Part shown: in pieces, positions 1 through 64,000 of the stretch
Layout: each line of letters begins with the position of its first letter
Position numbering within the stretch: the first letter of the stretch is position 1
Virus genome (UHGV): UHGV-0134778
Reading direction: 5' to 3' (one strand)
DNA length: 64,000 nucleotides
From: a virus
Notes under the pieces: generated by a model
Databases searched by the model: none
What the model saw: the letters and a program-made list of their open reading frames with translations, nothing else
Told to the model about the DNA's origin: nothing
Program-made: the position numbers and the translations under genes

Positions 1-135
1 GATGTTCTTGAGCTGGCTGATATCATCATTGATGGCAAGTATGTAAAAGATTTACCAACAAAGAAACCATTCCGAGGCAGCGATAACCAAAGAATGTTTA
101 AAAAGGTAGCAGGCGGTTGGGTTCAGGTTGACTAG
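1..135 (+). CDS. nrdG: 3' end of an anaerobic ribonucleotide reductase activating protein (NrdG-like); 5' part lies outside the window
   Basis: Frame 1 is open from base 1 to TAG at 133-135. Translation ...LADIIIDGKYVKDLPTKKPFRGSDNQRMFKK matches the recalled NrdG C-terminal motif VDGKFxxDL...RGSxNQ. Confidence 0.5.
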   Translation, partial: DVLELADIIIDGKYVKDLPTKKPFRGSDNQRMFKKVAGGWVQVD

Positions 136-138
136 TCG

Positions 139-168
139 TTGACAAAGCTTTGGTAAGTTGGTTATAAT
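139..168 (+). promoter_or_regulatory. sigma70-type promoter
   Basis: TTGACA (139-144), 17-nt spacer, TTATAAT (162-168). Confidence 0.6.
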
Positions 169-197
169 TATCGTAATGAAAGCAGAGGAGGTGCCAA

Positions 198-311
198 ATG
201 GCTAAAAAAGCCTTGAAGAAGGCGTACAAGAAAGAGATTGCGCTTGAGCTTAAGAAAAAACACAAGCGTGAAAAGAAATGTCATGAAGATGAAGAGGGGG
301 TGCAACAGTGA
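198..311 (+). CDS. small lysine-rich protein (37 aa)
   Basis: ATG 198 lies 6 nt after GAGGAGG and downstream of the promoter at 139-168. Stop TGA overlaps the GTG start of the next gene (GTGA). Below the ORF-track size cutoff. Confidence 0.35.
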   Translation: MAKKALKKAYKKEIALELKKKHKREKKCHEDEEGVQQ

Positions 312-658
312 CACAAGAGCGTATTGATTTAGCCAGTAAGTTTGTAGATCTCATTTTGCCACGGTTGGTTACTCAACATGCAGACGCTATTTCTACCAAT
401 CTTGATGGCTTACGCCTAATGCTGAACCGAACAGATGATCCACGTATTCGGGCCGATTTAGAGGCCTCTGCCAACAAACTGGAAAAGTTCTTGCAAGTAG
501 ATACGCAAGAAGCCTTGCACAAGATTATGGTGGAAGGTTTCTCTAAAGAATTCACCGTTAAAGAGCTTAAGGAGCTGATCCGCCAAGAAGAGATGAATAT
601 CCGAGTTCAGGCTGTTGCAAGCAGCATGGAAGCGGCTATTGAAAAACTGTTGCAGTAG
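308..658 (+). CDS. hypothetical protein
   Basis: 116-aa ORF in the co-directional array; no recognisable motif. Confidence 0.5.
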   Translation: MTQERIDLASKFVDLILPRLVTQHADAISTNLDGLRLMLNRTDDPRIRADLEASANKLEKFLQVDTQEALHKIMVEGFSKEFTVKELKELIRQEEMNIRVQAVASSMEAAIEKLLQ

Positions 659-696
659 AAGTTCTTGACACATCTCAATCTGAAAGGAGTCCCAAC

Positions 697-1485
697 ATGG
701 GTCGAGCTAAAGAAACAAAACGCATGCGTGATGAAGCCAAAGAGGCTCGCAAATCTGATCGTCTGCGTAAGGCTGCTGAGAAATTTGCTGACGAACGAGA
801 GCACACAGCTCCAGCTCTCAGACCAATGAACAAAAAGCAGCAAAAGTATCTTGATTATCTAGGATCGCGTAAGATTATTATTGTAAACGGTGTGTTTGGA
901 TCCGGTAAGACATTCATGGCATCCGCATATGCAGGTGATCTTTTGCGTAAGAACGAGATTGATAAGATCATTGTTGCACGCCCTTACGTTCAGACAGGAA
1001 AGACTTCAGGGTTTAAACCTGGAAACGCAATGCAGAAACTGTGGCCCTATCTCCGAAGCATGATGGACACGATTTGTCGTCGTGTTGGCAAAGGTGCTTT
1101 TGCCGCAATGCTGGGAGATGGTCAGAACAGTCGTATCGAGATCTGTGAAGTTGAAAGCATTCGTGGTCGTAGTTTCGATGAGCGGTGCTTTGTCCTAATT
1201 GACGAGGCACAGCAAACTAACCCTGAAGAAATGTTATCAATTATCACAAGGATCTCTGATCAGGCCACACTTGTAATCATGGGTGATAATAGCCAACGTG
1301 ACATCCCTGGTAAGTCTGGGCTTGCATGGGTAACGGATTTCTTTACTCGTCATCCAGATCCTGAGGTTGGGATGATTAGCTTTGATAGTCCAGACGATGT
1401 CGTTCGTTCTGGGTTGGGTCGTCAGATCGCACTCAATCTTATTGAGGATCGTGCAAATCATATTTGGACCCCTGTTTCCGAGTAA
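697..1485 (+). CDS. phoH: PhoH-like ATPase
   Basis: Walker A GVFGSGKTF, Walker B-like FVLIDEAQQ and overall PhoH pattern. RBS AAAGGAG upstream; intrinsic terminator follows at 1493-1517. Confidence 0.85.
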   Translation: MGRAKETKRMRDEAKEARKSDRLRKAAEKFADEREHTAPALRPMNKKQQKYLDYLGSRKIIIVNGVFGSGKTFMASAYAGDLLRKNEIDKIIVARPYVQTGKTSGFKPGNAMQKLWPYLRSMMDTICRRVGKGAFAAMLGDGQNSRIEICEVESIRGRSFDERCFVLIDEAQQTNPEEMLSIITRISDQATLVIMGDNSQRDIPGKSGLAWVTDFFTRHPDPEVGMISFDSPDDVVRSGLGRQIALNLIEDRANHIWTPVSE

Positions 1486-1492
1486 TACAGAA

Positions 1493-1517
1493 GGGTGGTT
1501 ATTCCACCCTTAAATAT
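1493..1517 (+). terminator. intrinsic terminator after phoH
   Basis: GGGTGG-TTATTC-CACCC followed by TTAAATATCT. Confidence 0.5.
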
Positions 1518-1529
1518 CTAAAACAGTTG

Positions 1530-1558
1530 TTGACAAATAGGTAAGCTTTAGATATTAT
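1530..1558 (+). promoter_or_regulatory. sigma70-type promoter
   Basis: TTGACA (1530-1535), 17-nt spacer, TATTAT (1553-1558); shares GGTAAG/AGCTTT spacer words with the promoter at 139. Confidence 0.6.
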
Positions 1559-1586
1559 TATCGGACAAAACAGAGAGAAGGACAGT

Positions 1587-1898
1587 ATGGCTACAATACA
1601 AGAGAAACTGAATAAAATATACTGCCTGTTTGTCTATAACGGCGAGACAATTTTGGCAAATAAGGGATCCAAGAATGTGTGGACCAAGGACAGCGGTGGT
1701 AATATAATTAACTTAGCGTTGCTACGTGAGCGCCGACACAGATTCTTTATCGAGTCTCGAATTATTGAAAGCAGCACTTGCTACAGAACAGGCGATAAAG
1801 TAATTGTTGACAATGATACGTGGTATGTGGTAGACTGGCAATCATTGAGCTGTGATGCTTCTGACAATCGTAAGTATTCCATAGTGATTGCTAAATAA
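1587..1898 (+). CDS. hypothetical protein
   Basis: 103-aa ORF preceded by promoter 1530-1558 and RBS GAGAAGGA. Confidence 0.5.
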   Translation: MATIQEKLNKIYCLFVYNGETILANKGSKNVWTKDSGGNIINLALLRERRHRFFIESRIIESSTCYRTGDKVIVDNDTWYVVDWQSLSCDASDNRKYSIVIAK

Positions 1899-1958
1899 AG
1901 GTAAATGTGAATCAGGTTTAAATAAATAGCTTTCAACTTCCAATATTAAGGATTTCTC

Positions 1959-3008
1959 ATGAATTTAACACCTCGCAGAACCATGGTACACGGCATGAAA
2001 GAAAAACAGAACGGTTTCGAACCTATGAGTAATAAAATGTTTGGTATGCCGGGCGGTATCATGGAAACATACAGCTACCCAACACCTGTTGTTGACCACG
2101 TTCTTTATATCGACGATTTGGAAGACTTACAAGACCATATGTCTCGTCTGCAGACGATCCGTATGGCTCAGCCGGAAGAAAGCATTCGGGTGATCATCAA
2201 TAGCCCTGGGGGTTGCGTGCACATTGCAATGGCTTATCTGCAGGCATTCCGAGAGTCTCAGGCAAGCGTTGTCGTACACGCTGAAGGGATGTGCTGCTCA
2301 GCAGGAACAATCTTATGGCTGGGTTGCAAAGAACGCACTGTGGCTCCGGACACAGAATTTATGTTCCACTACTATCAAGGTGGCACTTATGGTAACGGTG
2401 TGAACATGAATACTCAGGTCAGCTACTGGAAAAAACGTTTTGAACGCCTGATTGAAAAATACTACGGTGGGGTGCTGACAGAAGATGAGATCGCATCCAT
2501 CACAGCTGGCGGTGAAGTGTGGTTGGATGGAGAAGAGCTGGCATCTAGAACTGGTGCTATCATCTTGGACGATGAAAACATTCAGCGCATTCAGAATGGA
2601 CAGAAACCGAAAAAGCTTTTGGCAAAAAGAGATGAAGAAGGTGTGTTAGGTGAGGCAGGCCTTCCAGAGATTCACCAATGCACATCTTTGGACGAGCTGG
2701 TTCATGCTGTTGAGTCTGCAAAAGAAAATGGTATGAAAGGTGATGTTCACACTGTGTTCCTGAATCTACAGATGGAGAGTGGTGAGACCGTTAAGATTGC
2801 ACTAGGTGAGATTACCTCGGAAGATCTGCAGCGATTCTCTGTGGTAGAGCTTCAGGACATTTTGTCCCAATTGAAAACTACCCTGAACGGAGGTGAAGAA
2901 GTTCAGGTGAAAGATAAGACTCGCAAGCGTCTGGTGGACAATATTATTAAAACAGCAAAAGAGCTTAATGAAAAAATCCTGGGCGCAGGAATTGTCGAAG
3001 AAGCTTAA
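1959..3008 (+). CDS. ClpP-like (S14 family) serine peptidase with C-terminal extension
   Basis: INSPGG...GMCCSAGT...MFHYY aligns with the ClpP motifs INSPGG / GxAASMG / MIHQP (Ser and His in place). RBS AAGGA; terminator at 3022-3046. Confidence 0.7.
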   Translation: MNLTPRRTMVHGMKEKQNGFEPMSNKMFGMPGGIMETYSYPTPVVDHVLYIDDLEDLQDHMSRLQTIRMAQPEESIRVIINSPGGCVHIAMAYLQAFRESQASVVVHAEGMCCSAGTILWLGCKERTVAPDTEFMFHYYQGGTYGNGVNMNTQVSYWKKRFERLIEKYYGGVLTEDEIASITAGGEVWLDGEELASRTGAIILDDENIQRIQNGQKPKKLLAKRDEEGVLGEAGLPEIHQCTSLDELVHAVESAKENGMKGDVHTVFLNLQMESGETVKIALGEITSEDLQRFSVVELQDILSQLKTTLNGGEEVQVKDKTRKRLVDNIIKTAKELNEKILGAGIVEEA

Positions 3009-3021
3009 ACATTAATTCTAA

Positions 3022-3046
3022 AGCCCTCTTCGGAGGGCTTTTATGA
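3022..3046 (+). terminator. intrinsic terminator after the ClpP-like gene
   Basis: AGCCCTC-TTCG-GAGGGCT followed by TTTTAT. Confidence 0.7.
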
Positions 3047-3059
3047 TCTGGAGATTTGC

Positions 3060-3593
3060 ATGACTTGTGCTAGAAAACCTGACGAACAACGTAACGCCTA
3101 TGATGAATATGTGACACCAGAGTGGTGTGCAGAAGGGTTGTATGACCTCATTCCGTTCCCAGAAGATTGGACCTATTTGGAGCCTTGCAGGAATAGCGCC
3201 TCAGGTGTGTTCTACTCCCGTATGCCGTTAGGATCTGCATGGGGAGAAATCCAAGAAGGTGTTGACTATCTGAATACAGAATACAACCATGTTGACTGTA
3301 TTATCACCAACCCGCCGTACAGCCTGGCTCGTGAGTTTGTGGACAAGGCGTTGAAAGATGCCGACGTAGTTATTATGCTTTTGCGTCTTAATTTTCTGGA
3401 AAGCAAGGCCAGATTTGAATGGTGGCTTGATAATGCCCCTACCACTGTGATCACAATATCTAAGCGTCCATCATTCCAATCGAATGGCAGAACTGACGGG
3501 CAAGCATATGCATATTTTGTGTGGGACAAGAAGAACCGTTTAGACCTACCGCCATTTATGTGGTTGGCACCTCCGGAGGCAGACTTGAAATGA
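3060..3593 (+). CDS. phage Dam-family N6-adenine DNA methyltransferase
   Basis: DEYVTPEW near the N-terminus, EPCRNSA and catalytic ITNPPYS are typical of the small phage Dam-type (NPPY) methyltransferases. Confidence 0.6.
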   Translation: MTCARKPDEQRNAYDEYVTPEWCAEGLYDLIPFPEDWTYLEPCRNSASGVFYSRMPLGSAWGEIQEGVDYLNTEYNHVDCIITNPPYSLAREFVDKALKDADVVIMLLRLNFLESKARFEWWLDNAPTTVITISKRPSFQSNGRTDGQAYAYFVWDKKNRLDLPPFMWLAPPEADLK

Positions 3594-3874
3594 AAATGAG
3601 TGCTAAGGACAAGTTGCACCAGTTAGCGCTAAAACGTCCTGTAACTCTCCCTGACGAGCTTAACTCCATTTATGATGCGATTGTAGGGGAGATACAAAAT
3701 AAGGCGTTAGCAGGCTTTCTGGGATGCGGATTTTCGATAAATCTTCCATCACACCTCTCAGACTACTTACCACACATCGTTGGGGATTTGAGGGCAGGAG
3801 GTCTGCAGGTGGATGTTGTTGGCATCTCCCCGGAGAAAAATAACACAGTTGCCTACTTGACAGTGACCTGGTAG
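3590..3874 (+). CDS. hypothetical protein
   Basis: In-frame ATG at 3590 overlaps the upstream stop (ATGA coupling). The track ORF begins at 3521 but that part overlaps the methyltransferase gene. Confidence 0.45.
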   Translation: MKMSAKDKLHQLALKRPVTLPDELNSIYDAIVGEIQNKALAGFLGCGFSINLPSHLSDYLPHIVGDLRAGGLQVDVVGISPEKNNTVAYLTVTW

Positions 3875-3909
3875 TAGTGTATTTTGTTTTCAACAAGAGG
3901 GGGTCATCT

Positions 3910-4149
3910 ATGTATAAGTCATTTTCAATCTACTCAAGACAGACAAAACACTACACAGAGATTCTGATCACTCAGAAAAAATCTGTGGAAGGTGAGTGGG
4001 AATATCATCATAAAATGTTGCGTCCAGACTGGGTTTTTGACAGGCTTATTGCTATGATCCCTCTTGGAGAAGTATACCCTCTGACAGGTCATAGGGATGC
4101 TTGGGATTTAATTGACTATATAGATTCATTTAAGGAGCCTAGATTATGA
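3910..4149 (+). CDS. hypothetical protein
   Basis: ATG 3910 preceded by AGAGGGGG RBS; the longer track ORF starts at 3877. Confidence 0.4.
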   Translation: MYKSFSIYSRQTKHYTEILITQKKSVEGEWEYHHKMLRPDWVFDRLIAMIPLGEVYPLTGHRDAWDLIDYIDSFKEPRL

Positions 4150-4544
4150 AGATTGAGATTACTGAAGAAGGTAAGAAAGTCTCTGGTAACTATGCAACAG
4201 TTATCCGTGATGTAATGTTCGAAGTCACTAAGATTGGCACATCCAAGGTTGGTCAAACGGTGAGTGTGCAAGGTAATATCACCTCAGGAGAGAAGATATT
4301 CATCGTAATAAAAGGCCAGGACCCTGTAGAAGGGACAGTTGGACGTGGCGGATACCTGTGTATCTCTGAAGAGCCTCGCATGCTAGTTGCTGATAACTCT
4401 ACAGGTAAAAAGCGGGTATGTAACACGGACGAGGTGATGATTATCTATCCAGTCAACCCGGATGATCCGGCAACATGGATTGTGGGAAATGAAATCTTCT
4501 CTTTAGAAGAGTTATCCTTCCCAGCTCCGCGATCTGTTCAGTAA
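4146..4544 (+). CDS. hypothetical protein
   Basis: 132-aa ORF; start overlaps the upstream stop (ATGA); RBS AAGGAG. Confidence 0.5.
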   Translation: MKIEITEEGKKVSGNYATVIRDVMFEVTKIGTSKVGQTVSVQGNITSGEKIFIVIKGQDPVEGTVGRGGYLCISEEPRMLVADNSTGKKRVCNTDEVMIIYPVNPDDPATWIVGNEIFSLEELSFPAPRSVQ

Positions 4545-4583
4545 TAATTTATCTTACCAGGGACGGTAAAAGTAGGAGGTAGC

Positions 4584-4817
4584 ATGAAAGTTAAATTTCT
4601 TACAGATTTAGGGTACCCTTCCTTGGTTGACTGTGTTGGTAAAATTGTGGAAGCAAAACGGCTATCTGCAAACGATAATGTTGTCATGGTTAAGGGAAAA
4701 GATTTACTAGCTGCAGGTGCAGAGTCTGGCAGGATCTCTCCTGACTATACGTATTACCTGTCTTTAAGTAATCTACCAGAACGAGGCGGCAAAGGCCTTG
4801 AAGTTGTGGAGGAGTGA
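4584..4817 (+). CDS. small acidic protein, EVVEE-tail paralogue family
   Basis: MKVKFL... and C-terminal ...LEVVEE; shares the KG.DL.AAGA core with 8142 and 8359. RBS GGAGG. Confidence 0.5.
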   Translation: MKVKFLTDLGYPSLVDCVGKIVEAKRLSANDNVVMVKGKDLLAAGAESGRISPDYTYYLSLSNLPERGGKGLEVVEE

Positions 4818-4822
4818 CAGGT

Positions 4823-5359
4823 ATGCTTCTGATTAACTGGGAAGACCTCTATGGGGACAAAGACCCTGTTGCGTTTGTTGATCGTAGGTGGAGGTACACT
4901 GAAGAACAACTGGCTGCAAAAAATTTAACTGCAAAACGCAGAAAGATCATCCAGTGCAAGTACAAATACGCACAGTTTGCTGCAAAAGTGTCTCCACAAA
5001 TCGAGAGTTTTGTACTTAAATTGTATGACGAGTACCTCAAATTCAAATTGGATTTTGTACAGGTATACCGTGCACAGGTACGTCCAGATACCAACATCTG
5101 TAGATGGAAGGTTGTTTGTGATGGTAAAGATTTGCCGCTCAGTTTGACAATTGAGTGGCGTTGGGGGTATCATGAGTGCGGTTTGTATGATATTTGGGAT
5201 GTCATTGTAGATCCTGCTAAGTACCTGAACACAGAGGAGCTGGAATATATCAATAAGGTTATTCTAGATATGTTTTTCAGCTACACCCATGAAAACTCTG
5301 AGAAAGAACGGGATAATTTTCTTGACACCCTCGGCAACCACCTGCAGTGTACAATTTAA
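4823..5359 (+). CDS. hypothetical protein
   Basis: ATG 4823 after GGAGGAG; the track alternative is GTG 4814. Confidence 0.5.
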   Translation: MLLINWEDLYGDKDPVAFVDRRWRYTEEQLAAKNLTAKRRKIIQCKYKYAQFAAKVSPQIESFVLKLYDEYLKFKLDFVQVYRAQVRPDTNICRWKVVCDGKDLPLSLTIEWRWGYHECGLYDIWDVIVDPAKYLNTEELEYINKVILDMFFSYTHENSEKERDNFLDTLGNHLQCTI

Positions 5360-5377
5360 CCTACAAAGGAGGAGCCA

Positions 5378-5581
5378 ATGAGTATAGATGCTGTGCTGAT
5401 AGGTTACCTGGTAGTAGCTGTTATAACAGCAGTAATCTTGGCAGGTATATGCATCGTGTCTACCCGAAGGGTGAAGTTTGATGATTTTATCACCATCATC
5501 ACTGCTGCGCCCTTTTGGCCTGTTGTTATCTTCATCGTAATAATGTGCCTAGTTGATTACCACAAGAATATCCGTAAGTAG
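5378..5581 (+). CDS. small membrane protein
   Basis: 67 aa with two hydrophobic stretches (LVVAVITAVILAGICIV and WPVVIFIVIMCLV); RBS AAGGAGGAG. Confidence 0.5.
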   Translation: MSIDAVLIGYLVVAVITAVILAGICIVSTRRVKFDDFITIITAAPFWPVVIFIVIMCLVDYHKNIRK

Positions 5582-5597
5582 AAAAAGGAGAGTAGGG

Positions 5598-5750
5598 ATG
5601 GATACCGCACCTAAAACTGTTTATACTGTTCTTAAAGAGATTGCATTCTACGCAGATCTTAGCCGGGCACCTTTATGGGAAAAGAATATGTATTTAAAAT
5701 GGTGCGTGAAATTAGGGGGGCCTTCTAATGTTTCAAGCCATGTTTATTGA
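5598..5750 (+). CDS. hypothetical protein (50 aa)
   Basis: ATG 5598 after AAGGAGAG; the track ORF from 5553 would overlap the previous gene. Confidence 0.35.
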   Translation: MDTAPKTVYTVLKEIAFYADLSRAPLWEKNMYLKWCVKLGGPSNVSSHVY

Positions 5751-5833
5751 AATGCTCTCTGGGGTATTACTGCTGGTAGCCATTTTAGGTGGCGCGGCGC
5801 TGATGTATAATTATCTTGAAAAAGGGGACAGTA

Positions 5834-6019
5834 ATGACAAAAAATAAATCCTTAGAACAGGCTGAAAACCTTCTCCACGAGCTGGTAAAGGAGTGGAAAG
5901 TTGAATACTCAGATTTTAATGCAAGAGAGGGGGAAGATTATTGGCCTACGGAGCGCTCAGAGGGAGAGTGGTATCAAGATTTCATAGAATGGCTATATCA
6001 GACGTGCGATGAGGGGTGA
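5834..6019 (+). CDS. hypothetical protein
   Basis: ATG 5834 after AAGGGGAC; acidic, Trp-rich small protein. Confidence 0.45.
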   Translation: MTKNKSLEQAENLLHELVKEWKVEYSDFNAREGEDYWPTERSEGEWYQDFIEWLYQTCDEG

Positions 6020-6477
6020 CGATGTTTGTTAAATATGTAAAAACGTGCCTCAACAACCTTGGTAGAGAGCATTGGTACACACTGCTTGAAAAAGGAGAAA
6101 TTTTAACAAAATCTGGAAAGATAACTTTGATACCTTTGGACGATAAAGACCCGTCACTACTTGTCATAGATGATTACGTTACAGGTGTGTCGTACGAGGT
6201 ATCTGTGGAGAGGTTAATACGCAGATCTGGAGGTCCTTATGACCGAAGAGAGTATGTTTTCGATTCCGTTACAGAGAAGGAAGATCCGTCTCTAATGTTT
6301 AGGATGGTAATCAGGGATATGAAATCATCTATAAATAGGATCGTAAAGGACATTAAGGAGCCTTTTAGGGTAAAAGTTAAGAAGTTTTTTGATTCTAAGA
6401 TCAACATACTTGCAGTTGTGCTAGGCGTAATTCAACTTCTGTTAATTTTGCACTATTTTGAACTGTTGTTTAAGTAA
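6016..6477 (+). CDS. hypothetical protein with C-terminal hydrophobic segment
   Basis: 153 aa; start overlaps upstream stop; C-terminal ILAVVLGVIQLLLILHYF is hydrophobic. Confidence 0.5.
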   Translation: MTMFVKYVKTCLNNLGREHWYTLLEKGEILTKSGKITLIPLDDKDPSLLVIDDYVTGVSYEVSVERLIRRSGGPYDRREYVFDSVTEKEDPSLMFRMVIRDMKSSINRIVKDIKEPFRVKVKKFFDSKINILAVVLGVIQLLLILHYFELLFK

Positions 6478-6537
6478 TGTGCATTATGGCACAAAGGATG
6501 TGCCATAACTAAATAAACTAAGAAAGAGGTAGAGAGA

Positions 6538-6885
6538 ATGTCAAAGATTAAATCGATATTAATGTGGGTGGCTGTTGTAGCTTTTGTAGGATACTGGACT
6601 TGGGAAACTGAATTAAAAGATATTGGGTATACCAGTCTTGAGAGTAAGGCGTGCATTGGCATAACCGATGCATTCAGGCAGAATGCTATGGATCACGAAT
6701 GTGTCGATGCAGATATAGATGAGAAACTGTCTAAGGACAAAGATTTTTACCATGGTCATGCCTTGCTTGATAGTGGTGATACTGTAGAATTCTGGTCGTG
6801 GTTCCGTGAAGATGGGACAATAAAGACAGCAGTAAAGATTTCCAACAAAGAGTTGATGCTGTTGCAGCAGAAGGAGGTGCAATGA
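6538..6885 (+). CDS. hypothetical secreted or membrane-anchored protein
   Basis: N-terminal signal/anchor-like LMWVAVVAFVGYWTW; RBS AAGAGG. Confidence 0.5.
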   Translation: MSKIKSILMWVAVVAFVGYWTWETELKDIGYTSLESKACIGITDAFRQNAMDHECVDADIDEKLSKDKDFYHGHALLDSGDTVEFWSWFREDGTIKTAVKISNKELMLLQQKEVQ

Positions 6886-7151
6886 TCTGGATATCCTACG
6901 CTGATGGCACCATGCTGTATACTGCAGGTACTAGATATGAAGTTAAGGAGGACGATAAAAAATTTATCGTAAAAACATTTGACAAGGACGACAACCTTTT
7001 GCTAGAATTGACTTACAAGGTTGGGGATGTATCTAGCATCCAATTGGATTGCGGTCATAAAGATAACCCGCTCAAGAAACCTGGGGTAGGTAAAGCTTCA
7101 GAAGAACGCCTGTCTCGTATTGCAGAAAGCGTTTCTGCACAAAAAATCTAA
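6882..7151 (+). CDS. hypothetical protein
   Basis: 89 aa; ATGA overlap with the upstream gene. Confidence 0.5.
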   Translation: MIWISYADGTMLYTAGTRYEVKEDDKKFIVKTFDKDDNLLLELTYKVGDVSSIQLDCGHKDNPLKKPGVGKASEERLSRIAESVSAQKI

Positions 7152-7166
7152 AAAGGGGACTAGAAA

Positions 7167-7361
7167 ATGAAAAACTTACATTTTAACACTTATTACTACA
7201 ACACTTTGAATGATTTGTATTATATTGTTCGAAGTAAAAATCCTGAAACAGTCCTATTCTGCCGCGAACCTTTCAAAGGAGAGGAAGTGGAGTCTGAGAT
7301 GAATGTTAGCCAGATTACCTCTTTGTTGCTCTCAGGTGCAATGGAAGAAGCAATATTCTAA
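7167..7361 (+). CDS. hypothetical protein
   Basis: 64 aa; RBS AAGGGGA. Confidence 0.45.
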   Translation: MKNLHFNTYYYNTLNDLYYIVRSKNPETVLFCREPFKGEEVESEMNVSQITSLLLSGAMEEAIF

Positions 7362-7379
7362 ACCAGGCGGGAGGGTTTT

Positions 7380-7568
7380 ATGAAGCACTATTGTCTGTCT
7401 GGTAGGATGGGGGTGGATTGTGATTGGGTTTTCTTAAAACTTGTCAGCGTTCGAGAGTCCATCCCAGAGGAAGAGCAAGAAAGCGAGCTGATGTCATGGA
7501 TCAACCATTACGGTAACACTTTTCGGCATGTTAAGGTAGAAGAGTTGCCAAGCGAGGCTGAATTATGA
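7380..7568 (+). CDS. hypothetical protein
   Basis: 62 aa; RBS GGGAGGG. Confidence 0.4.
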   Translation: MKHYCLSGRMGVDCDWVFLKLVSVRESIPEEEQESELMSWINHYGNTFRHVKVEELPSEAEL

Positions 7569-7861
7569 AACTTTTTGAGTGGTTTAAAAAGTTTAAATAT
7601 AAAGCTGTAGCCATCGTGCCGTGGTCCATTCAGTGGGTTGATGAAGGTGGTCTACCGATACCTGGTGACAAAGATACTGGGTACTGGATTATGATGGAGA
7701 ACGGGTTTGGAAAGCGAAAGTATACGTGCACAAACTCTACTCGATCTGCACTTAATAGAGTGCCTGGTTACAAACTTATGGTTGTGTGGAAAATGTCAGG
7801 CGTGCCTCCAGCCAATGCTCAATTTCTTACTGACAATCCGACCACGGTAGAGGGAGATTGA
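7565..7861 (+). CDS. hypothetical protein
   Basis: 98 aa; ATGA overlap. Confidence 0.5.
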   Translation: MKLFEWFKKFKYKAVAIVPWSIQWVDEGGLPIPGDKDTGYWIMMENGFGKRKYTCTNSTRSALNRVPGYKLMVVWKMSGVPPANAQFLTDNPTTVEGD

Positions 7862-8145
7862 TAATGAAAAAGATTAACAGTAGTGAAGTAGAGTTTAAAC
7901 TTGTCGGAAAAGGCACTTACTGGGAAGTTCGTCAAAAGGTATATTTGTTCGGTCTTATTCCCTACTGGTCTAAATTCTACTGGGGAGCTAACGAGTTGGG
8001 AAGATACGCCACCAAATCAATGGCACTTATTGGTATAGCAGAGTACATTGCAGCCCGAGACAGGGTTGGAACCACTTATTACTACACTGCTGACGATATT
8101 CGTAACAGTGTTTACGTCCCACAACCACCTGATGGAGACCGTTGA
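7858..8145 (+). CDS. hypothetical protein
   Basis: 95 aa; overlapping start/stop. Confidence 0.5.
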   Translation: MIMKKINSSEVEFKLVGKGTYWEVRQKVYLFGLIPYWSKFYWGANELGRYATKSMALIGIAEYIAARDRVGTTYYYTADDIRNSVYVPQPPDGDR

Positions 8146-8369
8146 TGAAAGTTAAAGTTTTAGATTCAAGCTTCTATATTGGTCAGGAGCCTTTAGTAGG
8201 AAAAGTGTTTACTGCTGTCCCTAACGAAGATTACCCTGACCTTTTAAAAATAAAAGGAGCAGATCTTATTGCCGCTGGTGCATCTCAGGAATGCTTTGAC
8301 AGTCAGTGGACCTATAACTTTGCCCTAGGTGAGGATGTAGAGGTAGTGGAGGACGATCATGAAGGTTAA
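8142..8369 (+). CDS. small acidic protein, EVVEE-tail paralogue family
   Basis: MMKVKVLD...KGADLIAAGA...VEVVED; paralogue of 4584 and 8359. Confidence 0.5.
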   Translation: MMKVKVLDSSFYIGQEPLVGKVFTAVPNEDYPDLLKIKGADLIAAGASQECFDSQWTYNFALGEDVEVVEDDHEG

Positions 8370-8613
8370 AATTCTTGATTCTAACGTCTACTTGGGACAA
8401 TCCTTCCTGAATGGAAAGGTCGTTCCTGCGGTATACTTTGAAGGGTTGCCGTGGGATGATCCTGTGCGGCAACATCACAGTTATGTAGGCCACAACGTGG
8501 TGTTTATCTTGGGATCAGACCTGATCACCGCTGGTGCACCTGAATATTATTTCGGGGAAGAGTCCTACTATGCCTTTGGGGTAGGGTCAGATGCAGATAT
8601 TGTAGAGCTGTGA
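8359..8613 (+). CDS. small acidic protein, EVVEE-tail paralogue family
   Basis: MKVKILD...GSDLITAGA...; tandem paralogue of 8142. Confidence 0.5.
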   Translation: MKVKILDSNVYLGQSFLNGKVVPAVYFEGLPWDDPVRQHHSYVGHNVVFILGSDLITAGAPEYYFGEESYYAFGVGSDADIVEL

Positions 8614-8625
8614 TGGGTAACCGTT

Positions 8626-9024
8626 GTGAAAAATAAACTGTTTAAAGTTACAATGAAAATTCGCGGAGCTTGGAGCGTAAAGCAAGGGCGCATCCCAGAG
8701 TTTGAGAAAGACTTCTACGTAGTCTCCACCTCTGAAGAGGCTGCATGCTGGCAGGCTGGATATGCCTATGCAAGAACCTGGTACGAAGGATACCAGACTG
8801 GAGGCTATGACGGAGAAATTGTCAGCAAGGGTGTGGAAGAAATTAATGTGTTGACAAGTGAAAAAGTTTTTGTTATAGTGCATCCTGATTCTAGAGTGAA
8901 GCATTACTGGAATGCCAGAACAAAAACCTGGACACCGTTTGCAGATTCTGCTACACCGCTTTTAAACCAGAAAGCTCTTGACTCTGCCCCAAGCTATGGG
9001 GTTGTTGAAGAAAAGATAAGCTGA
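8626..9024 (+). CDS. hypothetical protein, paralogue of 10833..11228
   Basis: HPDSRVKHYWNARTKTWTP matches HPHSNIAYYWDVLNNEWTP in 10833..11228; start is GTG. Confidence 0.5.
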   Translation: MKNKLFKVTMKIRGAWSVKQGRIPEFEKDFYVVSTSEEAACWQAGYAYARTWYEGYQTGGYDGEIVSKGVEEINVLTSEKVFVIVHPDSRVKHYWNARTKTWTPFADSATPLLNQKALDSAPSYGVVEEKIS

Positions 9025-9041
9025 AATAGTGGGGTACTTAC

Positions 9042-9332
9042 ATGATGGATTTAGTTTTGGACACTGATAACACCGAATCGTTTAAAAAAGATGGTGTAAT
9101 AAGCATGGACCAACCCTGCCATGCCAAGATTGACTCAAAATGGACCTACAAGTTTGACGGTGAGATCTTCGCAAATGATGAGAAGGTCGTGGATGCTGTA
9201 GCCATTTTAAACGCTTTAGGGTATGACCCTGTGAACTCATTGATCAAGGATCCTGTTGAGTTTGCAGAGTATGTTCGTAAAATGGCAGATCTTGCAGTAG
9301 ATATTTTAAAAACTATCGACGACAAGCTGTAA
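9042..9332 (+). CDS. hypothetical protein
   Basis: 96-aa ORF. Confidence 0.5.
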   Translation: MMDLVLDTDNTESFKKDGVISMDQPCHAKIDSKWTYKFDGEIFANDEKVVDAVAILNALGYDPVNSLIKDPVEFAEYVRKMADLAVDILKTIDDKL

Positions 9333-9338
9333 AAACTG

Positions 9339-9400
9339 TTGACACAACACTTGATCTTTAGTATCATTATTTTCAAAGAGGGTTTGGTTCCCTCTTCTTT
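9339..9400 (+). promoter_or_regulatory. sigma70-type promoter with hairpin at the predicted transcript 5' end (hpf leader)
   Basis: TTGACA (9339-9344), 17 nt, TATCAT (9362-9367); hairpin AGAGGG-TTTGGTT-CCCTCT at 9377-9395 followed by TCTTT, then RBS AAGGAG. Confidence 0.55.
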
Positions 9401-9414
9401 AAAAGGAGCACGTT

Positions 9415-9732
9415 ATGCAGATTGAAATCACTGGCAACGTAGAGATCACTGAAGGTATGGTGTCTTTCATTTCCCACAAAATGTCCAAACTGGAGCGTTT
9501 GCACCCATCTGCCAACTATGCACGTGTGAGTGTAAAAGTTGAAAATGATCACCAGGAAGTTATGGCTTTTATTTTTGACAATTCTGGGAAAGAAGTTATC
9601 GCCAAAGCTAAAGGTAGCGATGCTTACGAGGCAACTGACCGTATGGTGGATGTTGCAGCACGCCAGTTGGCTAAATGCGGTGGAAAGAAAGGTAAGGGAA
9701 AAGGTAAAGTAAAGATTGACTTTTTAGATTAA
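9415..9732 (+). CDS. hpf: ribosome hibernation promoting factor / RaiA (YfiA) family homologue
   Basis: MQIEITGNVEITEGM...VSVKVEN...AKGSDAYEATDRMVDVAARQLAK tracks the recalled E. coli HPF MQLNITGNNVEITEAL...VVLKVEK...AEGQDMYAAIDGLIDKLARQLTK. Lys/Gly-rich tail. Own promoter 9339-9367 and RBS AAGGAG. Confidence 0.7.
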   Translation: MQIEITGNVEITEGMVSFISHKMSKLERLHPSANYARVSVKVENDHQEVMAFIFDNSGKEVIAKAKGSDAYEATDRMVDVAARQLAKCGGKKGKGKGKVKIDFLD

Positions 9733-9741
9733 GGTGCTACA

Positions 9742-9843
9742 ATGGGCATGATTAAGAAATTAGTCCCAAATGTAGAGATTGCATGCTTTGAAATTATGTT
9801 TGCAATCGCAGTTGTAGTTAATGTGTTAGGTTACGGCTATTAA
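9742..9843 (+). CDS. micro-protein, hydrophobic (33 aa)
   Basis: ATG 9742 after AAGGTG; sequence IACFEIMFAIAVVVNVLGY is transmembrane-like. Below the track cutoff. Confidence 0.3.
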   Translation: MGMIKKLVPNVEIACFEIMFAIAVVVNVLGYGY

Positions 9844-9870
9844 TTATCAAATAATTGAGGAGACCTCTAA

Positions 9871-10140
9871 ATGAAAATTAAATTATTCAAAACTGAGCTG
9901 GCAGACAAAAACTGCGGACTGGTTGAAGGCATGATCGTTGAAGCACAACCAGTTGACTACATGAAGGTGGTTCGTGATGCCCTGGGTGAAGGTTTTGATC
10001 TGATGGAGCCAGCTCTGCGAGAAGATGTCATCGAGATGGCTAAAAAGCACACACCGGAAGGTTTGGTAGTGTTTGTTGCACCAGGTAACGGGGAAGAGTT
10101 GATTGTAACTCCGGATGTGTATGAGGTTGTAGAAGAGTAA
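9871..10140 (+). CDS. small acidic protein, EVVEE-tail paralogue family
   Basis: MKIKLFK... ending ...YEVVEE; RBS GAGGAG. Confidence 0.5.
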   Translation: MKIKLFKTELADKNCGLVEGMIVEAQPVDYMKVVRDALGEGFDLMEPALREDVIEMAKKHTPEGLVVFVAPGNGEELIVTPDVYEVVEE

Positions 10141-10232
10141 TCCTGCTTGGGTTGGAATACTTTCCTCGACAAGAAAGGTTTATAATTATTTGTGGGAAAG
10201 GAATCCCCATCTCTTACCAGAGGTGATACTAT

Positions 10233-10496
10233 ATGATTGTTTATTTTAAAACTTCAGGTGGATACCCTGATTCTCAAAGCTTGATTGGAAAAACGTGCAC
10301 AGCATACTCACCTCTTGATGAGGAGGTAAGTGGTATCCTACGAGATATGTATCGGATTGATCCACAAGAAGCTTTTGATCAAAACCTTGTATTTGTCAAG
10401 GGATCAGACATAAAGTCTTTGGGGGCATTCCCTGAAGCAGATGATGATGCTGTTTATTCGTTTATGACACCTTTTGAAGCTATGGTTGTGGGGTAA
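10233..10496 (+). CDS. small acidic protein related to the EVVEE family
   Basis: ...LVFVKGSDIKSLGA... core resembles 8142 and 8359. Confidence 0.5.
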   Translation: MIVYFKTSGGYPDSQSLIGKTCTAYSPLDEEVSGILRDMYRIDPQEAFDQNLVFVKGSDIKSLGAFPEADDDAVYSFMTPFEAMVVG

Positions 10497-10500
10497 GAAT

Positions 10501-10833
10501 ATGAAAGTACGCTTTATTGGTGAAACAATTCCTGTGCATCTCCGGTCTCCTGAAGACTCTGCAGATCTTGCATCTCAAAAGGCGAGAGGGTATGATAAGA
10601 AAGTGATCTCAAGCAATGTAGAGCTTGAGGCCACCAGTCTGCCTGACCCAGCTGCATTCTTCAATCATTATGGCTACTATTTTAGCAATCTGATGAATAT
10701 TGGTGAGCTTGTGTTTATTAGTGGTGGAGAGATAGTTAGCAAGCTTGGTGGAGATCCGGATATCTTTCATGAAACCTGTCCTTTTGCATTTGTGGTGGGT
10801 TCAGATGTGGAAGTTATTGAGGAGGTTCGGTAA
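10501..10833 (+). CDS. small acidic protein, EVVEE-tail paralogue family
   Basis: MKVRFIG... with LVFISGGEIVSKLG core and C-terminal VGSDVEVIEEVR. The track ORF from 10474 overlaps the previous gene. Confidence 0.5.
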   Translation: MKVRFIGETIPVHLRSPEDSADLASQKARGYDKKVISSNVELEATSLPDPAAFFNHYGYYFSNLMNIGELVFISGGEIVSKLGGDPDIFHETCPFAFVVGSDVEVIEEVR

Positions 10834-11228
10834 TGGTAAGTCTATACCGTGTTGAGTATAGCTCGGATACTGTATACAACGTAAGAAGCAAAGATCGCAG
10901 TGATAGAGTGCAAGAAATGTATGTTCTTGCAGATAGTCCGTTATCTGCAGCGTTCAAGGCAGGAGCTCTTGCATCTCGTTGGAAATTTGAGGGTGGATCT
11001 TTCTATGAAGAAACCCTCGAAGATTCTGTTGTTATTTCTTCTGTAGAGGTTTCAACCGACTACGAAGGGAAAAAGTTCGTAATGCGGCACCCACACAGCA
11101 ACATTGCGTACTACTGGGATGTTCTGAACAATGAGTGGACACCTGATCTTCAGAAGGCCACTGTTCTAACCCCATTCCTGGCAGATAAGTTCCCACCAGA
11201 AGGTAATTTATCTGCACTGTTTCAGTAA
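10833..11228 (+). CDS. hypothetical protein, paralogue of 8626..9024
   Basis: 131 aa; shares the HP..YW....WTP block with 8626..9024. Confidence 0.5.
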   Translation: MVSLYRVEYSSDTVYNVRSKDRSDRVQEMYVLADSPLSAAFKAGALASRWKFEGGSFYEETLEDSVVISSVEVSTDYEGKKFVMRHPHSNIAYYWDVLNNEWTPDLQKATVLTPFLADKFPPEGNLSALFQ

Positions 11229-11239
11229 TTTTATGCCAC

Positions 11240-11275
11240 ACAGGTGTTGACAACACCAACCCTGTGTGCAATAAT
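11240..11275 (+). promoter_or_regulatory. sigma70-type promoter overlapped by nested palindromes (candidate operator)
   Basis: TTGACA (11247-11252), 17 nt, AATAAT (11270-11275). CACAGG/CCTGTG and GGTGTT/AACACC inverted repeats are centred on the -35. Confidence 0.5.
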
Positions 11276-11304
11276 ACCTTCATCTTAACAAGATAGGAGA
11301 CCGA

Positions 11305-11565
11305 TTGATGAAGATTAAATTGAAAAACCTTGAAACGGCAGAGATTCAGGAAGGTGTTGATTTCCGTTCTAAAGATGGAGACATCCTAGAGGCGAATGTC
11401 CCGACATATAAGTTGATTAAAGGTTTTGGCAACGTTCCGGAGGAGGATATTACAGACATTCTTATGATGTTGATCCTTGACGGGACTGTGTTTGTAGGTG
11501 AAGGTGAGAACGCTATTGCAATCCCGAGCCATTTTTATGAAGTAGTTGACGAAGAGGTGCTGTAA
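11305..11565 (+). CDS. small acidic protein, EVVEE-tail paralogue family
   Basis: MMKIKLKNL... ending ...YEVVDEEVL; preceded by the palindromic promoter at 11240-11275. Confidence 0.5.
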   Translation: MMKIKLKNLETAEIQEGVDFRSKDGDILEANVPTYKLIKGFGNVPEEDITDILMMLILDGTVFVGEGENAIAIPSHFYEVVDEEVL

Positions 11566-11916
11566 ATGAAAGTAGAGATCACAGGTTTTGATATGAATGC
11601 GGTTCCGGAAGATATTTTAGCTAAACTCCCGGAAGGTTTTGGTAACGGTGTTGTGGTTGATGCTGTTCCTCCTACCAAAGACATCCTGCTGCAGTATGGT
11701 GTGGCAGAGGAAGATGTTGATAAAGTTCTTACAATGATGGCAATCGACCGTGTTGTCGTTGTTAAAGGTCTTGAAGGTTTTGATAACGATCCTCTGATTA
11801 TTCGTGGTGATGACTATCGTATCATCGACAACGAAGGTCAGGGGTTCTACGAACCTTCTGCTGAAGATGTTCTTAACTTACTACTGGAAGCAGGTACCGT
11901 AGAGGAGGCAGAATAA
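11566..11916 (+). CDS. small acidic protein related to the EVVEE family
   Basis: MKVEITGF... ending ...GTVEEAE; start adjacent to upstream stop. Confidence 0.5.
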   Translation: MKVEITGFDMNAVPEDILAKLPEGFGNGVVVDAVPPTKDILLQYGVAEEDVDKVLTMMAIDRVVVVKGLEGFDNDPLIIRGDDYRIIDNEGQGFYEPSAEDVLNLLLEAGTVEEAE

Positions 11917-12245
11917 TGAAAATTGATCCGTTACTGAAGGCTCGTGCAGAAAAAGCATACACTATTAAGCTGACCTCTCTGGTTCCTACTTGTCATCCAG
12001 ATGTAGGTTGGCCTGAAGGTCTGGTAGAGGGGACTGTAACAGCCGCATATCTCCCTAACATCAAATACCTCATGGAGATCTTGGAGATGGATGAGGAAAC
12101 GGCAGAACAGTTCCAGTTAGACATGAAGCAAAGTGGGACTCTGGTTATTCACGGGTGGTATAATACTAAAGATGCAGAAGATCCCCTGGTAACTTCTAAT
12201 CTGGCATATGAGATCTTAGGGCCTTTGAACTTGGGGGAAGACTAA
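11916..12245 (+). CDS. hypothetical protein
   Basis: 109 aa; ATGA coupling. Confidence 0.5.
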   Translation: MKIDPLLKARAEKAYTIKLTSLVPTCHPDVGWPEGLVEGTVTAAYLPNIKYLMEILEMDEETAEQFQLDMKQSGTLVIHGWYNTKDAEDPLVTSNLAYEILGPLNLGED

Positions 12246-12532
12246 TGAAAGATTTGGTTAAGATCAAGATTAAAGACACCAATGGAGAACTCAGCCATTT
12301 TGGAATTAACGATGGTGACGAGCTGATCGCCCACCTGCCTACCAAGGAAGTTGTAAGCAAAGCGGTTGCCGGAGAAGAAGATGCAATGCAGGCTGCAGGT
12401 GTGGATGAAAACTATGTAGCAATGTGTATGTGCCGAGATCAGGTTGTTCTGTATAAAGCGTATCGACCAAATGGAGCACCTGAGTGGCTTGTTTTCCGAC
12501 CCGAAGGATATGAAATTTTAGAGACGCTATGA
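12245..12532 (+). CDS. hypothetical protein
   Basis: 95 aa; ATGA coupling. Confidence 0.5.
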   Translation: MKDLVKIKIKDTNGELSHFGINDGDELIAHLPTKEVVSKAVAGEEDAMQAAGVDENYVAMCMCRDQVVLYKAYRPNGAPEWLVFRPEGYEILETL

Positions 12533-12612
12533 TAAATCTTGCCAAGGTTGCAACGGCACTGTTAATTATTTGCTGGATAGTGACCTTGGCACTATGTCTT
12601 GTATTTCATTAA
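12529..12612 (+). CDS. micro-protein, hydrophobic (27 aa)
   Basis: ATG overlaps the upstream stop; ALLIICWIVTLALCLVF is one transmembrane-length segment. Confidence 0.25.
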   Translation: MINLAKVATALLIICWIVTLALCLVFH

Positions 12613-12621
12613 GGGGGCTGT

Positions 12622-12885
12622 ATGAACATCTTGGTGTGGGTTGTAGCAGTAGCGTTTGTTGCGTGCCTCTCTTGTTGGGTTGCTGTGAGGATTTCTATAG
12701 CCACTCTTCGGAAATTAGGGTTCTCAGAGTGGGATATTAATATCCTTTCTTTTCGCAATGAGACAATCTCAGCCGCCCTGCTGTGTAAGAAGTTTAAGTG
12801 GGAACCTTGTGAGGTCATGAACTATCTAAGAACAGGAGATATTCCTGAGAGATTTAAAAAAGTTCTTGACGGCAAAGACAAATGA
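12622..12885 (+). CDS. membrane-anchored hypothetical protein
   Basis: N-terminal ILVWVVAVAFVACLSCWVAV; RBS AAGGGGG. Confidence 0.45.
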   Translation: MNILVWVVAVAFVACLSCWVAVRISIATLRKLGFSEWDINILSFRNETISAALLCKKFKWEPCEVMNYLRTGDIPERFKKVLDGKDK

Positions 12886-12913
12886 TAGTATAGTGACTAA
12901 CAAGAGGTGAGGA

Positions 12914-13054
12914 ATGACTGATTTTACTGAAGCTTTAATGATGGCCTTATCTGTTTTAGCGCTATCGGTGTGTTTTGGGGCGTTATTCACATCTCTGGTT
13001 AAAGTTTTACATACCATATTCTCACCCAAGGAGCACAGTAATGACGAAGATTGA
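12914..13054 (+). CDS. micro-protein, hydrophobic (46 aa)
   Basis: ATG 12914 after AGAGGTGAGG; MMALSVLALSVCFGALF is a membrane segment. Confidence 0.3.
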   Translation: MTDFTEALMMALSVLALSVCFGALFTSLVKVLHTIFSPKEHSNDED

Positions 13055-13292
13055 CTTAAATGCTGGCGACCATGTTGTTGTCAAATGCATCGGGGATTAT
13101 CTTGGATTCACAATCGGCAATACTTACGAGGCAGTGGTGGCGAAGGTTTATCATGATAAAGTCCTTAGCCTTGTATTTGACTGTGATGATGACGGAGATG
13201 ACCGCTACGTCTGTGAGGTGCTGGCACGTGACGATAGTGAAGACCAGAAATTCCTGGTTATCGAACTGAACGGTATTTTTGTAGAACGTTAA
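13041..13292 (+). CDS. hypothetical acidic protein
   Basis: ATG 13041 after AAGGAG. The track ORF from 12975 has no RBS and overlaps the micro-ORF. Confidence 0.45.
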   Translation: MTKIDLNAGDHVVVKCIGDYLGFTIGNTYEAVVAKVYHDKVLSLVFDCDDDGDDRYVCEVLARDDSEDQKFLVIELNGIFVER

Positions 13293-13320
13293 TTTAAAAC
13301 AATATAAGGAGACTCTTACT

Positions 13321-13626
13321 ATGGCTAAATCTAAAGTTGAACTGTTCACCTCTCTGCCTTCTGACACTGCAGAGCGTGATCGCCTCCGTAAAACAATTGA
13401 AGAGCTGGTGGAACTTCAGCTTCAGATTAAAGATCTGAAAGACGCTATCAAGGATATTATTCTTGTAGAGAAACAGGATCACCTGTATTCTCCTAAGTTT
13501 ATCAAGTCATTGGTGGCTACCGAATTCGATATCCGCTATGAAGCTGAAAAACGTCGAGCTAAAATCGAAGAAGAGGTTGAGCACATGTCTGAAGCAGACA
13601 TTCTGTTCAAACGCTCTGCAGAATAA
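13321..13626 (+). CDS. hypothetical coiled-coil protein
   Basis: 101 aa, charged heptad-like sequence; RBS AAGGAGA; strong terminator follows at 13633-13660. Confidence 0.5.
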   Translation: MAKSKVELFTSLPSDTAERDRLRKTIEELVELQLQIKDLKDAIKDIILVEKQDHLYSPKFIKSLVATEFDIRYEAEKRRAKIEEEVEHMSEADILFKRSAE

Positions 13627-13632
13627 CAACGA

Positions 13633-13660
13633 AGAGGGGTCTTGGCCCCTCTTTTTTACT
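13633..13660 (+). terminator. intrinsic terminator
   Basis: AGAGGGG-TCTTGG-CCCCTCT followed by TTTTTT. Confidence 0.7.
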
Positions 13661-13680
13661 ATCTATGAAGGAGATTAGAG

Positions 13681-14007
13681 ATGCTAATGCCGATTACTGT
13701 AAAAGAACTAAATGAACGTGATGCAGGAGGCCTGTGGCCTGCACGGAAAATACGCTGCGTTTATATGAAAGAGAATCTTGAACACCTTGATCAACAGATT
13801 GCGGTTGGCGATATTTTCGAAGTTCTCTATTCTAATCGTCGCAACTGGGAAACCATTCAACCTTCCGGTTTTGTTCTTGCCAGACTTGATACCGGAGAAG
13901 TGATTATCCCTGGGCTGGATATTGTCTTCGAAATTATCCAGGAGTGGGATCCTGATAAGATTAAATATGAAGAGTTATTCGGTGAAGGTATTATCAGGCC
14001 TGTATGA
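13681..14007 (+). CDS. hypothetical protein
   Basis: 108 aa; RBS GAAGGAG. Confidence 0.5.
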   Translation: MLMPITVKELNERDAGGLWPARKIRCVYMKENLEHLDQQIAVGDIFEVLYSNRRNWETIQPSGFVLARLDTGEVIIPGLDIVFEIIQEWDPDKIKYEELFGEGIIRPV

Positions 14008-14315
14008 GGTGGATTATGTCTACAACGACAGCTAAATACTCCTATATGCCAGCAACCTCGGCAGAAATAGACTTCAGTTTTGATGTGTTTCCATTGTTTG
14101 AGGTGGTTCTGGCATACCCAACAATACTATCTACTCCTGAATCCCTTGTACCTGTTAAGTTGCAGAACGCTATGCATTCCATGCATTACAACAATAAATG
14201 TAGGCACAGATGGTGTCAAGACGAGGAAAAAGATCTGGAGAGTTTGAAAGATTTTGACAGTCACCTTTTGACACCTTTTAGTTACTCAAACCTAGACAAG
14301 CCTTCATGGGTATAG
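14004..14315 (+). CDS. hypothetical protein
   Basis: 103 aa; ATGA overlap; terminator at 14340-14368 follows. Confidence 0.5.
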   Translation: MRWIMSTTTAKYSYMPATSAEIDFSFDVFPLFEVVLAYPTILSTPESLVPVKLQNAMHSMHYNNKCRHRWCQDEEKDLESLKDFDSHLLTPFSYSNLDKPSWV

Positions 14316-14339
14316 CAAAATATCAAATTTAAGGCACAT

Positions 14340-14368
14340 AGGACGCTATGTGGCGTCCTTTTCTTTAT
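14340..14368 (+). terminator. intrinsic terminator
   Basis: AGGACGC-TATGTG-GCGTCCT followed by TTTCTTTAT. Confidence 0.65.
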
Positions 14369-14528
14369 CTGGTGCACGATTCCATACCTTAAGCAGTTAA
14401 TCTCATTACAGAGCGTTTAAAGGCGGCTTACAAGCAACTCTCTATTTCGAGCGTAGCGAGAACGCACGTCCGTTTTGACCCAAATCACCATACGCTCGGA
14501 TTTTAACCAAACCCTCGCGGCGTTTCTG

Positions 14529-14557
14529 TTGACACATTACCGCTCCAGTGATAATAT
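14529..14557 (+). promoter_or_regulatory. sigma70-type promoter
   Basis: TTGACA (14529-14534), 17 nt, TAATAT (14552-14557). Confidence 0.5.
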
Positions 14558-14577
14558 CCACACATCATTTGGAGAAT

Positions 14578-14679
14578 ATGGGATACACAATGAAAACATT
14601 GTCAGAGGTTTTGGTGGTGATCCTGATGATCATTACGTCCATAGTGGCTGTTGCCGGAATACTCACGGGTGGAACATGA
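14578..14679 (+). CDS. micro-protein, hydrophobic (33 aa)
   Basis: ATG 14578 is 21 nt after the -10 of promoter 14529-14557 and preceded by GGAG; VLVVILMIITSIVAVAGIL is transmembrane-like. Confidence 0.3.
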   Translation: MGYTMKTLSEVLVVILMIITSIVAVAGILTGGT

Positions 14680-15009
14680 TAAACACACATGCATCTGAAG
14701 AGACATCCAAAGGAGTGACTATATGTCCCTTGGCTGAGCCAGTGAAAGAGGAAAACTTAGATTCTGAAGATTCTCCATCTTCGCTCCAGGTAGATCCTGA
14801 GGCTGATGACCTAACGTGGGAAGACATCGTAGACATCTGGTTCTCCATTATGCCTGAGCACGAAGAGTTCAGAGGTGGCAGACTATGAAGCACCGAGCCC
14901 ACACAGGTTCCTCATGCTAAAGCATGGCCTGAAGAGGCAAACGTGCATAATTCCTGTGCATTGGAACGTATAAAACCCTGTTCACACTCTCATTTCTAGA
15001 GGAGATTTC

Positions 15010-15225
15010 ATGAAGATAGAAATATTTGGTGGAGCTGACAACACTTGTGGCCTGATTTACCTCGAATTCGATGAATCGTACCTGCCAGAAGTGTTAAACA
15101 TGGATTCTGTTGCTGAGGCTTTGGGAGTAAGTCCTAAAGATCTCTACTCTGGTGCTGAGATTGATGGTTGGGAGGAGACCATGAACATCGATTTCAGTGA
15201 AGTAGGTGATGAACCGCTGGACTGA
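15010..15225 (+). CDS. small acidic protein
   Basis: 71 aa, MKIEIFGG...; RBS AGGAG. Last gene of the rightward block. Confidence 0.5.
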   Translation: MKIEIFGGADNTCGLIYLEFDESYLPEVLNMDSVAEALGVSPKDLYSGAEIDGWEETMNIDFSEVGDEPLD

Positions 15226-15350
15226 CACACAATTAGTTGCCCGGCTAAAGTGCTGGAAGCACCCATAACATCTTCCAACTAAATTTCCTACCAACACAGT
15301 TACTTACCCACCACACATGACTGTTTGCTTGTTTAGTGAGCAGTCATCCC

Positions 15351-15378
15351 TTGACATTCTTGCCTATCTTGATAAAAT
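15351..15378 (+). promoter_or_regulatory. sigma70-type promoter reading into non-coding DNA
   Basis: TTGACA (15351-15356), 16 nt, TAAAAT (15373-15378); no ORF with an RBS in the next ~300 nt. Confidence 0.45.
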
Positions 15379-16671
15379 TAAGTTCTTCTCTTTTCTTTTA
15401 CCGAGTAATTCGGGTTTTCTGTTCTCTTCGGTTTGAAGGGGTATGGAGATACACCTGAGTGAACAGGGTGAACAACCGAACCTTTAGCTATGGCATTAGC
15501 ATGGCGAAGCGGACGGGTGACGAAAGAGGGGCCGGAGGACACCAGTCACTGCCATATAGTATATGGGTGATAACCTGAAGAGTCTGAATAAGTGTTTAAG
15601 TACCAGTCAGAGGAAAAGGTGAATGGTAGCCGAAGGGGGAGGGGGGTTTCTTATATCTTTAATTTGTATACTTTATATACACTTGTAAACCAATTCAATT
15701 AGGATCTGTTTACCACACAAAGTGGATGGAGACAAATATCACCTATTAAACTTGAATTATTTATAGAAAATACCACAACACTACTTAAGTCTTTGATTTT
15801 ACACACAAATCCTACAGATACTCACCCTCCATATTTAACATACTTGTAACATATCCCATACTCTACCTGTCTGATCAATTTACCCAACTACATCCCCATA
15901 TTTTTCCTGTCTGTACTACCCCTGCCCCGCCGGGAGTCCCGTCATATCTGGCTTCCCAGCAAATATCACACCCACAAATATCATTGCCTGAAGAGGGTTT
16001 CATCCCATAATACACACCTTGCCTGAAGAGCGATTCATACACCAACTAAATTTTTTAATTGACCCCTCCCCGCCGCCGGAGAGGTTGGCTTTTCCCACAC
16101 AGGCCTGAAGAGTCAGCCAGAAATATCTGAACAGGCCCAGTTATACCACGATTTTGACATGACCGACAGGAGTGCTACCCTGTCAGGAGCCGGTAGCGAC
16201 TGGAGTGCTGCCAGGCGGACGAAATGGGAATACTTCTCATTCTTATAACAATTCTCAAATATCGAGGCAGTGAGGCAAATTAATAGGTGAGGCCGTTCAC
16301 ACAGTGGCACAACATTTGCAACCTATCTTGTGGGGTGAATGAGAATACCTATCATTGTGAGAATAGTTATCATTACGGGCAATTTAACATAATACCCATT
16401 ATGCGCACCACTGGCGATACATACAGGGATTGATAACATGGGTTACTGTTTACGCACATAACAATTATATTTCTTACTATTTGTGCGGGATATAGTTAGC
16501 AACCAATAGATTAGATATTGACCTGCGGACTTCTGACCGTCCAGACGTCTAAACGCCCACACAACAAGGGTTATACATACATTCCTGAATGTAAACAGGG
16601 CCGCAAAAATGCTACCATACCAGTTTGTAAATTTTTCATGCAGCACTTGACAAAGAGGAGAAAAACTTGTC

Positions 16672-16720
16672 TGACACTTTTGCCACTTTTGACACTTTTA
16701 CCTTTGACACAATATGACAC
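16672..16720. repeat. cluster of four TGACAC boxes
   Basis: TGACAC at 16672, 16690, 16705 and 16715, embedded in repeated CACTTTTGACAC words. Confidence 0.5.
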
Positions 16721-16750
16721 AATAACGGCTGTTACTATTCCATATCTCAC

Positions 16751-16805
16751 TGTTTACGCATAGACTGTTTACGCCTGAATAGTTTACGCCCAAACTGTTT
16801 ACACA
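16751..16805. repeat. four iteron-like direct repeats (C/A)TGTTTAC(G/A)C at 14-16 bp spacing
   Basis: TGTTTACGC at 16751 and 16767, AGTTTACGC at 16781, TGTTTACAC at 16797. Further copies of CTGTTTACG at 16446 and 17267, and inverted at about 16590. Confidence 0.6.
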
Positions 16806-16815
16806 GAGATGATGA

Positions 16816-17109
16816 GCCATGCCATTCGTTTGCATGAAAACAATTAACAAGATAACAATTAACAAGTTAATAATCTTTCGCTGGCTATGCCAGGTGACTA
16901 GGTCACCCCTTCGGGCGTTTATATGACATAATATAAAAGCAGGGCAACTATTAGAAGATCTATAGTTGCCTTGCTTGTTATGTCATGATTAACTAAATAC
17001 AAGGCAACTATGATCTGAGTAATAGATTGCAGAAAAACTATCACGGGGGTGATGGTTACTGCTTTTATATTATGTCGCGACTCCGTCGCGCCATGCCATT
17101 CGTTTGCAT
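16816..17109. repeat. 20-bp direct repeat pair flanking a nested inverted-repeat structure
   Basis: GCCATGCCATTCGTTTGCAT at 16816-16835 and 17090-17109. Inside: 18-bp perfect inverted repeat GACATAATATAAAAGCAG (16926-16943 / 17059-17076) and four copies of GGCAACTAT/ATAGTTGCC. Confidence 0.65.
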
Positions 17110-17722
17110 AGTTGCCTTATTGTTACAGGTAAAATAATTACATTATTAATTATTTCTTATCTTTCTCTTAGTCATCTAATGATTCCAGTCAGTATAGTAA
17201 TGTACAGTAAACATTAGACGACTAAAGATTTCTCTGTTTATGATAACTCATCGTGATAATTTCGGGCTGTTTACGAAAAATGTTGACACCTGAGCTGATT
17301 TATGTTATGCAGTCTACACGAATAATTATTTTATGCAGGTATTGACTATTCCGTTATTCTGTGGTTGGAATAAATACTTTGCAGGCTATAGAATGGCGTG
17401 CGTACGTGAATTCTGAGATCTGGCGGCTATAGTTATACTCGATTTTTCGCGTAGAACACGCTTTAGATGCTGTGTAAGTGTATGACTTATAAAGATTTTT
17501 AGTTGTTGACAAGATATTGGAGATGTGCATCAGGTTAAAATTTGTGCAATAGCGGCATTACGTGCACTTTTGGGAGAGAAAACGGGTAAAAATGGACTTG
17601 CTACCACACAATGAAAAATTATGCAATAGTTATTTTCCATGTATATTTGTACAGTATGTGGGATTGATGGCTAGTCAATTATTCCACTTGCCAGGTAGGG
17701 CCGTTTATGGTAGGAGAAGAGC

Positions 17723-17750
17723 AGACAAAAAGAAAGGGGCCTAAGCCCCT
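17723..17750 (-). terminator. intrinsic terminator closing the leftward gene block
   Basis: Minus strand AGGGGC-TTAG-GCCCCT followed by TTCTTTTTGTCT; lies 20 nt past the stop of 17770..18189. Confidence 0.7.
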
Positions 17751-17769
17751 TGATAATTCAGTTAAAAAA

Positions 17770-18189
17770 TTATAATGATTCGTATATTTCAAAAATCCGA
17801 TTTGCCAGGTCGTTACGGTAGCTGAATTTTTCCTCACGTTTGATCATAAGATCTTTATAGCCGTACTCTTTAAGCACTTCATTAACTTTATGGCGGCATA
17901 CTTTCATATTATCCTGCGCGTCACCAATAAATCTGTTGCTATGGTGCATGGCTTTAATTTCTTCTTCCAGGACCAGGGCAACTATGCGGACCGGATCAAG
18001 CTGATAGGCGGTAACATCCATGCGGCATTGTAAACGGCTTTTTACGTCTGCCACCGGATATACTGCAACCTCTTCCCCGTCAACATTGACAATAATTAGT
18101 TTACCATCGATTTCGAATCCTTTCGCCGCCGGACCGTGACAAAAAGCGTTATCAAAGCTATATGCCGGATTATTAGATTTAATGTTCAT
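17770..18189 (-). CDS. hypothetical protein
   Basis: 139 aa. First gene upstream of the minus-strand terminator at 17723-17750; promoter 18239-18267 and RBS AAGAGG upstream. Confidence 0.55.
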   Translation of the reverse strand: MNIKSNNPAYSFDNAFCHGPAAKGFEIDGKLIIVNVDGEEVAVYPVADVKSRLQCRMDVTAYQLDPVRIVALVLEEEIKAMHHSNRFIGDAQDNMKVCRHKVNEVLKEYGYKDLMIKREEKFSYRNDLANRIFEIYESL

Positions 18190-18238
18190 GGTGTTTTTAC
18201 CTCTTAGTTAATTTTCTTACAACTTCCCTTCAAAAAAG

Positions 18239-18267
18239 AATATAGCAAAACTGCCGATCCCTGTCAA
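18239..18267 (-). promoter_or_regulatory. sigma70-type promoter
   Basis: Minus strand TTGACA (plus 18262-18267), 17 nt, TATATT (plus 18239-18244). Confidence 0.55.
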
Positions 18268-18333
18268 CCAGGGATAGCGTAATTTTTATGTGATCAAGGG
18301 GCTTTATTGCCCCTGACCATGTAACTTGTTGTA

Positions 18334-18597
18334 TTATTTGTTGCTCATCCAGTTTTCCCAAGCTGCCTGATAATCTGCCTCACTACGGCGGATCTCTTCT
18401 TGCTCTTCAAGGCGGATCTCTTCTTCCAGGTACCCCAAGATGTCAGCCTTTTTAGTCTGGCGTAGCATCCAGTCATCTTTTTTGCGAGTGAAGATCTTAT
18501 AAGCTTTCTCGCAAACCTCTTTTTTGCTACCTTTCTGGACTTCAAGAACACGATAAGCCATATATTGAACTAATTTGAGCTGATCAAGACGTTTCAT
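18334..18597 (-). CDS. hypothetical protein
   Basis: 87 aa; leader contains hairpin GGGCCAAAAGGCCC and RBS AAAGAGG. Confidence 0.5.
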   Translation of the reverse strand: MKRLDQLKLVQYMAYRVLEVQKGSKKEVCEKAYKIFTRKKDDWMLRQTKKADILGYLEEEIRLEEQEEIRRSEADYQAAWENWMSNK

Positions 18598-18657
18598 GAT
18601 GTTTACCTCTTTGTGCGGTTCTGATTAGTGGGCCTTTTGGCCCGTGTCATTATCTTA

Positions 18658-18930
18658 TTACTTATGGCGGCAGAATTCAAGCGTTTTTAATTGATAATCT
18701 TCCTCAGCTTGGAGTACGACCGCCTCGATCATTTCGTTGGCATTGTTAAAGCCATAACCTTTAGCGAACTCATCCGCGCCACCTTCGTGATCATGTTCTG
18801 CGTTCATCGCTTCCACAAAATGGAATTCCAAATTGTTGAGGTAGGGGCTTGATGTTCCGTCCTCTTTTTCGATGAGATCCCAAATAGCATTAAAACGTGA
18901 TTCGACTTCTTGATTAATCCAGCTTGACAT
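18658..18930 (-). CDS. hypothetical acidic protein
   Basis: 90 aa; promoter 18985-19013, leader hairpin, RBS AGGAGAGAGG. Confidence 0.5.
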   Translation of the reverse strand: MSSWINQEVESRFNAIWDLIEKEDGTSSPYLNNLEFHFVEAMNAEHDHEGGADEFAKGYGFNNANEMIEAVVLQAEEDYQLKTLEFCRHK

Positions 18931-18984
18931 AGTGTTTTCCTCTCTCCTGGTTGTTGTGTGGGCACTTTTGCCCCTTCAAGATAA

Positions 18985-19013
18985 ATGTTACCTCACCCCA
19001 TGGCAGATGTCAA
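18985..19013 (-). promoter_or_regulatory. sigma70-type promoter
   Basis: Minus strand TTGACA (19008-19013), 17 nt, TAACAT (18985-18990). Confidence 0.45.
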
Positions 19014-19044
19014 CGGTTTTTATAGTTCTTATATGACAGGCAGG

Positions 19045-19061
19045 CCCGGTGATTGTCTCCC
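19045..19061 (-). repeat. 17-nt motif GGGAGACAA(C/T)CACCGGG, copy a (minus orientation)
   Basis: Plus strand reads CCCGGTGATTGTCTCCC; downstream of the minus-strand promoter 19090-19118. Confidence 0.5.
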
Positions 19062-19089
19062 CCTGTTCCCAAGTGCCGCCCGTTTAATA

Positions 19090-19118
19090 AGAATAGCAAA
19101 AGGGGCCGAACAAGTCAA
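19090..19118 (-). promoter_or_regulatory. sigma70-type promoter followed by the 17-nt motif
   Basis: Minus strand TTGACT (19113-19118), 17 nt, TATTCT (19090-19095); motif copy at 19045-19061 lies 28 nt downstream of the -10. Confidence 0.45.
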
Positions 19119-19147
19119 CCCCAAAATCAGTACCAAAACACTTTTAT

Positions 19148-19459
19148 TTATACGGTCCGATCATTGGCCTTTGTCCAGGACCTGGCGATCCGTTTCCCGG
19201 TCACCTGGAACGGAGGCTGCATTGTGTGTAATGAGTCCAGAGTAAGGGAGGACCGTTTACGGCGTATCTTCAGGATCGCTAACGTATTGTCCATCTCACG
19301 GCCAGGTCCTGGGCGGTATGGTGTGCCTCCAGCGTTAAGGTTGATGATCTCATGTATTGAGATCCGGCGTTGTTTTGCTTCCGCATCTTTGAAGATAGCC
19401 AGCGGAGGCGCTATGCGTTGCCGATACCAATCTAAAACGGTTGGCGTAATAGCGATCAT
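19148..19459 (-). CDS. hypothetical protein
   Basis: 103 aa; co-directional with neighbours and coupled to 19456..19647; preferred over the opposite-strand ORF 19053..19508. Confidence 0.4.
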   Translation of the reverse strand: MIAITPTVLDWYRQRIAPPLAIFKDAEAKQRRISIHEIINLNAGGTPYRPGPGREMDNTLAILKIRRKRSSLTLDSLHTMQPPFQVTGKRIARSWTKANDRTV

Positions 19460-19647
19460 ATTTTACCCCCTATGTAGTCCGGTCGGTTTTTCTCTGTCAT
19501 ACGCTTAAGCAATTCTTGCATGTTGCTTATGGCTTGTAGTGTATCCTCTTCAAGGGATGAATCAAGATAATCAGGATCATTCTTCACCTTGCAATGATTA
19601 TGATAACGCAGCACCGCCAGTACTTTTTTAACTTCTTCTGCTGTCAT
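19456..19647 (-). CDS. hypothetical protein
   Basis: 63 aa. Confidence 0.45.
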   Translation of the reverse strand: MTAEEVKKVLAVLRYHNHCKVKNDPDYLDSSLEEDTLQAISNMQELLKRMTEKNRPDYIGGKI

Positions 19648-19655
19648 TATTCCAC

Positions 19656-19790
19656 CTAAAACAATGAGTTAATATATAACATTAGATCGCTGACCACCAG
19701 GACAACACTGATCAGCACATGCCTAACCATAAAGGGAAAGATCGCCAACATTGCCACCACGATCCCCATGGTAATAATTATCTTTCTCAT
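19656..19790 (-). CDS. micro-protein, hydrophobic (44 aa)
   Basis: ATG immediately after the stop of 19793..20077; sequence is almost entirely hydrophobic. Confidence 0.3.
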   Translation of the reverse strand: MRKIIITMGIVVAMLAIFPFMVRHVLISVVLVVSDLMLYINSLF

Positions 19791-19792
19791 GG

Positions 19793-20077
19793 TTAACGGT
19801 TCACGTAAGTTTTCCCGTTTACGGTTATCGGCAGATCCTCCAGGTCTGGATCTTCTTTAAGGTCGCGAGCAAGTTCACCGCACCGGACGCCCTCGAATCC
19901 GTAGTACTCTGTCGTTCCGTCCTTAAAAGTTTTTGCGGCAAGGCATAAGCGATAAGTAACACCGATTTGATTGACGGCATGGATATCAGTTAGATCTACC
20001 TCTTTTGCCAGCTCTTTGGCCATTACAGGCGCATTAAGTCCAATAACCAAGGCAACCACTGCGATCATCTTTTTCAT
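19793..20077 (-). CDS. secreted/periplasmic hypothetical protein
   Basis: N-terminal signal-peptide-like MKKMIAVVALVIGLNAPVMA; RBS AGAGAATAG-like. Confidence 0.5.
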   Translation of the reverse strand: MKKMIAVVALVIGLNAPVMAKELAKEVDLTDIHAVNQIGVTYRLCLAAKTFKDGTTEYYGFEGVRCGELARDLKEDPDLEDLPITVNGKTYVNR

Positions 20078-20166
20078 GTTTTCTATTCTCTTTCTGTTGC
20101 GTTTAAGGCGGCGACAACCGCCTGTTTATGCTTTGTCGGTTAATAGGGCGTACGGTATAGATTAAA

Positions 20167-20391
20167 CTATGCTGTACGCTCAACTATGACAACGGCTTGA
20201 GGGATCTCACCTTCCACCACTATCAAGGCTTTTTTCTGCGTAATAGATATCTTTACCCGCTTCAGCGTGGCGGTAAAGTCTTTCATTTCGTCACGTGGTG
20301 TTTTAGTGCAATGCCAGATCTCAGGCTTACCTATTTGCAAGCCGCGTAAAAATTCCGTTTTTCCTGTTTTGTTCGTGATCATTTGTTTCAC
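20167..20391 (-). CDS. hypothetical protein
   Basis: 74-aa ORF. Confidence 0.45.
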   Translation of the reverse strand: MKQMITNKTGKTEFLRGLQIGKPEIWHCTKTPRDEMKDFTATLKRVKISITQKKALIVVEGEIPQAVVIVERTA

Positions 20392-20392
20392 C

Positions 20393-20497
20393 TTACCCGA
20401 TACCGTTGGAAGACAAGATCATATTAGCCATGGTTGCAATCAGGCCAATACCCAGGGCAATAACCAGGATCACCGCATCAATTAATTTCTGTTTCAT
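20393..20497 (-). CDS. micro-protein, hydrophobic (34 aa)
   Basis: RBS AAGAGGA 7 nt upstream; VILVIALGIGLIATMANMIL is a membrane segment. Confidence 0.3.
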   Translation of the reverse strand: MKQKLIDAVILVIALGIGLIATMANMILSSNGIG

Positions 20498-20587
20498 CTT
20501 GTTTTCCTCTTCTTGTTCCAGGTGGCGGACCATTCCGCCGCCTTATGTATTATGCTTTGTTAGATGGTTGTTTGTTGTCAAACTGTT

Positions 20588-20767
20588 TTAACGATAATCA
20601 TCGTACGCTTTATTAACCTGGCGAATATAACATTCAAAAGCCAGATCAATAGATTTATATTCACGGATATATTCACCATAGGAAACTACATACATTTCTA
20701 TAGCCTCCTCATATGCGAGGAGAATAGAATCCAAGCCTACGATCTCAGTCTTTGCAATAATAGCCAT
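20588..20767 (-). CDS. hypothetical protein (59 aa)
   Basis: Read manually; promoter 20817-20847, leader hairpin GGGGCAACAAGCCCC and RBS AAAGAGGA precede the ATG. Below the track cutoff. Confidence 0.4.
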   Translation of the reverse strand: MAIIAKTEIVGLDSILLAYEEAIEMYVVSYGEYIREYKSIDLAFECYIRQVNKAYDDYR

Positions 20768-20816
20768 GATTTTTTATCCTCTTTGTGGTTGGTGGGGCTT
20801 GTTGCCCCCTTTGATT

Positions 20817-20847
20817 TATATACTACAGTCTTATAGGGTCATGTCAA
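20817..20847 (-). promoter_or_regulatory. sigma70-type promoter
   Basis: Minus strand TTGACA (20842-20847) overlapping the upstream stop codon, 16-19 nt, TAGTAT/TATATA. Confidence 0.5.
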
Positions 20848-21077
20848 CTATTTTCAAAAAATTTTTCTGCTGTGATATTTTTCCCGGTAGGGTTCGCTAC
20901 TTTTAAAATTCTATCATGCACCGGACGCCCGAAAGAATAAGATCCGTATACAGTAAACCAATAATCACCGTCAGGCTGTACTATTACCGCCGCATATGGT
21001 ACGCCTTTTTCATTATTGCTCACAAAATAGATCACATTGCCATTAATAGCCTCAGCGCGTTTAATTTGTTCCATCAT
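20844..21077 (-). CDS. hypothetical protein
   Basis: 77 aa; RBS AAGAGAGG. Confidence 0.5.
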   Translation of the reverse strand: MMEQIKRAEAINGNVIYFVSNNEKGVPYAAVIVQPDGDYWFTVYGSYSFGRPVHDRILKVANPTGKNITAEKFFENS

Positions 21078-21133
21078 GATGATTTGCCTCTCTTTATTTT
21101 CATAATTGGGGGGCCTTTTCGGCCCCGCCAGGT

Positions 21134-21418
21134 TTATTTATTGATAGCGTGCAGCGGGAAAGGTACGCCAGGTTGATAGATAACTTTTACAACCTCATCA
21201 GGACAAAAGAAGTTGCAGAACTCACCGCAATAGGCCTCATCCTCTTTCAACTCTTCATCAACATACTCAAAAAAGTAGTCGATGCTTGGATAATCCTGGC
21301 CGGGATTATAGTCGACCATCGTTAATAGTAACTCTTGATCATTCCGTAGGATATGCATACCCGCTTTTAAGTATTTTGCTTCCATTTCTACTACATCGCC
21401 AACGGTAACAATAGCCAT
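21134..21418 (-). CDS. hypothetical acidic protein
   Basis: 94 aa; RBS GGAG. Confidence 0.5.
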   Translation of the reverse strand: MAIVTVGDVVEMEAKYLKAGMHILRNDQELLLTMVDYNPGQDYPSIDYFFEYVDEELKEDEAYCGEFCNFFCPDEVVKVIYQPGVPFPLHAINK

Positions 21419-21642
21419 GGTTTTAACTCCTATCTATCCGGTTAATGATTGGGGGCCGCCCCCCTGATACGTCCTATTATCCATATTGTAGGGCTTGATG
21501 CAAGTACTTCTTTAAATTTTTTTAAGCGCCTTGGGGGCCGCTGTAACGCTAAAATAATAAAGGCCATGCAACCGCATAGCCTTTATGTGATTATATCGCT
21601 TCAGGCCCTGCTAGGGGCCTTATTTTGCATCATTTGCCGGAA

Positions 21643-21948
21643 TTATTCAGAGAAAACATCGTTCACAATAGCGATCACAATGCCGCCCACCTTGTCACGG
21701 TCAACAATGCACAAATCACCATAGATCATGTGGTAGTCTGGATGATCTTTCACGGAATAGTCAATGAGCGTTTTCTTGTCGTCCAGCTTTGTAACTTCCA
21801 TTCTCATAACGATACGAGAATCATCAAAGGCATTATTCCGAAAAGTCATAGCCTGACCACCAGGGCACCCAGTGATCTCCACTTCCACGCCGTCTACGAT
21901 CTGACCATCAAAGAAATAAAGATTATTGGCGGGTATAAACATGATCAT
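21643..21948 (-). CDS. hypothetical protein
   Basis: Start taken at an ATG (21948 or 21942) after AAAAGGAG rather than the track GTG at 21963; lies downstream of 45-bp element copy 1. Confidence 0.5.
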   Translation of the reverse strand: MIMFIPANNLYFFDGQIVDGVEVEITGCPGGQAMTFRNNAFDDSRIVMRMEVTKLDDKKTLIDYSVKDHPDYHMIYGDLCIVDRDKVGGIVIAIVNDVFSE

Positions 21949-21986
21949 TGCTCCTTTTTGCACTGATTATTTTAACAGGGTTTAAA

Positions 21987-22031
21987 TTTACTTTATTGAT
22001 GGCCCTGGAGTCAAGGCCATCTAAAAATAAA
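21987..22031 (-). promoter_or_regulatory. 45-bp conserved promoter/operator element, copy 1
   Basis: TTTACTTTATTGATGGCCCTGGAGTCAAGGCCATCTAAAAATAAA, identical in all three copies. Minus strand reads TTGACT-N18-TAAATT; palindrome GATGGCC/GGCCATC flanks the -35. Confidence 0.5.
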
Positions 22032-22033
22032 TT

Positions 22034-22234
22034 TTACAGATCTACAATCTCTTTAATTCGTTTTACTGCTGCCTCAGCGCCTTGAGGGTAGAAATTATGA
22101 TAACCAATCACGCGGGTAATACTGATCGCCGCTTGGTGGTCCTCGTAGTCGCCTTTGAATATTTCTTGACCATCAACCAGCACAGCAATTTTTTCTTCTT
22201 TTTTGAAGTTAATAACGCGGATATTGTTGCTCAT
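22034..22234 (-). CDS. hypothetical protein
   Basis: 66 aa; leader has hairpin GGGGAGACACTCCCC and RBS AAAGGGGA. Confidence 0.5.
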   Translation of the reverse strand: MSNNIRVINFKKEEKIAVLVDGQEIFKGDYEDHQAAISITRVIGYHNFYPQGAEAAVKRIKEIVDL

Positions 22235-22337
22235 TTTGTTTCCCCTTTTGGAACTTTGTCTGTGTGGTGGGGAGTGTCTCCCCGTTGATTGTTATTATCC
22301 ATATTCTGGACCGGATTGCAACACTCAGGAAGAAAAA

Positions 22338-22375
22338 TTTTTTGAAAAAAGTTAGGCCCCCAGGGATCGGGGGCC
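22338..22375 (-). terminator. intrinsic terminator (minus strand)
   Basis: Minus strand GGCCCCC-GATCCCT-GGGGGCC followed by TAACTTTTTTCAAAAAA. Confidence 0.55.
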
Positions 22376-22379
22376 GTTA

Positions 22380-22499
22380 TCAGTTGCTTACAGCGATAAA
22401 ATACATCCCTACGCCTAACAATATTTCAAGGGCGATGATCTCCAGCCATACCATAACACGGCGCGCCTTATCGGTGCGGGGCTTATCCTTGGGTGTCAT
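22380..22499 (-). CDS. micro-protein with hydrophobic C-terminus (39 aa)
   Basis: Read manually; followed directly by the minus-strand terminator at 22338-22375. Confidence 0.3.
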   Translation of the reverse strand: MTPKDKPRTDKARRVMVWLEIIALEILLGVGMYFIAVSN

Positions 22500-22718
22500 C
22501 GTCTCCCTCTTTCCTCCTGTTAGTAGTGACGTGGTTTACAATGGTCCCCAGGAGTACTATCGCCACGCACATTACGAGAAAAATTATTTCTTCCGTTGTT
22601 CGGTCCATTGTTATAAAACCTCTCAAGATCAGGCCTAAAAGTAAATCTTTCGTTATTGAATCCGTCACGCCAGGCGGCTGGCTTCAAATCTTCACTAAAT
22701 GGATTAATTAACGTGGCA

Positions 22719-23090
22719 TTATTTAAACGGTTGGCCCACATATTTTCTATTCCTCTCAAATAGGCGATCCGCCTCAGTTAAACATATCTCATGGGCGTGA
22801 TCTCTGGTTTTAGCTTCATCAAAAACCTGTTGTGCAAGGCTGCAACGTAGGGAGACTGGAAGATCACTATAATAGGCGTTGACAAACGTTTGAGCGTCGT
22901 ACAGGTCTGAAAATACTTTACCCTTTCTATTATTCCCCTTGTCAACAATTGCAAGGATAACCAATACAATAGTTGCAACCACCCCCAGGAAAATAGATAT
23001 AATAAACCATAAAAAGGCGGATCTTCCCATCTTGCCAGCGATCCAGGCGTTAAACAAGGCAACCAATATAGCCAAAATAATAAATTCCAT
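22719..23090 (-). CDS. membrane protein
   Basis: Two to three transmembrane segments in the first 60 aa (IILAILVALFNAWIA, FLWFIISIFLGVVATIVLVILAIV). Confidence 0.5.
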   Translation of the reverse strand: MEFIILAILVALFNAWIAGKMGRSAFLWFIISIFLGVVATIVLVILAIVDKGNNRKGKVFSDLYDAQTFVNAYYSDLPVSLRCSLAQQVFDEAKTRDHAHEICLTEADRLFERNRKYVGQPFK

Positions 23091-23156
23091 TCTATGTACC
23101 CTCTTACAATTCTGCGTAGCAATAAGGCGGCAAATATGCCGCCGCCTGTTACCTGA

Positions 23157-23573
23157 TTAAAAATTATCGCCGTAAATCTTTCCGCTTTCTACCCATACCA
23201 CCACGCGAGGCATACTATCCCACACGTCTTGTTTTAGATTGAGCGCGTGCAATTCTTCGGTGGTGCTCATACCAGGCACGGGCTGATTGTATACTGCAAA
23301 ACGACCACCTGCATAATCATAGGCCAGAGTTAAATCACACTGGATCATCTTTTTGATCATGGCGTTAAGCATAGCGTTAGCCGCATATTGGTCACGTTTT
23401 AAAGGCAACTCTTTGATTAGTTTGCGATAGTTTTCGATATGGTCGCACACTGTTTCACGTGGAAGATCTTTCATATCTTCACGGAATGTAACCAGGTTAA
23501 ACATAACGGTGTCAATAGCCTTGGTGGTGTTTTTCATGATGTTTTCCTCTTTGTTTTGTGTGGGGCAAGTCAT
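23157..23573 (-). CDS. hypothetical protein
   Basis: 138 aa; TTGCAA-N16-TATATT promoter, leader hairpin and RBS AAAGAGGA upstream. Confidence 0.5.
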   Translation of the reverse strand: MTCPTQNKEENIMKNTTKAIDTVMFNLVTFREDMKDLPRETVCDHIENYRKLIKELPLKRDQYAANAMLNAMIKKMIQCDLTLAYDYAGGRFAVYNQPVPGMSTTEELHALNLKQDVWDSMPRVVVWVESGKIYGDNF

Positions 23574-23627
23574 CTCGCCCCCTTGATTTTTAATATAGCA
23601 GGTTTTTAGATTATTGCAACACTTTTC

Positions 23628-24251
23628 TTATGAAAAACTCATCTCACCATATTCATCTACATCAAACCGCCAGTCGTTGGCCTGGATGAGGTCGATCAAG
23701 GTCTCGACTGCAAATTGTTCGTCGTAGGCATTCTCCAGATCTACGTAAACCTTGCGAGAAATTTCTCTGACCGTCTCAGTGATCAACTCTTCCAGCTCTT
23801 CAACCTTGCTTTCTTGCTTGGCGGTCAGATTCAGCCAAGTAGTATCAATGTATCCGCTTACAGTGTTTTCGTGACTATGGCGGCTATATGGATCACGCTC
23901 AACACTTGCAGATAGCTCGCCATCGTGCATTGTGCCGAACAAGTGACGAATTGAGCGGAATTTAGTCAGAGATTTGACTTTACGCAAGAATTTTTCTAAA
24001 TCAACGTTTTCAGCACTGATTGACGCGCCGTCACCCTGGCACCAAAAGCCGGACCAATGTACTTCGGTATCTTCAAGGCCATACTCTGGAAAAACATATT
24101 CTTTATAGTATTCAATCACGCTTTCTGCAAAAAAGTTATCCCCGCTGTGTTCTTCTCTTTCGCGGACCATTTCAACGGCTTTTTCTTTTTGTTCGTCGGT
24201 CAGCACGTCGAAAGATAAGTTGTAACCTGTGGTAATGTTAACGGTGGTCAT
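23628..24251 (-). CDS. hypothetical acidic protein
   Basis: 207 aa; promoter 24309-24336, leader hairpin 24280-24298, RBS AGGAG. Confidence 0.55.
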   Translation of the reverse strand: MTTVNITTGYNLSFDVLTDEQKEKAVEMVREREEHSGDNFFAESVIEYYKEYVFPEYGLEDTEVHWSGFWCQGDGASISAENVDLEKFLRKVKSLTKFRSIRHLFGTMHDGELSASVERDPYSRHSHENTVSGYIDTTWLNLTAKQESKVEELEELITETVREISRKVYVDLENAYDEQFAVETLIDLIQANDWRFDVDEYGEMSFS

Positions 24252-24279
24252 GATATTTTCTCCTGTTTTCTTTATTAGT

Positions 24280-24298
24280 GGCGGGAAGTTTTCCCGCC
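24280..24298 (-). promoter_or_regulatory. leader hairpin, GGCGGGAA...TTCCCGCC family
   Basis: Perfect 8-bp stem with 3-nt loop between promoter 24309-24336 and the RBS of 23628..24251. Related hairpins at 26144-26160 and 26825-26843. Confidence 0.45.
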
Positions 24299-24308
24299 TG
24301 TGTGTTTA

Positions 24309-24336
24309 ATTATACTTATTGAGATTTACTTGTCAA
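24309..24336 (-). promoter_or_regulatory. sigma70-type promoter (consensus hexamers)
   Basis: Minus strand TTGACA (24331-24336), 16 nt, TATAAT (24309-24314). Confidence 0.65.
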
Positions 24337-24586
24337 CACTATTTTTTAAATTATTGTGGCGTAAAATGTTCAAGATCTCTTCAACGTCATCAACACGGCG
24401 GCAATTTTTAAACGCTACCAATTGCCCCATGATTTTAATCACTGGGCGGCCTTGCCAGTGCCCCTGGAGAAAGCGCGCCTTGACTTTATCGGTGGAGCTA
24501 TCACGCCACCAAATGGCCTTGTTGTTGCAGTAGTAAAAATTATTCAGGACAACATCAACCTTATCAAAATTTTTTAATTTACGCAT
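24326..24586 (-). CDS. hypothetical protein
   Basis: 86 aa; promoter 24619-24646 and RBS AAAGGAG upstream. Confidence 0.5.
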   Translation of the reverse strand: MRKLKNFDKVDVVLNNFYYCNNKAIWWRDSSTDKVKARFLQGHWQGRPVIKIMGQLVAFKNCRRVDDVEEILNILRHNNLKNSVDK

Positions 24587-24618
24587 GGCGTTTACTCCTT
24601 TCTCTCTTTGATGTGGTT

Positions 24619-24646
24619 AGTATAGCTAACCTGTTTAAGATGTCAA
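24619..24646 (-). promoter_or_regulatory. sigma70-type promoter
   Basis: Minus strand TTGACA (24641-24646), 16 nt, TATACT (24619-24624). Confidence 0.55.
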
Positions 24647-24790
24647 GCTTTAAATAAAATCACTGTCAATAATATTTTTAACGCCATAAAACGGCCCTGG
24701 GCGATGTTTTCAGGTTAAGAAAGGGGATTGCATAGGTGGGGGCCTTTTTGGCGCTTATAGGGCCAACCAGGGGCGCTATTCGTAGGATAG

Positions 24791-24818
24791 AAATAAAAAG
24801 CCCCGCACAATGGCGGGG
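24791..24818 (-). terminator. intrinsic terminator (minus strand)
   Basis: Minus strand CCCCGC-CATTGT-GCGGGG followed by CTTTTTATTT. Confidence 0.55.
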
Positions 24819-24827
24819 CGTTGGTTG

Positions 24828-25025
24828 TTATTTGTCTTTATGGCGGTATCGTTCTGCCTGTCGTTCACGTTCCAAAAGTAGGCCAGGCAATTTACGATCA
24901 TAATGATTTCGCCAGATCTTTCCAAATCTTTTTGGCTTATTCAGTTTATTGTTACGCTGGCGGCGTTCCGGCAACTCTTCGGAATCATGAGGACGCTTTA
25001 CAATTTTTTCGAAATTAATTTTCAT
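24828..25025 (-). CDS. small basic protein
   Basis: Arg/Lys-rich; start taken at the ATG after AAGGGGGAAG. Terminator 24791-24818 follows. Confidence 0.4.
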   Translation of the reverse strand: MKINFEKIVKRPHDSEELPERRQRNNKLNKPKRFGKIWRNHYDRKLPGLLLERERQAERYRHKDK

Positions 25026-25386
25026 AGCTTCCCCCTTTACTGATTTCAATATTTGCCTGAATCGCCCGGATACGGCGTTTTATAACCTCCTGATCCGTGC
25101 AATCATATCCCCAAAAGTCTACAATTTTTGCGCCCCCAGCTTTTAAGCGGTATAGTGTTTCTTGCATCTTGTAAGCTGGGATCGGTCGTGGTGTTACCTG
25201 GTCGCCTTTCTCATCCTTGTACTTGATAATATAATCTTCATTGTCGTTGAATACCCAAAATGGGTATTCTGTAAGGGCGTTGCTCTCTTTTTCGTTTTTG
25301 GATTGGATCTTGTTTACAATTAAAGCCGTAGCAATAGCGCCAATGATAAAACTTGCACCGCTGATCATGTTACTTTCTCCTTTCAT
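25015..25386 (-). CDS. membrane-anchored hypothetical protein
   Basis: N-terminal ISGASFIIGAIATALIV; RBS AAAGGAGA. Confidence 0.5.
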   Translation of the reverse strand: MKGESNMISGASFIIGAIATALIVNKIQSKNEKESNALTEYPFWVFNDNEDYIIKYKDEKGDQVTPRPIPAYKMQETLYRLKAGGAKIVDFWGYDCTDQEVIKRRIRAIQANIEISKGGSYEN

Positions 25387-25443
25387 GGTGTTAATAAATT
25401 ATCTTTATAGATGGCCCTGCAGCCAGGACCACCGAAAAAATAA

Positions 25444-25689
25444 CTATTTCACAATGCCTACAAAACAGATCCCGCCTTCCCCGACGTAGGCAATATCGGT
25501 CACTTTATAGTCGGTTAAGATCTGTTTATTCAGATCATTAATAAAATCGGTCATTGCGTTGGTGTAGTTGTCTTCCATATCTAAGGCATAATCCCAGGTG
25601 TAAACCTTTTTACGTCCGAAGCCTTTTACCATGATACGGGCGCTTTTGGTGTTGGTAGGCGCATAATATTTGGTGATTAGTGCTGCCAT
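25444..25689 (-). CDS. hypothetical protein
   Basis: 81 aa; downstream of 45-bp element copy 2; RBS AGAGGAG. Confidence 0.5.
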   Translation of the reverse strand: MAALITKYYAPTNTKSARIMVKGFGRKKVYTWDYALDMEDNYTNAMTDFINDLNKQILTDYKVTDIAYVGEGGICFVGIVK

Positions 25690-25732
25690 GGTTTTAACTC
25701 CTCTGTATTAGTTCAGTGTTAACAGTGTAAAG

Positions 25733-25777
25733 TTTACTTTATTGATGGCCCTGGAGTCAAGGCCATCTAAAAATAAA
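25733..25777 (-). promoter_or_regulatory. 45-bp conserved promoter/operator element, copy 2
   Basis: Identical 45-mer; the candidate -10 here is TAAACT because the flank differs. Confidence 0.5.
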
Positions 25778-25778
25778 T

Positions 25779-26120
25779 TTACTCGTTTTCTTCCAGTTCT
25801 GCAAGCTCTTCTTTTGCTTCTTCCAACTCTGTCTGTAATTCCTGGTATTCTTCATCGTCCTCAATATCCAGGCTGTCGATGTAGTCGCTAAATCCGCAGC
25901 GGTAAGCGATAGGATCTAGCTCCTTGAGGATACGCGACGGAAGAAAAGAAATGTTTCCGATCATGATTTCGCCGTAGACCTCGTCTAACCATTCATCATA
26001 GTTTTCGTCGTACTTGTCCTCGTCGATTTCAAAGTTATCGATCTTGTTCTCAAGGTCTGCGATCTGTTTTTTCAGTGCGGCAACCTGAATAGCTTTTTCT
26101 GCGGTGGTCATAGTAGTCAT
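25779..26120 (-). CDS. hypothetical acidic coiled-coil protein
   Basis: 113 aa; promoter 26172-26199, hairpin 26144-26160, RBS AAAAGGAGA. Confidence 0.5.
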   Translation of the reverse strand: MTTMTTAEKAIQVAALKKQIADLENKIDNFEIDEDKYDENYDEWLDEVYGEIMIGNISFLPSRILKELDPIAYRCGFSDYIDSLDIEDDEEYQELQTELEEAKEELAELEENE

Positions 26121-26171
26121 GGCGTTTTCTCCTTTTGTGTGTTCTGGGAAGTTTTCCCGTTTACGTGTTTA

Positions 26172-26199
26172 AGTATACCGATTCAGATTAGCTTGTCAA
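26172..26199 (-). promoter_or_regulatory. sigma70-type promoter
   Basis: Minus strand TTGACA (26194-26199), 16 nt, TATACT (26172-26177). Confidence 0.55.
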
Positions 26200-26319
26200 T
26201 TAAAAATTTAAGAAAAATTTTGCAAAACTGTTAGCGCTACTCATTAACATTTGCGCCAGGATGTACCCGACAACGCAAACGATAATAGTTACCTTTGTGT
26301 ATTGGCGTGTAGTGCTCAT
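26200..26319 (-). CDS. micro-protein, hydrophobic (39 aa)
   Basis: ATG after AAGGGGGC; lies in the leader of the transcript from 45-bp element copy 3; VTIIVCVVGYILAQML is a membrane segment. Confidence 0.35.
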   Translation of the reverse strand: MSTTRQYTKVTIIVCVVGYILAQMLMSSANSFAKFFLNF

Positions 26320-26354
26320 CTTAAAGCCCCCTTTTTTCGCTTAACTGAGATTAA

Positions 26355-26399
26355 TTTACTTTATTGATGGCCCTGGAGTCAAGGCCATCTAAAAATAAA
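26355..26399 (-). promoter_or_regulatory. 45-bp conserved promoter/operator element, copy 3
   Basis: Identical 45-mer immediately after the stop of 26401..26805 and upstream of micro-ORF 26200..26319. Confidence 0.5.
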
Positions 26400-26400
26400 C

Positions 26401-26805
26401 TTAGTAAGTTTTCAGTACTTTCCCGTCCAACCTGTCAAGCTGAATCTCGATAGCTGCAGAAAACCTATTGTACACCACGTCGCCCATGGAATCCAACCAG
26501 TCTATGACGTTATATACTTGCTCTTTGTTCTTGCAGGTCCGGATCCGTTTCATGATGTAAGCCGGATCAATATTGGTACTTTCGTTAGTGTTCCCCTGTA
26601 CCTGATTTGCCGTATTAGTTACATCTTTAATGGCCTTTACCACCACCTGGAAGGGCTTTAAGGTGCCTTTTGCGTTCATCTCACGCGCTTTTGCGGCGCG
26701 GTTGTTATATGTTACACAACGGCGGCAAATGTTCACCAAATGCATGTCAATAATTTTTTCATCGTTTGCCAGTTCGTTCATGATGCGGCGTACGTTCTTA
26801 TTCAT
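26401..26805 (-). CDS. hypothetical protein
   Basis: 134 aa; leader hairpin 26825-26843; RBS AAAGGAAAAAG. Confidence 0.5.
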   Translation of the reverse strand: MNKNVRRIMNELANDEKIIDMHLVNICRRCVTYNNRAAKAREMNAKGTLKPFQVVVKAIKDVTNTANQVQGNTNESTNIDPAYIMKRIRTCKNKEQVYNVIDWLDSMGDVVYNRFSAAIEIQLDRLDGKVLKTY

Positions 26806-26887
26806 GATCTTTTTCCTTTGTGTTGGCGGGAAACATTCCCGCCTTTTGTGACTAGTTTACTTGAATTTTGCAGCGTGTCAACAATTT

Positions 26888-27286
26888 TTATTCGTGGGCG
26901 CATGTTACAATGTGCTTTTTATAGCCCAGGTGGTTAGCAAGTGCCGACAAAAACTCTTCTTCATAGATCCAGCCGTTGGCAGTGATCCCCATAGCATTTA
27001 ATGCGCTCTCAAGTGCTGCATTAGCTTTATCGTAGCCGTGACCGCTCGCCTTCCCGCCAGTATAACCGTACTTATTGTTCTTGTTGTCGTGAATCCAAAA
27101 AACGCAGTATTGAGTGTTCCCGCTGGCGGCGGCATAATACCGGATCTCAGCTACTTCGTGCAAATTATTGTCATCGTCCAGGCCCACCAGATTATAAGCC
27201 TTGTAAAATCCACGATCACGGCGGCAGTTCTTGACATCAGAAAAAGAAAAGTCCGCATTATCAAAATTAAAGGTAGTGGTTTTCAT
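26888..27286 (-). CDS. hypothetical protein
   Basis: 132 aa; promoter 27319-27347 and RBS AAGAGGA. Confidence 0.5.
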   Translation of the reverse strand: MKTTTFNFDNADFSFSDVKNCRRDRGFYKAYNLVGLDDDNNLHEVAEIRYYAAASGNTQYCVFWIHDNKNNKYGYTGGKASGHGYDKANAALESALNAMGITANGWIYEEEFLSALANHLGYKKHIVTCAHE

Positions 27287-27318
27287 GATTTTATCCTCTT
27301 AGTGTCTTTTGTGCTTTT

Positions 27319-27347
27319 AGTGTATTTGGTGTCGGACTATATGTCAA
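27319..27347 (-). promoter_or_regulatory. sigma70-type promoter
   Basis: Minus strand TTGACA (27342-27347), 17 nt, TACACT (27319-27324). Confidence 0.5.
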
Positions 27348-27350
27348 TAC

Positions 27351-27548
27351 TTATTTTTTATTAAACCAGTGGTTGATCTGTCCTTTTGTCAGGGCGCAAC
27401 GATTAAGCTGTTGCCGGGTATAGCTCTGACCGCGACGGAATTTATAAAGGCCTTGCCCGTTGTTGATGGTTACGTCCACCTGGCAAATCATTTGATCGGT
27501 GACGGCCTGGCGAGTGTTGCGACGTACTTTAATTCCGTAGGCGTTCAT
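27351..27548 (-). CDS. hypothetical protein
   Basis: 65 aa; RBS AGAGAGGA. Confidence 0.45.
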   Translation of the reverse strand: MNAYGIKVRRNTRQAVTDQMICQVDVTINNGQGLYKFRRGQSYTRQQLNRCALTKGQINHWFNKK

Positions 27549-27966
27549 GATTTTTATCCTCTCTGTTAATTAGTGTGGTGTTGTTCACCTTGCGAGGATA
27601 AGAATAACAGAACTATCCGAGCTGTCAACCGTTAGTTAGAATTATTTTTTGGGCAGAATTCTCCAGCCGCCGCCACTGCCAGGTTAACCATCATTTTTTC
27701 GTACTCTTCTTTATGTTCCAACGCTCCCGCCATAGCCTTTTCAACCAGGGTGATAGCCTCAGCGTCATTAATCGCTACATTTCCAGGGGATCAAATTACC
27801 TTTCATTTTTGTACCTCCTCTTCAATTGTTACCTGCCCTGTAGCATAGGCCTACCAGGTTTGCAAGTTTTCACTCTCTCCTACCTGGTCAGTCAGGTCCT
27901 GCCAGGCTGGCCCCGCCAGGTTGCAGCGGTTGGTGCATTATGTTAGAAAAAATTTTTGAAGAAGTG

Positions 27967-27995
27967 TTGACAGCGGCCCCGCCAGGTGGCACAAT
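27967..27995 (+). promoter_or_regulatory. promoter-like element on the opposite strand to the flanking genes
   Basis: Perfect TTGACA (27967-27972), 17 nt, weak -10 CACAAT; followed ~35 nt later by the 17-nt motif at 28031-28047. Confidence 0.35.
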
Positions 27996-28030
27996 ATACC
28001 TATCGAAAGGACGGCAGGCACCGGTGACGG

Positions 28031-28047
28031 GGGAGACAACCACCGGG
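28031..28047 (+). repeat. 17-nt motif GGGAGACAA(C/T)CACCGGG, copy b
   Basis: Matches 28165-28181 and, in reverse complement, 19045-19061; each copy is 23-35 nt downstream of a promoter -10. Confidence 0.5.
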
Positions 28048-28110
28048 GATAGGCGCTGCATAAAATGAGAACGGTTATCATTATCATTTAAAAATTTATG
28101 CAAAAAATCC

Positions 28111-28141
28111 TTGCTTTCTTTGTCCTGTGTGATACTATAAT
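28111..28141 (+). promoter_or_regulatory. promoter-like element on the opposite strand to the flanking genes
   Basis: TTGCTT, then perfect TATAAT at 28136-28141 (19-nt spacer; alternative extended -10 TGATACTAT); followed 23 nt later by the 17-nt motif at 28165-28181. Confidence 0.35.
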
Positions 28142-28164
28142 AACAAGCCGGGGCAACAGGGGCC

Positions 28165-28181
28165 GGGAGACAATCACCGGG
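28165..28181 (+). repeat. 17-nt motif GGGAGACAA(C/T)CACCGGG, copy c
   Basis: GGGAGACAATCACCGGG; followed by GAGAATGATTATCATT, similar to the GAGAACGGTTATCATT after copy b. Confidence 0.5.
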
Positions 28182-28428
28182 GGTGCCCGTTATTCTGCAA
28201 ACGAGAATGATTATCATTCAAAATTCTAAATGAGAACTCCTCGCATTTAATAAATTTAATTAGCATGCTAATTACCCTCCGTAACAATTTCCTATAAAAC
28301 AATATCTCATAAAATATTCCCATATATAAATTTTAAAAATCCATTTCTGAAAACGAAAAATCGATTTCGTCCCCAAAAATTTTAGGTCGAGCGCCGGAAC
28401 GATTTCCAGAAAATCTGATTCAGAAAAC

Positions 28429-28511
28429 GAAAAACAGATCGAGTACTAAGAAATTTATCGAGAAAAATTTTCAGAAAATCAGGTATTTGAAATGAAAAAC
28501 AGATCGAGTAC
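28429..28511. repeat. tandem ~65-bp imperfect duplication containing an 18-bp perfect repeat
   Basis: GAAAAACAGATCGAGTAC at 28429-28446 and 28494-28511; units begin TTCCAGAAAATC (28404) and TTCAGAAAATC (28470); degenerate third copy near 28346. Confidence 0.55.
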
Positions 28512-28633
28512 CGAGAGAGATGTGCCGAAACTTTCTGATAGGTAATGGACTTATTGTTATAAAAGGTCAGAGGTAAGCTGGGAAAGTTCTGGTAGAAGGG
28601 TGAGAGTATGTGCGGAAAATCTGGAATAGTGAC

Positions 28634-28822
28634 TTAAAGTACGGTGCGAACGATAGAATGAGCAGCACAGCTTATCGTGCCTGTCTTGAAAAAATCCATT
28701 TTAGTTTTCGATCCATTTTCTGATTTTCTAAGAATTTTAAAATATCCGGCCAGGTGAAATATCAAAAGGAGGAAATCCATTTTAGAAATCCTCCTTATGT
28801 TTGATGTGCCAGGGATTTTCAA
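28634..28822 (-). CDS. questionable small ORF in a repeat-rich island
   Basis: 62-aa ORF with an internal AAGGAGG + ATG at 28779-28781 that would give a shorter product; overlaps direct repeats and a hairpin, so coding status is uncertain. Confidence 0.25.
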   Translation of the reverse strand: MKIPGTSNIRRISKMDFLLLIFHLAGYFKILRKSENGSKTKMDFFKTGTISCAAHSIVRTVL

Positions 28823-28825
28823 GTA

Positions 28826-29155
28826 TCAACTATCTTTGTTTTTAGGCTTGTACATGCGTAGAGGTATAGTCTTTGTAACATTCCATCTCCCCAACCCTTC
28901 CCAGTTCCAATTGTGAGCGTGATACCCGGTTATGCATGCACTGCTGGCGTGATCATAAGCATAAGAGAACGCTATGCGAACCAGGTGGGGCCAGTCTTTC
29001 CACGGCTGTGGCCCGTAAGCCTTTCTCCAACACCGACACAAACTAAATGTCTCAAGAATAGGCAGGATAACAAATCCATACACCACCACCAAGATGATCA
29101 GCGCAATGATTGTCAGGAATACATACCCTGCAGTTGAAATAATGATCTCTGTCAT
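28826..29155 (-). CDS. membrane protein
   Basis: N-terminal transmembrane segments (VFLTIIALIILVVVYGFVILPIL). Confidence 0.5.
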   Translation of the reverse strand: MTEIIISTAGYVFLTIIALIILVVVYGFVILPILETFSLCRCWRKAYGPQPWKDWPHLVRIAFSYAYDHASSACITGYHAHNWNWEGLGRWNVTKTIPLRMYKPKNKDS

Positions 29156-29355
29156 TTGTCATCCCCTTTCTTACGGATATAGATGTGAGAGCCTGCTTGT
29201 ACATAAATTTCCCGACCATCTTCTGCAAAGATGTGGAATACACGGTCGCCTTCGTATTCAATACGGGATATCTTCATAACGGTCTTCCCACCCGGGATGC
29301 GGATCTCATCACCAACAGCAATGTTCCATGCAGATTTAAGCTTAAACATCTGCAC
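29152..29355 (-). CDS. hypothetical protein
   Basis: 67 aa; ATGA overlap. Confidence 0.45.
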   Translation of the reverse strand: MQMFKLKSAWNIAVGDEIRIPGGKTVMKISRIEYEGDRVFHIFAEDGREIYVQAGSHIYIRKKGDDK

Positions 29356-29587
29356 CCTCCTTTGGGAGCTCTAACTCTGGCATAGCCATATACGCCACAA
29401 CAGGGTTGTAATCAAAGTAGAAATGACCGTTAATTATCCCAGTTTTGTGGGCATAGTCACCAGATCCCGCAAGAACAATTTCGCAAACTCCGAAATCCAC
29501 CTTGCCACTCTCATCTGCCATGGCTACAATATACTTTCCTAGAGGCATGTTTTTAACGCCGTCTACAAATGTCCACCCTTTGTTCAT
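29342..29587 (-). CDS. hypothetical protein
   Basis: 81-aa ORF. Confidence 0.5.
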   Translation of the reverse strand: MNKGWTFVDGVKNMPLGKYIVAMADESGKVDFGVCEIVLAGSGDYAHKTGIINGHFYFDYNPVVAYMAMPELELPKEGADV

Positions 29588-29607
29588 ACTTTATCTCCTG
29601 CACTTTC

Positions 29608-29940
29608 TTAAGGTAACCAGTAAACAATCTCGCCCTTCAGCTTCATGTCGTTTCCAACATAGATTTCCCAGCCATCCATCTTAGCAACTGTAGGCCCAAA
29701 GTCATCCGCACCCCTTACCTCTTTCCAGGCTCCGTAGTCAGGTTGCCAGATATAGAATCCACCTTCTTTGTCCCATGCTCCGTACACTACGTTTAACAGG
29801 TTTCCCATTGCAACAATGGTGGGCCGTGGGAATAATACATCTACAGATGCGCCACAATTTCGGGTATCTTTTAAGTTGCAATCCCAAAAGATGTCTGCCA
29901 GTGTGGCGGCGATAGCTTTACGTCTTTCTAATGTTACCAT
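29608..29940 (-). CDS. hypothetical protein
   Basis: 110-aa ORF. Confidence 0.5.
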   Translation of the reverse strand: MVTLERRKAIAATLADIFWDCNLKDTRNCGASVDVLFPRPTIVAMGNLLNVVYGAWDKEGGFYIWQPDYGAWKEVRGADDFGPTVAKMDGWEIYVGNDMKLKGEIVYWLP

Positions 29941-29950
29941 AGCACAATAC

Positions 29951-30142
29951 TCACTTGTTGTTAAGAAGTTCTAATGCTTTCTGTTTTACTTTATCAAGAT
30001 CTGTTGATTCAAAAACTGTGCGATATCCCCAACTTTGCCCATAGGAGTAACTGCAATCTCCGTAACACCATTGCTCAATTTGATAGTATTCAAGGAATGG
30101 GTGCTGTCTAACTATGATACCGTCTCGATTAAAAATTACCAT
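29951..30142 (-). CDS. hypothetical protein
   Basis: 63-aa ORF. Confidence 0.45.
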   Translation of the reverse strand: MVIFNRDGIIVRQHPFLEYYQIEQWCYGDCSYSYGQSWGYRTVFESTDLDKVKQKALELLNNK

Positions 30143-30205
30143 AATGTATCCCTCTCTGCTGGTTTATGTTTGTATTATACACCGCAGTTTTCAGATGTCA
30201 ATCTT

Positions 30206-30400
30206 TTACAGGTTACTCCAGTATAATCGGCATTTACATTTTGGGCAATGAGGTTCTTTTATGTAATAGCCGTCAGTCTTTGGAACACTTTTTGGTGCAG
30301 TTTTAAGATTGTACCGAGTAAAACACCGGAAGCATGTTACCTCTCCGACCTGTTGATCGTTGATCCACTCACCAGAGTAAAGCTCTTTCTTGTTTCTCAT
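30206..30400 (-). CDS. small zinc-ribbon-like protein
   Basis: CxxC...CxxC pattern (CFRCF...CPKCKC); start at the ATG after GGAGAG. Confidence 0.4.
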   Translation of the reverse strand: MRNKKELYSGEWINDQQVGEVTCFRCFTRYNLKTAPKSVPKTDGYYIKEPHCPKCKCRLYWSNL

Positions 30401-30402
30401 AA

Positions 30403-30597
30403 TTATCTCTCCAATCCTCTGCAATCTTCTACCAGAATCTCCAGCCAGAAAGCACACGGGAACACTTTGAGGATTGAATCTTTACTCGGTTCGGAAGTTC
30501 TTTTTCCATAGGGCAGGTAGAAATACCCTCCTGCAGATTCAAACATGGCTCCTTCTGTTGTATCTATCACAGCTAGAATTAAGATTTTAGTCTCCAT
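30403..30597 (-). CDS. hypothetical protein
   Basis: 64 aa; promoter 30627-30655 and RBS AGGGGAAC. Confidence 0.45.
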   Translation of the reverse strand: METKILILAVIDTTEGAMFESAGGYFYLPYGKRTSEPSKDSILKVFPCAFWLEILVEDCRGLER

Positions 30598-30626
30598 AGT
30601 GTTCCCCTGTCTTAGTCATTGTGGTG

Positions 30627-30655
30627 ACTATACCACCTCAAACTCCGGCTGTCAA
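30627..30655 (-). promoter_or_regulatory. sigma70-type promoter
   Basis: Minus strand TTGACA (30650-30655), 17 nt, TATAGT (30627-30632). Confidence 0.55.
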
Positions 30656-31110
30656 CACTCTTTGTACTCCACCACGATAATATCTATATCAAAAGTGGCA
30701 AGGTTAATAACGTCCTCCACGTGTCCCCACTTCAAGCCGCCTATGCCGCACCCAATCTTAGGTATGTAGAATGGTAAAGTCGATCTCTTGAATATCTCAT
30801 TTACTCGCTCAAAGCCTTTCAGAATTGAGAAATACTCAGCATTAGGTCCTGGGTAGAACTGAGTGTATAGATTGATTCCGTATACAATACCTTTCGGAGA
30901 TAAGTGCTCCCACCGAGAGAACGCTCCTAGCTTACTTAGGCAACCGTAGGTAGTCGTTTTGTCAGCCGCCAATGCTTGAGGGAACTCACGGGAAATTTGT
31001 TTTGCTACACCCTTACCCATTGTGTGGAAGCAGTTACAACCGTGGATCAGGTGACCAGCACCGCTCTTAAAAAGGGAGATTAGATCTCCCTCTACAGTAT
31101 CAATAATCAC
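30652..31110 (-). CDS. Macro-domain (ADP-ribose binding/processing) protein
   Basis: IVIIDTVEGDL..LIHGCNCF..GKGVAKQI...IPKIGCGIGG follows the Macro-domain motif order (GDIT-like strand, NAAN-like, GGGV-like, G[IV][FY]G-like). Start is uncertain: GTG at 31108-31110, ATG at 31189-31191 or track start 31209. Confidence 0.55.
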   Translation of the reverse strand: MIIDTVEGDLISLFKSGAGHLIHGCNCFHTMGKGVAKQISREFPQALAADKTTTYGCLSKLGAFSRWEHLSPKGIVYGINLYTQFYPGPNAEYFSILKGFERVNEIFKRSTLPFYIPKIGCGIGGLKWGHVEDVINLATFDIDIIVVEYKEC

Positions 31111-31525
31111 GATATGCCAGCTCCTCTTCCACAATTTCAAAAAACTCAGTCCAGCACTGTGGCATATTAGAGTTACCGAAGTGGCTTTCATAGTAAAGGT
31201 TCTCACCACTCGGAAGATAGAAATCTGTTACCTCGTAGAATCCACAATCGTCGCACTCACCTTCTTCAAACTTGGCCTCAACCTTAATACCGAGGAAGGT
31301 GAAAAGTTTATGAATATCTTCAGTTTCGAACTCCCAGTGAATGTTGTTTTCCGCATCGGTGTAGAACTGGATCAGCAGACCATTGTCCAGTTTACCAAAA
31401 TACTCTGTGAAGTAACTCCCTTCCCAGAAATCTTTATGACAAATAATATCCATGCGTTTGCCCATAATAATGGTGTGAGCGTTTTGGGCATCGTCACGAA
31501 TCAGTTTTGGCATTTCATAGATCAT
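31100..31525 (-). CDS. hypothetical acidic protein
   Basis: 141-aa ORF. Confidence 0.5.
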   Translation of the reverse strand: MIYEMPKLIRDDAQNAHTIIMGKRMDIICHKDFWEGSYFTEYFGKLDNGLLIQFYTDAENNIHWEFETEDIHKLFTFLGIKVEAKFEEGECDDCGFYEVTDFYLPSGENLYYESHFGNSNMPQCWTEFFEIVEEELAYRDY

Positions 31526-31593
31526 CTTAGTTCTCCGGGTTCAACAGGTGGTGGCGCTATAGGAAGATCATAAAACATGGCGATCACATTCTC

Positions 31594-31791
31594 TTACGCA
31601 GGAATTGCTTCAAACAGGCCGTTATCGATACCATCCTTCAAGTAAAGATTATACTCTATGTCAGTATCTGTGTAAAGGGCAGCATCTAGCATTCTATCTG
31701 TGAGTCCATCCATTGGGTGGAGAAACCACCACCCACGCCAGTCAAAGTAACAACCTGGTGCATCTTCTCTCACACGGATTCGATAAATCAT
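31594..31791 (-). CDS. hypothetical protein
   Basis: 65 aa; promoter 31863-31891 and RBS AGGAGG. Confidence 0.45.
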   Translation of the reverse strand: MIYRIRVREDAPGCYFDWRGWWFLHPMDGLTDRMLDAALYTDTDIEYNLYLKDGIDNGLFEAIPA

Positions 31792-31862
31792 GGGCAGTGG
31801 CCTCCTGTTAGTTACACATCCCAGTTTTCTTCGTTCATCACATCCTCCAGCTCTACAAGGTT

Positions 31863-31891
31863 ATAATTGCACACCTTCCAACCAGTGTCAA
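31863..31891 (-). promoter_or_regulatory. sigma70-type promoter
   Basis: Minus strand TTGACA (31886-31891), 17 nt, AATTAT (31863-31868). Confidence 0.45.
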
Positions 31892-32304
31892 CAGAAAACT
31901 TCAACAAATTCTTCCACAGTTTTAATGTCGTGGGAAAAAGGTTTGCGGCTATAACGGGCAATAGCACTGTCAACCACCTCCCGGTACTCCAAATCTCCAG
32001 AATATTTCATGAAGCATTGCAGAGTCTCCGGACAGATAGCCAGATAGCTCCACCACCCCTCTTCGGATTGGTAGTCAAATCCCATGCTCTCCAGCCACGA
32101 AGCGTATACACCTGCACCTTCCAGCCAGTGAGTATTTTCATCAAGGAACTTGTTAACAGTCATGTGAGCTTCTAAGCATTTATCCAGCTCTTTTCCGTTA
32201 ACCAGCCACGCACTGACAGTGGCACATCCAAGGTCCACAGATTGAGTTGATAAATTGTATTGATCATAGTTCTCAGGTTTAACAATGATATCTTCTAATG
32301 TCAT
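31888..32304 (-). CDS. hypothetical protein
   Basis: 138-aa ORF. Confidence 0.5.
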   Translation of the reverse strand: MTLEDIIVKPENYDQYNLSTQSVDLGCATVSAWLVNGKELDKCLEAHMTVNKFLDENTHWLEGAGVYASWLESMGFDYQSEEGWWSYLAICPETLQCFMKYSGDLEYREVVDSAIARYSRKPFSHDIKTVEEFVEVFC

Positions 32305-32366
32305 TTTTCAGGCCTCTTTATACAAAAATGCCCCACCCTTTCGGGCAGGGCTATGTTAACTAGATG

Positions 32367-33593
32367 TTAAAAAGGGATGTCATCATCAAAGGTGTACTGT
32401 GCCGGATTCTGATCCATCGGGTCGTCTTCCCCATCATCTACAGGAGGAGCGTCTACAGTGTTTTGCTGTGGAGAGGCTTCCTGTTTGGCAGCTTGAGGTT
32501 CTTGATGGTCAGTGGTCCCAGCACCGTTCTTGATCCAATCATACAACGGTTCAGCAAGATTAGTCAAGACATCTTTTGCCTCTGCAGTAATTGCTACTGC
32601 AAAATCATCAACTTTCGTTTTCTTGTCAATACGGCGACAAGCGTTCAATACCGCATTACCAACACTGGCACCTACTTCATCTTCAGTTCGGTTGGTGGCT
32701 TGAGCGTACTCTTTCTTAAGCTCGATGGTGACCACGTGCAGTGTTTTAGCCACATCTAAAGGGCTGTCAATCTTAAACCCGCGATCCAGGATGATCTGCA
32801 ATGCATTGATACTGTGCCCTGTCTCTACACCGATGGGGTCGTAAGAGGATTTACGCTTACCACCAGAACCTTGTGTACCGTTCTCTGCTTTAGGCGGGTA
32901 GGCCTTGAAGCCGCTGATAATATTCCCGGTATCTTTGTCAACAATAGCCGCAACACGACCGCCAACCACCAGGTCTTTAAGCTGCTCATCGGAGACAACC
33001 ATAGCACCTTCGCCAATCTTGTGGTCATTGACAGTAACCACGTTACCAACAATCTGAGTCACATCACCATAGATGCGTAAAACGTCCTGATTGGCATTCT
33101 GCTGAGGTTTCTGCTTCTGGCCTTGTGATTGTGTGCCTTGTTGCTGTTTTTGTTGCTGTGGAGCTGCTGGAGCCTCTCCTGCCCCCAGCTTAACCATTTT
33201 AGCCAATGAGCCTTTGTAGTAGGTCTTACCGTTATGCTCATTTGCCTTTAAAGGGATATTTACGATCCATCCTGGCGTTACTGTTTCCCACTTGTCATCA
33301 ATTTTAACAGAGACGGAATCTTGATGACCTGGTTTGAGCAATTTATCACCCATGCTGATCCAAACTTCTTCACCACCTTGGAGTAGGTTATCAGAAGAAT
33401 CCAGCTCAGAAATCAGTAAAGAGATGGTGTGGCTGGACTCAATTTTCTTACCTTGCCACACAGTGGTTTTAATACCTGTTGTGGGATCAGCACCTTTGAT
33501 TGGCTTGATGCTGACACGTTTAATCATACCGTGAGCCAGTAAAACAGTTTCACGAGGATTCATCGGGTTGGCAAATTGTTGAATAACGCTCAT
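32367..33593 (-). CDS. SSB-like single-stranded DNA-binding protein with canonical acidic C-terminal tail
   Basis: Ends ...DDGEDDPMDQNPAQYTFDDDIPF; DDDIPF is identical to the E. coli SSB C-terminal hexapeptide. Gln-rich linker; start at the ATG coupled to the upstream stop (TAATG). Sits next to the replication genes. Confidence 0.55.
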   Translation of the reverse strand: MSVIQQFANPMNPRETVLLAHGMIKRVSIKPIKGADPTTGIKTTVWQGKKIESSHTISLLISELDSSDNLLQGGEEVWISMGDKLLKPGHQDSVSVKIDDKWETVTPGWIVNIPLKANEHNGKTYYKGSLAKMVKLGAGEAPAAPQQQKQQQGTQSQGQKQKPQQNANQDVLRIYGDVTQIVGNVVTVNDHKIGEGAMVVSDEQLKDLVVGGRVAAIVDKDTGNIISGFKAYPPKAENGTQGSGGKRKSSYDPIGVETGHSINALQIILDRGFKIDSPLDVAKTLHVVTIELKKEYAQATNRTEDEVGASVGNAVLNACRRIDKKTKVDDFAVAITAEAKDVLTNLAEPLYDWIKNGAGTTDHQEPQAAKQEASPQQNTVDAPPVDDGEDDPMDQNPAQYTFDDDIPF

Positions 33594-33958
33594 TATTTGT
33601 CTCCTTGTTCTTCGTTGGTGTTTGCTGTGTGTGCAAACCCTGCTTGAATTAATTTGTCCTGCACTTGAGCCAACAGGCCCATTGCAAAACTTGTCGTCCC
33701 AGAAAGGGCCATTAGCATATCTCGTTGCTGAGCTACCCAACCTAAGGCATAATCCAAACGACGATATTTTTCTTCTTCGCGCAGAGCCTGGAATAACTGT
33801 TCAGCCTCTGGTTGTTGTGTGAGCTCCTGAAGTCTCCCCATGAAAGAAGAAAGTACCAGCAGAAGAGACACTTGATCTTTGCTTAACCCTAAGAAAAATT
33901 CTTGAGGTTGTTCTTGCTCGTTCATCGCAACCGACGTTTGATCGTTCATTTGTTCCAT
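33593..33958 (-). CDS. hypothetical protein
   Basis: Start at the ATG after GGAG (MEQMNDQ...); the track ORF is longer. Confidence 0.45.
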   Translation of the reverse strand: MEQMNDQTSVAMNEQEQPQEFFLGLSKDQVSLLLVLSSFMGRLQELTQQPEAEQLFQALREEEKYRRLDYALGWVAQQRDMLMALSGTTSFAMGLLAQVQDKLIQAGFAHTANTNEEQGDK

Positions 33959-34040
33959 TGTGGAATCTCCGATTTTATTTGAACAACATAAAGGAGACAC
34001 CATTTTAGCATCTCCTTCTGTAAATTACAACAGGTATTTG

Positions 34041-34286
34041 TTAGCCAATTACTTCGAAAGTACCCCAACTCCCGTTCAGCAGGCAGGTGATCGGATCACC
34101 ATCATCGTCAATTATTTCAAAGTTTTCAACATCCAGAATATGGTCATCGAACACAATACTTTCGTCACCACCACCAGAAACAACAGTGTATTCCTTACCT
34201 TGAGTCAAGTTTTGACACCCTTTGCCACCAAAACCTACTTCAACACAACGTACTTTCTGTCCTGCGCGAGCAACTACTTCAGCCAT
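34041..34286 (-). CDS. hypothetical acidic protein
   Basis: 81-aa ORF. Confidence 0.45.
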   Translation of the reverse strand: MAEVVARAGQKVRCVEVGFGGKGCQNLTQGKEYTVVSGGGDESIVFDDHILDVENFEIIDDDGDPITCLLNGSWGTFEVIG

Positions 34287-34303
34287 CTTAAGGTCTCCTG
34301 ATA

Positions 34304-34606
34304 TTAATCGTCAAGTTCAAAATAGATTTTAACAGCTTCATCAAAGATTGGAATCCCGATGTTGTTGATAAGCTGCCAAACTACCATATCTTTTCCTGGA
34401 TCTGGGAGAATGTCAACCTTTCTCCATGCGCTGTATATCCAGTTCGGACCGCCTTCTGCACTAACTGGTAGATTTTCACCAGCTTCCTGTAGATACTTAT
34501 ACAGCAAAAGATATTCTGGGTACTCTAGAACACTATCTTCTGTAGTATACAGCAGTTCACGGTATACTTTCAAGAATCCTGTTGGGTTGATGTTTTCAGT
34601 CTTCAT
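34304..34606 (-). CDS. hypothetical protein
   Basis: Start at the ATG after AGGAG; track alternative 34624. Confidence 0.45.
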   Translation of the reverse strand: MKTENINPTGFLKVYRELLYTTEDSVLEYPEYLLLYKYLQEAGENLPVSAEGGPNWIYSAWRKVDILPDPGKDMVVWQLINNIGIPIFDEAVKIYFELDD

Positions 34607-34997
34607 TTGCTGCTTCTCCTGCATTCATCAGATCTGCCATAGCGTCACCAACGAAGAGGACAACCACGTCGTTGACAGCGTCAGCATCATCTTTATTGAT
34701 GTTGCTGAATTTGGGGCACACTGCAATGACCATATAGACCCCGTTGCCCAACTGAACAGTGCGTGTAGTGCACATCAGTGTGGTGCTTGTGCCTTCTTTA
34801 AAGGCAAATCCTTGCAGACGTTCTTCCAGAGAGTCACCTGTTGATTTCAACAAGGCAAGATCTCCCAATGCGTAGGTAGTGTCCTCATAGGTAAGTCCAG
34901 AGGTCAATGTTACCTTTCCATCAGAGACTATAATAACTCCATCGGCACCGTCAAGCTCAGAGGCTTCAAAGATATTAATATCCCAAATGTTTTTCAT
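34596..34997 (-). CDS. hypothetical protein
   Basis: Start at the ATG after GAGGAAG; track alternative 35015. Confidence 0.45.
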   Translation of the reverse strand: MKNIWDINIFEASELDGADGVIIVSDGKVTLTSGLTYEDTTYALGDLALLKSTGDSLEERLQGFAFKEGTSTTLMCTTRTVQLGNGVYMVIAVCPKFSNINKDDADAVNDVVVLFVGDAMADLMNAGEAANED

Positions 34998-35259
34998 CAC
35001 GCGCTTCCTCGTCATCTAATGAGTTGAAGATTTCACCGAAGTATTCTAAGACTTCCAGCTCACGGGTGGTGCAGAAAACACAGTCCCCGTTGTCATCTTC
35101 GATAACGGCCTCTTTGCCAAGAACATCCACTTCAAATTCATCGTTTAACAGAACGGAACCTGTGTAAACTTTATCTGCCGTGCAGTCCCGAAAAGCAGAG
35201 TCCTTCTCCAAGTAGTCTGGCTTAACCTTGGCTTTAATTCGTTGATATTGTTTGGTCAT
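34975..35259 (-). CDS. hypothetical protein, paralogue of 35323..35577
   Basis: SAFRDCTADKVY and DDNGDCVFCT align with AFKDCTIGTVY and DDEGDSVWCT of the neighbour; promoter 35291-35319 and RBS AAAGGGGA. Confidence 0.45.
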   Translation of the reverse strand: MTKQYQRIKAKVKPDYLEKDSAFRDCTADKVYTGSVLLNDEFEVDVLGKEAVIEDDNGDCVFCTTRELEVLEYFGEIFNSLDDEEARDEKHLGY

Positions 35260-35290
35260 TGCTGTGGTCCCCTTTCGTTTTGATAGGGCC

Positions 35291-35319
35291 ATCATATTAG
35301 GCCCTATCGCTGTTGTCAA
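35291..35319 (-). promoter_or_regulatory. sigma70-type promoter overlapped by a 9-bp-arm palindrome
   Basis: Minus strand TTGACA (35314-35319), 17 nt, TATGAT (35291-35296); GATAGGGCC...GGCCCTATC spans the spacer and -10. Confidence 0.5.
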
Positions 35320-35322
35320 GTA

Positions 35323-35577
35323 TTAATGCTCAGGTTTTACAAAAACTACTTCGTTAACAGTGCACCAGACAGAATCTCCTTCATCATCTTTAAAGGTAAG
35401 ACACTGGGCTGAGTTTTCCAGCTCATCAAGTTCTTCTTGTGATAAATAGGTCCCTTCTTCCAGAAGGGCTTTTACCAGAGGGTTCTCACAAAACTCTGCT
35501 TCATAAACTGTACCGATTGTGCAATCTTTAAAAGCTCGGTCATTTGCAACGCATTCTGGCTTCAAAGTAATTTTCAT
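35323..35577 (-). CDS. hypothetical protein, paralogue of 34975..35259
   Basis: 84 aa; promoter 35628-35656 and RBS AAGGAGAC. Confidence 0.5.
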   Translation of the reverse strand: MKITLKPECVANDRAFKDCTIGTVYEAEFCENPLVKALLEEGTYLSQEELDELENSAQCLTFKDDEGDSVWCTVNEVVFVKPEH

Positions 35578-35627
35578 CTTGGCGGTCTCCTTAATTATTT
35601 AAAATCAACGCTCTGTCTGTGTGGGGT

Positions 35628-35656
35628 ATCTTACATCTACCCCAACTTGTTGTCAA
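35628..35656 (-). promoter_or_regulatory. sigma70-type promoter
   Basis: Minus strand TTGACA (35651-35656), 17 nt, TAAGAT (35628-35633). Confidence 0.55.
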
Positions 35657-36051
35657 CGACTATTTTCAATCATCCACCAAGGATCGAGATAAGTTTGTTG
35701 ACTTTTTGCCCACTGGCAAACTTCATTGTACATCTGGATCTCTTTGTCCGTCAGTTCACGAATAGGCTCATCTATACCCTCATTTTTGTGGTAATCCCAG
35801 TCGGCATCGATTTCCCACAACCATGACTTACGATCTTCACGCTTACGCACACAGAAGTCCCCAGGACGGCCTGCCAGTGCATTTAAGAACTCGTTCTCCG
35901 CTCTCTCCTGGAGAATACTGAGGAGCAAAACGTTGGAGCACGACCGTAAGATATGCTTCAGCTCACAATCATCGATCTCAACTTCAATACGTTGCTTGAC
36001 TGTGTGGGTACCTTTTACTAACATTCTACCTCCTCTAGACGAACTCTGCAA
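35653..36051 (-). CDS. hypothetical protein
   Basis: 132-aa ORF. Confidence 0.5.
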   Translation of the reverse strand: MQSSSRGGRMLVKGTHTVKQRIEVEIDDCELKHILRSCSNVLLLSILQERAENEFLNALAGRPGDFCVRKREDRKSWLWEIDADWDYHKNEGIDEPIRELTDKEIQMYNEVCQWAKSQQTYLDPWWMIENSR

Positions 36052-36229
36052 GGGTTGTGTTGTTCACTGCACCGCAGTAGATGGAGTATCCCAACCCGTT
36101 AGGGTGTAGAAACCACGGCACACCTTGATCATCCTTCACGTATACATCTCCATTTTCCGTAAAGGGCCAATACTCTTCTCCAAGGGTAAAATACCTACTC
36201 ATACCTTCAGCCAGATACTTTACTTTCAT
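36035..36229 (-). CDS. small protein, tandem paralogue set (36035/36226/36450)
   Basis: Shared ...D..G..W[FY][LI]...G pattern across the three adjacent genes. Confidence 0.45.
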   Translation of the reverse strand: MKVKYLAEGMSRYFTLGEEYWPFTENGDVYVKDDQGVPWFLHPNGLGYSIYCGAVNNTTLAEFV

Positions 36230-36453
36230 AGATCCTCTTCAACAGCTACAAACTTGGCAAGTAGGGTGGTTCCATAGATATGATACTCACCGTTTGCCAG
36301 ATGGGAGATATACCAGGAGATACCGTCCTCGTCTTCGATCATATTGTTTCTGCGATCCTTATCGTAATACACCTTGTAGGTCTTTCCTTCTTTAAAGAAT
36401 GACAAGCCTGTCATCTTTTCTTCTACAAACGTAGCTTTAACCAAAGTTGTCAT
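36226..36453 (-). CDS. small protein, tandem paralogue set
   Basis: DEDGISWYISHLANG pattern; ATGA coupling. Confidence 0.45.
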   Translation of the reverse strand: MTTLVKATFVEEKMTGLSFFKEGKTYKVYYDKDRRNNMIEDEDGISWYISHLANGEYHIYGTTLLAKFVAVEEDL

Positions 36454-36734
36454 TGATCTGCCTCCTTCTTGTTGAGCCGGAACACTGCAATAATGACATT
36501 TCCAAGATGCAGTGTCAAATCATTTCCCAGATACCACAGCATCCCACGGTCATCTTTAATGAAAGGGTAACAATCTGGTGCCTTCCAGACATTGTACACT
36601 TTCCCAACCTGAAAGAAATCAGGCCCTGTTGGGATTTTGGTGCCAGGCCACACTTGAGATACCTGAACACACTCCACCTGCATAATAACAGGAATAGTCA
36701 TGGATGTAAATGTTTTTGTCGGTTCTACTACCAT
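36450..36734 (-). CDS. small protein, tandem paralogue set
   Basis: DDRGMLWYLGNDL pattern; start at the ATG after GAGAGGAG (the track start 36824 would overlap the polymerase gene by 41 nt). Confidence 0.4.
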   Translation of the reverse strand: MVVEPTKTFTSMTIPVIMQVECVQVSQVWPGTKIPTGPDFFQVGKVYNVWKAPDCYPFIKDDRGMLWYLGNDLTLHLGNVIIAVFRLNKKEADQ

Positions 36735-36783
36735 AAAAGTCTCCTCTCTGTCTAACAACACTTCCGTGTGTTGATAGTTTACA

Positions 36784-39561
36784 TTAGTGACAATCACCCC
36801 AGTTACGACCACACAAGTATTCACCTGTGATCTGGAACGGAACGCCCATCATTTTAGAAGCTTGCCAGAAGCAATGTACCACCATTTCGCCCACAGGGCT
36901 CCAGATAAGTTCAAGCTTTCCGTCATCGTTCAAGATAGGATCGTATACCGTATTTCCATCCCTGTCAACTACTTCGTTTCCTTCTTCATCCTTGCGTGCC
37001 TTTTTGTACTTATGACCGTCGAACACATGAAGTTTAGCCTCCTGCTGGGACTTAAATGTTTCCAGCTCTTCAATTGTGTCGAAGGTGTATACAGTTTTAT
37101 ACTTAGGTGTGTCAGGGACTTGAAGTTGATATTCGTCATGGTAATAAATAATACGACGAACACCCTCATCATACCATCCACGCTTCACCATCTGGTGGTG
37201 CATGAGTATCCCAACTAAGTCACACAATGATGCACCGCCATTTTGCTGATATGCATTAAGCAAAGAGTGTTTAGATCGGGTCCAAATGGCATGACCGTCA
37301 AAAGAGTAGATAAATTTCTTACCTGTTGCTTCCCAGAATTTCTCCAGATCCTCTTTACGACCCTTAAGACCTGGGTTGGCATCCCAGAGAGCGTCAATTA
37401 CTCTCTGTCCCAGTTCTGGAGAGATATCTAGCATATCTGCAACTTTATCTTTTTGTGCCCCGTACATAACCCCATACGTGACAGGCTTACCATCGTTACG
37501 AGACACCTCCCTGCCTGCTACTTTTGTATATGCCTCAGCATTGTTTTGGTGCGCATCTCCGTTACTTACAACATCATAATACAGACCGTTGTCAAACTCA
37601 AAGGCACCCCAGGCCCCGATGAGCTGCTCTAAGTTGGACCCGTCAATACCGATCTCAAAGTATCCTGGAGGAACACCCCACAGACTACGCATCTCTTTAC
37701 CCATAACCACTTTAGGAGATGGTTTAGGCATGTTTGCACAAATGCTGTGTTTCTGTCTGGAAGTGTTTGTTAATCCAGAACTTTTAGCAGGAAGCTTATG
37801 GTCAATCTTCAAACGTGGATGATTAAGAAGACCAGTATCAACCTTATCCTCCTTGATTGGATCAAGGACCGATCTACGGTTTCGCAAGGATAACCACAAG
37901 ACGATATCTTTAGCCATCTCTCCGTTCAACTTTTCAAGATTCGGACATAGGTGTCCAAACGTATCTTTCAGTTGCGGAGAAGTAATAAGCGCTCTGGCTT
38001 TTCTACGTATCTTCCCAAACACTTCCTTTTTAATCCTTTCTGAGTTAGGGAAGCTTCGGAACTTGTGCACGGTTGTCTGAAACTTAGCATCAGTTTTGTT
38101 CCAGAAGTTGATAATTAGGTCACAATACTCTGACTCTAAAAGCTCGTCCATATATGCATATACTCGTGCATCAACATCAGCATCAGGCAGAGCTTTCTTC
38201 TTGCTGTCCTTGGTTACATCTTTAGTTCTCCACATTGTTGGGAGCCAACCAGCGCTGATCAAATATCGCTTAATATCGTCCTGGTTGCTGATCTTCATAG
38301 GTATCTTGCAGTCAGGCATCCGCTTCTGCTGCAGATCACTTATTGCCTGATCCATTAGTTCTTTAGGTAAAGGATGTGGTGTAGAGGTTCCTTTGATATA
38401 CCCCCTCAAGAAATCAGCCATCTTATCTGGGTCTTTACAGCCCATCTCTTCACACCATTTTATCCCCATTTTGCTGACATCCCCTGTGGAGGTAAATGCT
38501 CGCTTAGGAGGAGCTTTGAACTCTAAAGCGCTCATGTCCACAGGATAGCCAAGCTTGTCTTTTAACCATTTCCAACCATTATTGGAGATTGTCCCATCCT
38601 GGTTAAACGGCTTTTCAGGGAACTTAGGCCGCTGAGACATTGATAACTCTTTTAAAGGAAGTTGTGGTTCAACACGATCAGCGATCTCCTTCATCCACGC
38701 ATCGCAGCGGTCACGTAAAGCAATAGCTCCATCTATGTCGAAATACACACCCTGTCGAGCCTGCAGCTCCATCAGGAAATGCTGCAGCATGCCTCGGCGT
38801 AATGCATTCTTCCAGGTAATCTTCTTGAATCCTTTAGGCTTCTCTTTGGCAGGGTCATACATAAAGTTCTGCATGTCAGATTTGCCGTAGAATACACCTT
38901 TTGATTCCGCTACCAACTCTTTCCAGAGCAACTCCTGGATGATAACGTCCTCGAACACACGATCCACATATTTCCACAGCGGAAGCTCACGCCAGTCATC
39001 GATTTGAACTTTCTGGTTACCAAGGGCATAGCCCCATGCCATAAGGCCATGAGGTCCAACAGGCTGCATTTTCTTGGTAACTGGATTGAATACTGCGTCC
39101 GGACAACCTTTTGGCAAAGGGCGGTCAGGCCACAAGATTCGACTCATCGCTAACGTATCAAACAGATTAACCTGGTGGTCGTTGATAGTTCCCATGCATT
39201 TAGGATCACGGAACATATCAAAATGAATACCGGATAATCTTTCCATCAGCATAAAGTCGTAACTGTAGCAGTTATGGCAGTTCAAAGCCGTAGGTGACCA
39301 GTCTGAATTGCCTGTAAGCCAGCCTTCCAACTCTGAAAAATCTGCTATGCGAGCCTCAAAATCTGTATAAAGGGTCTTCTTTGCCAGAATGAAGTTCTTA
39401 GCTTTCTCCACATCCTCTTCAGAGTAGTGTGTGCGGTCATTTAGAGGAAGGAACAGCATAAAACGGTTCTTATTCAGCTCTTTAAACAAACCGCAGTGAT
39501 AATAAAGATCTGGGTCTTCCAGCAAGCCAGAGGCCTCAAAATCGAACGACCACATGCTCAT
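36784..39561 (-). CDS. family A DNA polymerase with 3'-5' exonuclease domain
   Basis: N-terminal Exo I-like FDFEASGL, polymerase motif B-like DGKPVTYGVMYGAQ and motif C IIYYHDEYQ; 925 aa. Confidence 0.9.
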   Translation of the reverse strand: MSMWSFDFEASGLLEDPDLYYHCGLFKELNKNRFMLFLPLNDRTHYSEEDVEKAKNFILAKKTLYTDFEARIADFSELEGWLTGNSDWSPTALNCHNCYSYDFMLMERLSGIHFDMFRDPKCMGTINDHQVNLFDTLAMSRILWPDRPLPKGCPDAVFNPVTKKMQPVGPHGLMAWGYALGNQKVQIDDWRELPLWKYVDRVFEDVIIQELLWKELVAESKGVFYGKSDMQNFMYDPAKEKPKGFKKITWKNALRRGMLQHFLMELQARQGVYFDIDGAIALRDRCDAWMKEIADRVEPQLPLKELSMSQRPKFPEKPFNQDGTISNNGWKWLKDKLGYPVDMSALEFKAPPKRAFTSTGDVSKMGIKWCEEMGCKDPDKMADFLRGYIKGTSTPHPLPKELMDQAISDLQQKRMPDCKIPMKISNQDDIKRYLISAGWLPTMWRTKDVTKDSKKKALPDADVDARVYAYMDELLESEYCDLIINFWNKTDAKFQTTVHKFRSFPNSERIKKEVFGKIRRKARALITSPQLKDTFGHLCPNLEKLNGEMAKDIVLWLSLRNRRSVLDPIKEDKVDTGLLNHPRLKIDHKLPAKSSGLTNTSRQKHSICANMPKPSPKVVMGKEMRSLWGVPPGYFEIGIDGSNLEQLIGAWGAFEFDNGLYYDVVSNGDAHQNNAEAYTKVAGREVSRNDGKPVTYGVMYGAQKDKVADMLDISPELGQRVIDALWDANPGLKGRKEDLEKFWEATGKKFIYSFDGHAIWTRSKHSLLNAYQQNGGASLCDLVGILMHHQMVKRGWYDEGVRRIIYYHDEYQLQVPDTPKYKTVYTFDTIEELETFKSQQEAKLHVFDGHKYKKARKDEEGNEVVDRDGNTVYDPILNDDGKLELIWSPVGEMVVHCFWQASKMMGVPFQITGEYLCGRNWGDCH

Positions 39562-39619
39562 ATACAGTTCTCCTTAAAGGGGAGGCGGTTGTACTACCCC
39601 TCCCACTCTTGGTTAAACA

Positions 39620-41698
39620 TTAAAAAGGTGTTTCGTCGTCTTCAAAACCGGGGACGTGGTTAGAGGACGGATCATCATACTGAGGATCTTCCTGTGTGTC
39701 AACTGGGGTAACAGTAGGAGTTACAACCTTATCAGCCACAACCTTGCCCACAGGTGTTTCCACAACTGCATGATCTTGATCCTCAAACATAGCCTGAGGT
39801 CTCCAAACAACCTCCCCACCTTCTCCGTCTGTAAACATTTGCATTTCTTTATCCCAGTACCAATTGCTGGCATCGTGGAACTTGCCTGTGTGAGGATCCA
39901 TAACTAAAGTGTCCGCAATACCTAGGGTTTTTGCTGGGCGGTTTTTAAGACTTACCAGTCGGACACGTCCACGGGAACGATCCACCATCTCTTCTGCTTC
40001 TACCCCAACAACTACCCAGCTGAGTTGCTCCAATCCGGCACTACCTCGAAGGTTCTCTTTTCGTACAGGGTACCAGAAAGGCAACGGATTCCCATCCTTA
40101 TCCTTAGGAGGTACAATCTCTGTACGTTTCAGGTGAGCAATCACCAGGATAAACACATTAAACTGCTTACAGAACGCGGCTAGTTGAGTCATAGCCATGT
40201 CAAGTTCTTTGCGCTCATCCTTAACATTAAGCCCTGAAATCACCATAGACAAGTGATCCAGCACAATGTAACGGCAGTGATACAGGCACACCATTTGTTT
40301 AAGCTTAGTGATCAGCTCATCCACAGGGATGGAGCCGAAATGCTTGAACACTTTGATTTTTCCGGTCTTGGCCCAAGATTGATGAATCTCAGCGTGCTCC
40401 TGGTCGGTCAGGAACTGACTGGGGTCTTCAACAAACTCTTTAACATCAAACCCCAGCTGGTTAGCGTACAGAGAGTTGATTGCTTCCTCAGGATCCTCTT
40501 CAAGGTGAATCAGACACAGGCGATCATCCTCTTCATAATCATCAGCTTTAGGGCATGTTGGATCCATCAAGTATCTTGCAATGCAGTGTTCCAGCTTCTT
40601 GGCTATAGTTGTTTTACCACCGCCAGATGGGCCTGTTAGCATCATCAAGGTGCCTTTGTGGAGCCCTTTCAGCATCTTCTGCAATTTAGGGAACTCCGCA
40701 CTGATATCCACGCCATTGGAAGTCTTCTTACGAAGAGATTCAATGGAGAAGTCTTCTAAATCAGATACAGCATCAGGCACATATTTGACTGGGTGACGGA
40801 ACATGTTGACAATATCTTCCAGCTTTTTAGCCTTCAGCATGTCACGAATATCTTTTACACCATCGGGATCGTTTACCTCTCCTGGGTATTCCACGTGGTA
40901 AACGTTGTCAGCCATTAAAAATGCTGCGATATTATGTGTGGCTTCAACACCTTTGATAACGTGTTTTTGCTTCTCTACCTCGTTAGCTGCATCGTTGTCC
41001 ATTGCAAGGACCACTGTTCCATAGCTACGGATAAATTTCTCATTGTTCGCAAAAGTGTCTACGGCGTTTGCACACCCGCAGTTAATTCCAACAAAAGGCA
41101 GGCAGGGTTTTCCTGCCAGGTCTCCGCCGTTGATAACTGCATCAATCCCATCTTGAACTTCTTTAGCCCACTGCTTCACCTTCGCTGGGGCTTTAGCATT
41201 GGTGAGAATGCCCTTCACTTGTATCTGATATGCAGCTTGCCATGCTGCAATAACATCACCCTCCCCCTCGCAGACGTTAATCTGTTTACGGTTGTTGGAG
41301 GATGCACACAGCTTTTGACCAAACATCTGAGAGTTGGCCTTTACTATGCCAACAACTGAGAAATGGCCTCTTTGCTCTTTAGGGATTGTCCAGTCACGCT
41401 TTTTAAAGCCGGATAGATTACCGTAGCGGTCGTAATATGGGAAATATGTTGCGGTGACCGTTACCCCGTCTTCCTGAGACAATGCTGATCGCACACCAAA
41501 ATATTGTGCAGCCATCAGTCCGATATTTTGTTGTGGAACAGGGACAATTTTAGTATTTTCTAAAACAGTCTCTACAGTTTCAACCTCTTTTTCATCACGA
41601 TAGTCTCGTTTCACACTTCCCCCACTTTTATACTTAGTTGCTTTCGGGTTTGGCTCACCGAAACGGTTGTATGCAGATGCCATGAATTTACTGCCCAT
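39620..41698 (-). CDS. bifunctional primase-helicase (T7 gp4-like) with acidic C-terminal tail
   Basis: Toprim-like VVLAMDNDAANE, Walker A LTGPSGGGKTT, DnaB-type helicase region; C-terminus ...GFEDDETPF. Confidence 0.85.
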   Translation of the reverse strand: MGSKFMASAYNRFGEPNPKATKYKSGGSVKRDYRDEKEVETVETVLENTKIVPVPQQNIGLMAAQYFGVRSALSQEDGVTVTATYFPYYDRYGNLSGFKKRDWTIPKEQRGHFSVVGIVKANSQMFGQKLCASSNNRKQINVCEGEGDVIAAWQAAYQIQVKGILTNAKAPAKVKQWAKEVQDGIDAVINGGDLAGKPCLPFVGINCGCANAVDTFANNEKFIRSYGTVVLAMDNDAANEVEKQKHVIKGVEATHNIAAFLMADNVYHVEYPGEVNDPDGVKDIRDMLKAKKLEDIVNMFRHPVKYVPDAVSDLEDFSIESLRKKTSNGVDISAEFPKLQKMLKGLHKGTLMMLTGPSGGGKTTIAKKLEHCIARYLMDPTCPKADDYEEDDRLCLIHLEEDPEEAINSLYANQLGFDVKEFVEDPSQFLTDQEHAEIHQSWAKTGKIKVFKHFGSIPVDELITKLKQMVCLYHCRYIVLDHLSMVISGLNVKDERKELDMAMTQLAAFCKQFNVFILVIAHLKRTEIVPPKDKDGNPLPFWYPVRKENLRGSAGLEQLSWVVVGVEAEEMVDRSRGRVRLVSLKNRPAKTLGIADTLVMDPHTGKFHDASNWYWDKEMQMFTDGEGGEVVWRPQAMFEDQDHAVVETPVGKVVADKVVTPTVTPVDTQEDPQYDDPSSNHVPGFEDDETPF

Positions 41699-42482
41699 TA
41701 ATTCTGCTCCTTACTGCAGGCTCGTTTGCTAAGAATACAGCTTTAGCCCAGCCACGTGGTGTGAGGCTTCGAATCATCTTCGTCCTTGCACTCTTTCCAC
41801 CTAGCTTAGCGTGTTGCATAGAATAACCGCTAACCGCATCCACTATTTGCGGGACAGGTTTTGTGGCTGGGATTATAAATCCATTGCCTATCCAACCGCA
41901 AGTTATTTTTGGGTAGGCATCACGTGGAGCTATAAATTCAGGAAACCATGGGTTTACATCATCTTCTGGTAAATAACCGCCATAATCTGAAGGATGAAAA
42001 CGATAATCAGGTTTTCGCCACAGTGTGGACATAACCCCCACAGGGTTCTCTACATGCCACGGGCAATCGTAAATCTCTCCCAACTCTTCTGCAACCCGAG
42101 CATCTTTTACAGCATTAATTTGAATCAGAGGGTCCTTAGCCAGCTTTTTCTTAAAATGTGCAGCGCCTGATACTGCTAGATGCGTGCACGGAGGAAATGC
42201 AAGAATAAAGTCTGGAGCTGGGTACATGCAAAAAGTTTCTTGAGGGAACCACGGGTCAATCCAATAATCCACGTAGTGAATGTTTGGATGATCTGTTATC
42301 ACCTCTGCATAACTGCCATGGTCAGCGCCTTCTGCGTTAAAGCACAGGCACAGATATCCAGCTTTTGCCCAGTCAATGACTGCACCGCCAGATCCGTCAA
42401 ATAGACTCCACACAACACCTTTGTGGTGGTGTTCTTTATAGATAAATTTCAATTTGCTGTCTCCTAATGCAAAAAGCCCCAC
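41688..42482 (-). CDS. small C5-cytosine DNA methyltransferase-like protein
   Basis: Motif I-like LFDGSGG, motif IV-like FPPCTHLAVSG (PC catalytic dipeptide), motif VI-like HVENPVG (ENV). Only 264 aa, so activity and specificity are uncertain. Confidence 0.5.
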   Translation of the reverse strand: MGLFALGDSKLKFIYKEHHHKGVVWSLFDGSGGAVIDWAKAGYLCLCFNAEGADHGSYAEVITDHPNIHYVDYWIDPWFPQETFCMYPAPDFILAFPPCTHLAVSGAAHFKKKLAKDPLIQINAVKDARVAEELGEIYDCPWHVENPVGVMSTLWRKPDYRFHPSDYGGYLPEDDVNPWFPEFIAPRDAYPKITCGWIGNGFIIPATKPVPQIVDAVSGYSMQHAKLGGKSARTKMIRSLTPRGWAKAVFLANEPAVRSRINGQ

Positions 42483-42503
42483 CCTTTCGGGCAGGGCCTA
42501 GTG

Positions 42504-42986
42504 TTAAACCCGGATACCTATTGTATACTCGGTGGATACCAATGTCAAATCTAAATTTAAAATTTCTTGCATCTCATAGTATGCATCCAGGGTGAGATAC
42601 ATTTCCCCATCCTTTTCTACATACTTGTCCAAGTGCTTGAGGCATTTCGGATAACTATCAAGGGCAGCCTTTAGGCACTCAAACTCTGTGCTGTTGATGA
42701 GTCCTTCCATCTTGGCTACCCGTTCTGGGGTAACGATAGCACTGTAGTGAGATTTAGCTTCCTGGATGCAATGGGTCCAAGCATCAACTTTCTCTTCGAA
42801 AAGTCCGAAGAACTTCTTTTTGGTGAGCTTCAGATTCTTTAAGTGCTTAAGCACTCGGTTACCGATCACGGCCACATCACGAAACTTAAGGATCACTTTG
42901 TCGATATCCTCGCGGCCTATTTTCACAAAGCAAGCCTCACACATTTCAGGAGCTGCGTAACCTACTTTCCACATAAAATCTGACAT
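42504..42986 (-). CDS. hypothetical protein
   Basis: 160-aa ORF. Confidence 0.5.
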   Translation of the reverse strand: MSDFMWKVGYAAPEMCEACFVKIGREDIDKVILKFRDVAVIGNRVLKHLKNLKLTKKKFFGLFEEKVDAWTHCIQEAKSHYSAIVTPERVAKMEGLINSTEFECLKAALDSYPKCLKHLDKYVEKDGEMYLTLDAYYEMQEILNLDLTLVSTEYTIGIRV

Positions 42987-42998
42987 AACACTATCCCC

Positions 42999-43397
42999 TT
43001 ATTCTTCCTGAAAAGCAACGATATCATATGAACTTGCAGACGATCCTGGTGAAGAATGACTCCAGTCTAGGTCATCAGAGTAGTCAGCGTACTGTGCACC
43101 ACTACGTAGTTTATATTTTACCCACTTACCTGGTGCAGGGTTTTCACCACCTTCCCATACTTCCCAGCCTTCTGGCAGGCCGTCCTGGGGACAGTCATCC
43201 ACCTCACTAATAATCTTAGGGTTTGGCACCAAGATCCCTGCAGGCTCTTCCTTCCGGATAAGTGTCCACACAACGTAGGTGTCTGAGCAGGCGCATGATA
43301 GCAAAGTATATCCACTATTCAGAACTTCTGCAAGCTCTTTTTCAGCATCTTCCAATTTGGTTAAGTGGTATTGGATAACCTTCACACCTGTAATCAT
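42999..43397 (-). CDS. hypothetical protein
   Basis: 132-aa ORF. Confidence 0.5.
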   Translation of the reverse strand: MITGVKVIQYHLTKLEDAEKELAEVLNSGYTLLSCACSDTYVVWTLIRKEEPAGILVPNPKIISEVDDCPQDGLPEGWEVWEGGENPAPGKWVKYKLRSGAQYADYSDDLDWSHSSPGSSASSYDIVAFQEE

Positions 43398-43741
43398 CAG
43401 AAACCTCCCACTTCTTCAGCAAATGCAGCTGCTGTCGTCGCTGCATCCAGATAGGACTCTAGTTCACGGGCTGCACGTTTGTAAATTGAGTGGCGCATAT
43501 CGTTTGGCAGTTTGTGGAAGTCCACCTCTTCACCGTTGTGGTAAACATGCACATCGGTAATTTGTCTAAATCCGTAATAGTCAACATCAGAATCACGGCA
43601 CTCTGGGTCTGGCAACTGGACAACTGCCTGAGCTTCCACAGTGAACATCTCGTCAAGTTCGAAATCGATTTCAAAAGTGTATGGTTTATAACGTTTCATC
43701 ATTTGATTGTACTCTTTATTGGTCAGACTTATCTTTCGCAA
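43397..43741 (-). CDS. hypothetical protein
   Basis: 114 aa; coupled to the upstream gene. Confidence 0.5.
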   Translation of the reverse strand: MRKISLTNKEYNQMMKRYKPYTFEIDFELDEMFTVEAQAVVQLPDPECRDSDVDYYGFRQITDVHVYHNGEEVDFHKLPNDMRHSIYKRAARELESYLDAATTAAAFAEEVGGF

Positions 43742-45041
43742 TTAAGGTCGGGGTAAGTTTGTAATAACGGAAGCCACCACCACCTTCCCAGTTTACAGAC
43801 TTAGAAATACCACCTTGATCTTCACCATCGATCACTTTTTCCAAGCGCGGAATAATATGGGTATGACAATGATCACCTAGCTCGATTGAGATCCAACGTC
43901 TTTTCATCTTGTGAGCTACAGCAGCAGTAGTTCCCGAACCACCGAATGAATCCAATACCAAATCGCCTTCTCGCGTACACATTTCGAAAATCCGCTTCAA
44001 AAGCGCTTCTGGTTTTTTCCCATTTTTGAAACTAACGCCGCCTTCATTTGCTATTCCATTCCAACTAATGTCTGTCCAAACATCAGTTATTAGTTCCGCA
44101 GGTTGCATCTCACCGTCAATTTCCAAAAGCCTGTTGGAGTAAAAGACCATTTGCCTACCATTTGCGATATAAAATCCTTCAACATCTTCATTTGGATGTA
44201 CATAAACCTTATCCCTGTCTTTCTTTGACTTCTCGATAGTTTCTTTTCTCTTTATTTTAGCTCCACCGCCAATTGCAACAGATTGAAATACACGTTCTGC
44301 ATTATCAATTGCGAATTGTGCTAATTCATCATCGAATGTATCAGGCAGTTTTTTCTTGGCTTCTTTTGCATCTTTATAGCCATTGGCCTTTGCAAACGCA
44401 TCGGCAATACCGCACCACGTCCAATTTTTATAATGGTCATCCGGGTTTAATAGGTATTTGTTATATCCTGTATCATACCCTTTAGGTATATAGATTTTGT
44501 TAAGCGGTTTCTTGGTGCGATCTTTTGCATATACAAGCAAAAAGTTTGCTGTGGAGAAAACTGTGGCTCCTGTTGCCTTAAATCCCGAAGGAGAATTTGT
44601 GGTCATCGATATGGTATTTAACTGATTTGCACGACCAAAAATCTCGTCCATCAAAACTTTTAAATATGCCATTTCGCAATCATCTAAGTGAACGAATATT
44701 ACCCCATCATCACTTAGAAGATTACGAATTATTTCTAACCTATCCCTCATTAAGCCCAGCCAAATGGAATGCTCCAGGCTATCATCGTAGTGCTCAAAAG
44801 CCCTCCCGGTATTGAATGGTGGGTCTATGTAAACACACTTCACTTTGCCTGCATACTCTTGCTCTATCGCCTTCAATGCTAATAAGTTATCTCCAAAAAT
44901 CAGTTTATTATCAAAAATATCGTTTTCGGTCACTTTCTGGCTGTGGTAAGATTTGCTAGAATCTTCTAACAAAATGTACGGCTCTAACTTTTTGCGCTCG
45001 TTTTTACCTATCCAGGTAAGTTCTAATTTGGTTTTACTCAT
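43716..45041 (-). CDS. beta-class N6-adenine/N4-cytosine DNA methyltransferase (orphan, Type III Mod-like)
   Basis: N-terminal LTWIGK, catalytic motif IV VYIDPPFN ahead of AdoMet motif I VLDSFGGSGTT (beta-class order). No restriction subunit nearby. Confidence 0.8.
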   Translation of the reverse strand: MSKTKLELTWIGKNERKKLEPYILLEDSSKSYHSQKVTENDIFDNKLIFGDNLLALKAIEQEYAGKVKCVYIDPPFNTGRAFEHYDDSLEHSIWLGLMRDRLEIIRNLLSDDGVIFVHLDDCEMAYLKVLMDEIFGRANQLNTISMTTNSPSGFKATGATVFSTANFLLVYAKDRTKKPLNKIYIPKGYDTGYNKYLLNPDDHYKNWTWCGIADAFAKANGYKDAKEAKKKLPDTFDDELAQFAIDNAERVFQSVAIGGGAKIKRKETIEKSKKDRDKVYVHPNEDVEGFYIANGRQMVFYSNRLLEIDGEMQPAELITDVWTDISWNGIANEGGVSFKNGKKPEALLKRIFEMCTREGDLVLDSFGGSGTTAAVAHKMKRRWISIELGDHCHTHIIPRLEKVIDGEDQGGISKSVNWEGGGGFRYYKLTPTLIAKDKSDQ

Positions 45042-45102
45042 CGTTTGGTGCTCTCCTTAGTTTTTGTGGGGAGGGGTGCCTCCCCTTTATACTCACATCT
45101 TA

Positions 45103-45444
45103 CTACTCAAGGTCTTCAGAGTCAAGCTCAAAAAGAATCAAACTGTGCATGCCTGCAGAGAGATTAACACACCCTGCAACAATAAGGGTTTGATAGTAAG
45201 GTTCAGCACCCTCAATATCTTCGTTAAAATCCACAACAAGGTAGTCACCTTTGTTAAAGGTGTATTTGTCCGATGTAAACGCAAAACCTGCCCAGTCCCC
45301 TACTGCAGGATCTTTATCAGTCACCTTTGTTAGCAGTAGATCTTTTTCACGAGATCTTTTAGTAAAATCGTGAATCACAACATCCTTCTCTTCAGAAGTC
45401 GGATTGCCACACACGTAGTTAACGATATTTCTCCACAAACTCAT
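45103..45444 (-). CDS. hypothetical protein
   Basis: 113-aa ORF. Confidence 0.5.
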   Translation of the reverse strand: MSLWRNIVNYVCGNPTSEEKDVVIHDFTKRSREKDLLLTKVTDKDPAVGDWAGFAFTSDKYTFNKGDYLVVDFNEDIEGAEPYYQTLIVAGCVNLSAGMHSLILFELDSEDLE

Positions 45445-46811
45445 ACGTCCCCCTTTTCTGCTCTAGTTTCAAAATCTTTCCTGACTTTCTCGTCTAAGCC
45501 AGGGAAAGTTGTATTATAAAACTCTACGACTCTCGGGTCAACAATAATATCCACCTCTCTTAATGGACGCAACAAGTTTATTCCTTGTATCGTCTTAACC
45601 CGACTCAAGGCAACATACGTCATTCCGGGAGAGAAAGCTCCGTTCTTTCCGAGGTCTAGGTTGTAACAATCTAACGTAAGTCCTTGACTTTTATGCGATG
45701 TTACTGCGTACCCAGATTTCAAAGGAAGTTGCTCATAAGACCCGATCACAACCCTCTCTATGAACTTCTCCATCTTCCTTTCGGCAATATTGTACCTCTG
45801 GGAAGGTTTGTACTCGTTATTCTCCCACAATCTTGGCTCAATTTCAACCTGTGTTCCGTCTTCTAGCTCAACTACTACGGATTTGGTCTTGAATTTTACC
45901 ACTGTGGCACGTGTCCCGTTAACATAATACGGAACTTTGTGAGTAGGGTCAACATCGTTTGAGGTTATCATAACCTTCATCCCTATCTTCAGCCTCATTT
46001 CCTGCTCCACAGGTAGTGTGGAAGGGAACTTACCTTTCATTTTACCAATGTAGGTCTTCTCTGGGGCCTTGATGGCATCATAGAAACGTCTGTTCACCTC
46101 CTCTGCTTGCTTATTGGTGGCACAGATGGTCAAGGCATCTGTTGGGACACCACCATGATAGCAACGAGTGTTAAGCTCTGCTACAACCTCTTTTATGCGA
46201 CGACCTTCACGAACACAGTTCAACATTGTGGCGAAGCGAACAGATTCCTGACGGAACTGGTCTACTAAGGCTATGTTGTGAAGATTAAGATCCTCCCAAG
46301 ATTCTGTATAGCAACACAGGTCTGTGTGGTAGAAGTTGAAGTAGGCTTCTTTCTCCATAGAAGAGACAACTGGAGGTGCTTGGTAGAAATCTCCAAACAA
46401 TAACACCTGAATGCCTCCGAAAGGTTTGTCATTTTTCCGAAGAAAGCGGAGTTTTCTATCCATCTCTATGAACTTGTCAGCACGGATCATAGAGATTTCA
46501 TCGATAATCAGGATGGTAAATGCCTTGCTTTTCAGAGGCTTTGCTGTTTTTGCCCTTATTGCTGTCCAGTCTGACTCCATGCTCACACCTGCGGCAAGAT
46601 CGAAAGTTCGGTGCGCTGTTGCTCCATTAACGTTTAAAGCGGCTACCCCTGTCGGGGCAACCGTTATGCAAGAGTCTCCATACATGGACTGGATCATGTT
46701 GATAAGATATGTCTTCCCGGTTCCACCAGGTCCACTTACGAAGACATTCTCACCGCTCATGATTGCAACAAGGGCAGCATCTGTGCCTACATCGTACTGC
46801 CCTTTTTCCAT
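45441..46811 (-). CDS. Dda/RecD/Pif1-like superfamily 1 DNA helicase
   Basis: Walker A VSGPGGTGKTY, Walker B ILIIDEISM and C-terminal SF1 helicase motifs; 456 aa, similar in size to T4 Dda. Confidence 0.8.
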   Translation of the reverse strand: MEKGQYDVGTDAALVAIMSGENVFVSGPGGTGKTYLINMIQSMYGDSCITVAPTGVAALNVNGATAHRTFDLAAGVSMESDWTAIRAKTAKPLKSKAFTILIIDEISMIRADKFIEMDRKLRFLRKNDKPFGGIQVLLFGDFYQAPPVVSSMEKEAYFNFYHTDLCCYTESWEDLNLHNIALVDQFRQESVRFATMLNCVREGRRIKEVVAELNTRCYHGGVPTDALTICATNKQAEEVNRRFYDAIKAPEKTYIGKMKGKFPSTLPVEQEMRLKIGMKVMITSNDVDPTHKVPYYVNGTRATVVKFKTKSVVVELEDGTQVEIEPRLWENNEYKPSQRYNIAERKMEKFIERVVIGSYEQLPLKSGYAVTSHKSQGLTLDCYNLDLGKNGAFSPGMTYVALSRVKTIQGINLLRPLREVDIIVDPRVVEFYNTTFPGLDEKVRKDFETRAEKGDV

Positions 46812-48052
46812 TACGCCTCCTCGTAGATAATGTCGATAGTATTACCGTCGCGGTCAACCACGTACTCAATTGGGTCGCCATCTTTGCGCGATTCTGGAGC
46901 TACTACGATTTCGTAGCGGCATGCACGGCACTTGGCGCTGTTGTGTTGGTAAGGTACACTAACTACATCGGCAGGGTCAACCATAACCGTCATCACAGTT
47001 CCGTAGCTCTTTGCATACTCTTTGCTGGCACAGTGCAGGCCATAAGAGCATGCAGCTTCCGGATCATCCTCTACAAAGTTACGAGGCATGGATACAAAAG
47101 CCCCCTGGTATTGTGGGACTTTACCACTGTGCCAATCCACCCACTTGTCGCCGTTAAACTGAACCCCTTTGTAGCAAATGATTCGACCATCTTCTGCAAT
47201 CTGAATGTCGTTTGCCTGCATAAAATCGTAGAGCATGTTTACAGATTTTGCAGAAGGATTGCGTAGCAGGCGAACGAGGAATTTCACATAGCGGTCATCC
47301 AGTGTTCCGTCTGCATAATCTTTCTCAATTTTCTTTGCAATGGTGGATCGCATCTCTACACCGTAGTAGTAGAGCTTACCATCTTTCATGATCAGGTTGT
47401 CTGCAAGTGTGGTGAACTCATTCTTGCGTTCCAGCCAGACAAGGATTTCACCAATTGCCTCGTCATATTCCTGAACAGAGATATGGTCGAAGACTTTCTG
47501 GTAAACTTCCTCACTTTCACTGCGGCGAATTTCAAAAATACCTTCGTTGCAGGTGATCTGGAGGAGTTCCCCGCAAATAACCACCAAAGGCTCGATGCTT
47601 CGGGTCTGTTGCTGAGACACACTGCTCACCACCTCCAGCACCGGGTCTTTTACTTCTACTAAAGGTTCTTCTGACTTGATTGCTACCCCAGTGAACCCTA
47701 CACCGTGAACAACACACAGTGGATATACCACACCCCAACGTTTAACGGAACCTTCTCCTAAATCTAAGATCATGGCGTACTTACCGTTATCTTCCAGCCC
47801 ATATCGAAATAAACGGGCCTCTTCACGGGTTTCAAAATCCTCACGGGTGTAGCAGACGCTGTCACGGTCAGGATCGAACAACTCTGGGGCACCTACTGCC
47901 AGTGTCCAGGTTGTGTTACCTTTCTCAATAGCGCATGTGAAACCCTTCTTCTCAAGCTCTGCACGGCGGTCACGTGCTTCTTTACGAGTTTTGAAATGTT
48001 CGTAGATGAAAATCATCTTGGTCTCCTTATTTGATGTTATTCTTTGTATCAA
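46811..48052 (-). CDS. rIIB: rIIB-like protein
   Basis: C-terminal block FLVRLLRNPSAKSVNMLYDFMQANDIQIAEDG...HSGK...MPRNFVEDD...YGLHCASKEY...VVSVPYQHNSAKCRACRYE resembles my recollection of T4 rIIB; lies directly downstream of rIIA on the same strand. Confidence 0.65.
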   Translation of the reverse strand: MIQRITSNKETKMIFIYEHFKTRKEARDRRAELEKKGFTCAIEKGNTTWTLAVGAPELFDPDRDSVCYTREDFETREEARLFRYGLEDNGKYAMILDLGEGSVKRWGVVYPLCVVHGVGFTGVAIKSEEPLVEVKDPVLEVVSSVSQQQTRSIEPLVVICGELLQITCNEGIFEIRRSESEEVYQKVFDHISVQEYDEAIGEILVWLERKNEFTTLADNLIMKDGKLYYYGVEMRSTIAKKIEKDYADGTLDDRYVKFLVRLLRNPSAKSVNMLYDFMQANDIQIAEDGRIICYKGVQFNGDKWVDWHSGKVPQYQGAFVSMPRNFVEDDPEAACSYGLHCASKEYAKSYGTVMTVMVDPADVVSVPYQHNSAKCRACRYEIVVAPESRKDGDPIEYVVDRDGNTIDIIYEEA

Positions 48053-50009
48053 TCAGTTCACGGTATTCAATCATAGCAGGAGTGTCCCAATATTTCAAGC
48101 CTACATGCTTCAAAAGTGGATATTTCTTTTCCAATCTTGCAATATAGGCCTTCCCGCACTTAACCCGGTTGGCGATTAAGATTTTGGCACGATGATTTAG
48201 CTCACCGTACTTCCACGTGGTGCTACCTTCCCACTTGTGGAAATGTGGCCGATAACTTCCAAAATCCTGCATGGGGATAATTTTACCTAACTGTCTGTAC
48301 AGGCTGTCATATGAAGTTTCATTTGCTGCGCGAGTTAGTAAGAATTTCCAAGCATCCTCTTTCAACAAATGTTCCACATTCTTCTCTGTAACATATTGGC
48401 AATCAGGATCAGTCCAAAGCAGACGAGATTCCGACACCAGGTACAGATCTTCCCCTTCAGGAATCTGGAGTGCCGCACGCACACGGTCATAATCTTGCTG
48501 GTAGATGTTGCTCATCTGCCCTAGCCAACAACTTCCGCGTTGGATATCCCCCTCATACGGTATGCAGTGCTTAATCTTCCTGAACTCTGCCTTAGTAATA
48601 CGCTCACGCCGGAAGTAACCATCCTTCTCAAGTTTTTTAACCCAATAGCCTGGTTCGTAACGGGTTTTGGTTTCACCTTTCTTCGTAGGTCGGCGTGGAA
48701 GCTCCGATAACAATTTGACCGTATCTGCAAAAAACGGATGGTGTGCCGCCTCTTTAAACTCTTTCACCAGATCCGTGTTACGGCAATAGAAAACGTTGCG
48801 TCCGGTAATCTCGCTTAAGTAGTTACACTTATTCCGGTTATATTTGCCGTCTCCGTCGTTAAATACTAAATAAACTCCCCGTAAGAATTCTACCTTTCCG
48901 TAGCAGGCGTAACCTATGCGGCCTTTATTTAAGCCGCCAGCGAAGATCTCGCAGTCCCCCAAATTTCCTAGCCCTGTTTCTTCCCAGCGGTCATACATAA
49001 AATTCTTACCGAAGATGTGCCCGAACACTCCACTGTTCTTCATCATCTCGCGTGCTTCTGAGGATGTTTTTGCTGTCTCCAGTTCTGCAACAACTTCTGC
49101 TCCACGAAGGCGAATGCCTTCTTTGACAAAAGCTTCCAAACGCTCTTGGAATCCACCATCGTCGTGACCTTCTATGGTCCATTCACGCCCTGGGTTAATA
49201 TTGCAATCTCCGATAGGGATCTCTACACAAATTGCAGGATAATCTATTAGTGTCTCCAGGAACTTAGAACGGTAAGGTTGGTGACCCATTACCACACGAC
49301 TCTCGTCAGAGCTGGTATAACCCTTCAGGATGGTCATCTTCCAACCATCTTTTTCATAATAATACTGCGCCTCTACTTTGTCTCCCTCCAGCATCTTGCT
49401 CGTCATCGGGTCGGTGACAGTGAACGGAAATTTTGCATAGCGCAGGCATGATGCAATAGCGGTGCGATATTTCAGAACATGCTCTTTCTTAACATGAAAC
49501 TGAACTTTTACCCCGTTGTGCTCTTCAGTCTTCCGCTCACGGATCTTGGTGACATTTGGGATACCCTGGTCCAAGAACAATAGGTATGTGCTTTCCACAC
49601 CGTTGTGCACACTGATTACATCGAAAGTGTCCACCATGCTGAACGGGGCCTTTGAACCAACACCTTTATTGCCTACCAGAGCGTTGCTGTTGCGCTTGGT
49701 CGACTCACCGAGGTTCATGAAAGTGTTACGGACCATCTCTTCTGACATGCCTAATCCAACGTCCTGCACAAAGAAGTATGGTTCAAGGTCTGTAGGAGAG
49801 TGAATGATGATCGGTACATCACCTCGTCCAGACTCAACATGTGAGTCCACAGCATTGAAGATCGGTTCACGGCAGCTTGCCAGTACCTTATCTTCATAAA
49901 TCCCTTTGATGATTAGCCCAAAAGTCTCTTTGTTCAGAGAAATTGATCCCCTGGTTACCTCCATATTCCCAGTTAGCACCGCTTTAGTTTCATTGCTGTT
50001 TACAATCAT
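48027..50009 (-). CDS. rIIA: rIIA-like protein (GHKL-type ATPase fold)
   Basis: LASCREPIFNAVDSH, FFVQDVGLGMS and VGNKGVGSKAPFSMVDTF correspond to the conserved N-terminal ATPase-like blocks recalled from T4 rIIA. Confidence 0.8.
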   Translation of the reverse strand: MIVNSNETKAVLTGNMEVTRGSISLNKETFGLIIKGIYEDKVLASCREPIFNAVDSHVESGRGDVPIIIHSPTDLEPYFFVQDVGLGMSEEMVRNTFMNLGESTKRNSNALVGNKGVGSKAPFSMVDTFDVISVHNGVESTYLLFLDQGIPNVTKIRERKTEEHNGVKVQFHVKKEHVLKYRTAIASCLRYAKFPFTVTDPMTSKMLEGDKVEAQYYYEKDGWKMTILKGYTSSDESRVVMGHQPYRSKFLETLIDYPAICVEIPIGDCNINPGREWTIEGHDDGGFQERLEAFVKEGIRLRGAEVVAELETAKTSSEAREMMKNSGVFGHIFGKNFMYDRWEETGLGNLGDCEIFAGGLNKGRIGYACYGKVEFLRGVYLVFNDGDGKYNRNKCNYLSEITGRNVFYCRNTDLVKEFKEAAHHPFFADTVKLLSELPRRPTKKGETKTRYEPGYWVKKLEKDGYFRRERITKAEFRKIKHCIPYEGDIQRGSCWLGQMSNIYQQDYDRVRAALQIPEGEDLYLVSESRLLWTDPDCQYVTEKNVEHLLKEDAWKFLLTRAANETSYDSLYRQLGKIIPMQDFGSYRPHFHKWEGSTTWKYGELNHRAKILIANRVKCGKAYIARLEKKYPLLKHVGLKYWDTPAMIEYRELIDTKNNIK

Positions 50010-50506
50010 TTATTGCGCTCCTTGTAGTAGATATGGCTCCCGAATTGAGCTGTCCTCTGCATCTTTTTTGCCCATTTCGGTCGTACTTTTGTTGTATGGT
50101 AGTGTGTTGCTCCGCCTGTTATATCCATAGCCATGTATGCAACATGGTTGTTATTATAGACCTTTAGAAGCATCTTTGCAAGACTTTTAGCGTGATCCCA
50201 TGAATCTTTTTCTGTCACCTTAAAAGTTTTGCCGTGGTTTGTCCACGAAAACTGGTTAGGTTGGTAGACAATCTTTCTTATAGTGTCTGGGTATTTGGGG
50301 TGAGATTTCCTGTTTAGTGTGGCAAATCCGGATGCCAGCATACCCATCGTGCCATCCCCTCTAGCCTCCCTGTAGATATTGCATGCTAGAATGTTTTCCT
50401 TAGTATCCGACGGCTTGCAAGTGTGATATACTTTTTGTTTTGGTGCTGCAACAACAGGCAGCGATAAAAATGCGCTCAAAATAATAGCAAAGATTTTAAT
50501 TTTCAC
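50006..50506 (-). CDS. secreted SleB-type cell wall hydrolase (candidate endolysin)
   Basis: Signal peptide MKIKIFAIILSAFLSLPVVAAP, then NIYREARGDG...LNR...IVYQPNQFSW as in the SleB/Hydrolase_2 family. Confidence 0.6.
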   Translation of the reverse strand: MKIKIFAIILSAFLSLPVVAAPKQKVYHTCKPSDTKENILACNIYREARGDGTMGMLASGFATLNRKSHPKYPDTIRKIVYQPNQFSWTNHGKTFKVTEKDSWDHAKSLAKMLLKVYNNNHVAYMAMDITGGATHYHTTKVRPKWAKKMQRTAQFGSHIYYKERNK

Positions 50507-50555
50507 AATAGCTCCAAATAGAAAATCCCCGCCGAAGCGGGGTGTGTCTTAGAAA

Positions 50556-50936
50556 TTAATCGTAGTGTGCCAAAATCTCTCCATCGTTGCAAGTCCCCTC
50601 TACGAAGTTGTGAAGATTCATGCATTCATCTTGATAGAAGAATTTACCGCTTTTCAGCCGTAGACCAAACAACTCCGCATCTCCACGATGGCAAGCCTCT
50701 ACAAGTTCATAGATTTCATACGGTAATTCCCCATCGTCATGGAAGAACCCCGCTTTATCGTTGACATAGATGAAGAAATAGTCACTGCTGTCGCAAGCGT
50801 CCAGTATTTTAAACCAGATTTCATCCACATCTTTTTCTCGGATATCGATCACACAAGCGGAGCTGCATTCGTACTCCTTCTCCGGCTCCTCGGTCAATAC
50901 CACCAAGTAGTTTCCCCGCTTACCTACTTTAGCCAT
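50556..50936 (-). CDS. hypothetical acidic protein
   Basis: 126-aa ORF. Confidence 0.5.
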   Translation of the reverse strand: MAKVGKRGNYLVVLTEEPEKEYECSSACVIDIREKDVDEIWFKILDACDSSDYFFIYVNDKAGFFHDDGELPYEIYELVEACHRGDAELFGLRLKSGKFFYQDECMNLHNFVEGTCNDGEILAHYD

Positions 50937-50945
50937 ACAACCTCC

Positions 50946-52130
50946 TCAAGCTTTAGCTAAAATGGCGCTAAACTCTTCACCAAACTCTTTTACAATCTTC
51001 ATCAGGTTTGGGTATGCTTTGATCAGCTGAGCAACGATCTTGTCCCTGCCTTTACCAATAAGTAAGGCATTTCCTAAGGCGTTAGGTTTCATCATCGCCA
51101 TAAAGACTGAGAATACAAAGTCTCGGTTCTCATCCTTGAAATTTTCCCAAAGGAAATCAAGGAAGTTTGCCACACAGCTGACGAGATCTTCGTCGGAGAT
51201 ACTTGCATTTTCCATCATATTACGAATAGCGATACAACCTTCAGACCCCAGAATCCACAAGATGTCTGGCTGCTTAGGACCTACATATTCTTTGCAGCCT
51301 CCTGCCATAATCCGACCGATTTCTGGCAAGTTTCGTTTCTTGGTGTGGTAGGTCCAAATTTCTACCGCTGCAGTGTGACCAATTGCACCTTGTAGAAGGA
51401 CACGGGCCATAGCGTCAGAAATAATACCGCTGTCAAAATCGTGCAGGATGTCAGATGCAGCAACCCAAGATCGCGGTGTAGCAAAAGATGGACAATTAAT
51501 CTCAGCCATGGCCTCATAATTATCGATGGCTGATGGGACTCTTTTCAGATATCCAATTACCGAGGAGTGCACCCCATTAAGGAATGCATAGTCCTCAATA
51601 AACACCTCTGCACTGCTTGTAACTTCTACAATGATAAAGCGGTTAGCTAGAGGAGCTTCGAGCGCCGAAAGAACAGCACCGTCTGTAGCACGGTTACCTG
51701 CAGCTACAAAAACAGAGCCCTTAGGAAATGCATAGGTGCCGCACTTGTGGTCGAGCATAATTTGCATTGCAACCTTCTGCAGGTAGTTATCTGCATGAGT
51801 AAGCTCATCTAGAAAGATAATTCCGCTCCAGTCCGGATCTGCAGGCCAAAATTCTGGAATTGCAAACACTGTGCGTGTAGTCCCATCCGACTCTACAGGG
51901 ATAGGTAGCCCAGATAAGTCAGCAGGATCTTTATCTGACAACCGCACGTCAACCAGGTTGTCATCTCGCTCGCCGAACATATTATCAGCAATCTGCTTCA
52001 TCACCTGGCTCTTCCCCACGCCCATCGGTCCTAAAATCAGGACAGATCGGTTATGACGCTGGGCAAATTGAATAATAGCTGGCAACTCGCGGACAGTGAT
52101 TTGACCACTTTCGAATACGTTTCTTGACAT
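50946..52130 (-). CDS. MoxR-like AAA+ ATPase (AAA_5 type)
   Basis: Walker A ILGPMGVGKSQV, Walker B IIFLDELTHAD and overall MoxR/CobS-like layout; 394 aa. Confidence 0.8.
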   Translation of the reverse strand: MSRNVFESGQITVRELPAIIQFAQRHNRSVLILGPMGVGKSQVMKQIADNMFGERDDNLVDVRLSDKDPADLSGLPIPVESDGTTRTVFAIPEFWPADPDWSGIIFLDELTHADNYLQKVAMQIMLDHKCGTYAFPKGSVFVAAGNRATDGAVLSALEAPLANRFIIVEVTSSAEVFIEDYAFLNGVHSSVIGYLKRVPSAIDNYEAMAEINCPSFATPRSWVAASDILHDFDSGIISDAMARVLLQGAIGHTAAVEIWTYHTKKRNLPEIGRIMAGGCKEYVGPKQPDILWILGSEGCIAIRNMMENASISDEDLVSCVANFLDFLWENFKDENRDFVFSVFMAMMKPNALGNALLIGKGRDKIVAQLIKAYPNLMKIVKEFGEEFSAILAKA

Positions 52131-52399
52131 TAGTAAAAGTCCTCTACTTGTGTGTAAGTGTTTTCAAAGTTTTCCAAAACAGACATCACATCGGATCTGT
52201 CAATATCATACGCAACTCTCCAGCCATATGCAACCCTTTCTGCTGTTGCCTCTTCTGGCGCTAGTCGTCTGCTGGCATAAAAGAGTGTTGGAGTACACTT
52301 TCTTGCTTGCCCTCTAACTTTCCCATAATAATATCTGTGAATATCTTTGTCAAAATTTAATTCTTTTTCTGCACGAAGTTCGTACTGCTGGTATAACAT
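52130..52399 (-). CDS. hypothetical protein
   Basis: 89 aa; coupled to the ATPase gene. Confidence 0.5.
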   Translation of the reverse strand: MLYQQYELRAEKELNFDKDIHRYYYGKVRGQARKCTPTLFYASRRLAPEEATAERVAYGWRVAYDIDRSDVMSVLENFENTYTQVEDFY

Positions 52400-52443
52400 C
52401 TCTACTGCTCCTTAAGCAGCATCCTTGCCGCCATCCCTACCCA

Positions 52444-52824
52444 CTAAAATGCAGTCCGAATCCAGACAAGGTTCTTATCTGCCCAATCATAGAGGCAAGT
52501 CATTGCACTATTGAATTGCTCACACGGAGGATAATCTTCTTCCATCTTGCGCATAGCAGAGCCTTGTGGGTAAAGCTCCCGTGCTGCAAACCACGCGTCG
52601 TAGTCATCAACGGTATCGAAGTAGTATACAACATCCTCCAACTCAGGATCGAACTTTGAACTATCAGGATCCAGCTGTTCAGGGAACTTGGAGCGTAACT
52701 TGCCAGCCACAATACTTGCCAACTCGCTAACATGTTTGTTGTCCCACTCTACCAGTTTCCCGTCTTCAGTTATGCGTCCTAACCACTGATCATGAAGGTC
52801 AACTGTTGTCTTCCACTGGGCCAT
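52444..52824 (-). CDS. hypothetical protein
   Basis: 126-aa ORF. Confidence 0.5.
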   Translation of the reverse strand: MAQWKTTVDLHDQWLGRITEDGKLVEWDNKHVSELASIVAGKLRSKFPEQLDPDSSKFDPELEDVVYYFDTVDDYDAWFAARELYPQGSAMRKMEEDYPPCEQFNSAMTCLYDWADKNLVWIRTAF

Positions 52825-52826
52825 TA

Positions 52827-53084
52827 TCAGTCTACCTCTTCTTCTCGTTGCAGTTCAAGATACCCATAGGTCTGGATATCTTCAAAGGTGTGGAACTCTC
52901 CATCTGCCGCTAAGGCACGGACAACCTGGCATAGAGTTTTATAAGGTACTTTCTCCAAACCCATATTCAGCGCAGGAAAAACCTTATCTAAGTCAACAAA
53001 ATATACAAACTGTAGCTCACCAGTTTCAAAAGGCGTATCTTCGATAAACATCTTCTCGGCATTAGTTAAGATTTGCACTTTCAT
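52827..53084 (-). CDS. hypothetical protein
   Basis: 85-aa ORF. Confidence 0.5.
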   Translation of the reverse strand: MKVQILTNAEKMFIEDTPFETGELQFVYFVDLDKVFPALNMGLEKVPYKTLCQVVRALAADGEFHTFEDIQTYGYLELQREEEVD

Positions 53085-53440
53085 TATTCTGCCTCCTCTT
53101 CTTTTTCTTCAGCATTAGTTTCAGTACCACCCCACTCTGGAGTTTCCACCTCGACAGTAAACTCACGCACTACACGGTAATTGCCCATGAAGCGCTCCAC
53201 TTCTTCAAGGCTTATGGAGAGGCCATTGGCAACCAAGTCTGCAGCACCCTTCTCTACCAGGTAGTCCAGATTGGCTTCCAAGGCTTCAGGCTCAAACCCT
53301 GTCAATGCAATCATATAACCTTCCCCTTCATCAGGGAGGGCAATACAGCCCAACTGATTTTCTTTAAAAAAGCAGTGACCATCACTATTGATTGGTTGCT
53401 CATTGCAGTAAATAGCTGCACGATAAGTAACTTTAGACAT
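53084..53440 (-). CDS. hypothetical acidic protein
   Basis: 118-aa ORF. Confidence 0.5.
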   Translation of the reverse strand: MSKVTYRAAIYCNEQPINSDGHCFFKENQLGCIALPDEGEGYMIALTGFEPEALEANLDYLVEKGAADLVANGLSISLEEVERFMGNYRVVREFTVEVETPEWGGTETNAEEKEEEAE

Positions 53441-53452
53441 TGATAGGCCTCC

Positions 53453-53731
53453 TTAGGCAACTGTCATTTTACATTCTTGAAATTTTAGCACAAGACGGTG
53501 ATTGTGTCTAGTGTCTAAAAAGATTTTTTCAACCATCAGGCACACGGTATAACCGTCTGTCTTGTTGACAACAAAATCCCCAGGGTGAGGGAGAATGTCC
53601 CCAGGATTGGGGAAACATAACCCGCTCAAGAAGGCATCATCGGTGGTGGACTTAATGGATTTCCACACACTATCTGCCTGAACATTCTCACCAACATAAT
53701 ATACACTACCACATGACTTCATCATAGTCAA
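53453..53731 (-). CDS. hypothetical protein
   Basis: 92-aa ORF. Confidence 0.5.
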   Translation of the reverse strand: MTMMKSCGSVYYVGENVQADSVWKSIKSTTDDAFLSGLCFPNPGDILPHPGDFVVNKTDGYTVCLMVEKIFLDTRHNHRLVLKFQECKMTVA

Positions 53732-54627
53732 ATCTCCGCGTAAATTAAACTGGAATCAGTATACTTCTTTAGTGGGTAAATATCCTGTCCATAGATGCCG
53801 TCATTAAACACCTCATCTACCCAAAGGCTACACTTATATCCCATCATCTCTAAAACACCCATCTCTTCTTCGGTAAACTTATCACCGCTCTTGCAAGATG
53901 TCAACACCTCATTCTGTACTCTTGCTACCTCGAAGCGATTATTGGCAATATCGCTATTGGCGATCAAATACTCACCTAAAGGGTGTGCGGCATTAAAGAT
54001 GCACAGTGGGCGGTTGACGTAATAGTCTCCCGGTGTATAAAAATTGTTGAGATCCTTCACCAGAACATTCTTATCAGTCACTTCATTTATAACATCATGC
54101 ATATCACACATCTTTATATGTTTGAGGATTCCATCCCCCATCACAAAATAAAAACTTGCTGAGACACTCTCGGCATAGATCTTACTAGATCCGTTGTAGT
54201 TGTATTTTACGCGAATGCTTACAGGGGTTTTGCCTGTCGCGTTAGCCATCATCCAAAGGAACGGAAGTTCAAACTTCTCCTCTGAGGAAACAAAAGGTGA
54301 AGTTGCCAGAGATCGGAAACCACCAGAGAAGTTGAAAGTTACAGAGCCGCTCCGGCGATATGATACCGCATATTCTACTTTTATATCGACATAGCCGTTG
54401 GAGTAAGTGTGGCCTCCATTATCCAGATATGTCCATTTATCAGATCCGGATACCAGCCTACGCTCAATAACCTTCATTACTATAGGAATTAGCGGGTTGG
54501 TACAAACCGATTTTGAAGTAGCTTTATCATCCAAAGCCTCGTAAATTGCAGAAAGGATATCACCTGCTGAGAGATTGGTTGTGATATCTTGTTTCCACCT
54601 GGTGCTAAAACTGTTAAGATTTGCCAT
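53728..54627 (-). CDS. hypothetical protein
   Basis: 299 aa; first gene of the leftward block; promoter 54668-54696 and RBS AGGAGCAC. Confidence 0.5.
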   Translation of the reverse strand: MANLNSFSTRWKQDITTNLSAGDILSAIYEALDDKATSKSVCTNPLIPIVMKVIERRLVSGSDKWTYLDNGGHTYSNGYVDIKVEYAVSYRRSGSVTFNFSGGFRSLATSPFVSSEEKFELPFLWMMANATGKTPVSIRVKYNYNGSSKIYAESVSASFYFVMGDGILKHIKMCDMHDVINEVTDKNVLVKDLNNFYTPGDYYVNRPLCIFNAAHPLGEYLIANSDIANNRFEVARVQNEVLTSCKSGDKFTEEEMGVLEMMGYKCSLWVDEVFNDGIYGQDIYPLKKYTDSSLIYAEI

Positions 54628-54667
54628 GCGTAAGTGCTCCTATGTTAGTTTTCTTTTGAATGGGTGC

Positions 54668-54696
54668 ACTATATCGTGGATTTAGAGTAAAGTCAA
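54668..54696 (-). promoter_or_regulatory. sigma70-type promoter (leftward arm of a divergent pair)
   Basis: Minus strand TTGACT (54691-54696), 17 nt, TATAGT (54668-54673). Confidence 0.55.
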
Positions 54697-54709
54697 CACG
54701 TTTTTCAGG

Positions 54710-54738
54710 TTGACATCTTCTCAGGCACTTGGTAAGAT
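54710..54738 (+). promoter_or_regulatory. sigma70-type promoter (rightward arm of a divergent pair)
   Basis: TTGACA (54710-54715), 17 nt, TAAGAT (54733-54738). Confidence 0.55.
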
Positions 54739-54769
54739 TTCTCCACCCACAGAGAACAAGAGACAACTC

Positions 54770-55759
54770 ATGAATCTTGAAAAATATTATACACCAGAAG
54801 AGTTAGAGCGCTTGCTCAAAAAATACAGACGCAAACAGAATAACGCACGGAAACGGGATATAGAGTTCAACCTGTCATGGGAAGAATATCTCCTATTTGG
54901 TAAAAAACTTTTAGGAGAGGGAGTATGCGACTATACCCTTATACCTTTCGACATGCACACAGATGAAAACGGACTGGGAAATCCTTTCTACCCATCTCTG
55001 GAGCGGATAGATGATGAAGGTCCTTATGCGGTTGATAATTGTTGTGTGGTGGGATTGAGATGCAACTCCCTAAAGGACTGCCTGGTAGATAAAAAGACCG
55101 CAGTCTTGATTAAAGACAAAACTGATCGAAAAATTGTCCAGCAGATGATGCTCCACCTGAGCGAAGAGCGTATGGAGAAATTGAAAGGTGATTACACTTT
55201 TGAAGATTTCATCTTGCAATATGGAACGGAAGAAGATAAACTAGCACTCTTTGACGAAGAATGGGAGGAAGATATGTCACCAATGCAGGATTTTAAAAAC
55301 TTCATGGCTAATCGTGGAGCCAACAAGCACATTTCTGACATTATAAACGAGCCTGCAGTAGAGGAGATTGAAGAGATGACGCAAAAGGCTTACGAAGAGG
55401 AAAAAGAGCCTCAAGTGGTCGAAGAAGAGCTTACAGAAGAGGTTCCTGCACTGCCTGACGATGTTGAGATTGCCAAAGCTTACACTTTCTATTGCCAGAC
55501 GTTCTACGATGCAGGTATGAAAGTTGATCTGTCATTCAGCCAGTTTAAGAGCACATACATTCGAAAATGTTGTGCTTTAACTGGTGAACGTCTCGGTGCC
55601 GGACTTAAACCCCTATTAGTTACCGACTGGAACAAAGGTTTCACCAAAGGTAACTTCATGGTAGTATCTCCAATCATGGAGAAGGCTATGACAGACCTTA
55701 TGAAGACCACTCGCATGACAATGACCGAGTTGGCTGGTATTTTCAAGCACGTTAAATAA
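54770..55759 (+). CDS. hypothetical protein with an internally duplicated module
   Basis: ATG 54770 lies downstream of promoter 54710-54738. Two related segments (DIEFNLSWEEYLLFGKKLLGEG and KVDLSFSQFKSTYIRKCCALTGERL). Confidence 0.5.
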   Translation: MNLEKYYTPEELERLLKKYRRKQNNARKRDIEFNLSWEEYLLFGKKLLGEGVCDYTLIPFDMHTDENGLGNPFYPSLERIDDEGPYAVDNCCVVGLRCNSLKDCLVDKKTAVLIKDKTDRKIVQQMMLHLSEERMEKLKGDYTFEDFILQYGTEEDKLALFDEEWEEDMSPMQDFKNFMANRGANKHISDIINEPAVEEIEEMTQKAYEEEKEPQVVEEELTEEVPALPDDVEIAKAYTFYCQTFYDAGMKVDLSFSQFKSTYIRKCCALTGERLGAGLKPLLVTDWNKGFTKGNFMVVSPIMEKAMTDLMKTTRMTMTELAGIFKHVK

Positions 55760-55792
55760 TGACAGGGGCCAATGGCCCCTTCTGGAGTTTTA

Positions 55793-57253
55793 ATGGATAG
55801 CAGAAGTTCAGAAATCATTACCGCACAAAAAGATGATGCCTTGCGAATGCTGCAGGCCGCTCGCATGTACCTTCTTGAAAAGCTGCCGTTTTATGGCACA
55901 CTGTTGTCAGGGTTGCAGTTCGTAGAAAACCACACATGGTGCTCCACTATGGCAACAGACCATAAACGCATCTACTACAGCCCTGAGTTCATTATGGGGT
56001 TGGCAGATGAGCGTAAAACCATTCTTAAAGCATCTCTGACTGACAAGCAGTTTGAGATGGCTGAGGTTTTCTATTCCCCAAAATCTGTGAAAGAGGTGGC
56101 CTTCCTTCTGTCACATGAGGTGGGGCATATTATCTGTGATCATCTGGTCCGTGGTAAAAGCTTTGAGCCGGAACTGTTCAATATTGCTTGTGATCACGTT
56201 ATCAACACAGGTCTTGTGGTTGACTTTAGCAAGCCTCCTTGTGTTTTCTTCCCGAAGGGGAAAAGCACTGAGTTCGTAAAAGGTAAGCCTTTTGGCTTCT
56301 TAGCTAATTGCTACTGCGACATGAAGTTTCATGGATGGATTGCTGAGAACGTCTATGCAGTTCTTGATAAACAAAGAGATCAGAATAGCGGTAAAAGTAA
56401 GAACGGTAAAGGCGAGAACTCCCAAGGAGATAAACGACAAACCGATGATCACATGAGCGGGAACGGTGGCACTAGTGATGATCTTGGAAAGGCTATGGGG
56501 TATGATCAGCCGCAACCAGTAATCAGTCAATCTGATAAAGATCAGGCCATGCAGGACTCTGGTGACATGTTGGAAGCAGCAATGCAAGCTTCAGGAGGTC
56601 GTTGCCCTGAGGCGGTGCGCGAGTTTGTCAAAAACAGAGGCAAGCCTGTAATCAACTATATAGATATTATTAAGCAACGTATGTTGTCTAAACGAAAGGC
56701 CGAGCTAACCTACAGAAAACCTGGTCGCCGATCTGGGTCTTTGACCACCACAATGCGAAAAGTTGGAGCTATAAACAAGAATCAACACATTATTGTTCCT
56801 GGTCGTAATCCGGAAAACACCATAGATATTGTAGTGGCTTTGGACGTTTCTGGATCGATCTCGCAAAGAACTTTAAAGAAAATGTTCAATGAGATCACCG
56901 GGTTGTGCAATTTGTATAAAGAGTTTAAGGTTACGATGTTCTGTTGGTCAACCGAGGTTGGAGAGGTTAAAGTATACACTCGCGGTAACATCGATGAGAT
57001 GATCAACTATGAGGTCCACTCAACATGGGGCACAACAGCCGCCTGCGTGTTCGAGTATCTGGATGCTAACATACCGAATGCAAAAGATGTCATCGTCCTT
57101 ACCGACCTCTACTTTGAGCATAACTTTGAACAAAAGGCTGTTGACAACAAGTGGAAAAAGTACGATACTTTATGGGTTCTCACCGAAGGGTATAATAAAA
57201 ATTATATCCCGAGCTTTGGGAAAACTGTGGAATTAATCGAGTATGCTAAGTAA
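55793..57253 (+). CDS. putative metallopeptidase (HExxH) plus von Willebrand factor A domain protein, DUF2201-like
   Basis: N-terminal LLSHEVGHIICDH...NIACDHVIN; C-terminal VWA with MIDAS-like DVSGSIS. Start taken at ATG 55793 after GGAG; alternative 55772. Confidence 0.65.
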   Translation: MDSRSSEIITAQKDDALRMLQAARMYLLEKLPFYGTLLSGLQFVENHTWCSTMATDHKRIYYSPEFIMGLADERKTILKASLTDKQFEMAEVFYSPKSVKEVAFLLSHEVGHIICDHLVRGKSFEPELFNIACDHVINTGLVVDFSKPPCVFFPKGKSTEFVKGKPFGFLANCYCDMKFHGWIAENVYAVLDKQRDQNSGKSKNGKGENSQGDKRQTDDHMSGNGGTSDDLGKAMGYDQPQPVISQSDKDQAMQDSGDMLEAAMQASGGRCPEAVREFVKNRGKPVINYIDIIKQRMLSKRKAELTYRKPGRRSGSLTTTMRKVGAINKNQHIIVPGRNPENTIDIVVALDVSGSISQRTLKKMFNEITGLCNLYKEFKVTMFCWSTEVGEVKVYTRGNIDEMINYEVHSTWGTTAACVFEYLDANIPNAKDVIVLTDLYFEHNFEQKAVDNKWKKYDTLWVLTEGYNKNYIPSFGKTVELIEYAK

Positions 57254-57259
57254 GAGAGG

Positions 57260-57526
57260 ATGGTATTTATGGCAACAGAGGTAGTAATTAAAGCTGAACG
57301 CCCAGTTAAAAAAGCTATCAACACGTTCCCTGTAGGAACCATTGTGAGCATGATTACAGAGTCAGGCCGTGTATCTACACTGCTAATCGTGAAATCTGCA
57401 TGCTCATCTTGTGTGTGGGCATACGATCTTGACGAGAAAGAACTGAAAGATTTTGTCGGGGAGCTGAAAGCAACAGAGCTTGACGCTCGTATCGAAGTAT
57501 TTGGTGAAACTATGGAGGAAGAGTAA
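57260..57526 (+). CDS. hypothetical protein, paralogue set (57260/57526/57791)
   Basis: Similar size and pattern to the next two genes; RBS AGAGAGGA. Confidence 0.45.
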   Translation: MVFMATEVVIKAERPVKKAINTFPVGTIVSMITESGRVSTLLIVKSACSSCVWAYDLDEKELKDFVGELKATELDARIEVFGETMEEE

Positions 57527-57789
57527 TGACTACAAAAATCACCATTGCAGAACCAAAAGCTAACACGCAACCTATCGAAAAGTTTAAATGCGGTGAGGTG
57601 GTAACATTCACACCAGATAATGAAGATGCCAAGATTTTTGCCATGGTCACAGCCGAGTGGATGTGTGACAATACCACACAGGTGCTGCGTTTTGACACCT
57701 ATCTTACAGATGAAATCAGGAACGACAAGATCGTGACTGGTGTGGATACTGAGATTATTTTCTACAAGAGCTTTTTAGAGGGTTTCTGA
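57526..57789 (+). CDS. hypothetical protein, paralogue set
   Basis: 87 aa; ATGA coupling. Confidence 0.45.
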   Translation: MTTKITIAEPKANTQPIEKFKCGEVVTFTPDNEDAKIFAMVTAEWMCDNTTQVLRFDTYLTDEIRNDKIVTGVDTEIIFYKSFLEGF

Positions 57790-57790
57790 T

Positions 57791-58024
57791 ATGGCAAAAA
57801 TTCGTAAATTATCCAGCAATCAGGTTGTGAAAGACTTTGAATCTGGAGAGATCTTGTATGTCCGTGATGCAGATGATGAATGTGAAGATCTTGTTATGCT
57901 GGTAGGGCACGCTGAAGACGGATGCATCCAGGCTGTTTTTCTTGAAACAGCGATGGTGCACTGGATAGAGCTGGACCTGAAAGCACGAAAACCTAAAGCA
58001 GAAATCATTATTTACGAAGATTAA
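57791..58024 (+). CDS. hypothetical protein, paralogue set
   Basis: 77-aa ORF. Confidence 0.45.
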   Translation: MAKIRKLSSNQVVKDFESGEILYVRDADDECEDLVMLVGHAEDGCIQAVFLETAMVHWIELDLKARKPKAEIIIYED

Positions 58025-58040
58025 CAAGAAGGAGAGAGCC

Positions 58041-58490
58041 GTGTTGAGCAAACGTGAATGCGACAGCATTAGCCTGAATTCTTATAAGAAACAATGGTTT
58101 GGGGTAGAAGTTTGCCGACTACGGCTGGGCTCCTACTTGAACTTCGTCCATTATGAGAGTGACAGTCGTATCGTTTCTTATGAAGTGTTCTACACTAAGA
58201 ATACATTCGAGCTGAGACGTAAGGTGGATGGCGGGAGATCTACCGCCCAGAATAATTGGGAAACTATTCTGCCTCCAGATGTTATAGGAAGTCCCCTGAA
58301 TGTATCTGAAGATGAAAATCTTATGGTTCATGCTATGATGGGACTTGACAGCTTAGAGCTGGCGATCTATGATATGTCCATCGAAGCAGTTAAGTTGGAC
58401 TACATCGAAAACACTTTAGAGGAAGGTATCAAGAAGTTTCTCGGTGAGAAATTGAAAGCCCACTTTCATAAGGAGCTATATCTGTTATGA
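58041..58490 (+). CDS. hypothetical protein
   Basis: 149 aa; RBS AAGGAGAGAG. Confidence 0.5.
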   Translation: MLSKRECDSISLNSYKKQWFGVEVCRLRLGSYLNFVHYESDSRIVSYEVFYTKNTFELRRKVDGGRSTAQNNWETILPPDVIGSPLNVSEDENLMVHAMMGLDSLELAIYDMSIEAVKLDYIENTLEEGIKKFLGEKLKAHFHKELYLL

Positions 58491-58732
58491 AGACCCGTAA
58501 AGAACGTAACAAGATTTTACCTGGCGCTCTCGAACACATGATGAAGTGCAGATCTATCTGGCACTCTGCCAAGGAGGGCCAGCATGTGGTCGTGGTTAGT
58601 GATAATGTCAACCCGTTCGGTGATTATGTCACCATGATGACTCCATACATCCGCGACGGTGTTGTGGAAGTGGTTCCTTATAACGGTCTGCATGAGAGGC
58701 ATTTTGAGAGCACTTTGCTAGTGGAGCTATAA
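58487..58732 (+). CDS. hypothetical protein
   Basis: 81 aa; ATGA coupling. Confidence 0.5.
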   Translation: MKTRKERNKILPGALEHMMKCRSIWHSAKEGQHVVVVSDNVNPFGDYVTMMTPYIRDGVVEVVPYNGLHERHFESTLLVEL

Positions 58733-58734
58733 TT

Positions 58735-59301
58735 ATGGCGGTCAATGTGGCTTACAACACAGGAAAGCTTGACAGAGACATTGGGTGTCTTGTCCTTTCA
58801 GATACAGAGGAGTATTGGGGTTATGGGTTGCTGTCAGACCCACACCCGAGCAACCTTGTATCAACGGTGCTCTATCGCTACGACCCTGTACCAACGGTGC
58901 ACGACAAAGATATTCACGACCTTCGGATCAAGTGTCTGGAAGATCTTCTGAACAATGGCTGCAACGATCTGCAGGTAGCCAAGGAGAAGCTTACAAACAT
59001 CCACAAAGAGGAAGTGATGAGCACTCTCAGTAAGAGGTCAGTGCACAAAAAGATGATGCTGAACTTTGCAATGGGTATCTACATGGATGGGTATAAGGGT
59101 GGGGATCCGATCCTCAAGCTTCGCTGCCCAACACTGTGGGAAAGAGTGGTTGACAGTAAGGACGGTACTGCCCTGCTAGAACTCCACACTGCAGGTTGGA
59201 TTTGGCGGTATGTAGACGGATACCCTCTGTGGGCATGTGGGCCGGGTGAGTTTGTTGACAGACCTAGCGCGGTGGTGGACTTGCTATTGCAGTTTGAATA
59301 A
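58735..59301 (+). CDS. hypothetical protein
   Basis: 188-aa ORF. Confidence 0.5.
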   Translation: MAVNVAYNTGKLDRDIGCLVLSDTEEYWGYGLLSDPHPSNLVSTVLYRYDPVPTVHDKDIHDLRIKCLEDLLNNGCNDLQVAKEKLTNIHKEEVMSTLSKRSVHKKMMLNFAMGIYMDGYKGGDPILKLRCPTLWERVVDSKDGTALLELHTAGWIWRYVDGYPLWACGPGEFVDRPSAVVDLLLQFE

Positions 59302-59356
59302 AAGGTGAGTTATAAGGCACTCATACACCTATCAACAATAAACAGGAGAGACTGAG

Positions 59357-59632
59357 ATGACGAAGGAAGAGGCAGACGTATTAGACTTTGCATTAGAAGC
59401 TACGCAGGAGGCTTTGGTGTTAGCTTGGAAAATGAACCAGCGTGCTGCAGAATGCAACCGCCGCATCAATGAGATTCTAGGCATGTCTATGTATGATTTC
59501 ACCATGCATGCTGGAGAGATTCCTGAATTAACTGCTGAGATGAATGATCTTGACAATAAAATTAATATCATTCTGAAGACAGCAGAAACAACTCACCAAA
59601 CCGCCCGTAAATTTATCAACGAGAAGGTGTGA
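59357..59632 (+). CDS. hypothetical protein
   Basis: 91 aa; RBS AGGAGAG. Confidence 0.5.
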   Translation: MTKEEADVLDFALEATQEALVLAWKMNQRAAECNRRINEILGMSMYDFTMHAGEIPELTAEMNDLDNKINIILKTAETTHQTARKFINEKV

Positions 59633-60108
59633 ATATGGACTACAGCTACTGCGGAGAAGAAGTACCTTTCAACTACAGCAATCTCACCACGAGCAATCCA
59701 TATGAGACTCGTCACGGCACCCACATCATTGCTATCGACTTTGATGGAACGTTTAATGCGAGCCCTTTCATCTTCTCCCGCCTTATTAAGGACCTGAAGA
59801 AGGAAGGGTGGACAGTCTATCTTGTGACTTTCCGATTCATCACTCAAGACAACGTGGACATCGAATACTGGCGCAAGGAGTTAGATGTTGGAGTGTTTTA
59901 TACTGGAGGCGTTCAGAAGGCCGCTTATCTGGCGCAGTTTGATATCTACCCAGACATCTGGGTTGATGATTCTCCAGCTTGCATTCTGGCTAAGAATCAG
60001 TTAGAGTTTGCAATGAAGGAGATTGAGTATAAGTCTGACGCTAAGCGTAACGGATGGCCCTTTATTATTGGAGATTATCCAGATCCTGAACCGGAGAAAG
60101 AACCATGA
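59629..60108 (+). CDS. HAD-superfamily hydrolase (nucleotidase/phosphatase-like)
   Basis: Motif I IIAIDFDGTF (DxDGT) and a later VWVDDSP acidic motif. Confidence 0.5.
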   Translation: MNMDYSYCGEEVPFNYSNLTTSNPYETRHGTHIIAIDFDGTFNASPFIFSRLIKDLKKEGWTVYLVTFRFITQDNVDIEYWRKELDVGVFYTGGVQKAAYLAQFDIYPDIWVDDSPACILAKNQLEFAMKEIEYKSDAKRNGWPFIIGDYPDPEPEKEP

Positions 60109-60275
60109 AACGAAGATACCATTACGTGATGTGGAAGTTATATCATGGTGCTGCTAAGGCTTATCGAGCCGTGTTTGGTAATGACAATCACTGCATTATG
60201 TTACACCTTACATCCATTGAGCATCACAATGAGTGGATTCGTGCAATCGTAATAGGTGACAAAGACTTTAAGTAA
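60105..60275 (+). CDS. small protein (56 aa)
   Basis: ATG overlaps the upstream stop (ATGA) with GGAGAAAG ahead; His/Tyr-rich. Confidence 0.3.
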   Translation: MKRRYHYVMWKLYHGAAKAYRAVFGNDNHCIMLHLTSIEHHNEWIRAIVIGDKDFK

Positions 60276-60305
60276 AATATGGCTTTCTAGATGGAGACTA
60301 ACTAA

Positions 60306-60689
60306 ATGTGCAAGTGTAAATCTTATAATTGGAAAGTGAAAGGTGCCAAGCATCCAAATGTTATCGTTGATGTGCCTAAAAAGCTCCGTGACGGCAAAAA
60401 ACGTGTGTGCCTTGATAAGTGCATGGCTAAACCTATCATGAGCCTATGGGCGGCAGGATTGAAGACCTTAAACTGCTGCTGTGGTCATAACAAACGCCCA
60501 CCAAGCATTATCATACCGGAGAATGCAGATCCTAAAGCATATGCCAAGATACTGACCCGCTACTACAGCACCTTCTTGATTGGAAAATGGTGCCACGATG
60601 AACTCCAGTGGTGGATAGCGTATGGCGGTCTTGGTGCTGCTTTAGGTTTCCCAGCTTTATCAGATAAATCTGTCAAGGTATCGTCGTAA
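60306..60689 (+). CDS. cysteine-rich hypothetical protein
   Basis: 127 aa with many Cys (CKCK, CLDKC, CCCGH); RBS GGAGA. Confidence 0.5.
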   Translation: MCKCKSYNWKVKGAKHPNVIVDVPKKLRDGKKRVCLDKCMAKPIMSLWAAGLKTLNCCCGHNKRPPSIIIPENADPKAYAKILTRYYSTFLIGKWCHDELQWWIAYGGLGAALGFPALSDKSVKVSS

Positions 60690-60793
60690 CCTATTTTAAG
60701 GCCTCAAACGAGGCCTATGCCTTCATAAACTACCTGCCTCTGTGTGATTACCCTTCTAAATAAAATACCCTCTCAAATTGCTTAAAATTAAGC

Positions 60794-60822
60794 TTGACAT
60801 CAACACCAGATTTATATATGAT
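60794..60822 (+). promoter_or_regulatory. sigma70-type promoter
   Basis: TTGACA (60794-60799), 17 nt, TATGAT (60817-60822). Confidence 0.5.
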
Positions 60823-60852
60823 TATCTCATCAACCAAGCAGAGGAGATTGTC

Positions 60853-61260
60853 ATGGATAATCTTGCAAGTGTGAACGTCGAAATTGTTAAACTAAAGTTC
60901 TTGGGCTTTCGAGACCCTAATTCTCTAACAGCTATACTGATGGATACCCACTTCACACCTGGGAAGGAGTACACTGCCTTCCGTTATATTTGTGGAGATC
61001 ACGAATCGGCCTATAGTGTGAATACAAACCTCGGCGAGGGGTATTTCATCAAAGATATCACAGATCACTTGTGGGGTATGTGGGAATTGGTGGAAGAAGA
61101 GAATAAATCCCTTCCCAAAGAGATTTGGGTGCACACCTTCCACACAGGTAAGTTCGGAGGTACGGCACATAAGTCTATCCACTATGAAGAAGAAAGTGCC
61201 ATCAAGCAACAAGCTGTGCTTGGTGGATCTGTAGAAAAATTTGTTAAATGCGAGGACTGA
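60853..61260 (+). CDS. hypothetical protein
   Basis: Start at ATG 60853 after GAGGAG, downstream of promoter 60794-60822; the track ORF from 60778 would contain that promoter. Confidence 0.5.
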   Translation: MDNLASVNVEIVKLKFLGFRDPNSLTAILMDTHFTPGKEYTAFRYICGDHESAYSVNTNLGEGYFIKDITDHLWGMWELVEEENKSLPKEIWVHTFHTGKFGGTAHKSIHYEEESAIKQQAVLGGSVEKFVKCED

Positions 61261-61263
61261 GAA

Positions 61264-61464
61264 ATGGCTGATTTTTGTAAAGATTGCTCTGAAGAGTTGT
61301 TTGGCTTTGACTGCAAAGATTTGGAAGGTCTGATCACTGAGGATCAGTGGAAGGAAGGCTATGCAGCACCTGTTATTTGTGAAGGTTGTGGCTATACCTA
61401 TGTTGACCATAAAGGTAAGCGCGTCAAGCCGTCTGAAGATGGGGCATGTTGGGAGTATTACTAA
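61264..61464 (+). CDS. small zinc-ribbon-like protein
   Basis: CKDCSEE...CEGCGY gives two CxxC pairs; followed by the bidirectional terminator. Confidence 0.5.
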   Translation: MADFCKDCSEELFGFDCKDLEGLITEDQWKEGYAAPVICEGCGYTYVDHKGKRVKPSEDGACWEYY

Positions 61465-61477
61465 CTATAAAAAGAAA

Positions 61478-61502
61478 GGGGCCAAACGGCCCCCTTTTTT
61501 AT
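61478..61502. terminator. bidirectional intrinsic terminator between convergent genes
   Basis: GGGGCC-AAAC-GGCCCC flanked by AAAAAGAAA on one side and CTTTTTTATTT on the other. Confidence 0.75.
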
Positions 61503-61513
61503 TTACCCCCTTG

Positions 61514-64000
61514 TTAACGAGAAAAGGTTGCGTAGGCTTCTAGACGATACTGCTGGTCACCAGGGAACATAACACCTATAGAGGCTGTCCCTAGAATCCT
61601 GCCTTCCTTTCCAGACTCCATTCTAAACCCTACCCATCCTGAACTCCTTGCAGCCTCGATGTTGTCGCTATACCCGAAAGTGGCAAGATCGTCAACACCA
61701 GCCCCAAACAGCAACTGAAGCTGACTTCTCGGAAGCCCTATAATTTCAGGAATATACGCACCAAAGTACACCATCTGCCCTACCTTAGGACCGCTGCCGT
61801 ACTCCATCGGTTTGCTTGTAGAGAAAGTCTTCATACCAGAAGTACCTGCCGGATTAGGGTATGCCCCGTTTGTTGCTGTACCTATCCACATTCTCCACTG
61901 AGGTGCCATCTGTCTGACAGTAAACGATGTTGAAGACGTTTTGCGGCCTGCATCATCTGTAACTACAAACTTTATGGTGACATTCCCAGTAGCTTTAAAT
62001 GTTACCAGTCCTGTGGTGGCATCTACTGTTGCAATGTTGGTATTACTACTTTCCCAAGTCTTTCTAATCCCGGCTACGTTGGAAGGGGTAATAGAAGGTT
62101 CCTGCATCTGCAGTTTACCACCAACAATCCCTATGCCGTTGCCCGGATTATACAGCGCACCAACCTCGTCTATAATGTTCCCTGCTTTGAGACTATACTT
62201 CCTTGAGAAGTTGTAGGTTCCGTTATAAGCGTGTGTCCCTGAGAAGGTGACATCTGCCTTCCCGTAAGAGATGCAAACCAAAGCATACTTCCTGTCAGGC
62301 AACGTTTCTCCAGTTTCTGGGTGAGTTTTACCTACCTGGAACACACTCGGGTCAGTGGAGTCGTGGCTATCACTGACGGAGCTTGGACCACCCATCAGCT
62401 GTGACAAGCAATTCCTTACCCATGTCCAGTTATTATCACTGGAGAAGTCCACAGTCAAATCAAACACAACCCACTCATTCGGCTTCCACACAGGTGTTGC
62501 AATGGACTTGCCTACACCACCTCCTTGGAGGGTTGCCGACTGTTCGGTGATCAGGGCCGCATAGGCCAGAGTTCCTAAACTCAGAGTCTGGCTTGCTGTC
62601 CTCACTACCTTAGAATCAGCATCTGTGAAGTTGTTGATGATCTGGAATGTGCCATAAGTGTTTTTACAGGTAATTCTGGCGTTCAGTGTGTCAATCTTCC
62701 TCACATCTGCCATAGCAGTGTTAGACACAGAGAAGTCAGAAGCTTTAGCTGAGTTTGCCGCAACAGCAGGATCAACGTTAAGAGTTGCGTTGAACTGGCA
62801 GGCAGGGGTAACCAGCAGCTTGTTATCGCCTATTTGCTTCCATGAAACACTTTGAACAGGGAGATTCCATTTAATACCTGAGAAAACCTTAGCAACCCTT
62901 GGACCCAAAGCTCCAGTCCTGTTGTCTTTACAGCACATAGACATGGTGATCGTTGACGGAGTGGCCTGACCAAATAATTGCTGTGCTTTTGCAGAGGACA
63001 TAGTGTAGAAATTGTCCTTGACAAACTCATCAGCGGCTAAAGATCCATCAGCCCTCCACCACTGAACCTGATACCCTGTTTTGTCCCAACCACCGACCTG
63101 CTTCAAGTCCTCCCAGGAGATTTCTAGATCCCCAGTGGTAGGGTTGATTGCAGCAGTTCCCGGTGTTCCGGGTGACCACAATGGAATATCAAACCACGCT
63201 GGTTTAGCCGACTGCACTGCGTTAGGTCCTATTGCAGCAGCAAGTTGTCGACCCATCAATACGCGGGTATCTTTCACAAAACCCCACTCGATCATAGACC
63301 CAGAGTAACCTTCTTTCTTGTAGGCAGGAGATCCGTTCAAATGGATAAGTCGGCTTGTGCCAAAGTTATATGCCCCGCCACCGTTATCATCTGCAAAATT
63401 GTATATGATTCTATCCCTAATATCTTTCCATGCCCTACCGCCAATCTCGTAGTCATGGTCATAGCATCTTTGCAGCGTTGTCCAGCAAATGATTGCCATC
63501 CTTCTACCATTGCTGAAGCCGAAAGCCTGATCGTTAAGCTCTCTCCACAAATAGCAGTTTGTGGTCCACATAGCTCTGTGGATGTTGAACCAGTTTATAG
63601 ACCTGGCCGCGTTGTTATAGTCAGTGCCTTCTAGAGTAGGCCACACTGCATTAACCAGCATGTCCTCTGTCCCTGCATCTATCAAGAATCCTCTAACTTT
63701 CTTACCCATTCCTACTCTGTCCTTGGCAATCCATGTGCCAAATAGTTTCAGTTTAGGACCGATTACTGCATCCTCTGGATGCTCAAGAGAGACATACTTC
63801 AAGTATATTGTAGGATCACCGTAGGTGCCATCACAAACAGCTTTGTGCATGTTCTCACCAAGGTCCAGACGGATACCTGTAAGAGTTTTGGTAGTATCCG
63901 TGAGCTTATCTGTCAAATCAAACTCGTACCACCACCATCCGGCCCCAAGTAAAACTTTCTTGCAGCGCTTAGAGTCTGTGTCAGAGATTCTTTTATCTCT
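61514..64000 (-). CDS. large structural-type protein with bacterial Ig-like domain (candidate tail fibre or virion decoration); 5' end outside the window
   Basis: The reading frame stays open from the track TTG start at 63916 to the window edge, so the gene is 5'-truncated. A segment near the C-terminus (...TWESSNTNIATVDATTGLVTFKATGNVTIKFVVTD...) resembles Big_2 Ig-like domains. Confidence 0.45.
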   Translation of the reverse strand, partial: RDKRISDTDSKRCKKVLLGAGWWWYEFDLTDKLTDTTKTLTGIRLDLGENMHKAVCDGTYGDPTIYLKYVSLEHPEDAVIGPKLKLFGTWIAKDRVGMGKKVRGFLIDAGTEDMLVNAVWPTLEGTDYNNAARSINWFNIHRAMWTTNCYLWRELNDQAFGFSNGRRMAIICWTTLQRCYDHDYEIGGRAWKDIRDRIIYNFADDNGGGAYNFGTSRLIHLNGSPAYKKEGYSGSMIEWGFVKDTRVLMGRQLAAAIGPNAVQSAKPAWFDIPLWSPGTPGTAAINPTTGDLEISWEDLKQVGGWDKTGYQVQWWRADGSLAADEFVKDNFYTMSSAKAQQLFGQATPSTITMSMCCKDNRTGALGPRVAKVFSGIKWNLPVQSVSWKQIGDNKLLVTPACQFNATLNVDPAVAANSAKASDFSVSNTAMADVRKIDTLNARITCKNTYGTFQIINNFTDADSKVVRTASQTLSLGTLAYAALITEQSATLQGGGVGKSIATPVWKPNEWVVFDLTVDFSSDNNWTWVRNCLSQLMGGPSSVSDSHDSTDPSVFQVGKTHPETGETLPDRKYALVCISYGKADVTFSGTHAYNGTYNFSRKYSLKAGNIIDEVGALYNPGNGIGIVGGKLQMQEPSITPSNVAGIRKTWESSNTNIATVDATTGLVTFKATGNVTIKFVVTDDAGRKTSSTSFTVRQMAPQWRMWIGTATNGAYPNPAGTSGMKTFSTSKPMEYGSGPKVGQMVYFGAYIPEIIGLPRSQLQLLFGAGVDDLATFGYSDNIEAARSSGWVGFRMESGKEGRILGTASIGVMFPGDQQYRLEAYATFSR

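Follow-up and report, generated by a model that had tools for sequence, protein, structure and literature searches.

The leftward block of small early genes in the 64,000-nt stretch of phage DNA analysed here (the window) raises the question of what is served by a short GC-rich hairpin that recurs between promoter and ribosome-binding site. The source phage shows 92-95% identity to Vequintavirus genomes, which identifies it by sequence as an rV5-like coliphage of that genus.

Anatomy and distribution of the early cassettes

Judged by its sequence, the block is an array of PeSL-type cassettes, compact units that lie between genes. In each, an upstream element rich in A/T leads into a sigma70 promoter close to consensus, followed by a G(n)-loop-C(n) stem-loop, a leader rich in A/C and poor in G/T, a strong Shine-Dalgarno (SD) sequence and the ATG (Table 1). 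The stem-loop occurs as two separable modules. One lies within the promoter itself, where it surrounds the -35 or the -10 or occupies the spacer; the other lies downstream of the -10, with a stem beginning 8-11 nt past it. The downstream module is the dominant type at 18.6-26.9 kb. Nine minus-strand genes (starts at 26805, 24251, 23537, 22234, 21418, 20767, 20497, 18930 and 18597) show the full downstream layout, in agreement with an earlier sequence-only reading that had counted at least eight such cases. A gene was scored if a sigma70-like promoter was followed, 8-11 nt past its -10, by a GC stem with perfect pairing and no more than 3 T over the following 10 nt, and then by leader, SD and ATG. 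A tenth copy, before 26120, is a degenerate version of the cassette at 24336, whose segment 24283-24336 it repeats directly at 81% (family D3). The six hairpins quoted in that reading on the plus strand occur once each, exactly at 18630, 18960, 22269, 24280 and 26825, and at 20794 instead of 20795.

Other parts of the sequence-only reading held for a portion of the block. The layout had been described across 17770-36800; a scan of the window found it at about 18.6-26.9 kb, with single copies at 45125 (-) and 9339 (+), and did not find it at 28.8-36.8 kb, where fewer promoters occur and hairpins enclose the -10. Most genes had been said to carry their own promoter, which is the case at 17.7-27.6 kb (about 18 of 28 genes) but not at 28.8-36.8 kb (7 of 22). 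Promoters do overlap the preceding stop codon, the upstream TGA lying inside the TTGACA hexamer in four cases and a stop codon in the spacer in two. The leader, reported as CA-rich, is dominated by A, with C second (A 58%, C 23%, G 11%, T 8%; background 32/20/23/25) and has no CA repeat. The copy ahead of hpf (identity confirmed as PF02482) contains the promoter and a hairpin (AAGAGGG/CCCTCTT) 8 nt past the -10, but the leader there is not rich in A/C. A hairpin is missing from four or five good early promoters (27628, 27347, 24646, 18267, 30201).

Table 1. Cassettes, hairpins and terminators of the window.
Feature	Position	Strand	Promoter	Hairpin	ATG	Remarks
Cassette, downstream subclass	26803..26881	-	TTGACA-16-TAAACT	GGCGGGAATGTTTCCCGCC (26843-26825)	26805	dG -14.6, z -3.7; leader aacacaaaggaaaaagatc; orthologues differ in loop only, stem kept
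Degenerate cassette	26118..26199	-	TTGACA-16-TATACT	GGGAAAACTTCCC (26158-26146), weak	26120	dG -6.1, z -1.0
Cassette, downstream subclass	24249..24336	-	TTGACA-16-TATAAT	GGCGGGAAAACTTCCCGCC (24298-24280)	24251	z -5.1; upstream gene's stop codon in spacer
Cassette	23535..23619	-	TTGCAA-16-TATATT	GGGGGCGAGATGACTTGCCCC (23582-23562)	23537	z -3.6; stem restructured to GGGGGCAAgacgtTTGCCCCC in orthologues
Cassette	22232..22321	-	TTGCAA-16-GATAAT, weaker	GGGGAGACACTCCCC (22283-22269)	22234	immediately 3' of terminator 22375
Cassette	21416..21503	-	weak	GGGGGGCGGCCCCC (21464-21451)	21418	immediately 3' of terminator 21586; orthologue stems differ yet remain paired, e.g. GGGAGGtgatgCCTCC
Cassette	20765..20847	-	TTGACA-16-TAGTAT	GGGGCAACAAGCCCC (20808-20794)	20767	upstream TGA stop inside TTGACA; hairpin lost only in phage Gotham, via 4-nt deletion
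Cassette	20495..20581	-	TTGACA-18-CATAAT, weak	GGCGGCGGAATGGTCCGCCACC (20542-20521)	20497	z -3.3
Cassette	18928..19013	-	TTGACA-17-TAACAT	GGGGCAAAAGTGCCC (18974-18960)	18930	downstream of terminator 19122
Cassette	18595..18680	-	TTGAAT-17-TAAGAT	GGGCCAAAAGGCCC (18643-18630)	18597	z -3.0; upstream gene's stop codon immediately precedes -10
Same cassette, outside 17770-36800	45039..45125	-	TTGACT-17-TAAGAT	GGGGAGGCACCCCTCCCC (45085-45068)	45041	z -2.9
Look-alike ahead of hpf	9339..9417	+	TTGACA-17-TATCAT	AAGAGGGtttggttCCCTCTT (9376-9396)	9415	
63-nt repeated cassette, -35-in-loop subclass	26341..26403	-		GATGGCC-TTGACTCCA-GGGCCATC (26389-26366), then TAAATT		family D1; T-rich upstream element precedes hairpin
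Second copy of 63-nt -35-in-loop cassette	25719..25781	-		25767-25744		family D1
Diverged copy of 63-nt -35-in-loop cassette	25385..25447	-	hexamers degraded	GGTGGTCCtggctgcaGGGCCATC (25433-25410)		
Third near-identical copy of 63-nt -35-in-loop cassette	21973..22035	-		22021-21998		family D1
Promoter, -35 inside hairpin	18239..18275	-	TTGACA-17-TATATT	ATCCCTggttgacAGGGAT (18275-18257)		no downstream hairpin; compensated pair ATCCCCtattgacaGGGGAT in phage Mt1B1_P17
-10-in-loop subclass	35622..35656	-	TTGACA	TGGGGTAgatgtaagaTACCCCA around TAAGAT		upstream TGA stop inside TTGACA
-10-in-loop subclass	35282..35319	-	TTGACA	GATAGGGCCtaatatgatGGCCCTATC around -10		
-10-in-loop subclass	30621..30655	-	TTGACA	GGTGGtatagtCACCAC around TATAGT		upstream TGA stop inside TTGACA
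Promoter + hairpin	33990..34030	-	TTGTAA-17-TAAAAT	GAAGGAGAtgctaaaatggtgTCTCCTTT	34003	5' arm doubles as SD
Promoter-less intergenic hairpin	21110..21126	-		GGGGCCGAAAAGGCCCC, no T-run		ahead of gene 21077; conserved in orthologues
Promoter-less intergenic hairpin	20106..20123	-		AGGCGGTTGTCGCCGCCT, no T-run		ahead of gene 20077
Intrinsic terminator	24800..24819	-		GCCCCGCCATTGTGCGGGGC then tttttatttc		
Intrinsic terminator	22355..22375	-		GGCCCCCGATCCCTGGGGGCC then taactttttt		
Terminator hairpin	21557..21586	-				T-rich tail after stem
Terminator	19102..19122	-		GGGGTTGACTTGTTCGGCCCC then ttttgc		also houses -35 (TTGACT) for next promoter
Terminator, end of leftward early block	17734..17751	-		AAGGGGCTTAGGCCCCTT then tctttttgtc		

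Promoter-anchored hairpins distinct from terminators

Hairpins with dG <= -8 number 29 in 17.7-27.7 kb, about 4-fold the 6.9 ± 2.3 obtained in dinucleotide shuffles, and 23 of them (79%) are intergenic, compared with an intergenic share of 24% of the sequence. By a strict definition, a downstream hairpin is associated with 6 of 14 early-block promoters, versus 2 of 39 in the rest of the window (Fisher p = 0.003). Inclusion of weaker promoters gave 9 of 23 versus 3 of 115 (p = 3e-6), and a lenient hairpin threshold gave no significant enrichment over other window promoters (6/14 versus 6/27). In 26 of 39 copies from five phages the stem starts 10-11 nt past the -10, the modal gap. This gap has a standard deviation of 1.6, while the spacing between stem and start codon has one of 6.6. 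The hairpins are anchored to the promoter, not to the ribosome-binding site. Folding of the predicted 5' UTRs gave a single hairpin with the SD unpaired, and 8 of 11 predicted folds were more stable than 190 or more of 200 shuffled sequences. A strand test for RNA- versus DNA-level selection, counting G.U versus A.C juxtapositions, gave 31 versus 35 and favoured neither level.

Comparison of hairpin positions in related phages, as the sequence-only reading had proposed, showed that all hairpins but one are kept in seven other Vequintavirus genomes, with restructured or compensated stems upstream of genes 23537, 21418 and 22234. The 10 nt that follow a cassette hairpin contain 0-3 T, against 5-8 T after the seven true terminators that the phage has in the same block, which upholds the view that these hairpins are not ordinary terminators. 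The hairpins are genuine structures, conserved and distinct from terminators. Cassettes 22321, 21503 and 19013 sit directly after the strong terminators 22375, 21586 and 19122, a position with no incoming upstream transcript to handle, and retain their hairpins.

Correspondence to PeSL cassettes of other phages

Early regions of Phapecoctavirus, phi92, Certrevirus and a Salmonella relative are likewise filled with this cassette. Mt1B1_P17 and phi92 contain about 20 copies each, with the consensus TAAnAT-gtatcacatag-GGCGGCaatggtGCCGC, and the cassette is also present in SSBI34, CR9 and 141 phage records. In CR9, seven cassettes combine a hairpin in the spacer with a 'CACATAG' hairpin downstream. 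PeSL (promoter-early stem-loop) cassettes have been described in T4-like phages (PMC2839356, PMC4122927), and the same scan applied to the T4-like phage RB49 returned the same parts and positions as here. The match extends to the positional subclasses and to the link with indels. By this comparison, the early cassettes are a real and conserved feature, and are not a new kind of element because they match the known PeSL cassette, a match that the sequence-only reading overlooked.

The sole experiment on such elements concerns PeSL211/210 of RB49, which caused a strong drop in downstream lacZ, read as termination (PMC2839356). This drop counts against a non-terminator reading.

Candidate roles in transcript protection and gene exchange

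A search found no transcription start or 3'-end maps for this phage group, and starts were placed by the usual 7-nt rule after the -10. By this rule the downstream stem begins between about +2 and +5 of the predicted transcript, with its anchor point near +3/+4. Hairpins at the 5' end are an established mRNA stabiliser, blocking RppH and RNase E 5' sensing (PMC3997798). In our preferred reading, each early mRNA would be initiated by host RNA polymerase a short way ahead of the stem, by a few bases, and would therefore fold into a stable 5'-proximal hairpin, impeding RppH and 5'-end-dependent attack by RNase E. The hairpin may also sequester the only G/C-rich bases of the leader, and thus leave the A-rich leader and SD single-stranded for ribosome loading. 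The predicted single-stranded 5' overhang of 2-5 nt would be borderline, at the limit of protection against RppH and RNase E.

The 5'-stabiliser role, proposed in the sequence-only reading, is plausible for the downstream subclass, in view of promoter anchoring and the retention of hairpins after terminators, but leaves the promoter-embedded hairpins unexplained. Many hairpins, in the window and in sister genera, surround the -35 or -10 or occupy the spacer; these cannot form the 5' end of their own transcript, and would be present only in RNA reading through from upstream. The stem-loops of RB49, CR9 and SSBI34 lie mostly inside the promoter, which would make one function independent of position more parsimonious than a role at the 5' end. 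The promoter-less hairpins at 21126 and 20123 also count against a 5'-end role. In read-through RNAs, downstream and promoter-embedded hairpins alike could act as intercistronic boundary structures, serving as 3'-exonuclease barriers or weak attenuators, not as intrinsic terminators.

Indel junctions between Vequintavirus genomes fall inside cassettes, with overlaps of 15-36 nt. At an insertion junction of phages isim and Aya the 36-nt overlap is formed by the 20495..20581 cassette. In rV5 and Gotham the ORF166 insertion is flanked by a repeat that corresponds to the 18595..18680 leader, and cassette parts form direct-repeat families. We consider the chances about even that the overall explanation is correct, in which PeSL-type cassettes combine a 5'-stabilising downstream hairpin with boundary and recombination roles. 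Because they are partly homologous repeats, the cassettes may act as recombination points, at which small early genes would be added, deleted and swapped.

Layout of the early-gene cassettes

In a comparison with related phages, the 17.77-36.8 kb part of the window shared 92-95% identity with many genomes of Vequintavirus, among them rV5, FFH2, EdH4 and RudolfGeigy. The genes of this early block lie on the minus strand, and in eight annotated relatives they are all small and labelled 'hypothetical protein', the series ending at the DNA polymerase gene. Twenty-two promoters of at least 11 bits precede genes in 17.7-36.8 kb, many of them matching 10-12 of the 12 consensus positions. Canonical terminators divide the block into several operons, and most genes of each operon have their own cassette.

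The sequence-only reading had described a stereotyped cassette with a hairpin before at least eight genes. The complete layout was found at nine (see table), and contains, on the coding strand, a sigma70-like promoter, a perfect GC-rich stem-loop 8-11 nt past the -10 box, a leader, a strong Shine-Dalgarno sequence and an ATG; a tenth copy is degenerate. The stems of the nine complete copies are at 26843, 24298, 23582, 22283, 21464, 20808, 20542, 18974 and 18643. The Shine-Dalgarno sequence (AAGGAG, AGAGGA or similar) lies 7-9 nt 5' of the ATG in every cassette. The six hairpins quoted previously each occur once, five exactly where they had been placed and one at 20794 instead of 20795. The proposed span of 17.77-36.8 kb was too wide for this downstream class of hairpin, which is restricted to ~18.6-26.9 kb plus two single outliers, one of them the predicted copy ahead of hpf, a gene that was confirmed. 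Likewise, the statement that most genes have their own promoter does not hold in 28.8-36.8 kb, where a promoter is present at 7 of 22 genes. The overlap of promoters with the preceding stop codon was borne out, with TGA lying within TTGACA in four places. The leader, which had been called CA-rich, is A/C-rich and G/T-poor (A 58%, C 23%, G 11%, T 8%) and contains ACA/CAC runs, but it is not a CA repeat. It is predicted to be unpaired, and a CA-rich translational enhancer is a candidate role for it.

The 10 kb at 17.7-27.7 kb contain 29 hairpins with dG <= -8, compared with 6.9 ± 2.3 in dinucleotide shuffles, and 23 of the 29 are intergenic, although intergenic sequence makes up only 24% of this stretch. 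Under a strict definition, a downstream hairpin is present at 6/14 early-block promoters versus 2/39 elsewhere in the window (p=0.003), and at 9/23 versus 3/115 when weaker promoters are added (p=3e-6). With a lenient criterion (MFE <= -6 in 37 nt), the early-block promoters no longer stood out from the others (6/14 versus 6/27, p=0.28), so that it is the GC-stem class that is special, not structure of any kind. The predicted 5' UTRs fold as a single hairpin with the Shine-Dalgarno sequence unpaired, and 8 of 11 beat at least 190 of 200 shuffles.

In addition to the 9-10 copies downstream of the -10 box, the window contains embedded stem-loops, with the -35 box in the loop (5 copies) or the -10 box in the loop (3-5 copies). 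A 63-nt repeat present in four copies, three of them at 26403, 25781 and 22035, carries the -35 box within the hairpin loop, inverted repeats wrap the -10 box in 28.8-36.8 kb, and two hairpins have no promoter. All stems present the G-run first on the coding strand, in the window as well as in Mt1B1_P17, phi92, CR9, SSBI34 and RB49.

Coordinates of the cassettes and of other features in the window
Feature	Position	Strand	Remark
Complete cassettes (gene starts)	26805, 24251, 23537, 22234, 21418, 20767, 20497, 18930, 18597	minus	downstream hairpin
Degenerate tenth cassette	before 26120	minus
Outlying downstream hairpin	45125	minus	single copy
Outlying downstream hairpin	9339	plus	single copy, ahead of hpf
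Promoters straight after strong terminators	22321, 21503, 19013	minus	downstream hairpin kept
TGA stop inside the TTGACA -35 of the next promoter	35655-35653, 31890-31888, 30654-30652, 20846-20844	minus	extreme intergenic compaction
Inverted repeats wrapping the -10	35644-35622, 35308-35282, 30637-30621, 34018-33990
Promoter-less hairpins	21126, 20123
Plus-strand terminator-like sites (consensus scan)	24280, 26825, 20794, 20520, 20106, 22265	plus
Bidirectional terminator	17734-17751		closes the block
Indel junctions in cassettes	18602-18621, 20482-20517, 24664-24674		overlaps of 11-36 nt
Indel junction in cassettes	19648/20842
Insertion in MiataMamis and JEP1	32369-32395		3' end of the 408-aa gene 33593-32367
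GGGAGACAA(T/C)CACCGG element	19046-19061	minus
GGGAGACAA(T/C)CACCGG element	28031-28046	plus
GGGAGACAA(T/C)CACCGG element	28165-28180	plus
Region without ORF	27650-28830		breakpoints at 27700-27895
SD-ATG-anti-SD hairpin GAAGGAGAtgctaaAATGgtgTCTCCTTT	34018-33990	minus
SD-ATG-anti-SD hairpin AAGGAGGAtttctaaAATGgatTTCCTCCTT	28796-28766	minus
Terminator hairpin GCCCTGCCCGAAAGGGTGGGGC + T-run	32351-32330	minus
Terminator hairpin GCCCTGCCCGAAAGGGTGGGGC + T-run	42497-42476	minus	20 nt 3' of a strong promoter
Gene with Srd-like matches	54770-55759	plus	first gene of rightward unit

Relationship to PeSL cassettes and conservation

Promoter-early stem-loops (PeSLs) were first reported from the T4-like phages RB49 and phi1, to which PST/T4 and nt-1/KVP40 were subsequently added (Arbiol et al. 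2010, PMC2839356; Comeau et al. 2014, PMC4122927). They begin with an upstream stretch rich in A/T, have a sigma70 promoter close to consensus, end in a Shine-Dalgarno sequence and ATG, occur among the ORFans of hyperplastic regions, and have been linked to indels (PMC2839356, PMC4122927). The feature in the window is a PeSL-type cassette, real, conserved and stereotyped, in Vequintavirinae and Stephanstirmvirinae. It shares with PeSLs the A/T-rich upstream region and near-consensus TTGACA-N17-TATAAT promoter (TTGACA-N16-18-TATAAT-like in the window), a length of ~70-100 nt with a Shine-Dalgarno sequence and ATG at its 3' terminus, and a G(n)-loop-C(n) stem-loop in one of five slots within or beside the promoter (upstream of -35, over -35, in the spacer, over -10, or 3' of -10), the spacer class being seen in CR9 and SSBI34. 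A second defining PeSL feature was read directly in the window (gaataaaaattgTTGACA, taaaaaatagtgTTGACA, ttaaatttttaaTTGACA, ctataaaaaccgTTGACA). In both systems one cassette accompanies each small ORFan of a hyperplastic early region, and the cassettes are associated with insertions, deletions and replacements between close relatives. In the window, cassettes with a downstream hairpin are restricted to the early block, which is variable and made up of small ORFs without assigned function, and cassettes bound indels and replacements, although not exclusively. The hyperplastic region of RB49, scanned with our script, gave the same picture (e.g. aaaaagttgTTGACAGGGGATCaccGATCCCCTATACTacacacataccgaaacgaa..ggagaatcaaaATG).

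The cassettes described here differ from PeSLs in lineage, belonging to Vequintavirinae/Stephanstirmvirinae and not to Straboviridae. The subclass downstream of the -10 box dominates in the window, phi92 and phAPEC8-like phages, but is minor in RB49 (2/27), and in sister genera a conserved CACATAG-type start region lies 5' of the downstream hairpin.

A literature search that covered the rV5 and CB7 papers found no description of such cassettes in rV5-like or phi92-like phages, and searches for transcript maps of Vequintavirus, Phapecoctavirus or phi92 found none. The rV5 paper gives only 33 promoters and 20 terminators, and the CB7 paper only a promoter consensus. The product of 18930-18658 (90 aa), annotated in the rV5 record as resembling an RB49 protein, was used as a tblastn query, and RB49 was not among the matches listed.

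Comparison across relatives, which had been proposed as a check, showed that the 12 hairpins examined are kept in seven other Vequintavirus genomes, with the single exception of a 4-nt deletion in Gotham that removes one of the twelve. In several orthologues the sequence has changed and the pairing is kept (GGGGGCGAGatgaCTTGCCCC versus GGGGGCAAgacgtTTGCCCCC, GGGGGGcgGCCCCC versus GGGAGGtgatgCCTCC). Conservation was assessed by folding each orthologue in place of a covariance model. MAFFT and RNAalifold found no consensus pairs among 40 paralogous cassettes, whose stems of unequal length misalign, and a trial alignment for covariance was equally ragged.

Outside the genus, a far more stereotyped version is found in ~20 copies in each of the early blocks of the Phapecoctavirus Mt1B1_P17 and the Justusliebigvirus phi92, AAtAAAAAnnnnTTGACA-N16/17-TAAnAT-gtatcacatag-GGCGGCaatggtGCCGC(C/T)-cacaacagaagagag-ATG, with GGCGGGAA..TTCCCGCC as an alternative stem. 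A 92-nt cassette query matched 141 phage records, mostly in several places per record. A scan of IMG/VR with CACATAGGGCGGN{4,10}CCGC gave 67 single matches, which is approximately chance level and uninformative on distribution. Placement differs in the Certrevirus CR9 and the Salmonella phage SSBI34: at most of their early promoters a G(n)-loop-C(n) hairpin lies in the 17-nt spacer or around the -10 box, and the 'CACATAG' hairpin downstream is present at a minority. A spacer-embedded GC hairpin and a CACATAG-downstream hairpin occur together in seven CR9 cassettes (e.g. 21554, 17666, 15661 and 14830), which demonstrates that these two positions hold separable modules.

Roles considered for the hairpins

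The absence of a U-tract noted previously was confirmed for 11 downstream-class stems, which have 0, 0, 2, 0, 0, 3, 0, 1, 0, 2 and 1 T in the next 10 nt (median 0). Seven canonical terminators of the same early block have 5-8 T after the stem. This difference indicates that, judged by their sequence, the downstream-class hairpins are not terminators. They share with intrinsic terminators a GC-rich 5-9 bp stem, a 3-6 nt loop and an intergenic position, but do not conform to the definition of a GC-rich hairpin followed by a U-rich tract, and are placed 3' of the accompanying promoter and not 5'.

Other RNA elements were also considered. A search of the whole window against Rfam gave no match at gathering thresholds, and the three matches at E <= 1 were 24-60 bits under the gathering scores, none of them meaningful. 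RNase III sites need stems far longer than 5-8 bp, and this assignment was ruled out because the stems, at 5-8 bp, are too short. CsrA-type GGA-in-loop sites were ruled out by eye, as a loop GGA occurs in few copies.

The function originally proposed for PeSLs is that of an insulator or attenuator, with stem-loops at any promoter position curbing read-through from the upstream gene. Each small gene would then depend mainly on its own promoter, the site past the -10 box would be just one of several sequence-neutral slots in crowded intergenic DNA, and its location at the 5' end would be incidental. This function is consistent with the presence of hairpins in every free slot (-35 loop, spacer, -10 loop and downstream) in the window, CR9, SSBI34 and RB49, with the promoter-less hairpins, and with the terminator labels that other annotators have placed on these hairpins in several database records, including those of EdH4 and ASO2A. 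It also agrees with the one lacZ experiment, in which the RB49 PeSL211/210 stem-loop reduced expression as strongly as rrnB T1 (PMC2839356); that stem-loop, AGGGGATCACGTATCCCCT followed by atactacaca, likewise lacks a T-run. Nevertheless, the 0-3 T in 10 nt, set against the canonical terminators of the block, speak against attenuation, and an efficient terminator 3-25 nt past its own promoter would abort its own transcripts too. The hairpins at three promoters straight after strong terminators (see table) would have nothing to attenuate, tight spacing from the -10 box is unnecessary for such a role, and the two-hairpin CR9 cassettes argue for two functions. Attenuation as the general function is possible, but on balance unlikely.

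Termination of transcription entering the block from the opposite side was considered as well, because several stems have a T-rich flank on the plus strand, and a consensus scan returned six plus-strand terminator-like sites (see table). However, this T-richness is the A-rich -10-to-+1 region read in reverse, and it is not conserved in sister genera, which have CACATAG before the stem (CTATGTG on the other strand). Moreover, a bidirectional terminator already closes the block, and no strong plus-strand promoter faces into 18-27 kb. An antisense-terminator function was rejected on the unconserved flank, and we consider it extremely improbable.

The hairpins might instead act as DNA, either as inverted repeats to which a protein of the phage or the host binds, turning early promoters off at the switch to middle transcription, or as cruciform- or supercoil-sensitive promoter modulators. 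The palindromes overlap the -35 box, spacer, -10 box or +1, which are classic operator positions, and stem and loop are near-identical in many Mt1B1_P17/phi92 copies (GGGCGGCAATGGTGCCGCTC). A strand-asymmetry test on juxtapositions neighbouring the Watson-Crick cores gave 31 G.U versus 35 A.C, which favours neither RNA nor DNA. On the other hand, one genome contains at least eight unrelated stem sequences (GGCGGG, GGGGGC, GGGGAG, GGGCC and others) and orthologues alter the sequence while keeping the pairing, which points to structure and not to a sequence-specific operator. The consistent orientation of the G-run agrees with transcription, and stems tolerate G.T pairs (e.g. GGGCGGC/GCCGCTC), which would count as mismatches if the palindrome acted as DNA. 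We consider a DNA operator unlikely, and DNA-level action as a whole has little probability.

Several indel junctions lie in cassettes, with flanking repeats that were read in rV5 and isim. rV5 and Gotham contain an additional ORF between genes 18930 and 18597, with repeated leaders (ACTAATCAnAAC..CACAnAAAGAG) on both sides, and isim and Aya contain one at the 20497 cassette, where a 36-nt overlap takes in the hairpin as well as the leader. In MiataMamis, 538 nt are inserted between two tandem -35 boxes at ~24670, and in JEP1 1.2 kb between two cassettes is replaced. Other junctions lie at gene boundaries or at a homing-endonuclease insertion. An insertion of 640-660 nt in MiataMamis and JEP1, annotated as endonuclease VII in JEP1, is probably of this homing-endonuclease type and unrelated to the cassettes. 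These sequence overlaps, together with the direct-repeat families formed by hairpins, leaders and Shine-Dalgarno regions and the PeSL mini-circles reported for RB49 and phi1 (PMC2839356), would fit a recombination scaffold only, with repeats persisting through gene shuffling or gene conversion and the hairpin having no regulatory RNA role. Paralogues and orthologues nevertheless diverge and stay paired, although homology-driven recombination would favour sequence identity, and the hairpin excess and promoter-anchored position would be left unexplained. There is only a slim chance that recombination is the sole function; the whole cassette may double as a recombination module.

The position of the downstream class suggests a role at the start of the transcript. 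Its distance from the promoter is nearly fixed, with a -10-to-stem gap of 10-11 nt in 26/39 copies (sd 1.6) and of 8-11 nt in the window, compared with an sd of 6.6 for the distance from stem to start codon. Assuming a start 7 ± 1 nt past the -10 box, 2-5 unpaired nt would precede the stem, the criterion for a stabiliser being ~0-4 nt. This anchoring, the start-site-like CACATAG conserved 5' of the hairpin in sister genera, the co-occurrence of both hairpins in CR9, and the copies straight after strong terminators, where there is no upstream RNA to terminate or protect, led us to take the downstream class as 5'-proximal. Most likely, it forms an RNA hairpin near the predicted 5' end of each early transcript, with ~2-5 unpaired nt ahead.

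Hairpins at the 5' end are well known to retard mRNA decay by RppH and by RNase E acting from the 5' end (PMC3997798), and the downstream hairpin could have this effect on early mRNA. It would also sequester the sole G/C-rich bases of an otherwise unstructured A-rich leader. Embedded stem-loops are absent from the transcript of their own promoter, so their role must concern read-through RNA or the DNA itself. In read-through RNAs, the downstream, embedded and promoter-less stems may serve as intercistronic barriers or weak attenuators. Anatomy, statistics and conservation of the cassettes are observations, and we infer the 5' ends, the stabilisation and the barrier role. The stabilisation suggested from the sequence is a reasonable but unproven account of one of the two stem-loop modules.

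Comparison with other known systems shows partial similarities. Lambdoid morons and the SPO1 'host-takeover module' also contain small accessory or early genes, arranged head-to-tail, each with its own promoter and strong ribosome-binding site. Lambdoid morons have a promoter 5' and a true terminator 3' and no flanking conserved repeats, unlike the cassettes of the window. To our knowledge, a promoter-anchored GC hairpin has not been described for the SPO1 module. Morons are also treated in PMC2839356. The ompA, papA and synthetic 5' hairpins (PMC3997798) share with the window a stable hairpin within a few nt of the predicted 5' end, an unstructured leader and strong ribosome-binding site after it, and freedom of sequence as long as pairing is kept. 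They differ in that the window overhang, 2-5 nt from the predicted 5' end, is at or beyond the protective limit, the window stems are short (5-8 bp), and the element is repeated before many genes and is not a single-gene feature.

One gene of the window may bear on mRNA turnover. The gene at 54770-55759 corresponds to rV5 gp11, which has been called a Srd homolog (PMC3606486). In PHROG, its product weakly matched the families 'Srd anti-sigma factor' and 'decoy of host sigma70' (E from 1e-10 to 1e-12), by far its strongest match (E 3e-111) being to a family labelled HNH endonuclease, and it had no Pfam match. In T4, the Srd protein boosts RNase E activity on host mRNA (Qi et al. 2015, as cited in PMC4980113). 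If the rV5-type protein acted likewise, the promoter-anchored hairpin at +3 could be a 'self' mark that spares phage early mRNAs from the accelerated 5'-end-dependent decay of host messages, a proposal that we regard as speculative and rather doubtful.

Neighbouring elements and significance of the cassettes

Other elements were found near the early block. A non-coding element with the core GGGAGACAA(T/C)CACCGG occurs three times in the window (0.04 expected by chance), and also at ~12745-12860 in L006 and ~11960-12085 in CR9. Each copy lies ~25 nt 3' of its own sigma70-like promoter, inside a variable outer helix, and the unit of promoter and core is kept in CR9 and SSBI34. The elements have no Rfam match, and are candidate small RNAs or protein-binding sites. 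Two of them lie in a stretch of ~1.2 kb without an ORF, which parts the leftward block into its two halves and was drawn as a 'non-coding' box in the rV5 paper. The stretch also contains short direct repeats (aaaatggatt.., ttttcgtttt..) and varies among relatives. This region may be an origin or regulatory region.

Two hairpins, GAAGGAGAtgctaaAATGgtgTCTCCTTT and AAGGAGGAtttctaaAATGgatTTCCTCCTT, have a 5' arm that is a perfect Shine-Dalgarno sequence for the ATG in the loop, and a CCUCC-like 3' arm. From this arrangement, they may sequester the start of an alternative or short ORF from translation. A 22-nt terminator hairpin, GCCCTGCCCGAAAGGGTGGGGC, with a T-run after it, is present in two identical copies separated by 10 kb.

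With our results, PeSL-type cassettes are no longer limited to T4-like phages but include a second group of large coliphages unrelated to these, the rV5, phi92, phAPEC8 and CR3 types, which are widely isolated for therapy and biocontrol. Annotators of these genomes should avoid the label 'terminator' for GC hairpins beside early promoters when no T-run follows. With two separable stem-loop modules, the ten-year-old, loosely defined 'terminator/attenuator' assignment becomes open to testing. For E. coli, the cassettes also offer strong and compact expression units that are ready for use, combining promoter, 5' hairpin, unstructured leader and strong Shine-Dalgarno sequence, and they mark sites of early 'host-takeover' gene exchange among phages. 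If the 'self' mark proposal were true, Vequintavirinae and Stephanstirmvirinae would have in common a built-in discrimination between self and non-self in mRNA turnover.

What the first reader, a model, noticed from the sequence alone, without database searches (positions are those of the whole stretch)
21987..26399. A 45-bp element present in three identical copies, each reading as a promoter with a palindromic operator
TTTACTTTATTGATGGCCCTGGAGTCAAGGCCATCTAAAAATAAA occurs at 21987-22031, 25733-25777 and 26355-26399 without a mismatch. On the minus strand, the direction of the surrounding genes, each copy gives TTGACT-N18-TAAATT (TAAACT in copy 2). The 7-bp inverted repeat GATGGCC/GGCCATC brackets the -35. 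Each copy sits just upstream of a gene or micro-ORF start (21948, 25689, 26319). Perfect identity over 45 bp in intergenic DNA, when neighbouring promoters are all different, implies selection on the whole element. That fits a binding site for a dimeric regulator that co-controls three transcription units.
Basis: seen in the sequence. Interest (0 to 1): 0.65.

Follow-up and report, generated by a model that had tools for sequence, protein, structure and literature searches.

The report
Promoter-hairpin repeat bounding phage gene cassettes
A 45-bp repeat between small early genes of an rV5-like E. coli phage looks like a host-type promoter built into a hairpin, and its copies recombine with each other, which keeps them identical and lets the genes between them be lost or moved to other phages; this kind of element is already known from T4-like phages.

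Summary
The 45-mer occurs three times without a mismatch, against zero expected. A fourth, diverged copy lies at 25399-25443. The window is an rV5-like coliphage (Vequintavirus), and about 120 related genomes carry the element, usually in three copies.

The promoter reading is plausible but unproven. The match is only 9 of 12 with an 18-bp spacer. However, TTGAC never varies while its neighbours do, and a phi92-like phage uses the same -10 block.

The operator reading is not supported. The palindrome is really a 21-bp interrupted hairpin that pairs well only on the sense strand, through G·U pairs and stepwise compensatory changes. The diverged copy keeps the hairpin and loses the -35.

The identity of the copies owes much to recombination between them. 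Derived bases are shared by paralogs within one genome. Phages ime and ECP32 and a metagenomic contig lack exactly the 622-bp cassette between copies 3 and 2. Phage KKE7M, from another subfamily, acquired promoter, ORF192 and 45-mer with a junction inside the element.

Best fit: an analogue of the T4-type PeSL promoter/stem-loop cassettes. No transcription start, RNA end or binding has been measured.

The parts
26355..26399 (-). Copy 3 of the 45-mer, between ORF194 (stop at 26401-26403) and the 39-aa ORF193. The extended module is 26343-26409.
25733..25777 (-). Copy 2 of the 45-mer, between ORF192 (stop at 25779-25781) and ORF191. The extended module is 25721-25787.
21987..22031 (-). Copy 1 of the 45-mer, between ORF179 (stop at 22034-22036) and the ORF178/177 homologue. 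The extended module is 21975-22041.
25399..25443 (-). Diverged fourth copy (variant B), between ORF191 and ORF190. It has the same two-stem hairpin (GGUGGUCCUG-GCUG-CAGGGCCAUC). The position of the -35 reads CTGGCT and the -10 position reads GATAAT.
21998..22021 (-). Upper stem-loop of copy 1: 10 bp plus a 4-nt loop, with the -35 TTGACT at 22014-22009 spanning the end of the 5' arm and the loop. The same feature is at 25744-25767 and 26366-26389.
21985..21990 (-). Candidate -10 TAAATT of copy 1. The equivalents are 25731-25736 (TAAACT) and 26353-26358 (TAAATT). Its first four bases also form the 3' arm of the lower stem.
25778..26354 (-). Cassette between copies 3 and 2: ORF193 (26200-26319), near-consensus promoter P192 (26172-26199) with a 5'-UTR hairpin, and ORF192 (25779-26120). 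Together with one 45-mer it makes the 622-bp unit that ime, ECP32 and IMG/VR contig L013 lack.
25444..25689 (-). ORF191 (81 aa, phrog_3199, unknown function), the gene downstream of copy 2.
26200..26319 (-). ORF193 (39 aa, phrog_16391, unknown function), the gene downstream of copy 3.
21643..21948 (-). ORF178/177 homologue (101 aa from the ATG at 21948, phrog_7366, unknown function), the gene downstream of copy 1.

Best explanation
The 45-mer is the core of a roughly 65-nt intercistronic module in the early-gene region of rV5-like phages. It is an analogue of the T4-type PeSL (promoter-early stem-loop) cassettes, and it can be read in three ways.

1. As double-stranded DNA (inferred). It is a moderate host sigma-70 promoter for the next small early gene. 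It has a T-rich UP-like tract, a -35 TTGACN straddling the stem and loop, an 18-bp spacer and a -10 TAAAYT.

2. As read-through RNA from upstream promoters. The structure is supported by covariation; its role is inferred. The RNA folds into a 10-bp G+C stem with a tetraloop, a 2x3-nt internal loop and an A/U lower stem of about 11 bp. No U tract follows, so it is not a canonical terminator. It most likely acts as a processing site or 3'-end barrier that separates and stabilises cistrons, in the manner of a T7 RNase III site, or as a pause or attenuator.

3. As the longest perfect direct repeat in the region (shown by comparison of genomes). The copies recombine with each other. This homogenises them and deletes, inserts or exports the gene cassettes they bound.
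For: Repeat and taxonomic setting:
- Three exact copies plus one diverged copy, and no other family member in the 64-kb window.
- The element is found in 121 phage records, usually three copies each. All are Vequintavirus except one.
- It is absent from 5,426 complete E. coli genomes and from Rfam.

Hairpin:
- Sense-strand RNA folds at -22 to -24 kcal/mol (z -5 to -6.5). The antisense strand folds at -10 to -16 kcal/mol.
- On 28 distinct copies, 96% of cells are paired against 35-55% when partners are slid. The upper stem is 99.6% paired.
- The three differences between the main copies and variant B in the upper stem are all transitions that keep pairing through G·U.
- Four lower-stem pairs show changes on both sides. 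One follows the series U-A (window), U·G (typing phage 4), C-G (rV5, PMBT16).

Promoter:
- TTGAC is invariant, while loop positions 3 and 4 vary (T/A/G and C/T).
- TAAACT serves as the -10 of a clear TTGACA-N16 promoter at 26881-26854.
- Phage Antha has TTGCAA-N16-TAAACT with the same AATAAAGTAAA block, followed at 11 nt by the usual 5'-UTR hairpin.

Recombination:
- ime, ECP32 and contig L013 carry a single hybrid copy, with the upstream flank of copy 3 and the downstream flank of copy 2. The 622-bp unit is missing exactly.
- KKE7M (Justusliebigvirus) carries P192, ORF192 and the exact 45-mer in place of phi92 gp234. The junctions lie in the promoter spacer and in AATAAAGTAAA.
- Derived bases are shared by paralogs of one genome: rV5 c1+c2, MiataMamis c1+c2, slur16 c2+c3, phiWec193 c2+c3.

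Architecture: it matches the published description of PeSLs, namely stop codon in an AT-rich tract, -35/-10, a stem-loop with G-T pairs that may overlap the -35, then SD and ATG (PMC2839356).
Against: - No transcription start, RNA 3' end or cleavage site has been measured for any rV5-like phage that I could find.
- The hexamer match (9 of 12, 18-bp spacer) is no better than many chance matches in this A+T-rich region.
- Phage 206 copy 3 tolerates a 1-nt insertion that makes the spacer 19 bp.
- Near-consensus promoters lie every 0.3-1 kb, so an extra weak promoter may be dispensable.
- The covariation rests on few independent events, mostly the split between the main copies and variant B. The copies are related, so the shuffle control overstates significance.
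- Recombination at the repeat may be a side effect of being a repeat. rV5_ev146 shows deletions at 5-15-nt microhomologies elsewhere.
- There are only 3+1 copies, whereas T4-type phages have dozens of PeSLs.
Confidence: 0.6

Rival explanations
1. The element is a promoter whose palindrome is the operator of a dimeric DNA-binding regulator, of phage or host origin, that co-controls three transcription units.
For: - There are perfect 7-bp arms around the -35 in the three main copies.
- The three copies sit before three genes.
- The 45-mer is much more conserved between genomes (1-4% divergence) than the region as a whole (5-12%).
Against: - Pairing is asymmetric between strands. The extra pairs and all changes in variant B are G·U on the sense strand, which means mismatched half-sites in duplex DNA.
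- Variant B keeps the hairpin with 7 of 10 DNA symmetry and no -35.
- Compensatory changes extend into an A/U lower stem that an operator would not need.
- The 7-bp arms are 17 bp apart centre to centre, which is off-phase for a symmetric dimer. This is an inference.
- No candidate regulator was identified. The flanking genes have no Pfam domain.
Confidence: 0.1
2. A purely RNA-level element. It is an intercistronic hairpin that is an RNase III (T7 R-site-like) or RNase E-linked processing and stability signal. The resemblance to a promoter comes from the A/T-rich arms and a chance TTGAC.
For: - The sense-strand-specific, covarying 21-bp interrupted helix has an asymmetric internal loop.
- It lies directly after stop codons inside multi-gene early operons, which have their own strong promoters and canonical terminators.
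- Variant B works without a -35.
- The hexamer match is statistically unremarkable.
Against: - TTGAC is invariant in all main copies while the rest of the loop varies.
- T6 and A2 of the -10 are invariant.
- The AATAAAGTAAAYT block is shared with a hairpin-less promoter of phi92-like phages at the same distance from the downstream 5'-UTR hairpin.
- RNase III site determinants were not testable here.
Confidence: 0.2
3. An intrinsic (rho-independent) terminator or attenuator that ends the upstream early transcripts, as proposed for PeSL stem-loops.
For: - The hairpin is stable and G+C-rich, and it begins 2-3 nt after the stop codon.
- A PeSL stem-loop was reported to reduce downstream lacZ expression about as much as rrnB T1 (PMC2839356).
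Against: - The stem is followed by AAUAAAGUAAAUUU, with no U tract on either strand, and it was not called by the terminator scan.
- The same region contains canonical hairpin-plus-T-tract terminators, for example at 24819-24800, 22375-22355 and 19122-19102. The phage therefore uses the standard design where it terminates.
Confidence: 0.07

Closest known systems
PeSLs (promoter-early stem-loops) of T4-type phages RB49/phi1, T4/PST and KVP40/nt-1 (Arbiol et al. 2010, PMC2839356; Comeau et al. 2014, PMC4122927)
   Same: - Both are intergenic modules in a region of small ORFans.
- The module starts at the upstream stop codon in an AT-rich tract.
- It carries a sigma-70-type -35 and -10, and a stem-loop with G-T pairs that may overlap the -35, followed by SD and ATG.
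- Copies are repeated, and they mark the ends of insertions, deletions and replacements between close relatives.
   Different: - The host phage belongs to a different subfamily (Vequintavirinae), and there is no sequence homology to PeSLs.
- There are only 3+1 copies rather than dozens.
- The copies are nearly identical.
- The hexamers are weaker than the consensus-like PeSL promoters.
- The stem is not polyG/polyC.
- The flanks add a second, A/U helix.
- Promoter activity, terminator activity and mini-circles have not been tested here.
RNase III processing sites of T7 early mRNA (R0.3 to R1.3). This comparison is from my own knowledge, not from a tool.
   Same: - Both are intercistronic and lie just after a stop codon.
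- Both have two helices of about 10 bp separated by an asymmetric internal loop, about two helical turns in all.
- Cleavage would leave a protective 3' hairpin on the upstream message.
   Different: - There is no sequence similarity and no cleavage data.
- T7 sites do not contain promoters.
- RNase III determinants and antideterminants were not evaluated.
Overlapping terminator/promoter pairs. One example is in this window at 19122-19102. A 2026 bioRxiv preprint on coupling of promoters and terminators was seen only as a title and abstract.
   Same: The -35 lies inside a hairpin at the end of the upstream gene, so the end of one transcription unit and the start of the next share the same bases.
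   Different: The 45-mer hairpin lacks the T tract that makes the 19122 example a canonical terminator.
Small palindromic intergenic repeats that carry promoters and RNase III-cleaved hairpins, such as Neisseria Correia elements, and E. coli REP/BIME elements. This comparison is from my own knowledge.
   Same: These are short repeated palindromic units between genes that fold in mRNA, can affect message stability, and act as substrates for recombination.
   Different: Those are bacterial chromosomal elements present in hundreds of copies. The 45-mer has no match in 5,426 E. coli genomes.

Membership tests
PeSL-type promoter/stem-loop cassette | Intergenic position in a variable region of small ORFans, beginning at the upstream stop codon within an AT-rich tract and ending with SD and start codon | tested here: met
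   The copies start 2-3 nt after TAA. SD and ATG follow 27-37 nt downstream. All flanking genes are PHROG families of unknown function with no Pfam hit.
PeSL-type promoter/stem-loop cassette | Sigma-70-like -35 and -10 boxes close to consensus, with demonstrated promoter activity | tested here: inconclusive
   The boxes read TTGACT-N18-TAAAYT, which is 9 of 12. This is weaker than PeSL promoters and weaker than the neighbouring 10-12 of 12 promoters. Conservation pattern and the Antha comparison support function. Activity cannot be tested with these tools.
PeSL-type promoter/stem-loop cassette | A stable stem-loop within or overlapping the promoter | tested here: met
   A 10-bp stem with a tetraloop spans the -35. 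Folding energy is -23 kcal/mol with z about -6, and 96% of cells are paired across 28 copies.
PeSL-type promoter/stem-loop cassette | Copies mark the boundaries of insertions, deletions or replacements between related phages | tested here: met
   There is an exact 622-bp cassette loss between copies 3 and 2 in ime, ECP32 and L013. The KKE7M cassette replacement has a junction inside the 45-mer.
PeSL-type promoter/stem-loop cassette | Many copies spread through hyperplastic regions; excised mini-circles detectable | tested here: not met
   There are only 3 main copies and 1 diverged copy in the window, and about 3 per genome. Mini-circles cannot be tested with these tools.
Intrinsic (rho-independent) terminator | A G+C-rich hairpin immediately followed by a U-rich tract | tested here: not met
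   The tail is AAUAAAGUAAAUUU on the sense strand and UAAAAAUAAA on the antisense strand. The element was not called by the scan, which did find canonical terminators nearby.
RNase III processing site (T7 type) | About 20 bp of helix, often interrupted by an asymmetric internal loop, in an intercistronic position | tested here: met
   There are 10 plus about 11 bp separated by a 2x3-nt internal loop, directly after stop codons inside operons.
RNase III processing site (T7 type) | Cleavage by RNase III and an acceptable proximal/distal box sequence | not testable with these tools
   No cleavage data exist and no validated scoring model was available.
Palindromic operator of a dimeric regulator | Two-fold symmetric half-sites in duplex DNA, conserved as such among copies | tested here: not met
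   Symmetry is 9 of 10 in the main copies and 7 of 10 in variant B. All departures are G·U-compatible on one strand only.
Known RNA family (Rfam 15) | A match at or near the gathering score | tested here: not met
   The region 21000-27000 was searched. Only three sub-threshold chance hits were found, none meaningful for the element.

The most novel reading that the evidence does not exclude
The hairpin is not just packaging around a promoter but a switch that couples the two readings. One version: transcription arriving from upstream, or supercoiling-driven extrusion, folds the -35 into a loop and silences the internal promoter, or processing of the read-through RNA sets the ratio of upstream to downstream cistrons. 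Another version: a phage protein recognises the structured single strand. Either would be a structure-gated host-type promoter, in a phage group whose transcription has never been mapped.
Probability: 0.12. Interest if true: 0.7.

Novelty: new member of a known kind. Interest (0 to 1): 0.4.

Why it matters
rV5-like phages are widely used for typing and biocontrol of E. coli O157, and they are well represented in phage collections. Their early region is a block of unknown small genes whose regulation has never been mapped.

This element gives a concrete handle on that region, a defined 65-nt module to test as promoter, RNA processing site and recombination site.

It also shows, from natural variants, how early-gene cassettes are lost within the genus and passed to a different subfamily (phi92-like) through short shared promoter sequences.

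If confirmed, the PeSL idea of regulatory cassettes that also act as recombination joints would extend beyond T4-type phages. Conceptually this is an extension of a known principle, not a new one.

Tried and rejected
- IMG/VR scan for CAGGGCCATCWATAAAG gave 15 loci. At least three loci from two contigs (L010 and L014 from one, L013) are rV5-like; the others did not match the 45-mer at up to 13 substitutions. No new variants were found.
- A covariance model built from 29 copies found no further family member in the 64-kb window with filters off. The next best score was 14.6 bits at E=2.8.
- Rfam gave nothing relevant.
- E. coli genomes gave no match. The plasmid collection gave one record, which is evidently an rV5-like phage genome. 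A host REP-like origin is therefore rejected.
- Deeper orthologous comparison failed. ORF190 is confined to the genus. Distant ORF192 homologues lie in unrelated phages, and their flanks were not examined.
- Literature searches found no transcription-start or RNA-end data for Vequintavirus. The rV5 genome paper and GenBank record do not annotate the element.
- A canonical terminator reading was rejected for lack of a U tract.
- The block ATAAAGTAAAYT is not a general motif of this phage's promoters. It occurs only in the three copies.
- An ungapped comparison of flanks overstated flank divergence because of indels. I do not use those numbers.

Full report
OBSERVATION. The 45-mer TTTACTTTATTGATGGCCCTGGAGTCAAGGCCATCTAAAAATAAA occurs at 21987-22031, 25733-25777 and 26355-26399. 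There are no other matches at up to three mismatches and none in 100 shuffles. All genes here run on the minus strand. On that strand the element reads TTTATTTTTAGATGGCCTTGACTCCAGGGCCATCAATAAAGTAAA. It begins 2-3 nt after the TAA of the upstream gene, and an SD and start codon follow 27-37 nt later. The consensus scan reports TTGACT-N18-TAAATT/TAAACT for each copy. The repeat finder adds a fourth, diverged copy. It is 62% identical over 63 nt, and its 45-nt core is at 25399-25443, between ORF191 and ORF190. The same result shows that similarity among the main copies extends to about 63 nt.

CONTEXT. The window is an rV5-like E. coli myophage of the genus Vequintavirus. It is 92-96% identical to phages 203/206, S127 BCL3, FV3 and rV5. 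The region is the early block of small ORFans. All seven flanking proteins fall into PHROG families of unknown function and have no Pfam domain. Neither the rV5 GenBank annotation nor the rV5 paper mentions the element. The promoters they annotate here (P186, P192) are the near-consensus TTGACA-N16/17-TATAMT sites. A 69-nt query finds the element in 121 phage records, usually three places per genome. All are Vequintavirus apart from one phi92-like phage. It is absent from 5,426 complete E. coli genomes. It is absent from plasmids apart from one mis-filed phage genome. It is absent from Rfam. A covariance model finds no further member in the window.

THE PALINDROME IS A STRAND-SPECIFIC TWO-STEM HAIRPIN. 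As sense-strand RNA each copy folds into four parts. There is a 10-bp upper stem (GAUGGCCUUG/CAGGGCCAUC, with one U·G pair) and a tetraloop. Below these are a 2x3-nt internal loop and a 10-13-bp A/U lower stem made from the T-rich and A-rich flanks. Folding energy is -22.7 to -24.3 kcal/mol, with z from -5.7 to -6.5. The opposite strand folds at -16 kcal/mol.

Variant B folds the same way on the sense strand (-22.4 kcal/mol) but hardly at all on the antisense strand (-10.1 kcal/mol, z -0.6). As DNA the difference between strands is smaller for the main copy, and variant B folds weakly.

I collected copies from 14 Vequintavirus loci, the phi92-like phage KKE7M and two IMG/VR contigs. On 28 distinct sequences, 96.1% of cells are paired. 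Sliding the partners by 1-3 columns gives 35-55%. The upper stem is 99.6% paired.

The three upper-stem differences between the main copies and variant B are A-U to G·U, C-G to U·G and U·G to C-G. All are pair-preserving transitions on this strand only. By my own estimate, three random substitutions would all preserve pairing with a probability of roughly 0.001-0.004.

The lower stem has four pairs with changes on both sides. One of them shows the stepwise series U-A (window), U·G (typing phage 4) and C-G (rV5, PMBT16).

There are caveats. The independent events are few, and the sequences are related. One copy (phiWec193 c2) breaks the U·G pair, and several copies break the outermost pairs.

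This pattern fits selection on a single-stranded structure, most simply RNA. It argues against a symmetric duplex operator.

IS IT A PROMOTER? Taken alone the hexamers are unremarkable. The match is 9 of 12 with an 18-bp spacer. The region has 44 such matches on both strands against 27 expected, and the evident early promoters score 10-12 of 12 with 16-17-bp spacers. Three further observations favour function.

First, in all 21 distinct main copies aligned TTGAC is invariant, whereas the next two bases vary (sixth -35 position T/A/G, then C/T). All four loop positions differ between the main copies and variant B.

Second, A2 and T6 of TAAAYT are invariant. TAAACT is also the -10 of a clear TTGACA-N16 promoter upstream of ORF194, which has the usual 5'-UTR hairpin 10 nt downstream.

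Third, the phi92-like phage Antha has TTGCAA-N16-TAAACT at the place where KKE7M has the 45-mer. It is preceded by the same AATAAAG and followed at 11 nt by the 5'-UTR hairpin of the next gene, and it has no promoter-embedded hairpin.

The upstream AATTTATTTTT resembles the distal UP-element subsite, about 2 nt off its usual position. That comparison rests on my own knowledge.

Against a promoter, variant B has CTGGCT or CTGGTW where the -35 should be. Phage 206 copy 3 has a 19-bp spacer. No transcription-start data exist.

IS IT A TERMINATOR? The stem is followed by AAUAAAGUAAAUUU, and on the other strand by UAAAAAUAAA. The scan did not call it. The same scan did call canonical hairpin-plus-T-tract sites on the same strand at 24819-24800, 22375-22355, 21586-21557 and 19122-19102. 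Those sites, together with the strong promoters, place the copies inside multi-gene early operons. One runs P(26881)-ORF194-c3-ORF193-P192-ORF192-c2-ORF191-B-ORF190. Another runs P(22321)-ORF179-c1-ORF178/177. A hairpin of about two helical turns with an asymmetric internal loop at such junctions recalls the RNase III sites of T7 early mRNA. That resemblance comes from memory and is a lead, not a test.

WHY THE COPIES ARE IDENTICAL: RECOMBINATION. Three lines of evidence point to recombination between copies.

(a) Phages ime and ECP32 and IMG/VR contig L013 carry a single hybrid copy. Its upstream flank is that of copy 3 (the end of ORF194) and its downstream flank is that of copy 2 (the start of ORF191). 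BLAST shows both window copies aligning to the same 45 bp, and the 622-bp unit (ORF193, P192, ORF192 and one 45-mer) is missing exactly. The flanking haplotypes differ among the three, so the allele sits on more than one background.

(b) KKE7M, a Justusliebigvirus of the subfamily Stephanstirmvirinae, carries P192, ORF192 and the exact 45-mer at 94% identity to the window. This replaces the phi92 gp234 homologue found in its close relatives Antha and Paula. The left junction lies in the promoter spacer (TTGACAAGATAACTAAAATC|). The right junction lies in AATAAAGTAAA, the last 11 bases of the 45-mer.

(c) Derived bases are shared by paralogs of the same genome:
- T24 in rV5 and PMBT16, copies 1 and 2;
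- A23 in MiataMamis copies 1 and 2, but in slur16 copies 2 and 3;
- C9 in phiWec193 copies 2 and 3;
- C1 in copy 2 of several phages, but in copy 3 of DrSchubert.

Within-genome paralog divergence is 1.8%. That is no greater than ortholog divergence between genomes, which is 1-4%. This is the signature of gene conversion acting on top of purifying selection. The surrounding region differs by 5-12% between the same genomes.

Recombination at short repeats is general in these phages. rV5_ev146 has deletions joined at 5-15-nt microhomologies. The cassette shuffling may therefore be a consequence of the repeat rather than its selected function.

COMPARISON WITH KNOWN SYSTEMS. The published description of PeSLs in T4-type phages fits point by point. 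It lists a stop codon in an AT-rich tract, sigma-70-type boxes, a stem-loop with G-T pairs that can overlap the -35, then SD and ATG. It also describes repeated copies flanking ORFans, indels bounded by the copies, and crossovers mapped in the loop or the AT-rich tract (PMC2839356; PMC4122927). There are four differences here. The copies are few. The hexamers are weaker. There is a second A/U helix. No functional assays have been done. I found no report of such elements in Vequintavirus.

VERDICT. The promoter reading is plausible. The operator reading is not supported. The best explanation is a PeSL-like composite module combining a promoter, a sense-strand hairpin and a recombination joint. 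I class it as a new member of a known kind, of moderate interest.

Noticed in passing
window 19102-19122 (minus strand), tail to about 19090: GGGGTTGACTTGTTCGGCCCC followed by TTTTGCTATTCT. This is a canonical hairpin-plus-T-tract terminator. Its arm and loop contain a TTGACT -35, and its T tract contains a TG-extended -10 (TTGACT-N17-TATTCT). The terminator and promoter therefore overlap.
   Followed up: partly
window 24283-24336, 26146-26199, 26825-26881, 19799-19823 (minus strand): A family of near-consensus early promoters (TTGACA-N16/17-TAnAcT). Each is followed after 10-13 nt by a conserved 5'-UTR hairpin, GGCGGGAAnnTTTCCCGCC or GGGAAAACTTCCC. Two members are 81% identical over 54 nt. 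The same design occurs in phi92-like phages.
   Followed up: partly
window 28336-28516: An ORF-free stretch with three imperfect repeats spaced 65-74 nt apart (core TCGATCTGTTTTTCRTTT). It looks iteron-like, and its function is unknown.
   Followed up: no
window 21630-21650: Most relatives (slur16, PMBT16, DrSchubert, Phage 206 and others) carry a 351-nt ORF here. This window and FV3 lack it.
   Followed up: partly
L024 (rV5_ev146), equivalent to window 26815/26307 and 24880/19054: There are two deletions, of 0.5 kb and 5.8 kb, joined at 5-15-nt microhomologies. The larger one removes copy 1 of the element and about 20 early ORFs, so these are dispensable in that strain.
   Followed up: partly
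window 25779-26120 (ORF192): This 113-aa ORFan (phrog_9294) has distant homologues (35-58% identity) in Vibrio, Klebsiella and Serratia phages, Pseudomonas PAK_P-like phages, and Providencia/Proteus podophages. It is a widely travelled small gene.
   Followed up: no
PLSDB record CP057073.1 (137,565 bp): This record is filed as a non-mobilizable E. coli plasmid. It carries three copies of the element at rV5-like spacing and has the size of an rV5-like genome, so it is evidently a phage genome.
   Followed up: no
window 32325-32351 and 42471-42497: Two nearly identical (96%) G+C-rich hairpins, AAAAWGCCCCACCCTTTCGGGCAGGGC, lie 10 kb apart. They were not examined.
   Followed up: no
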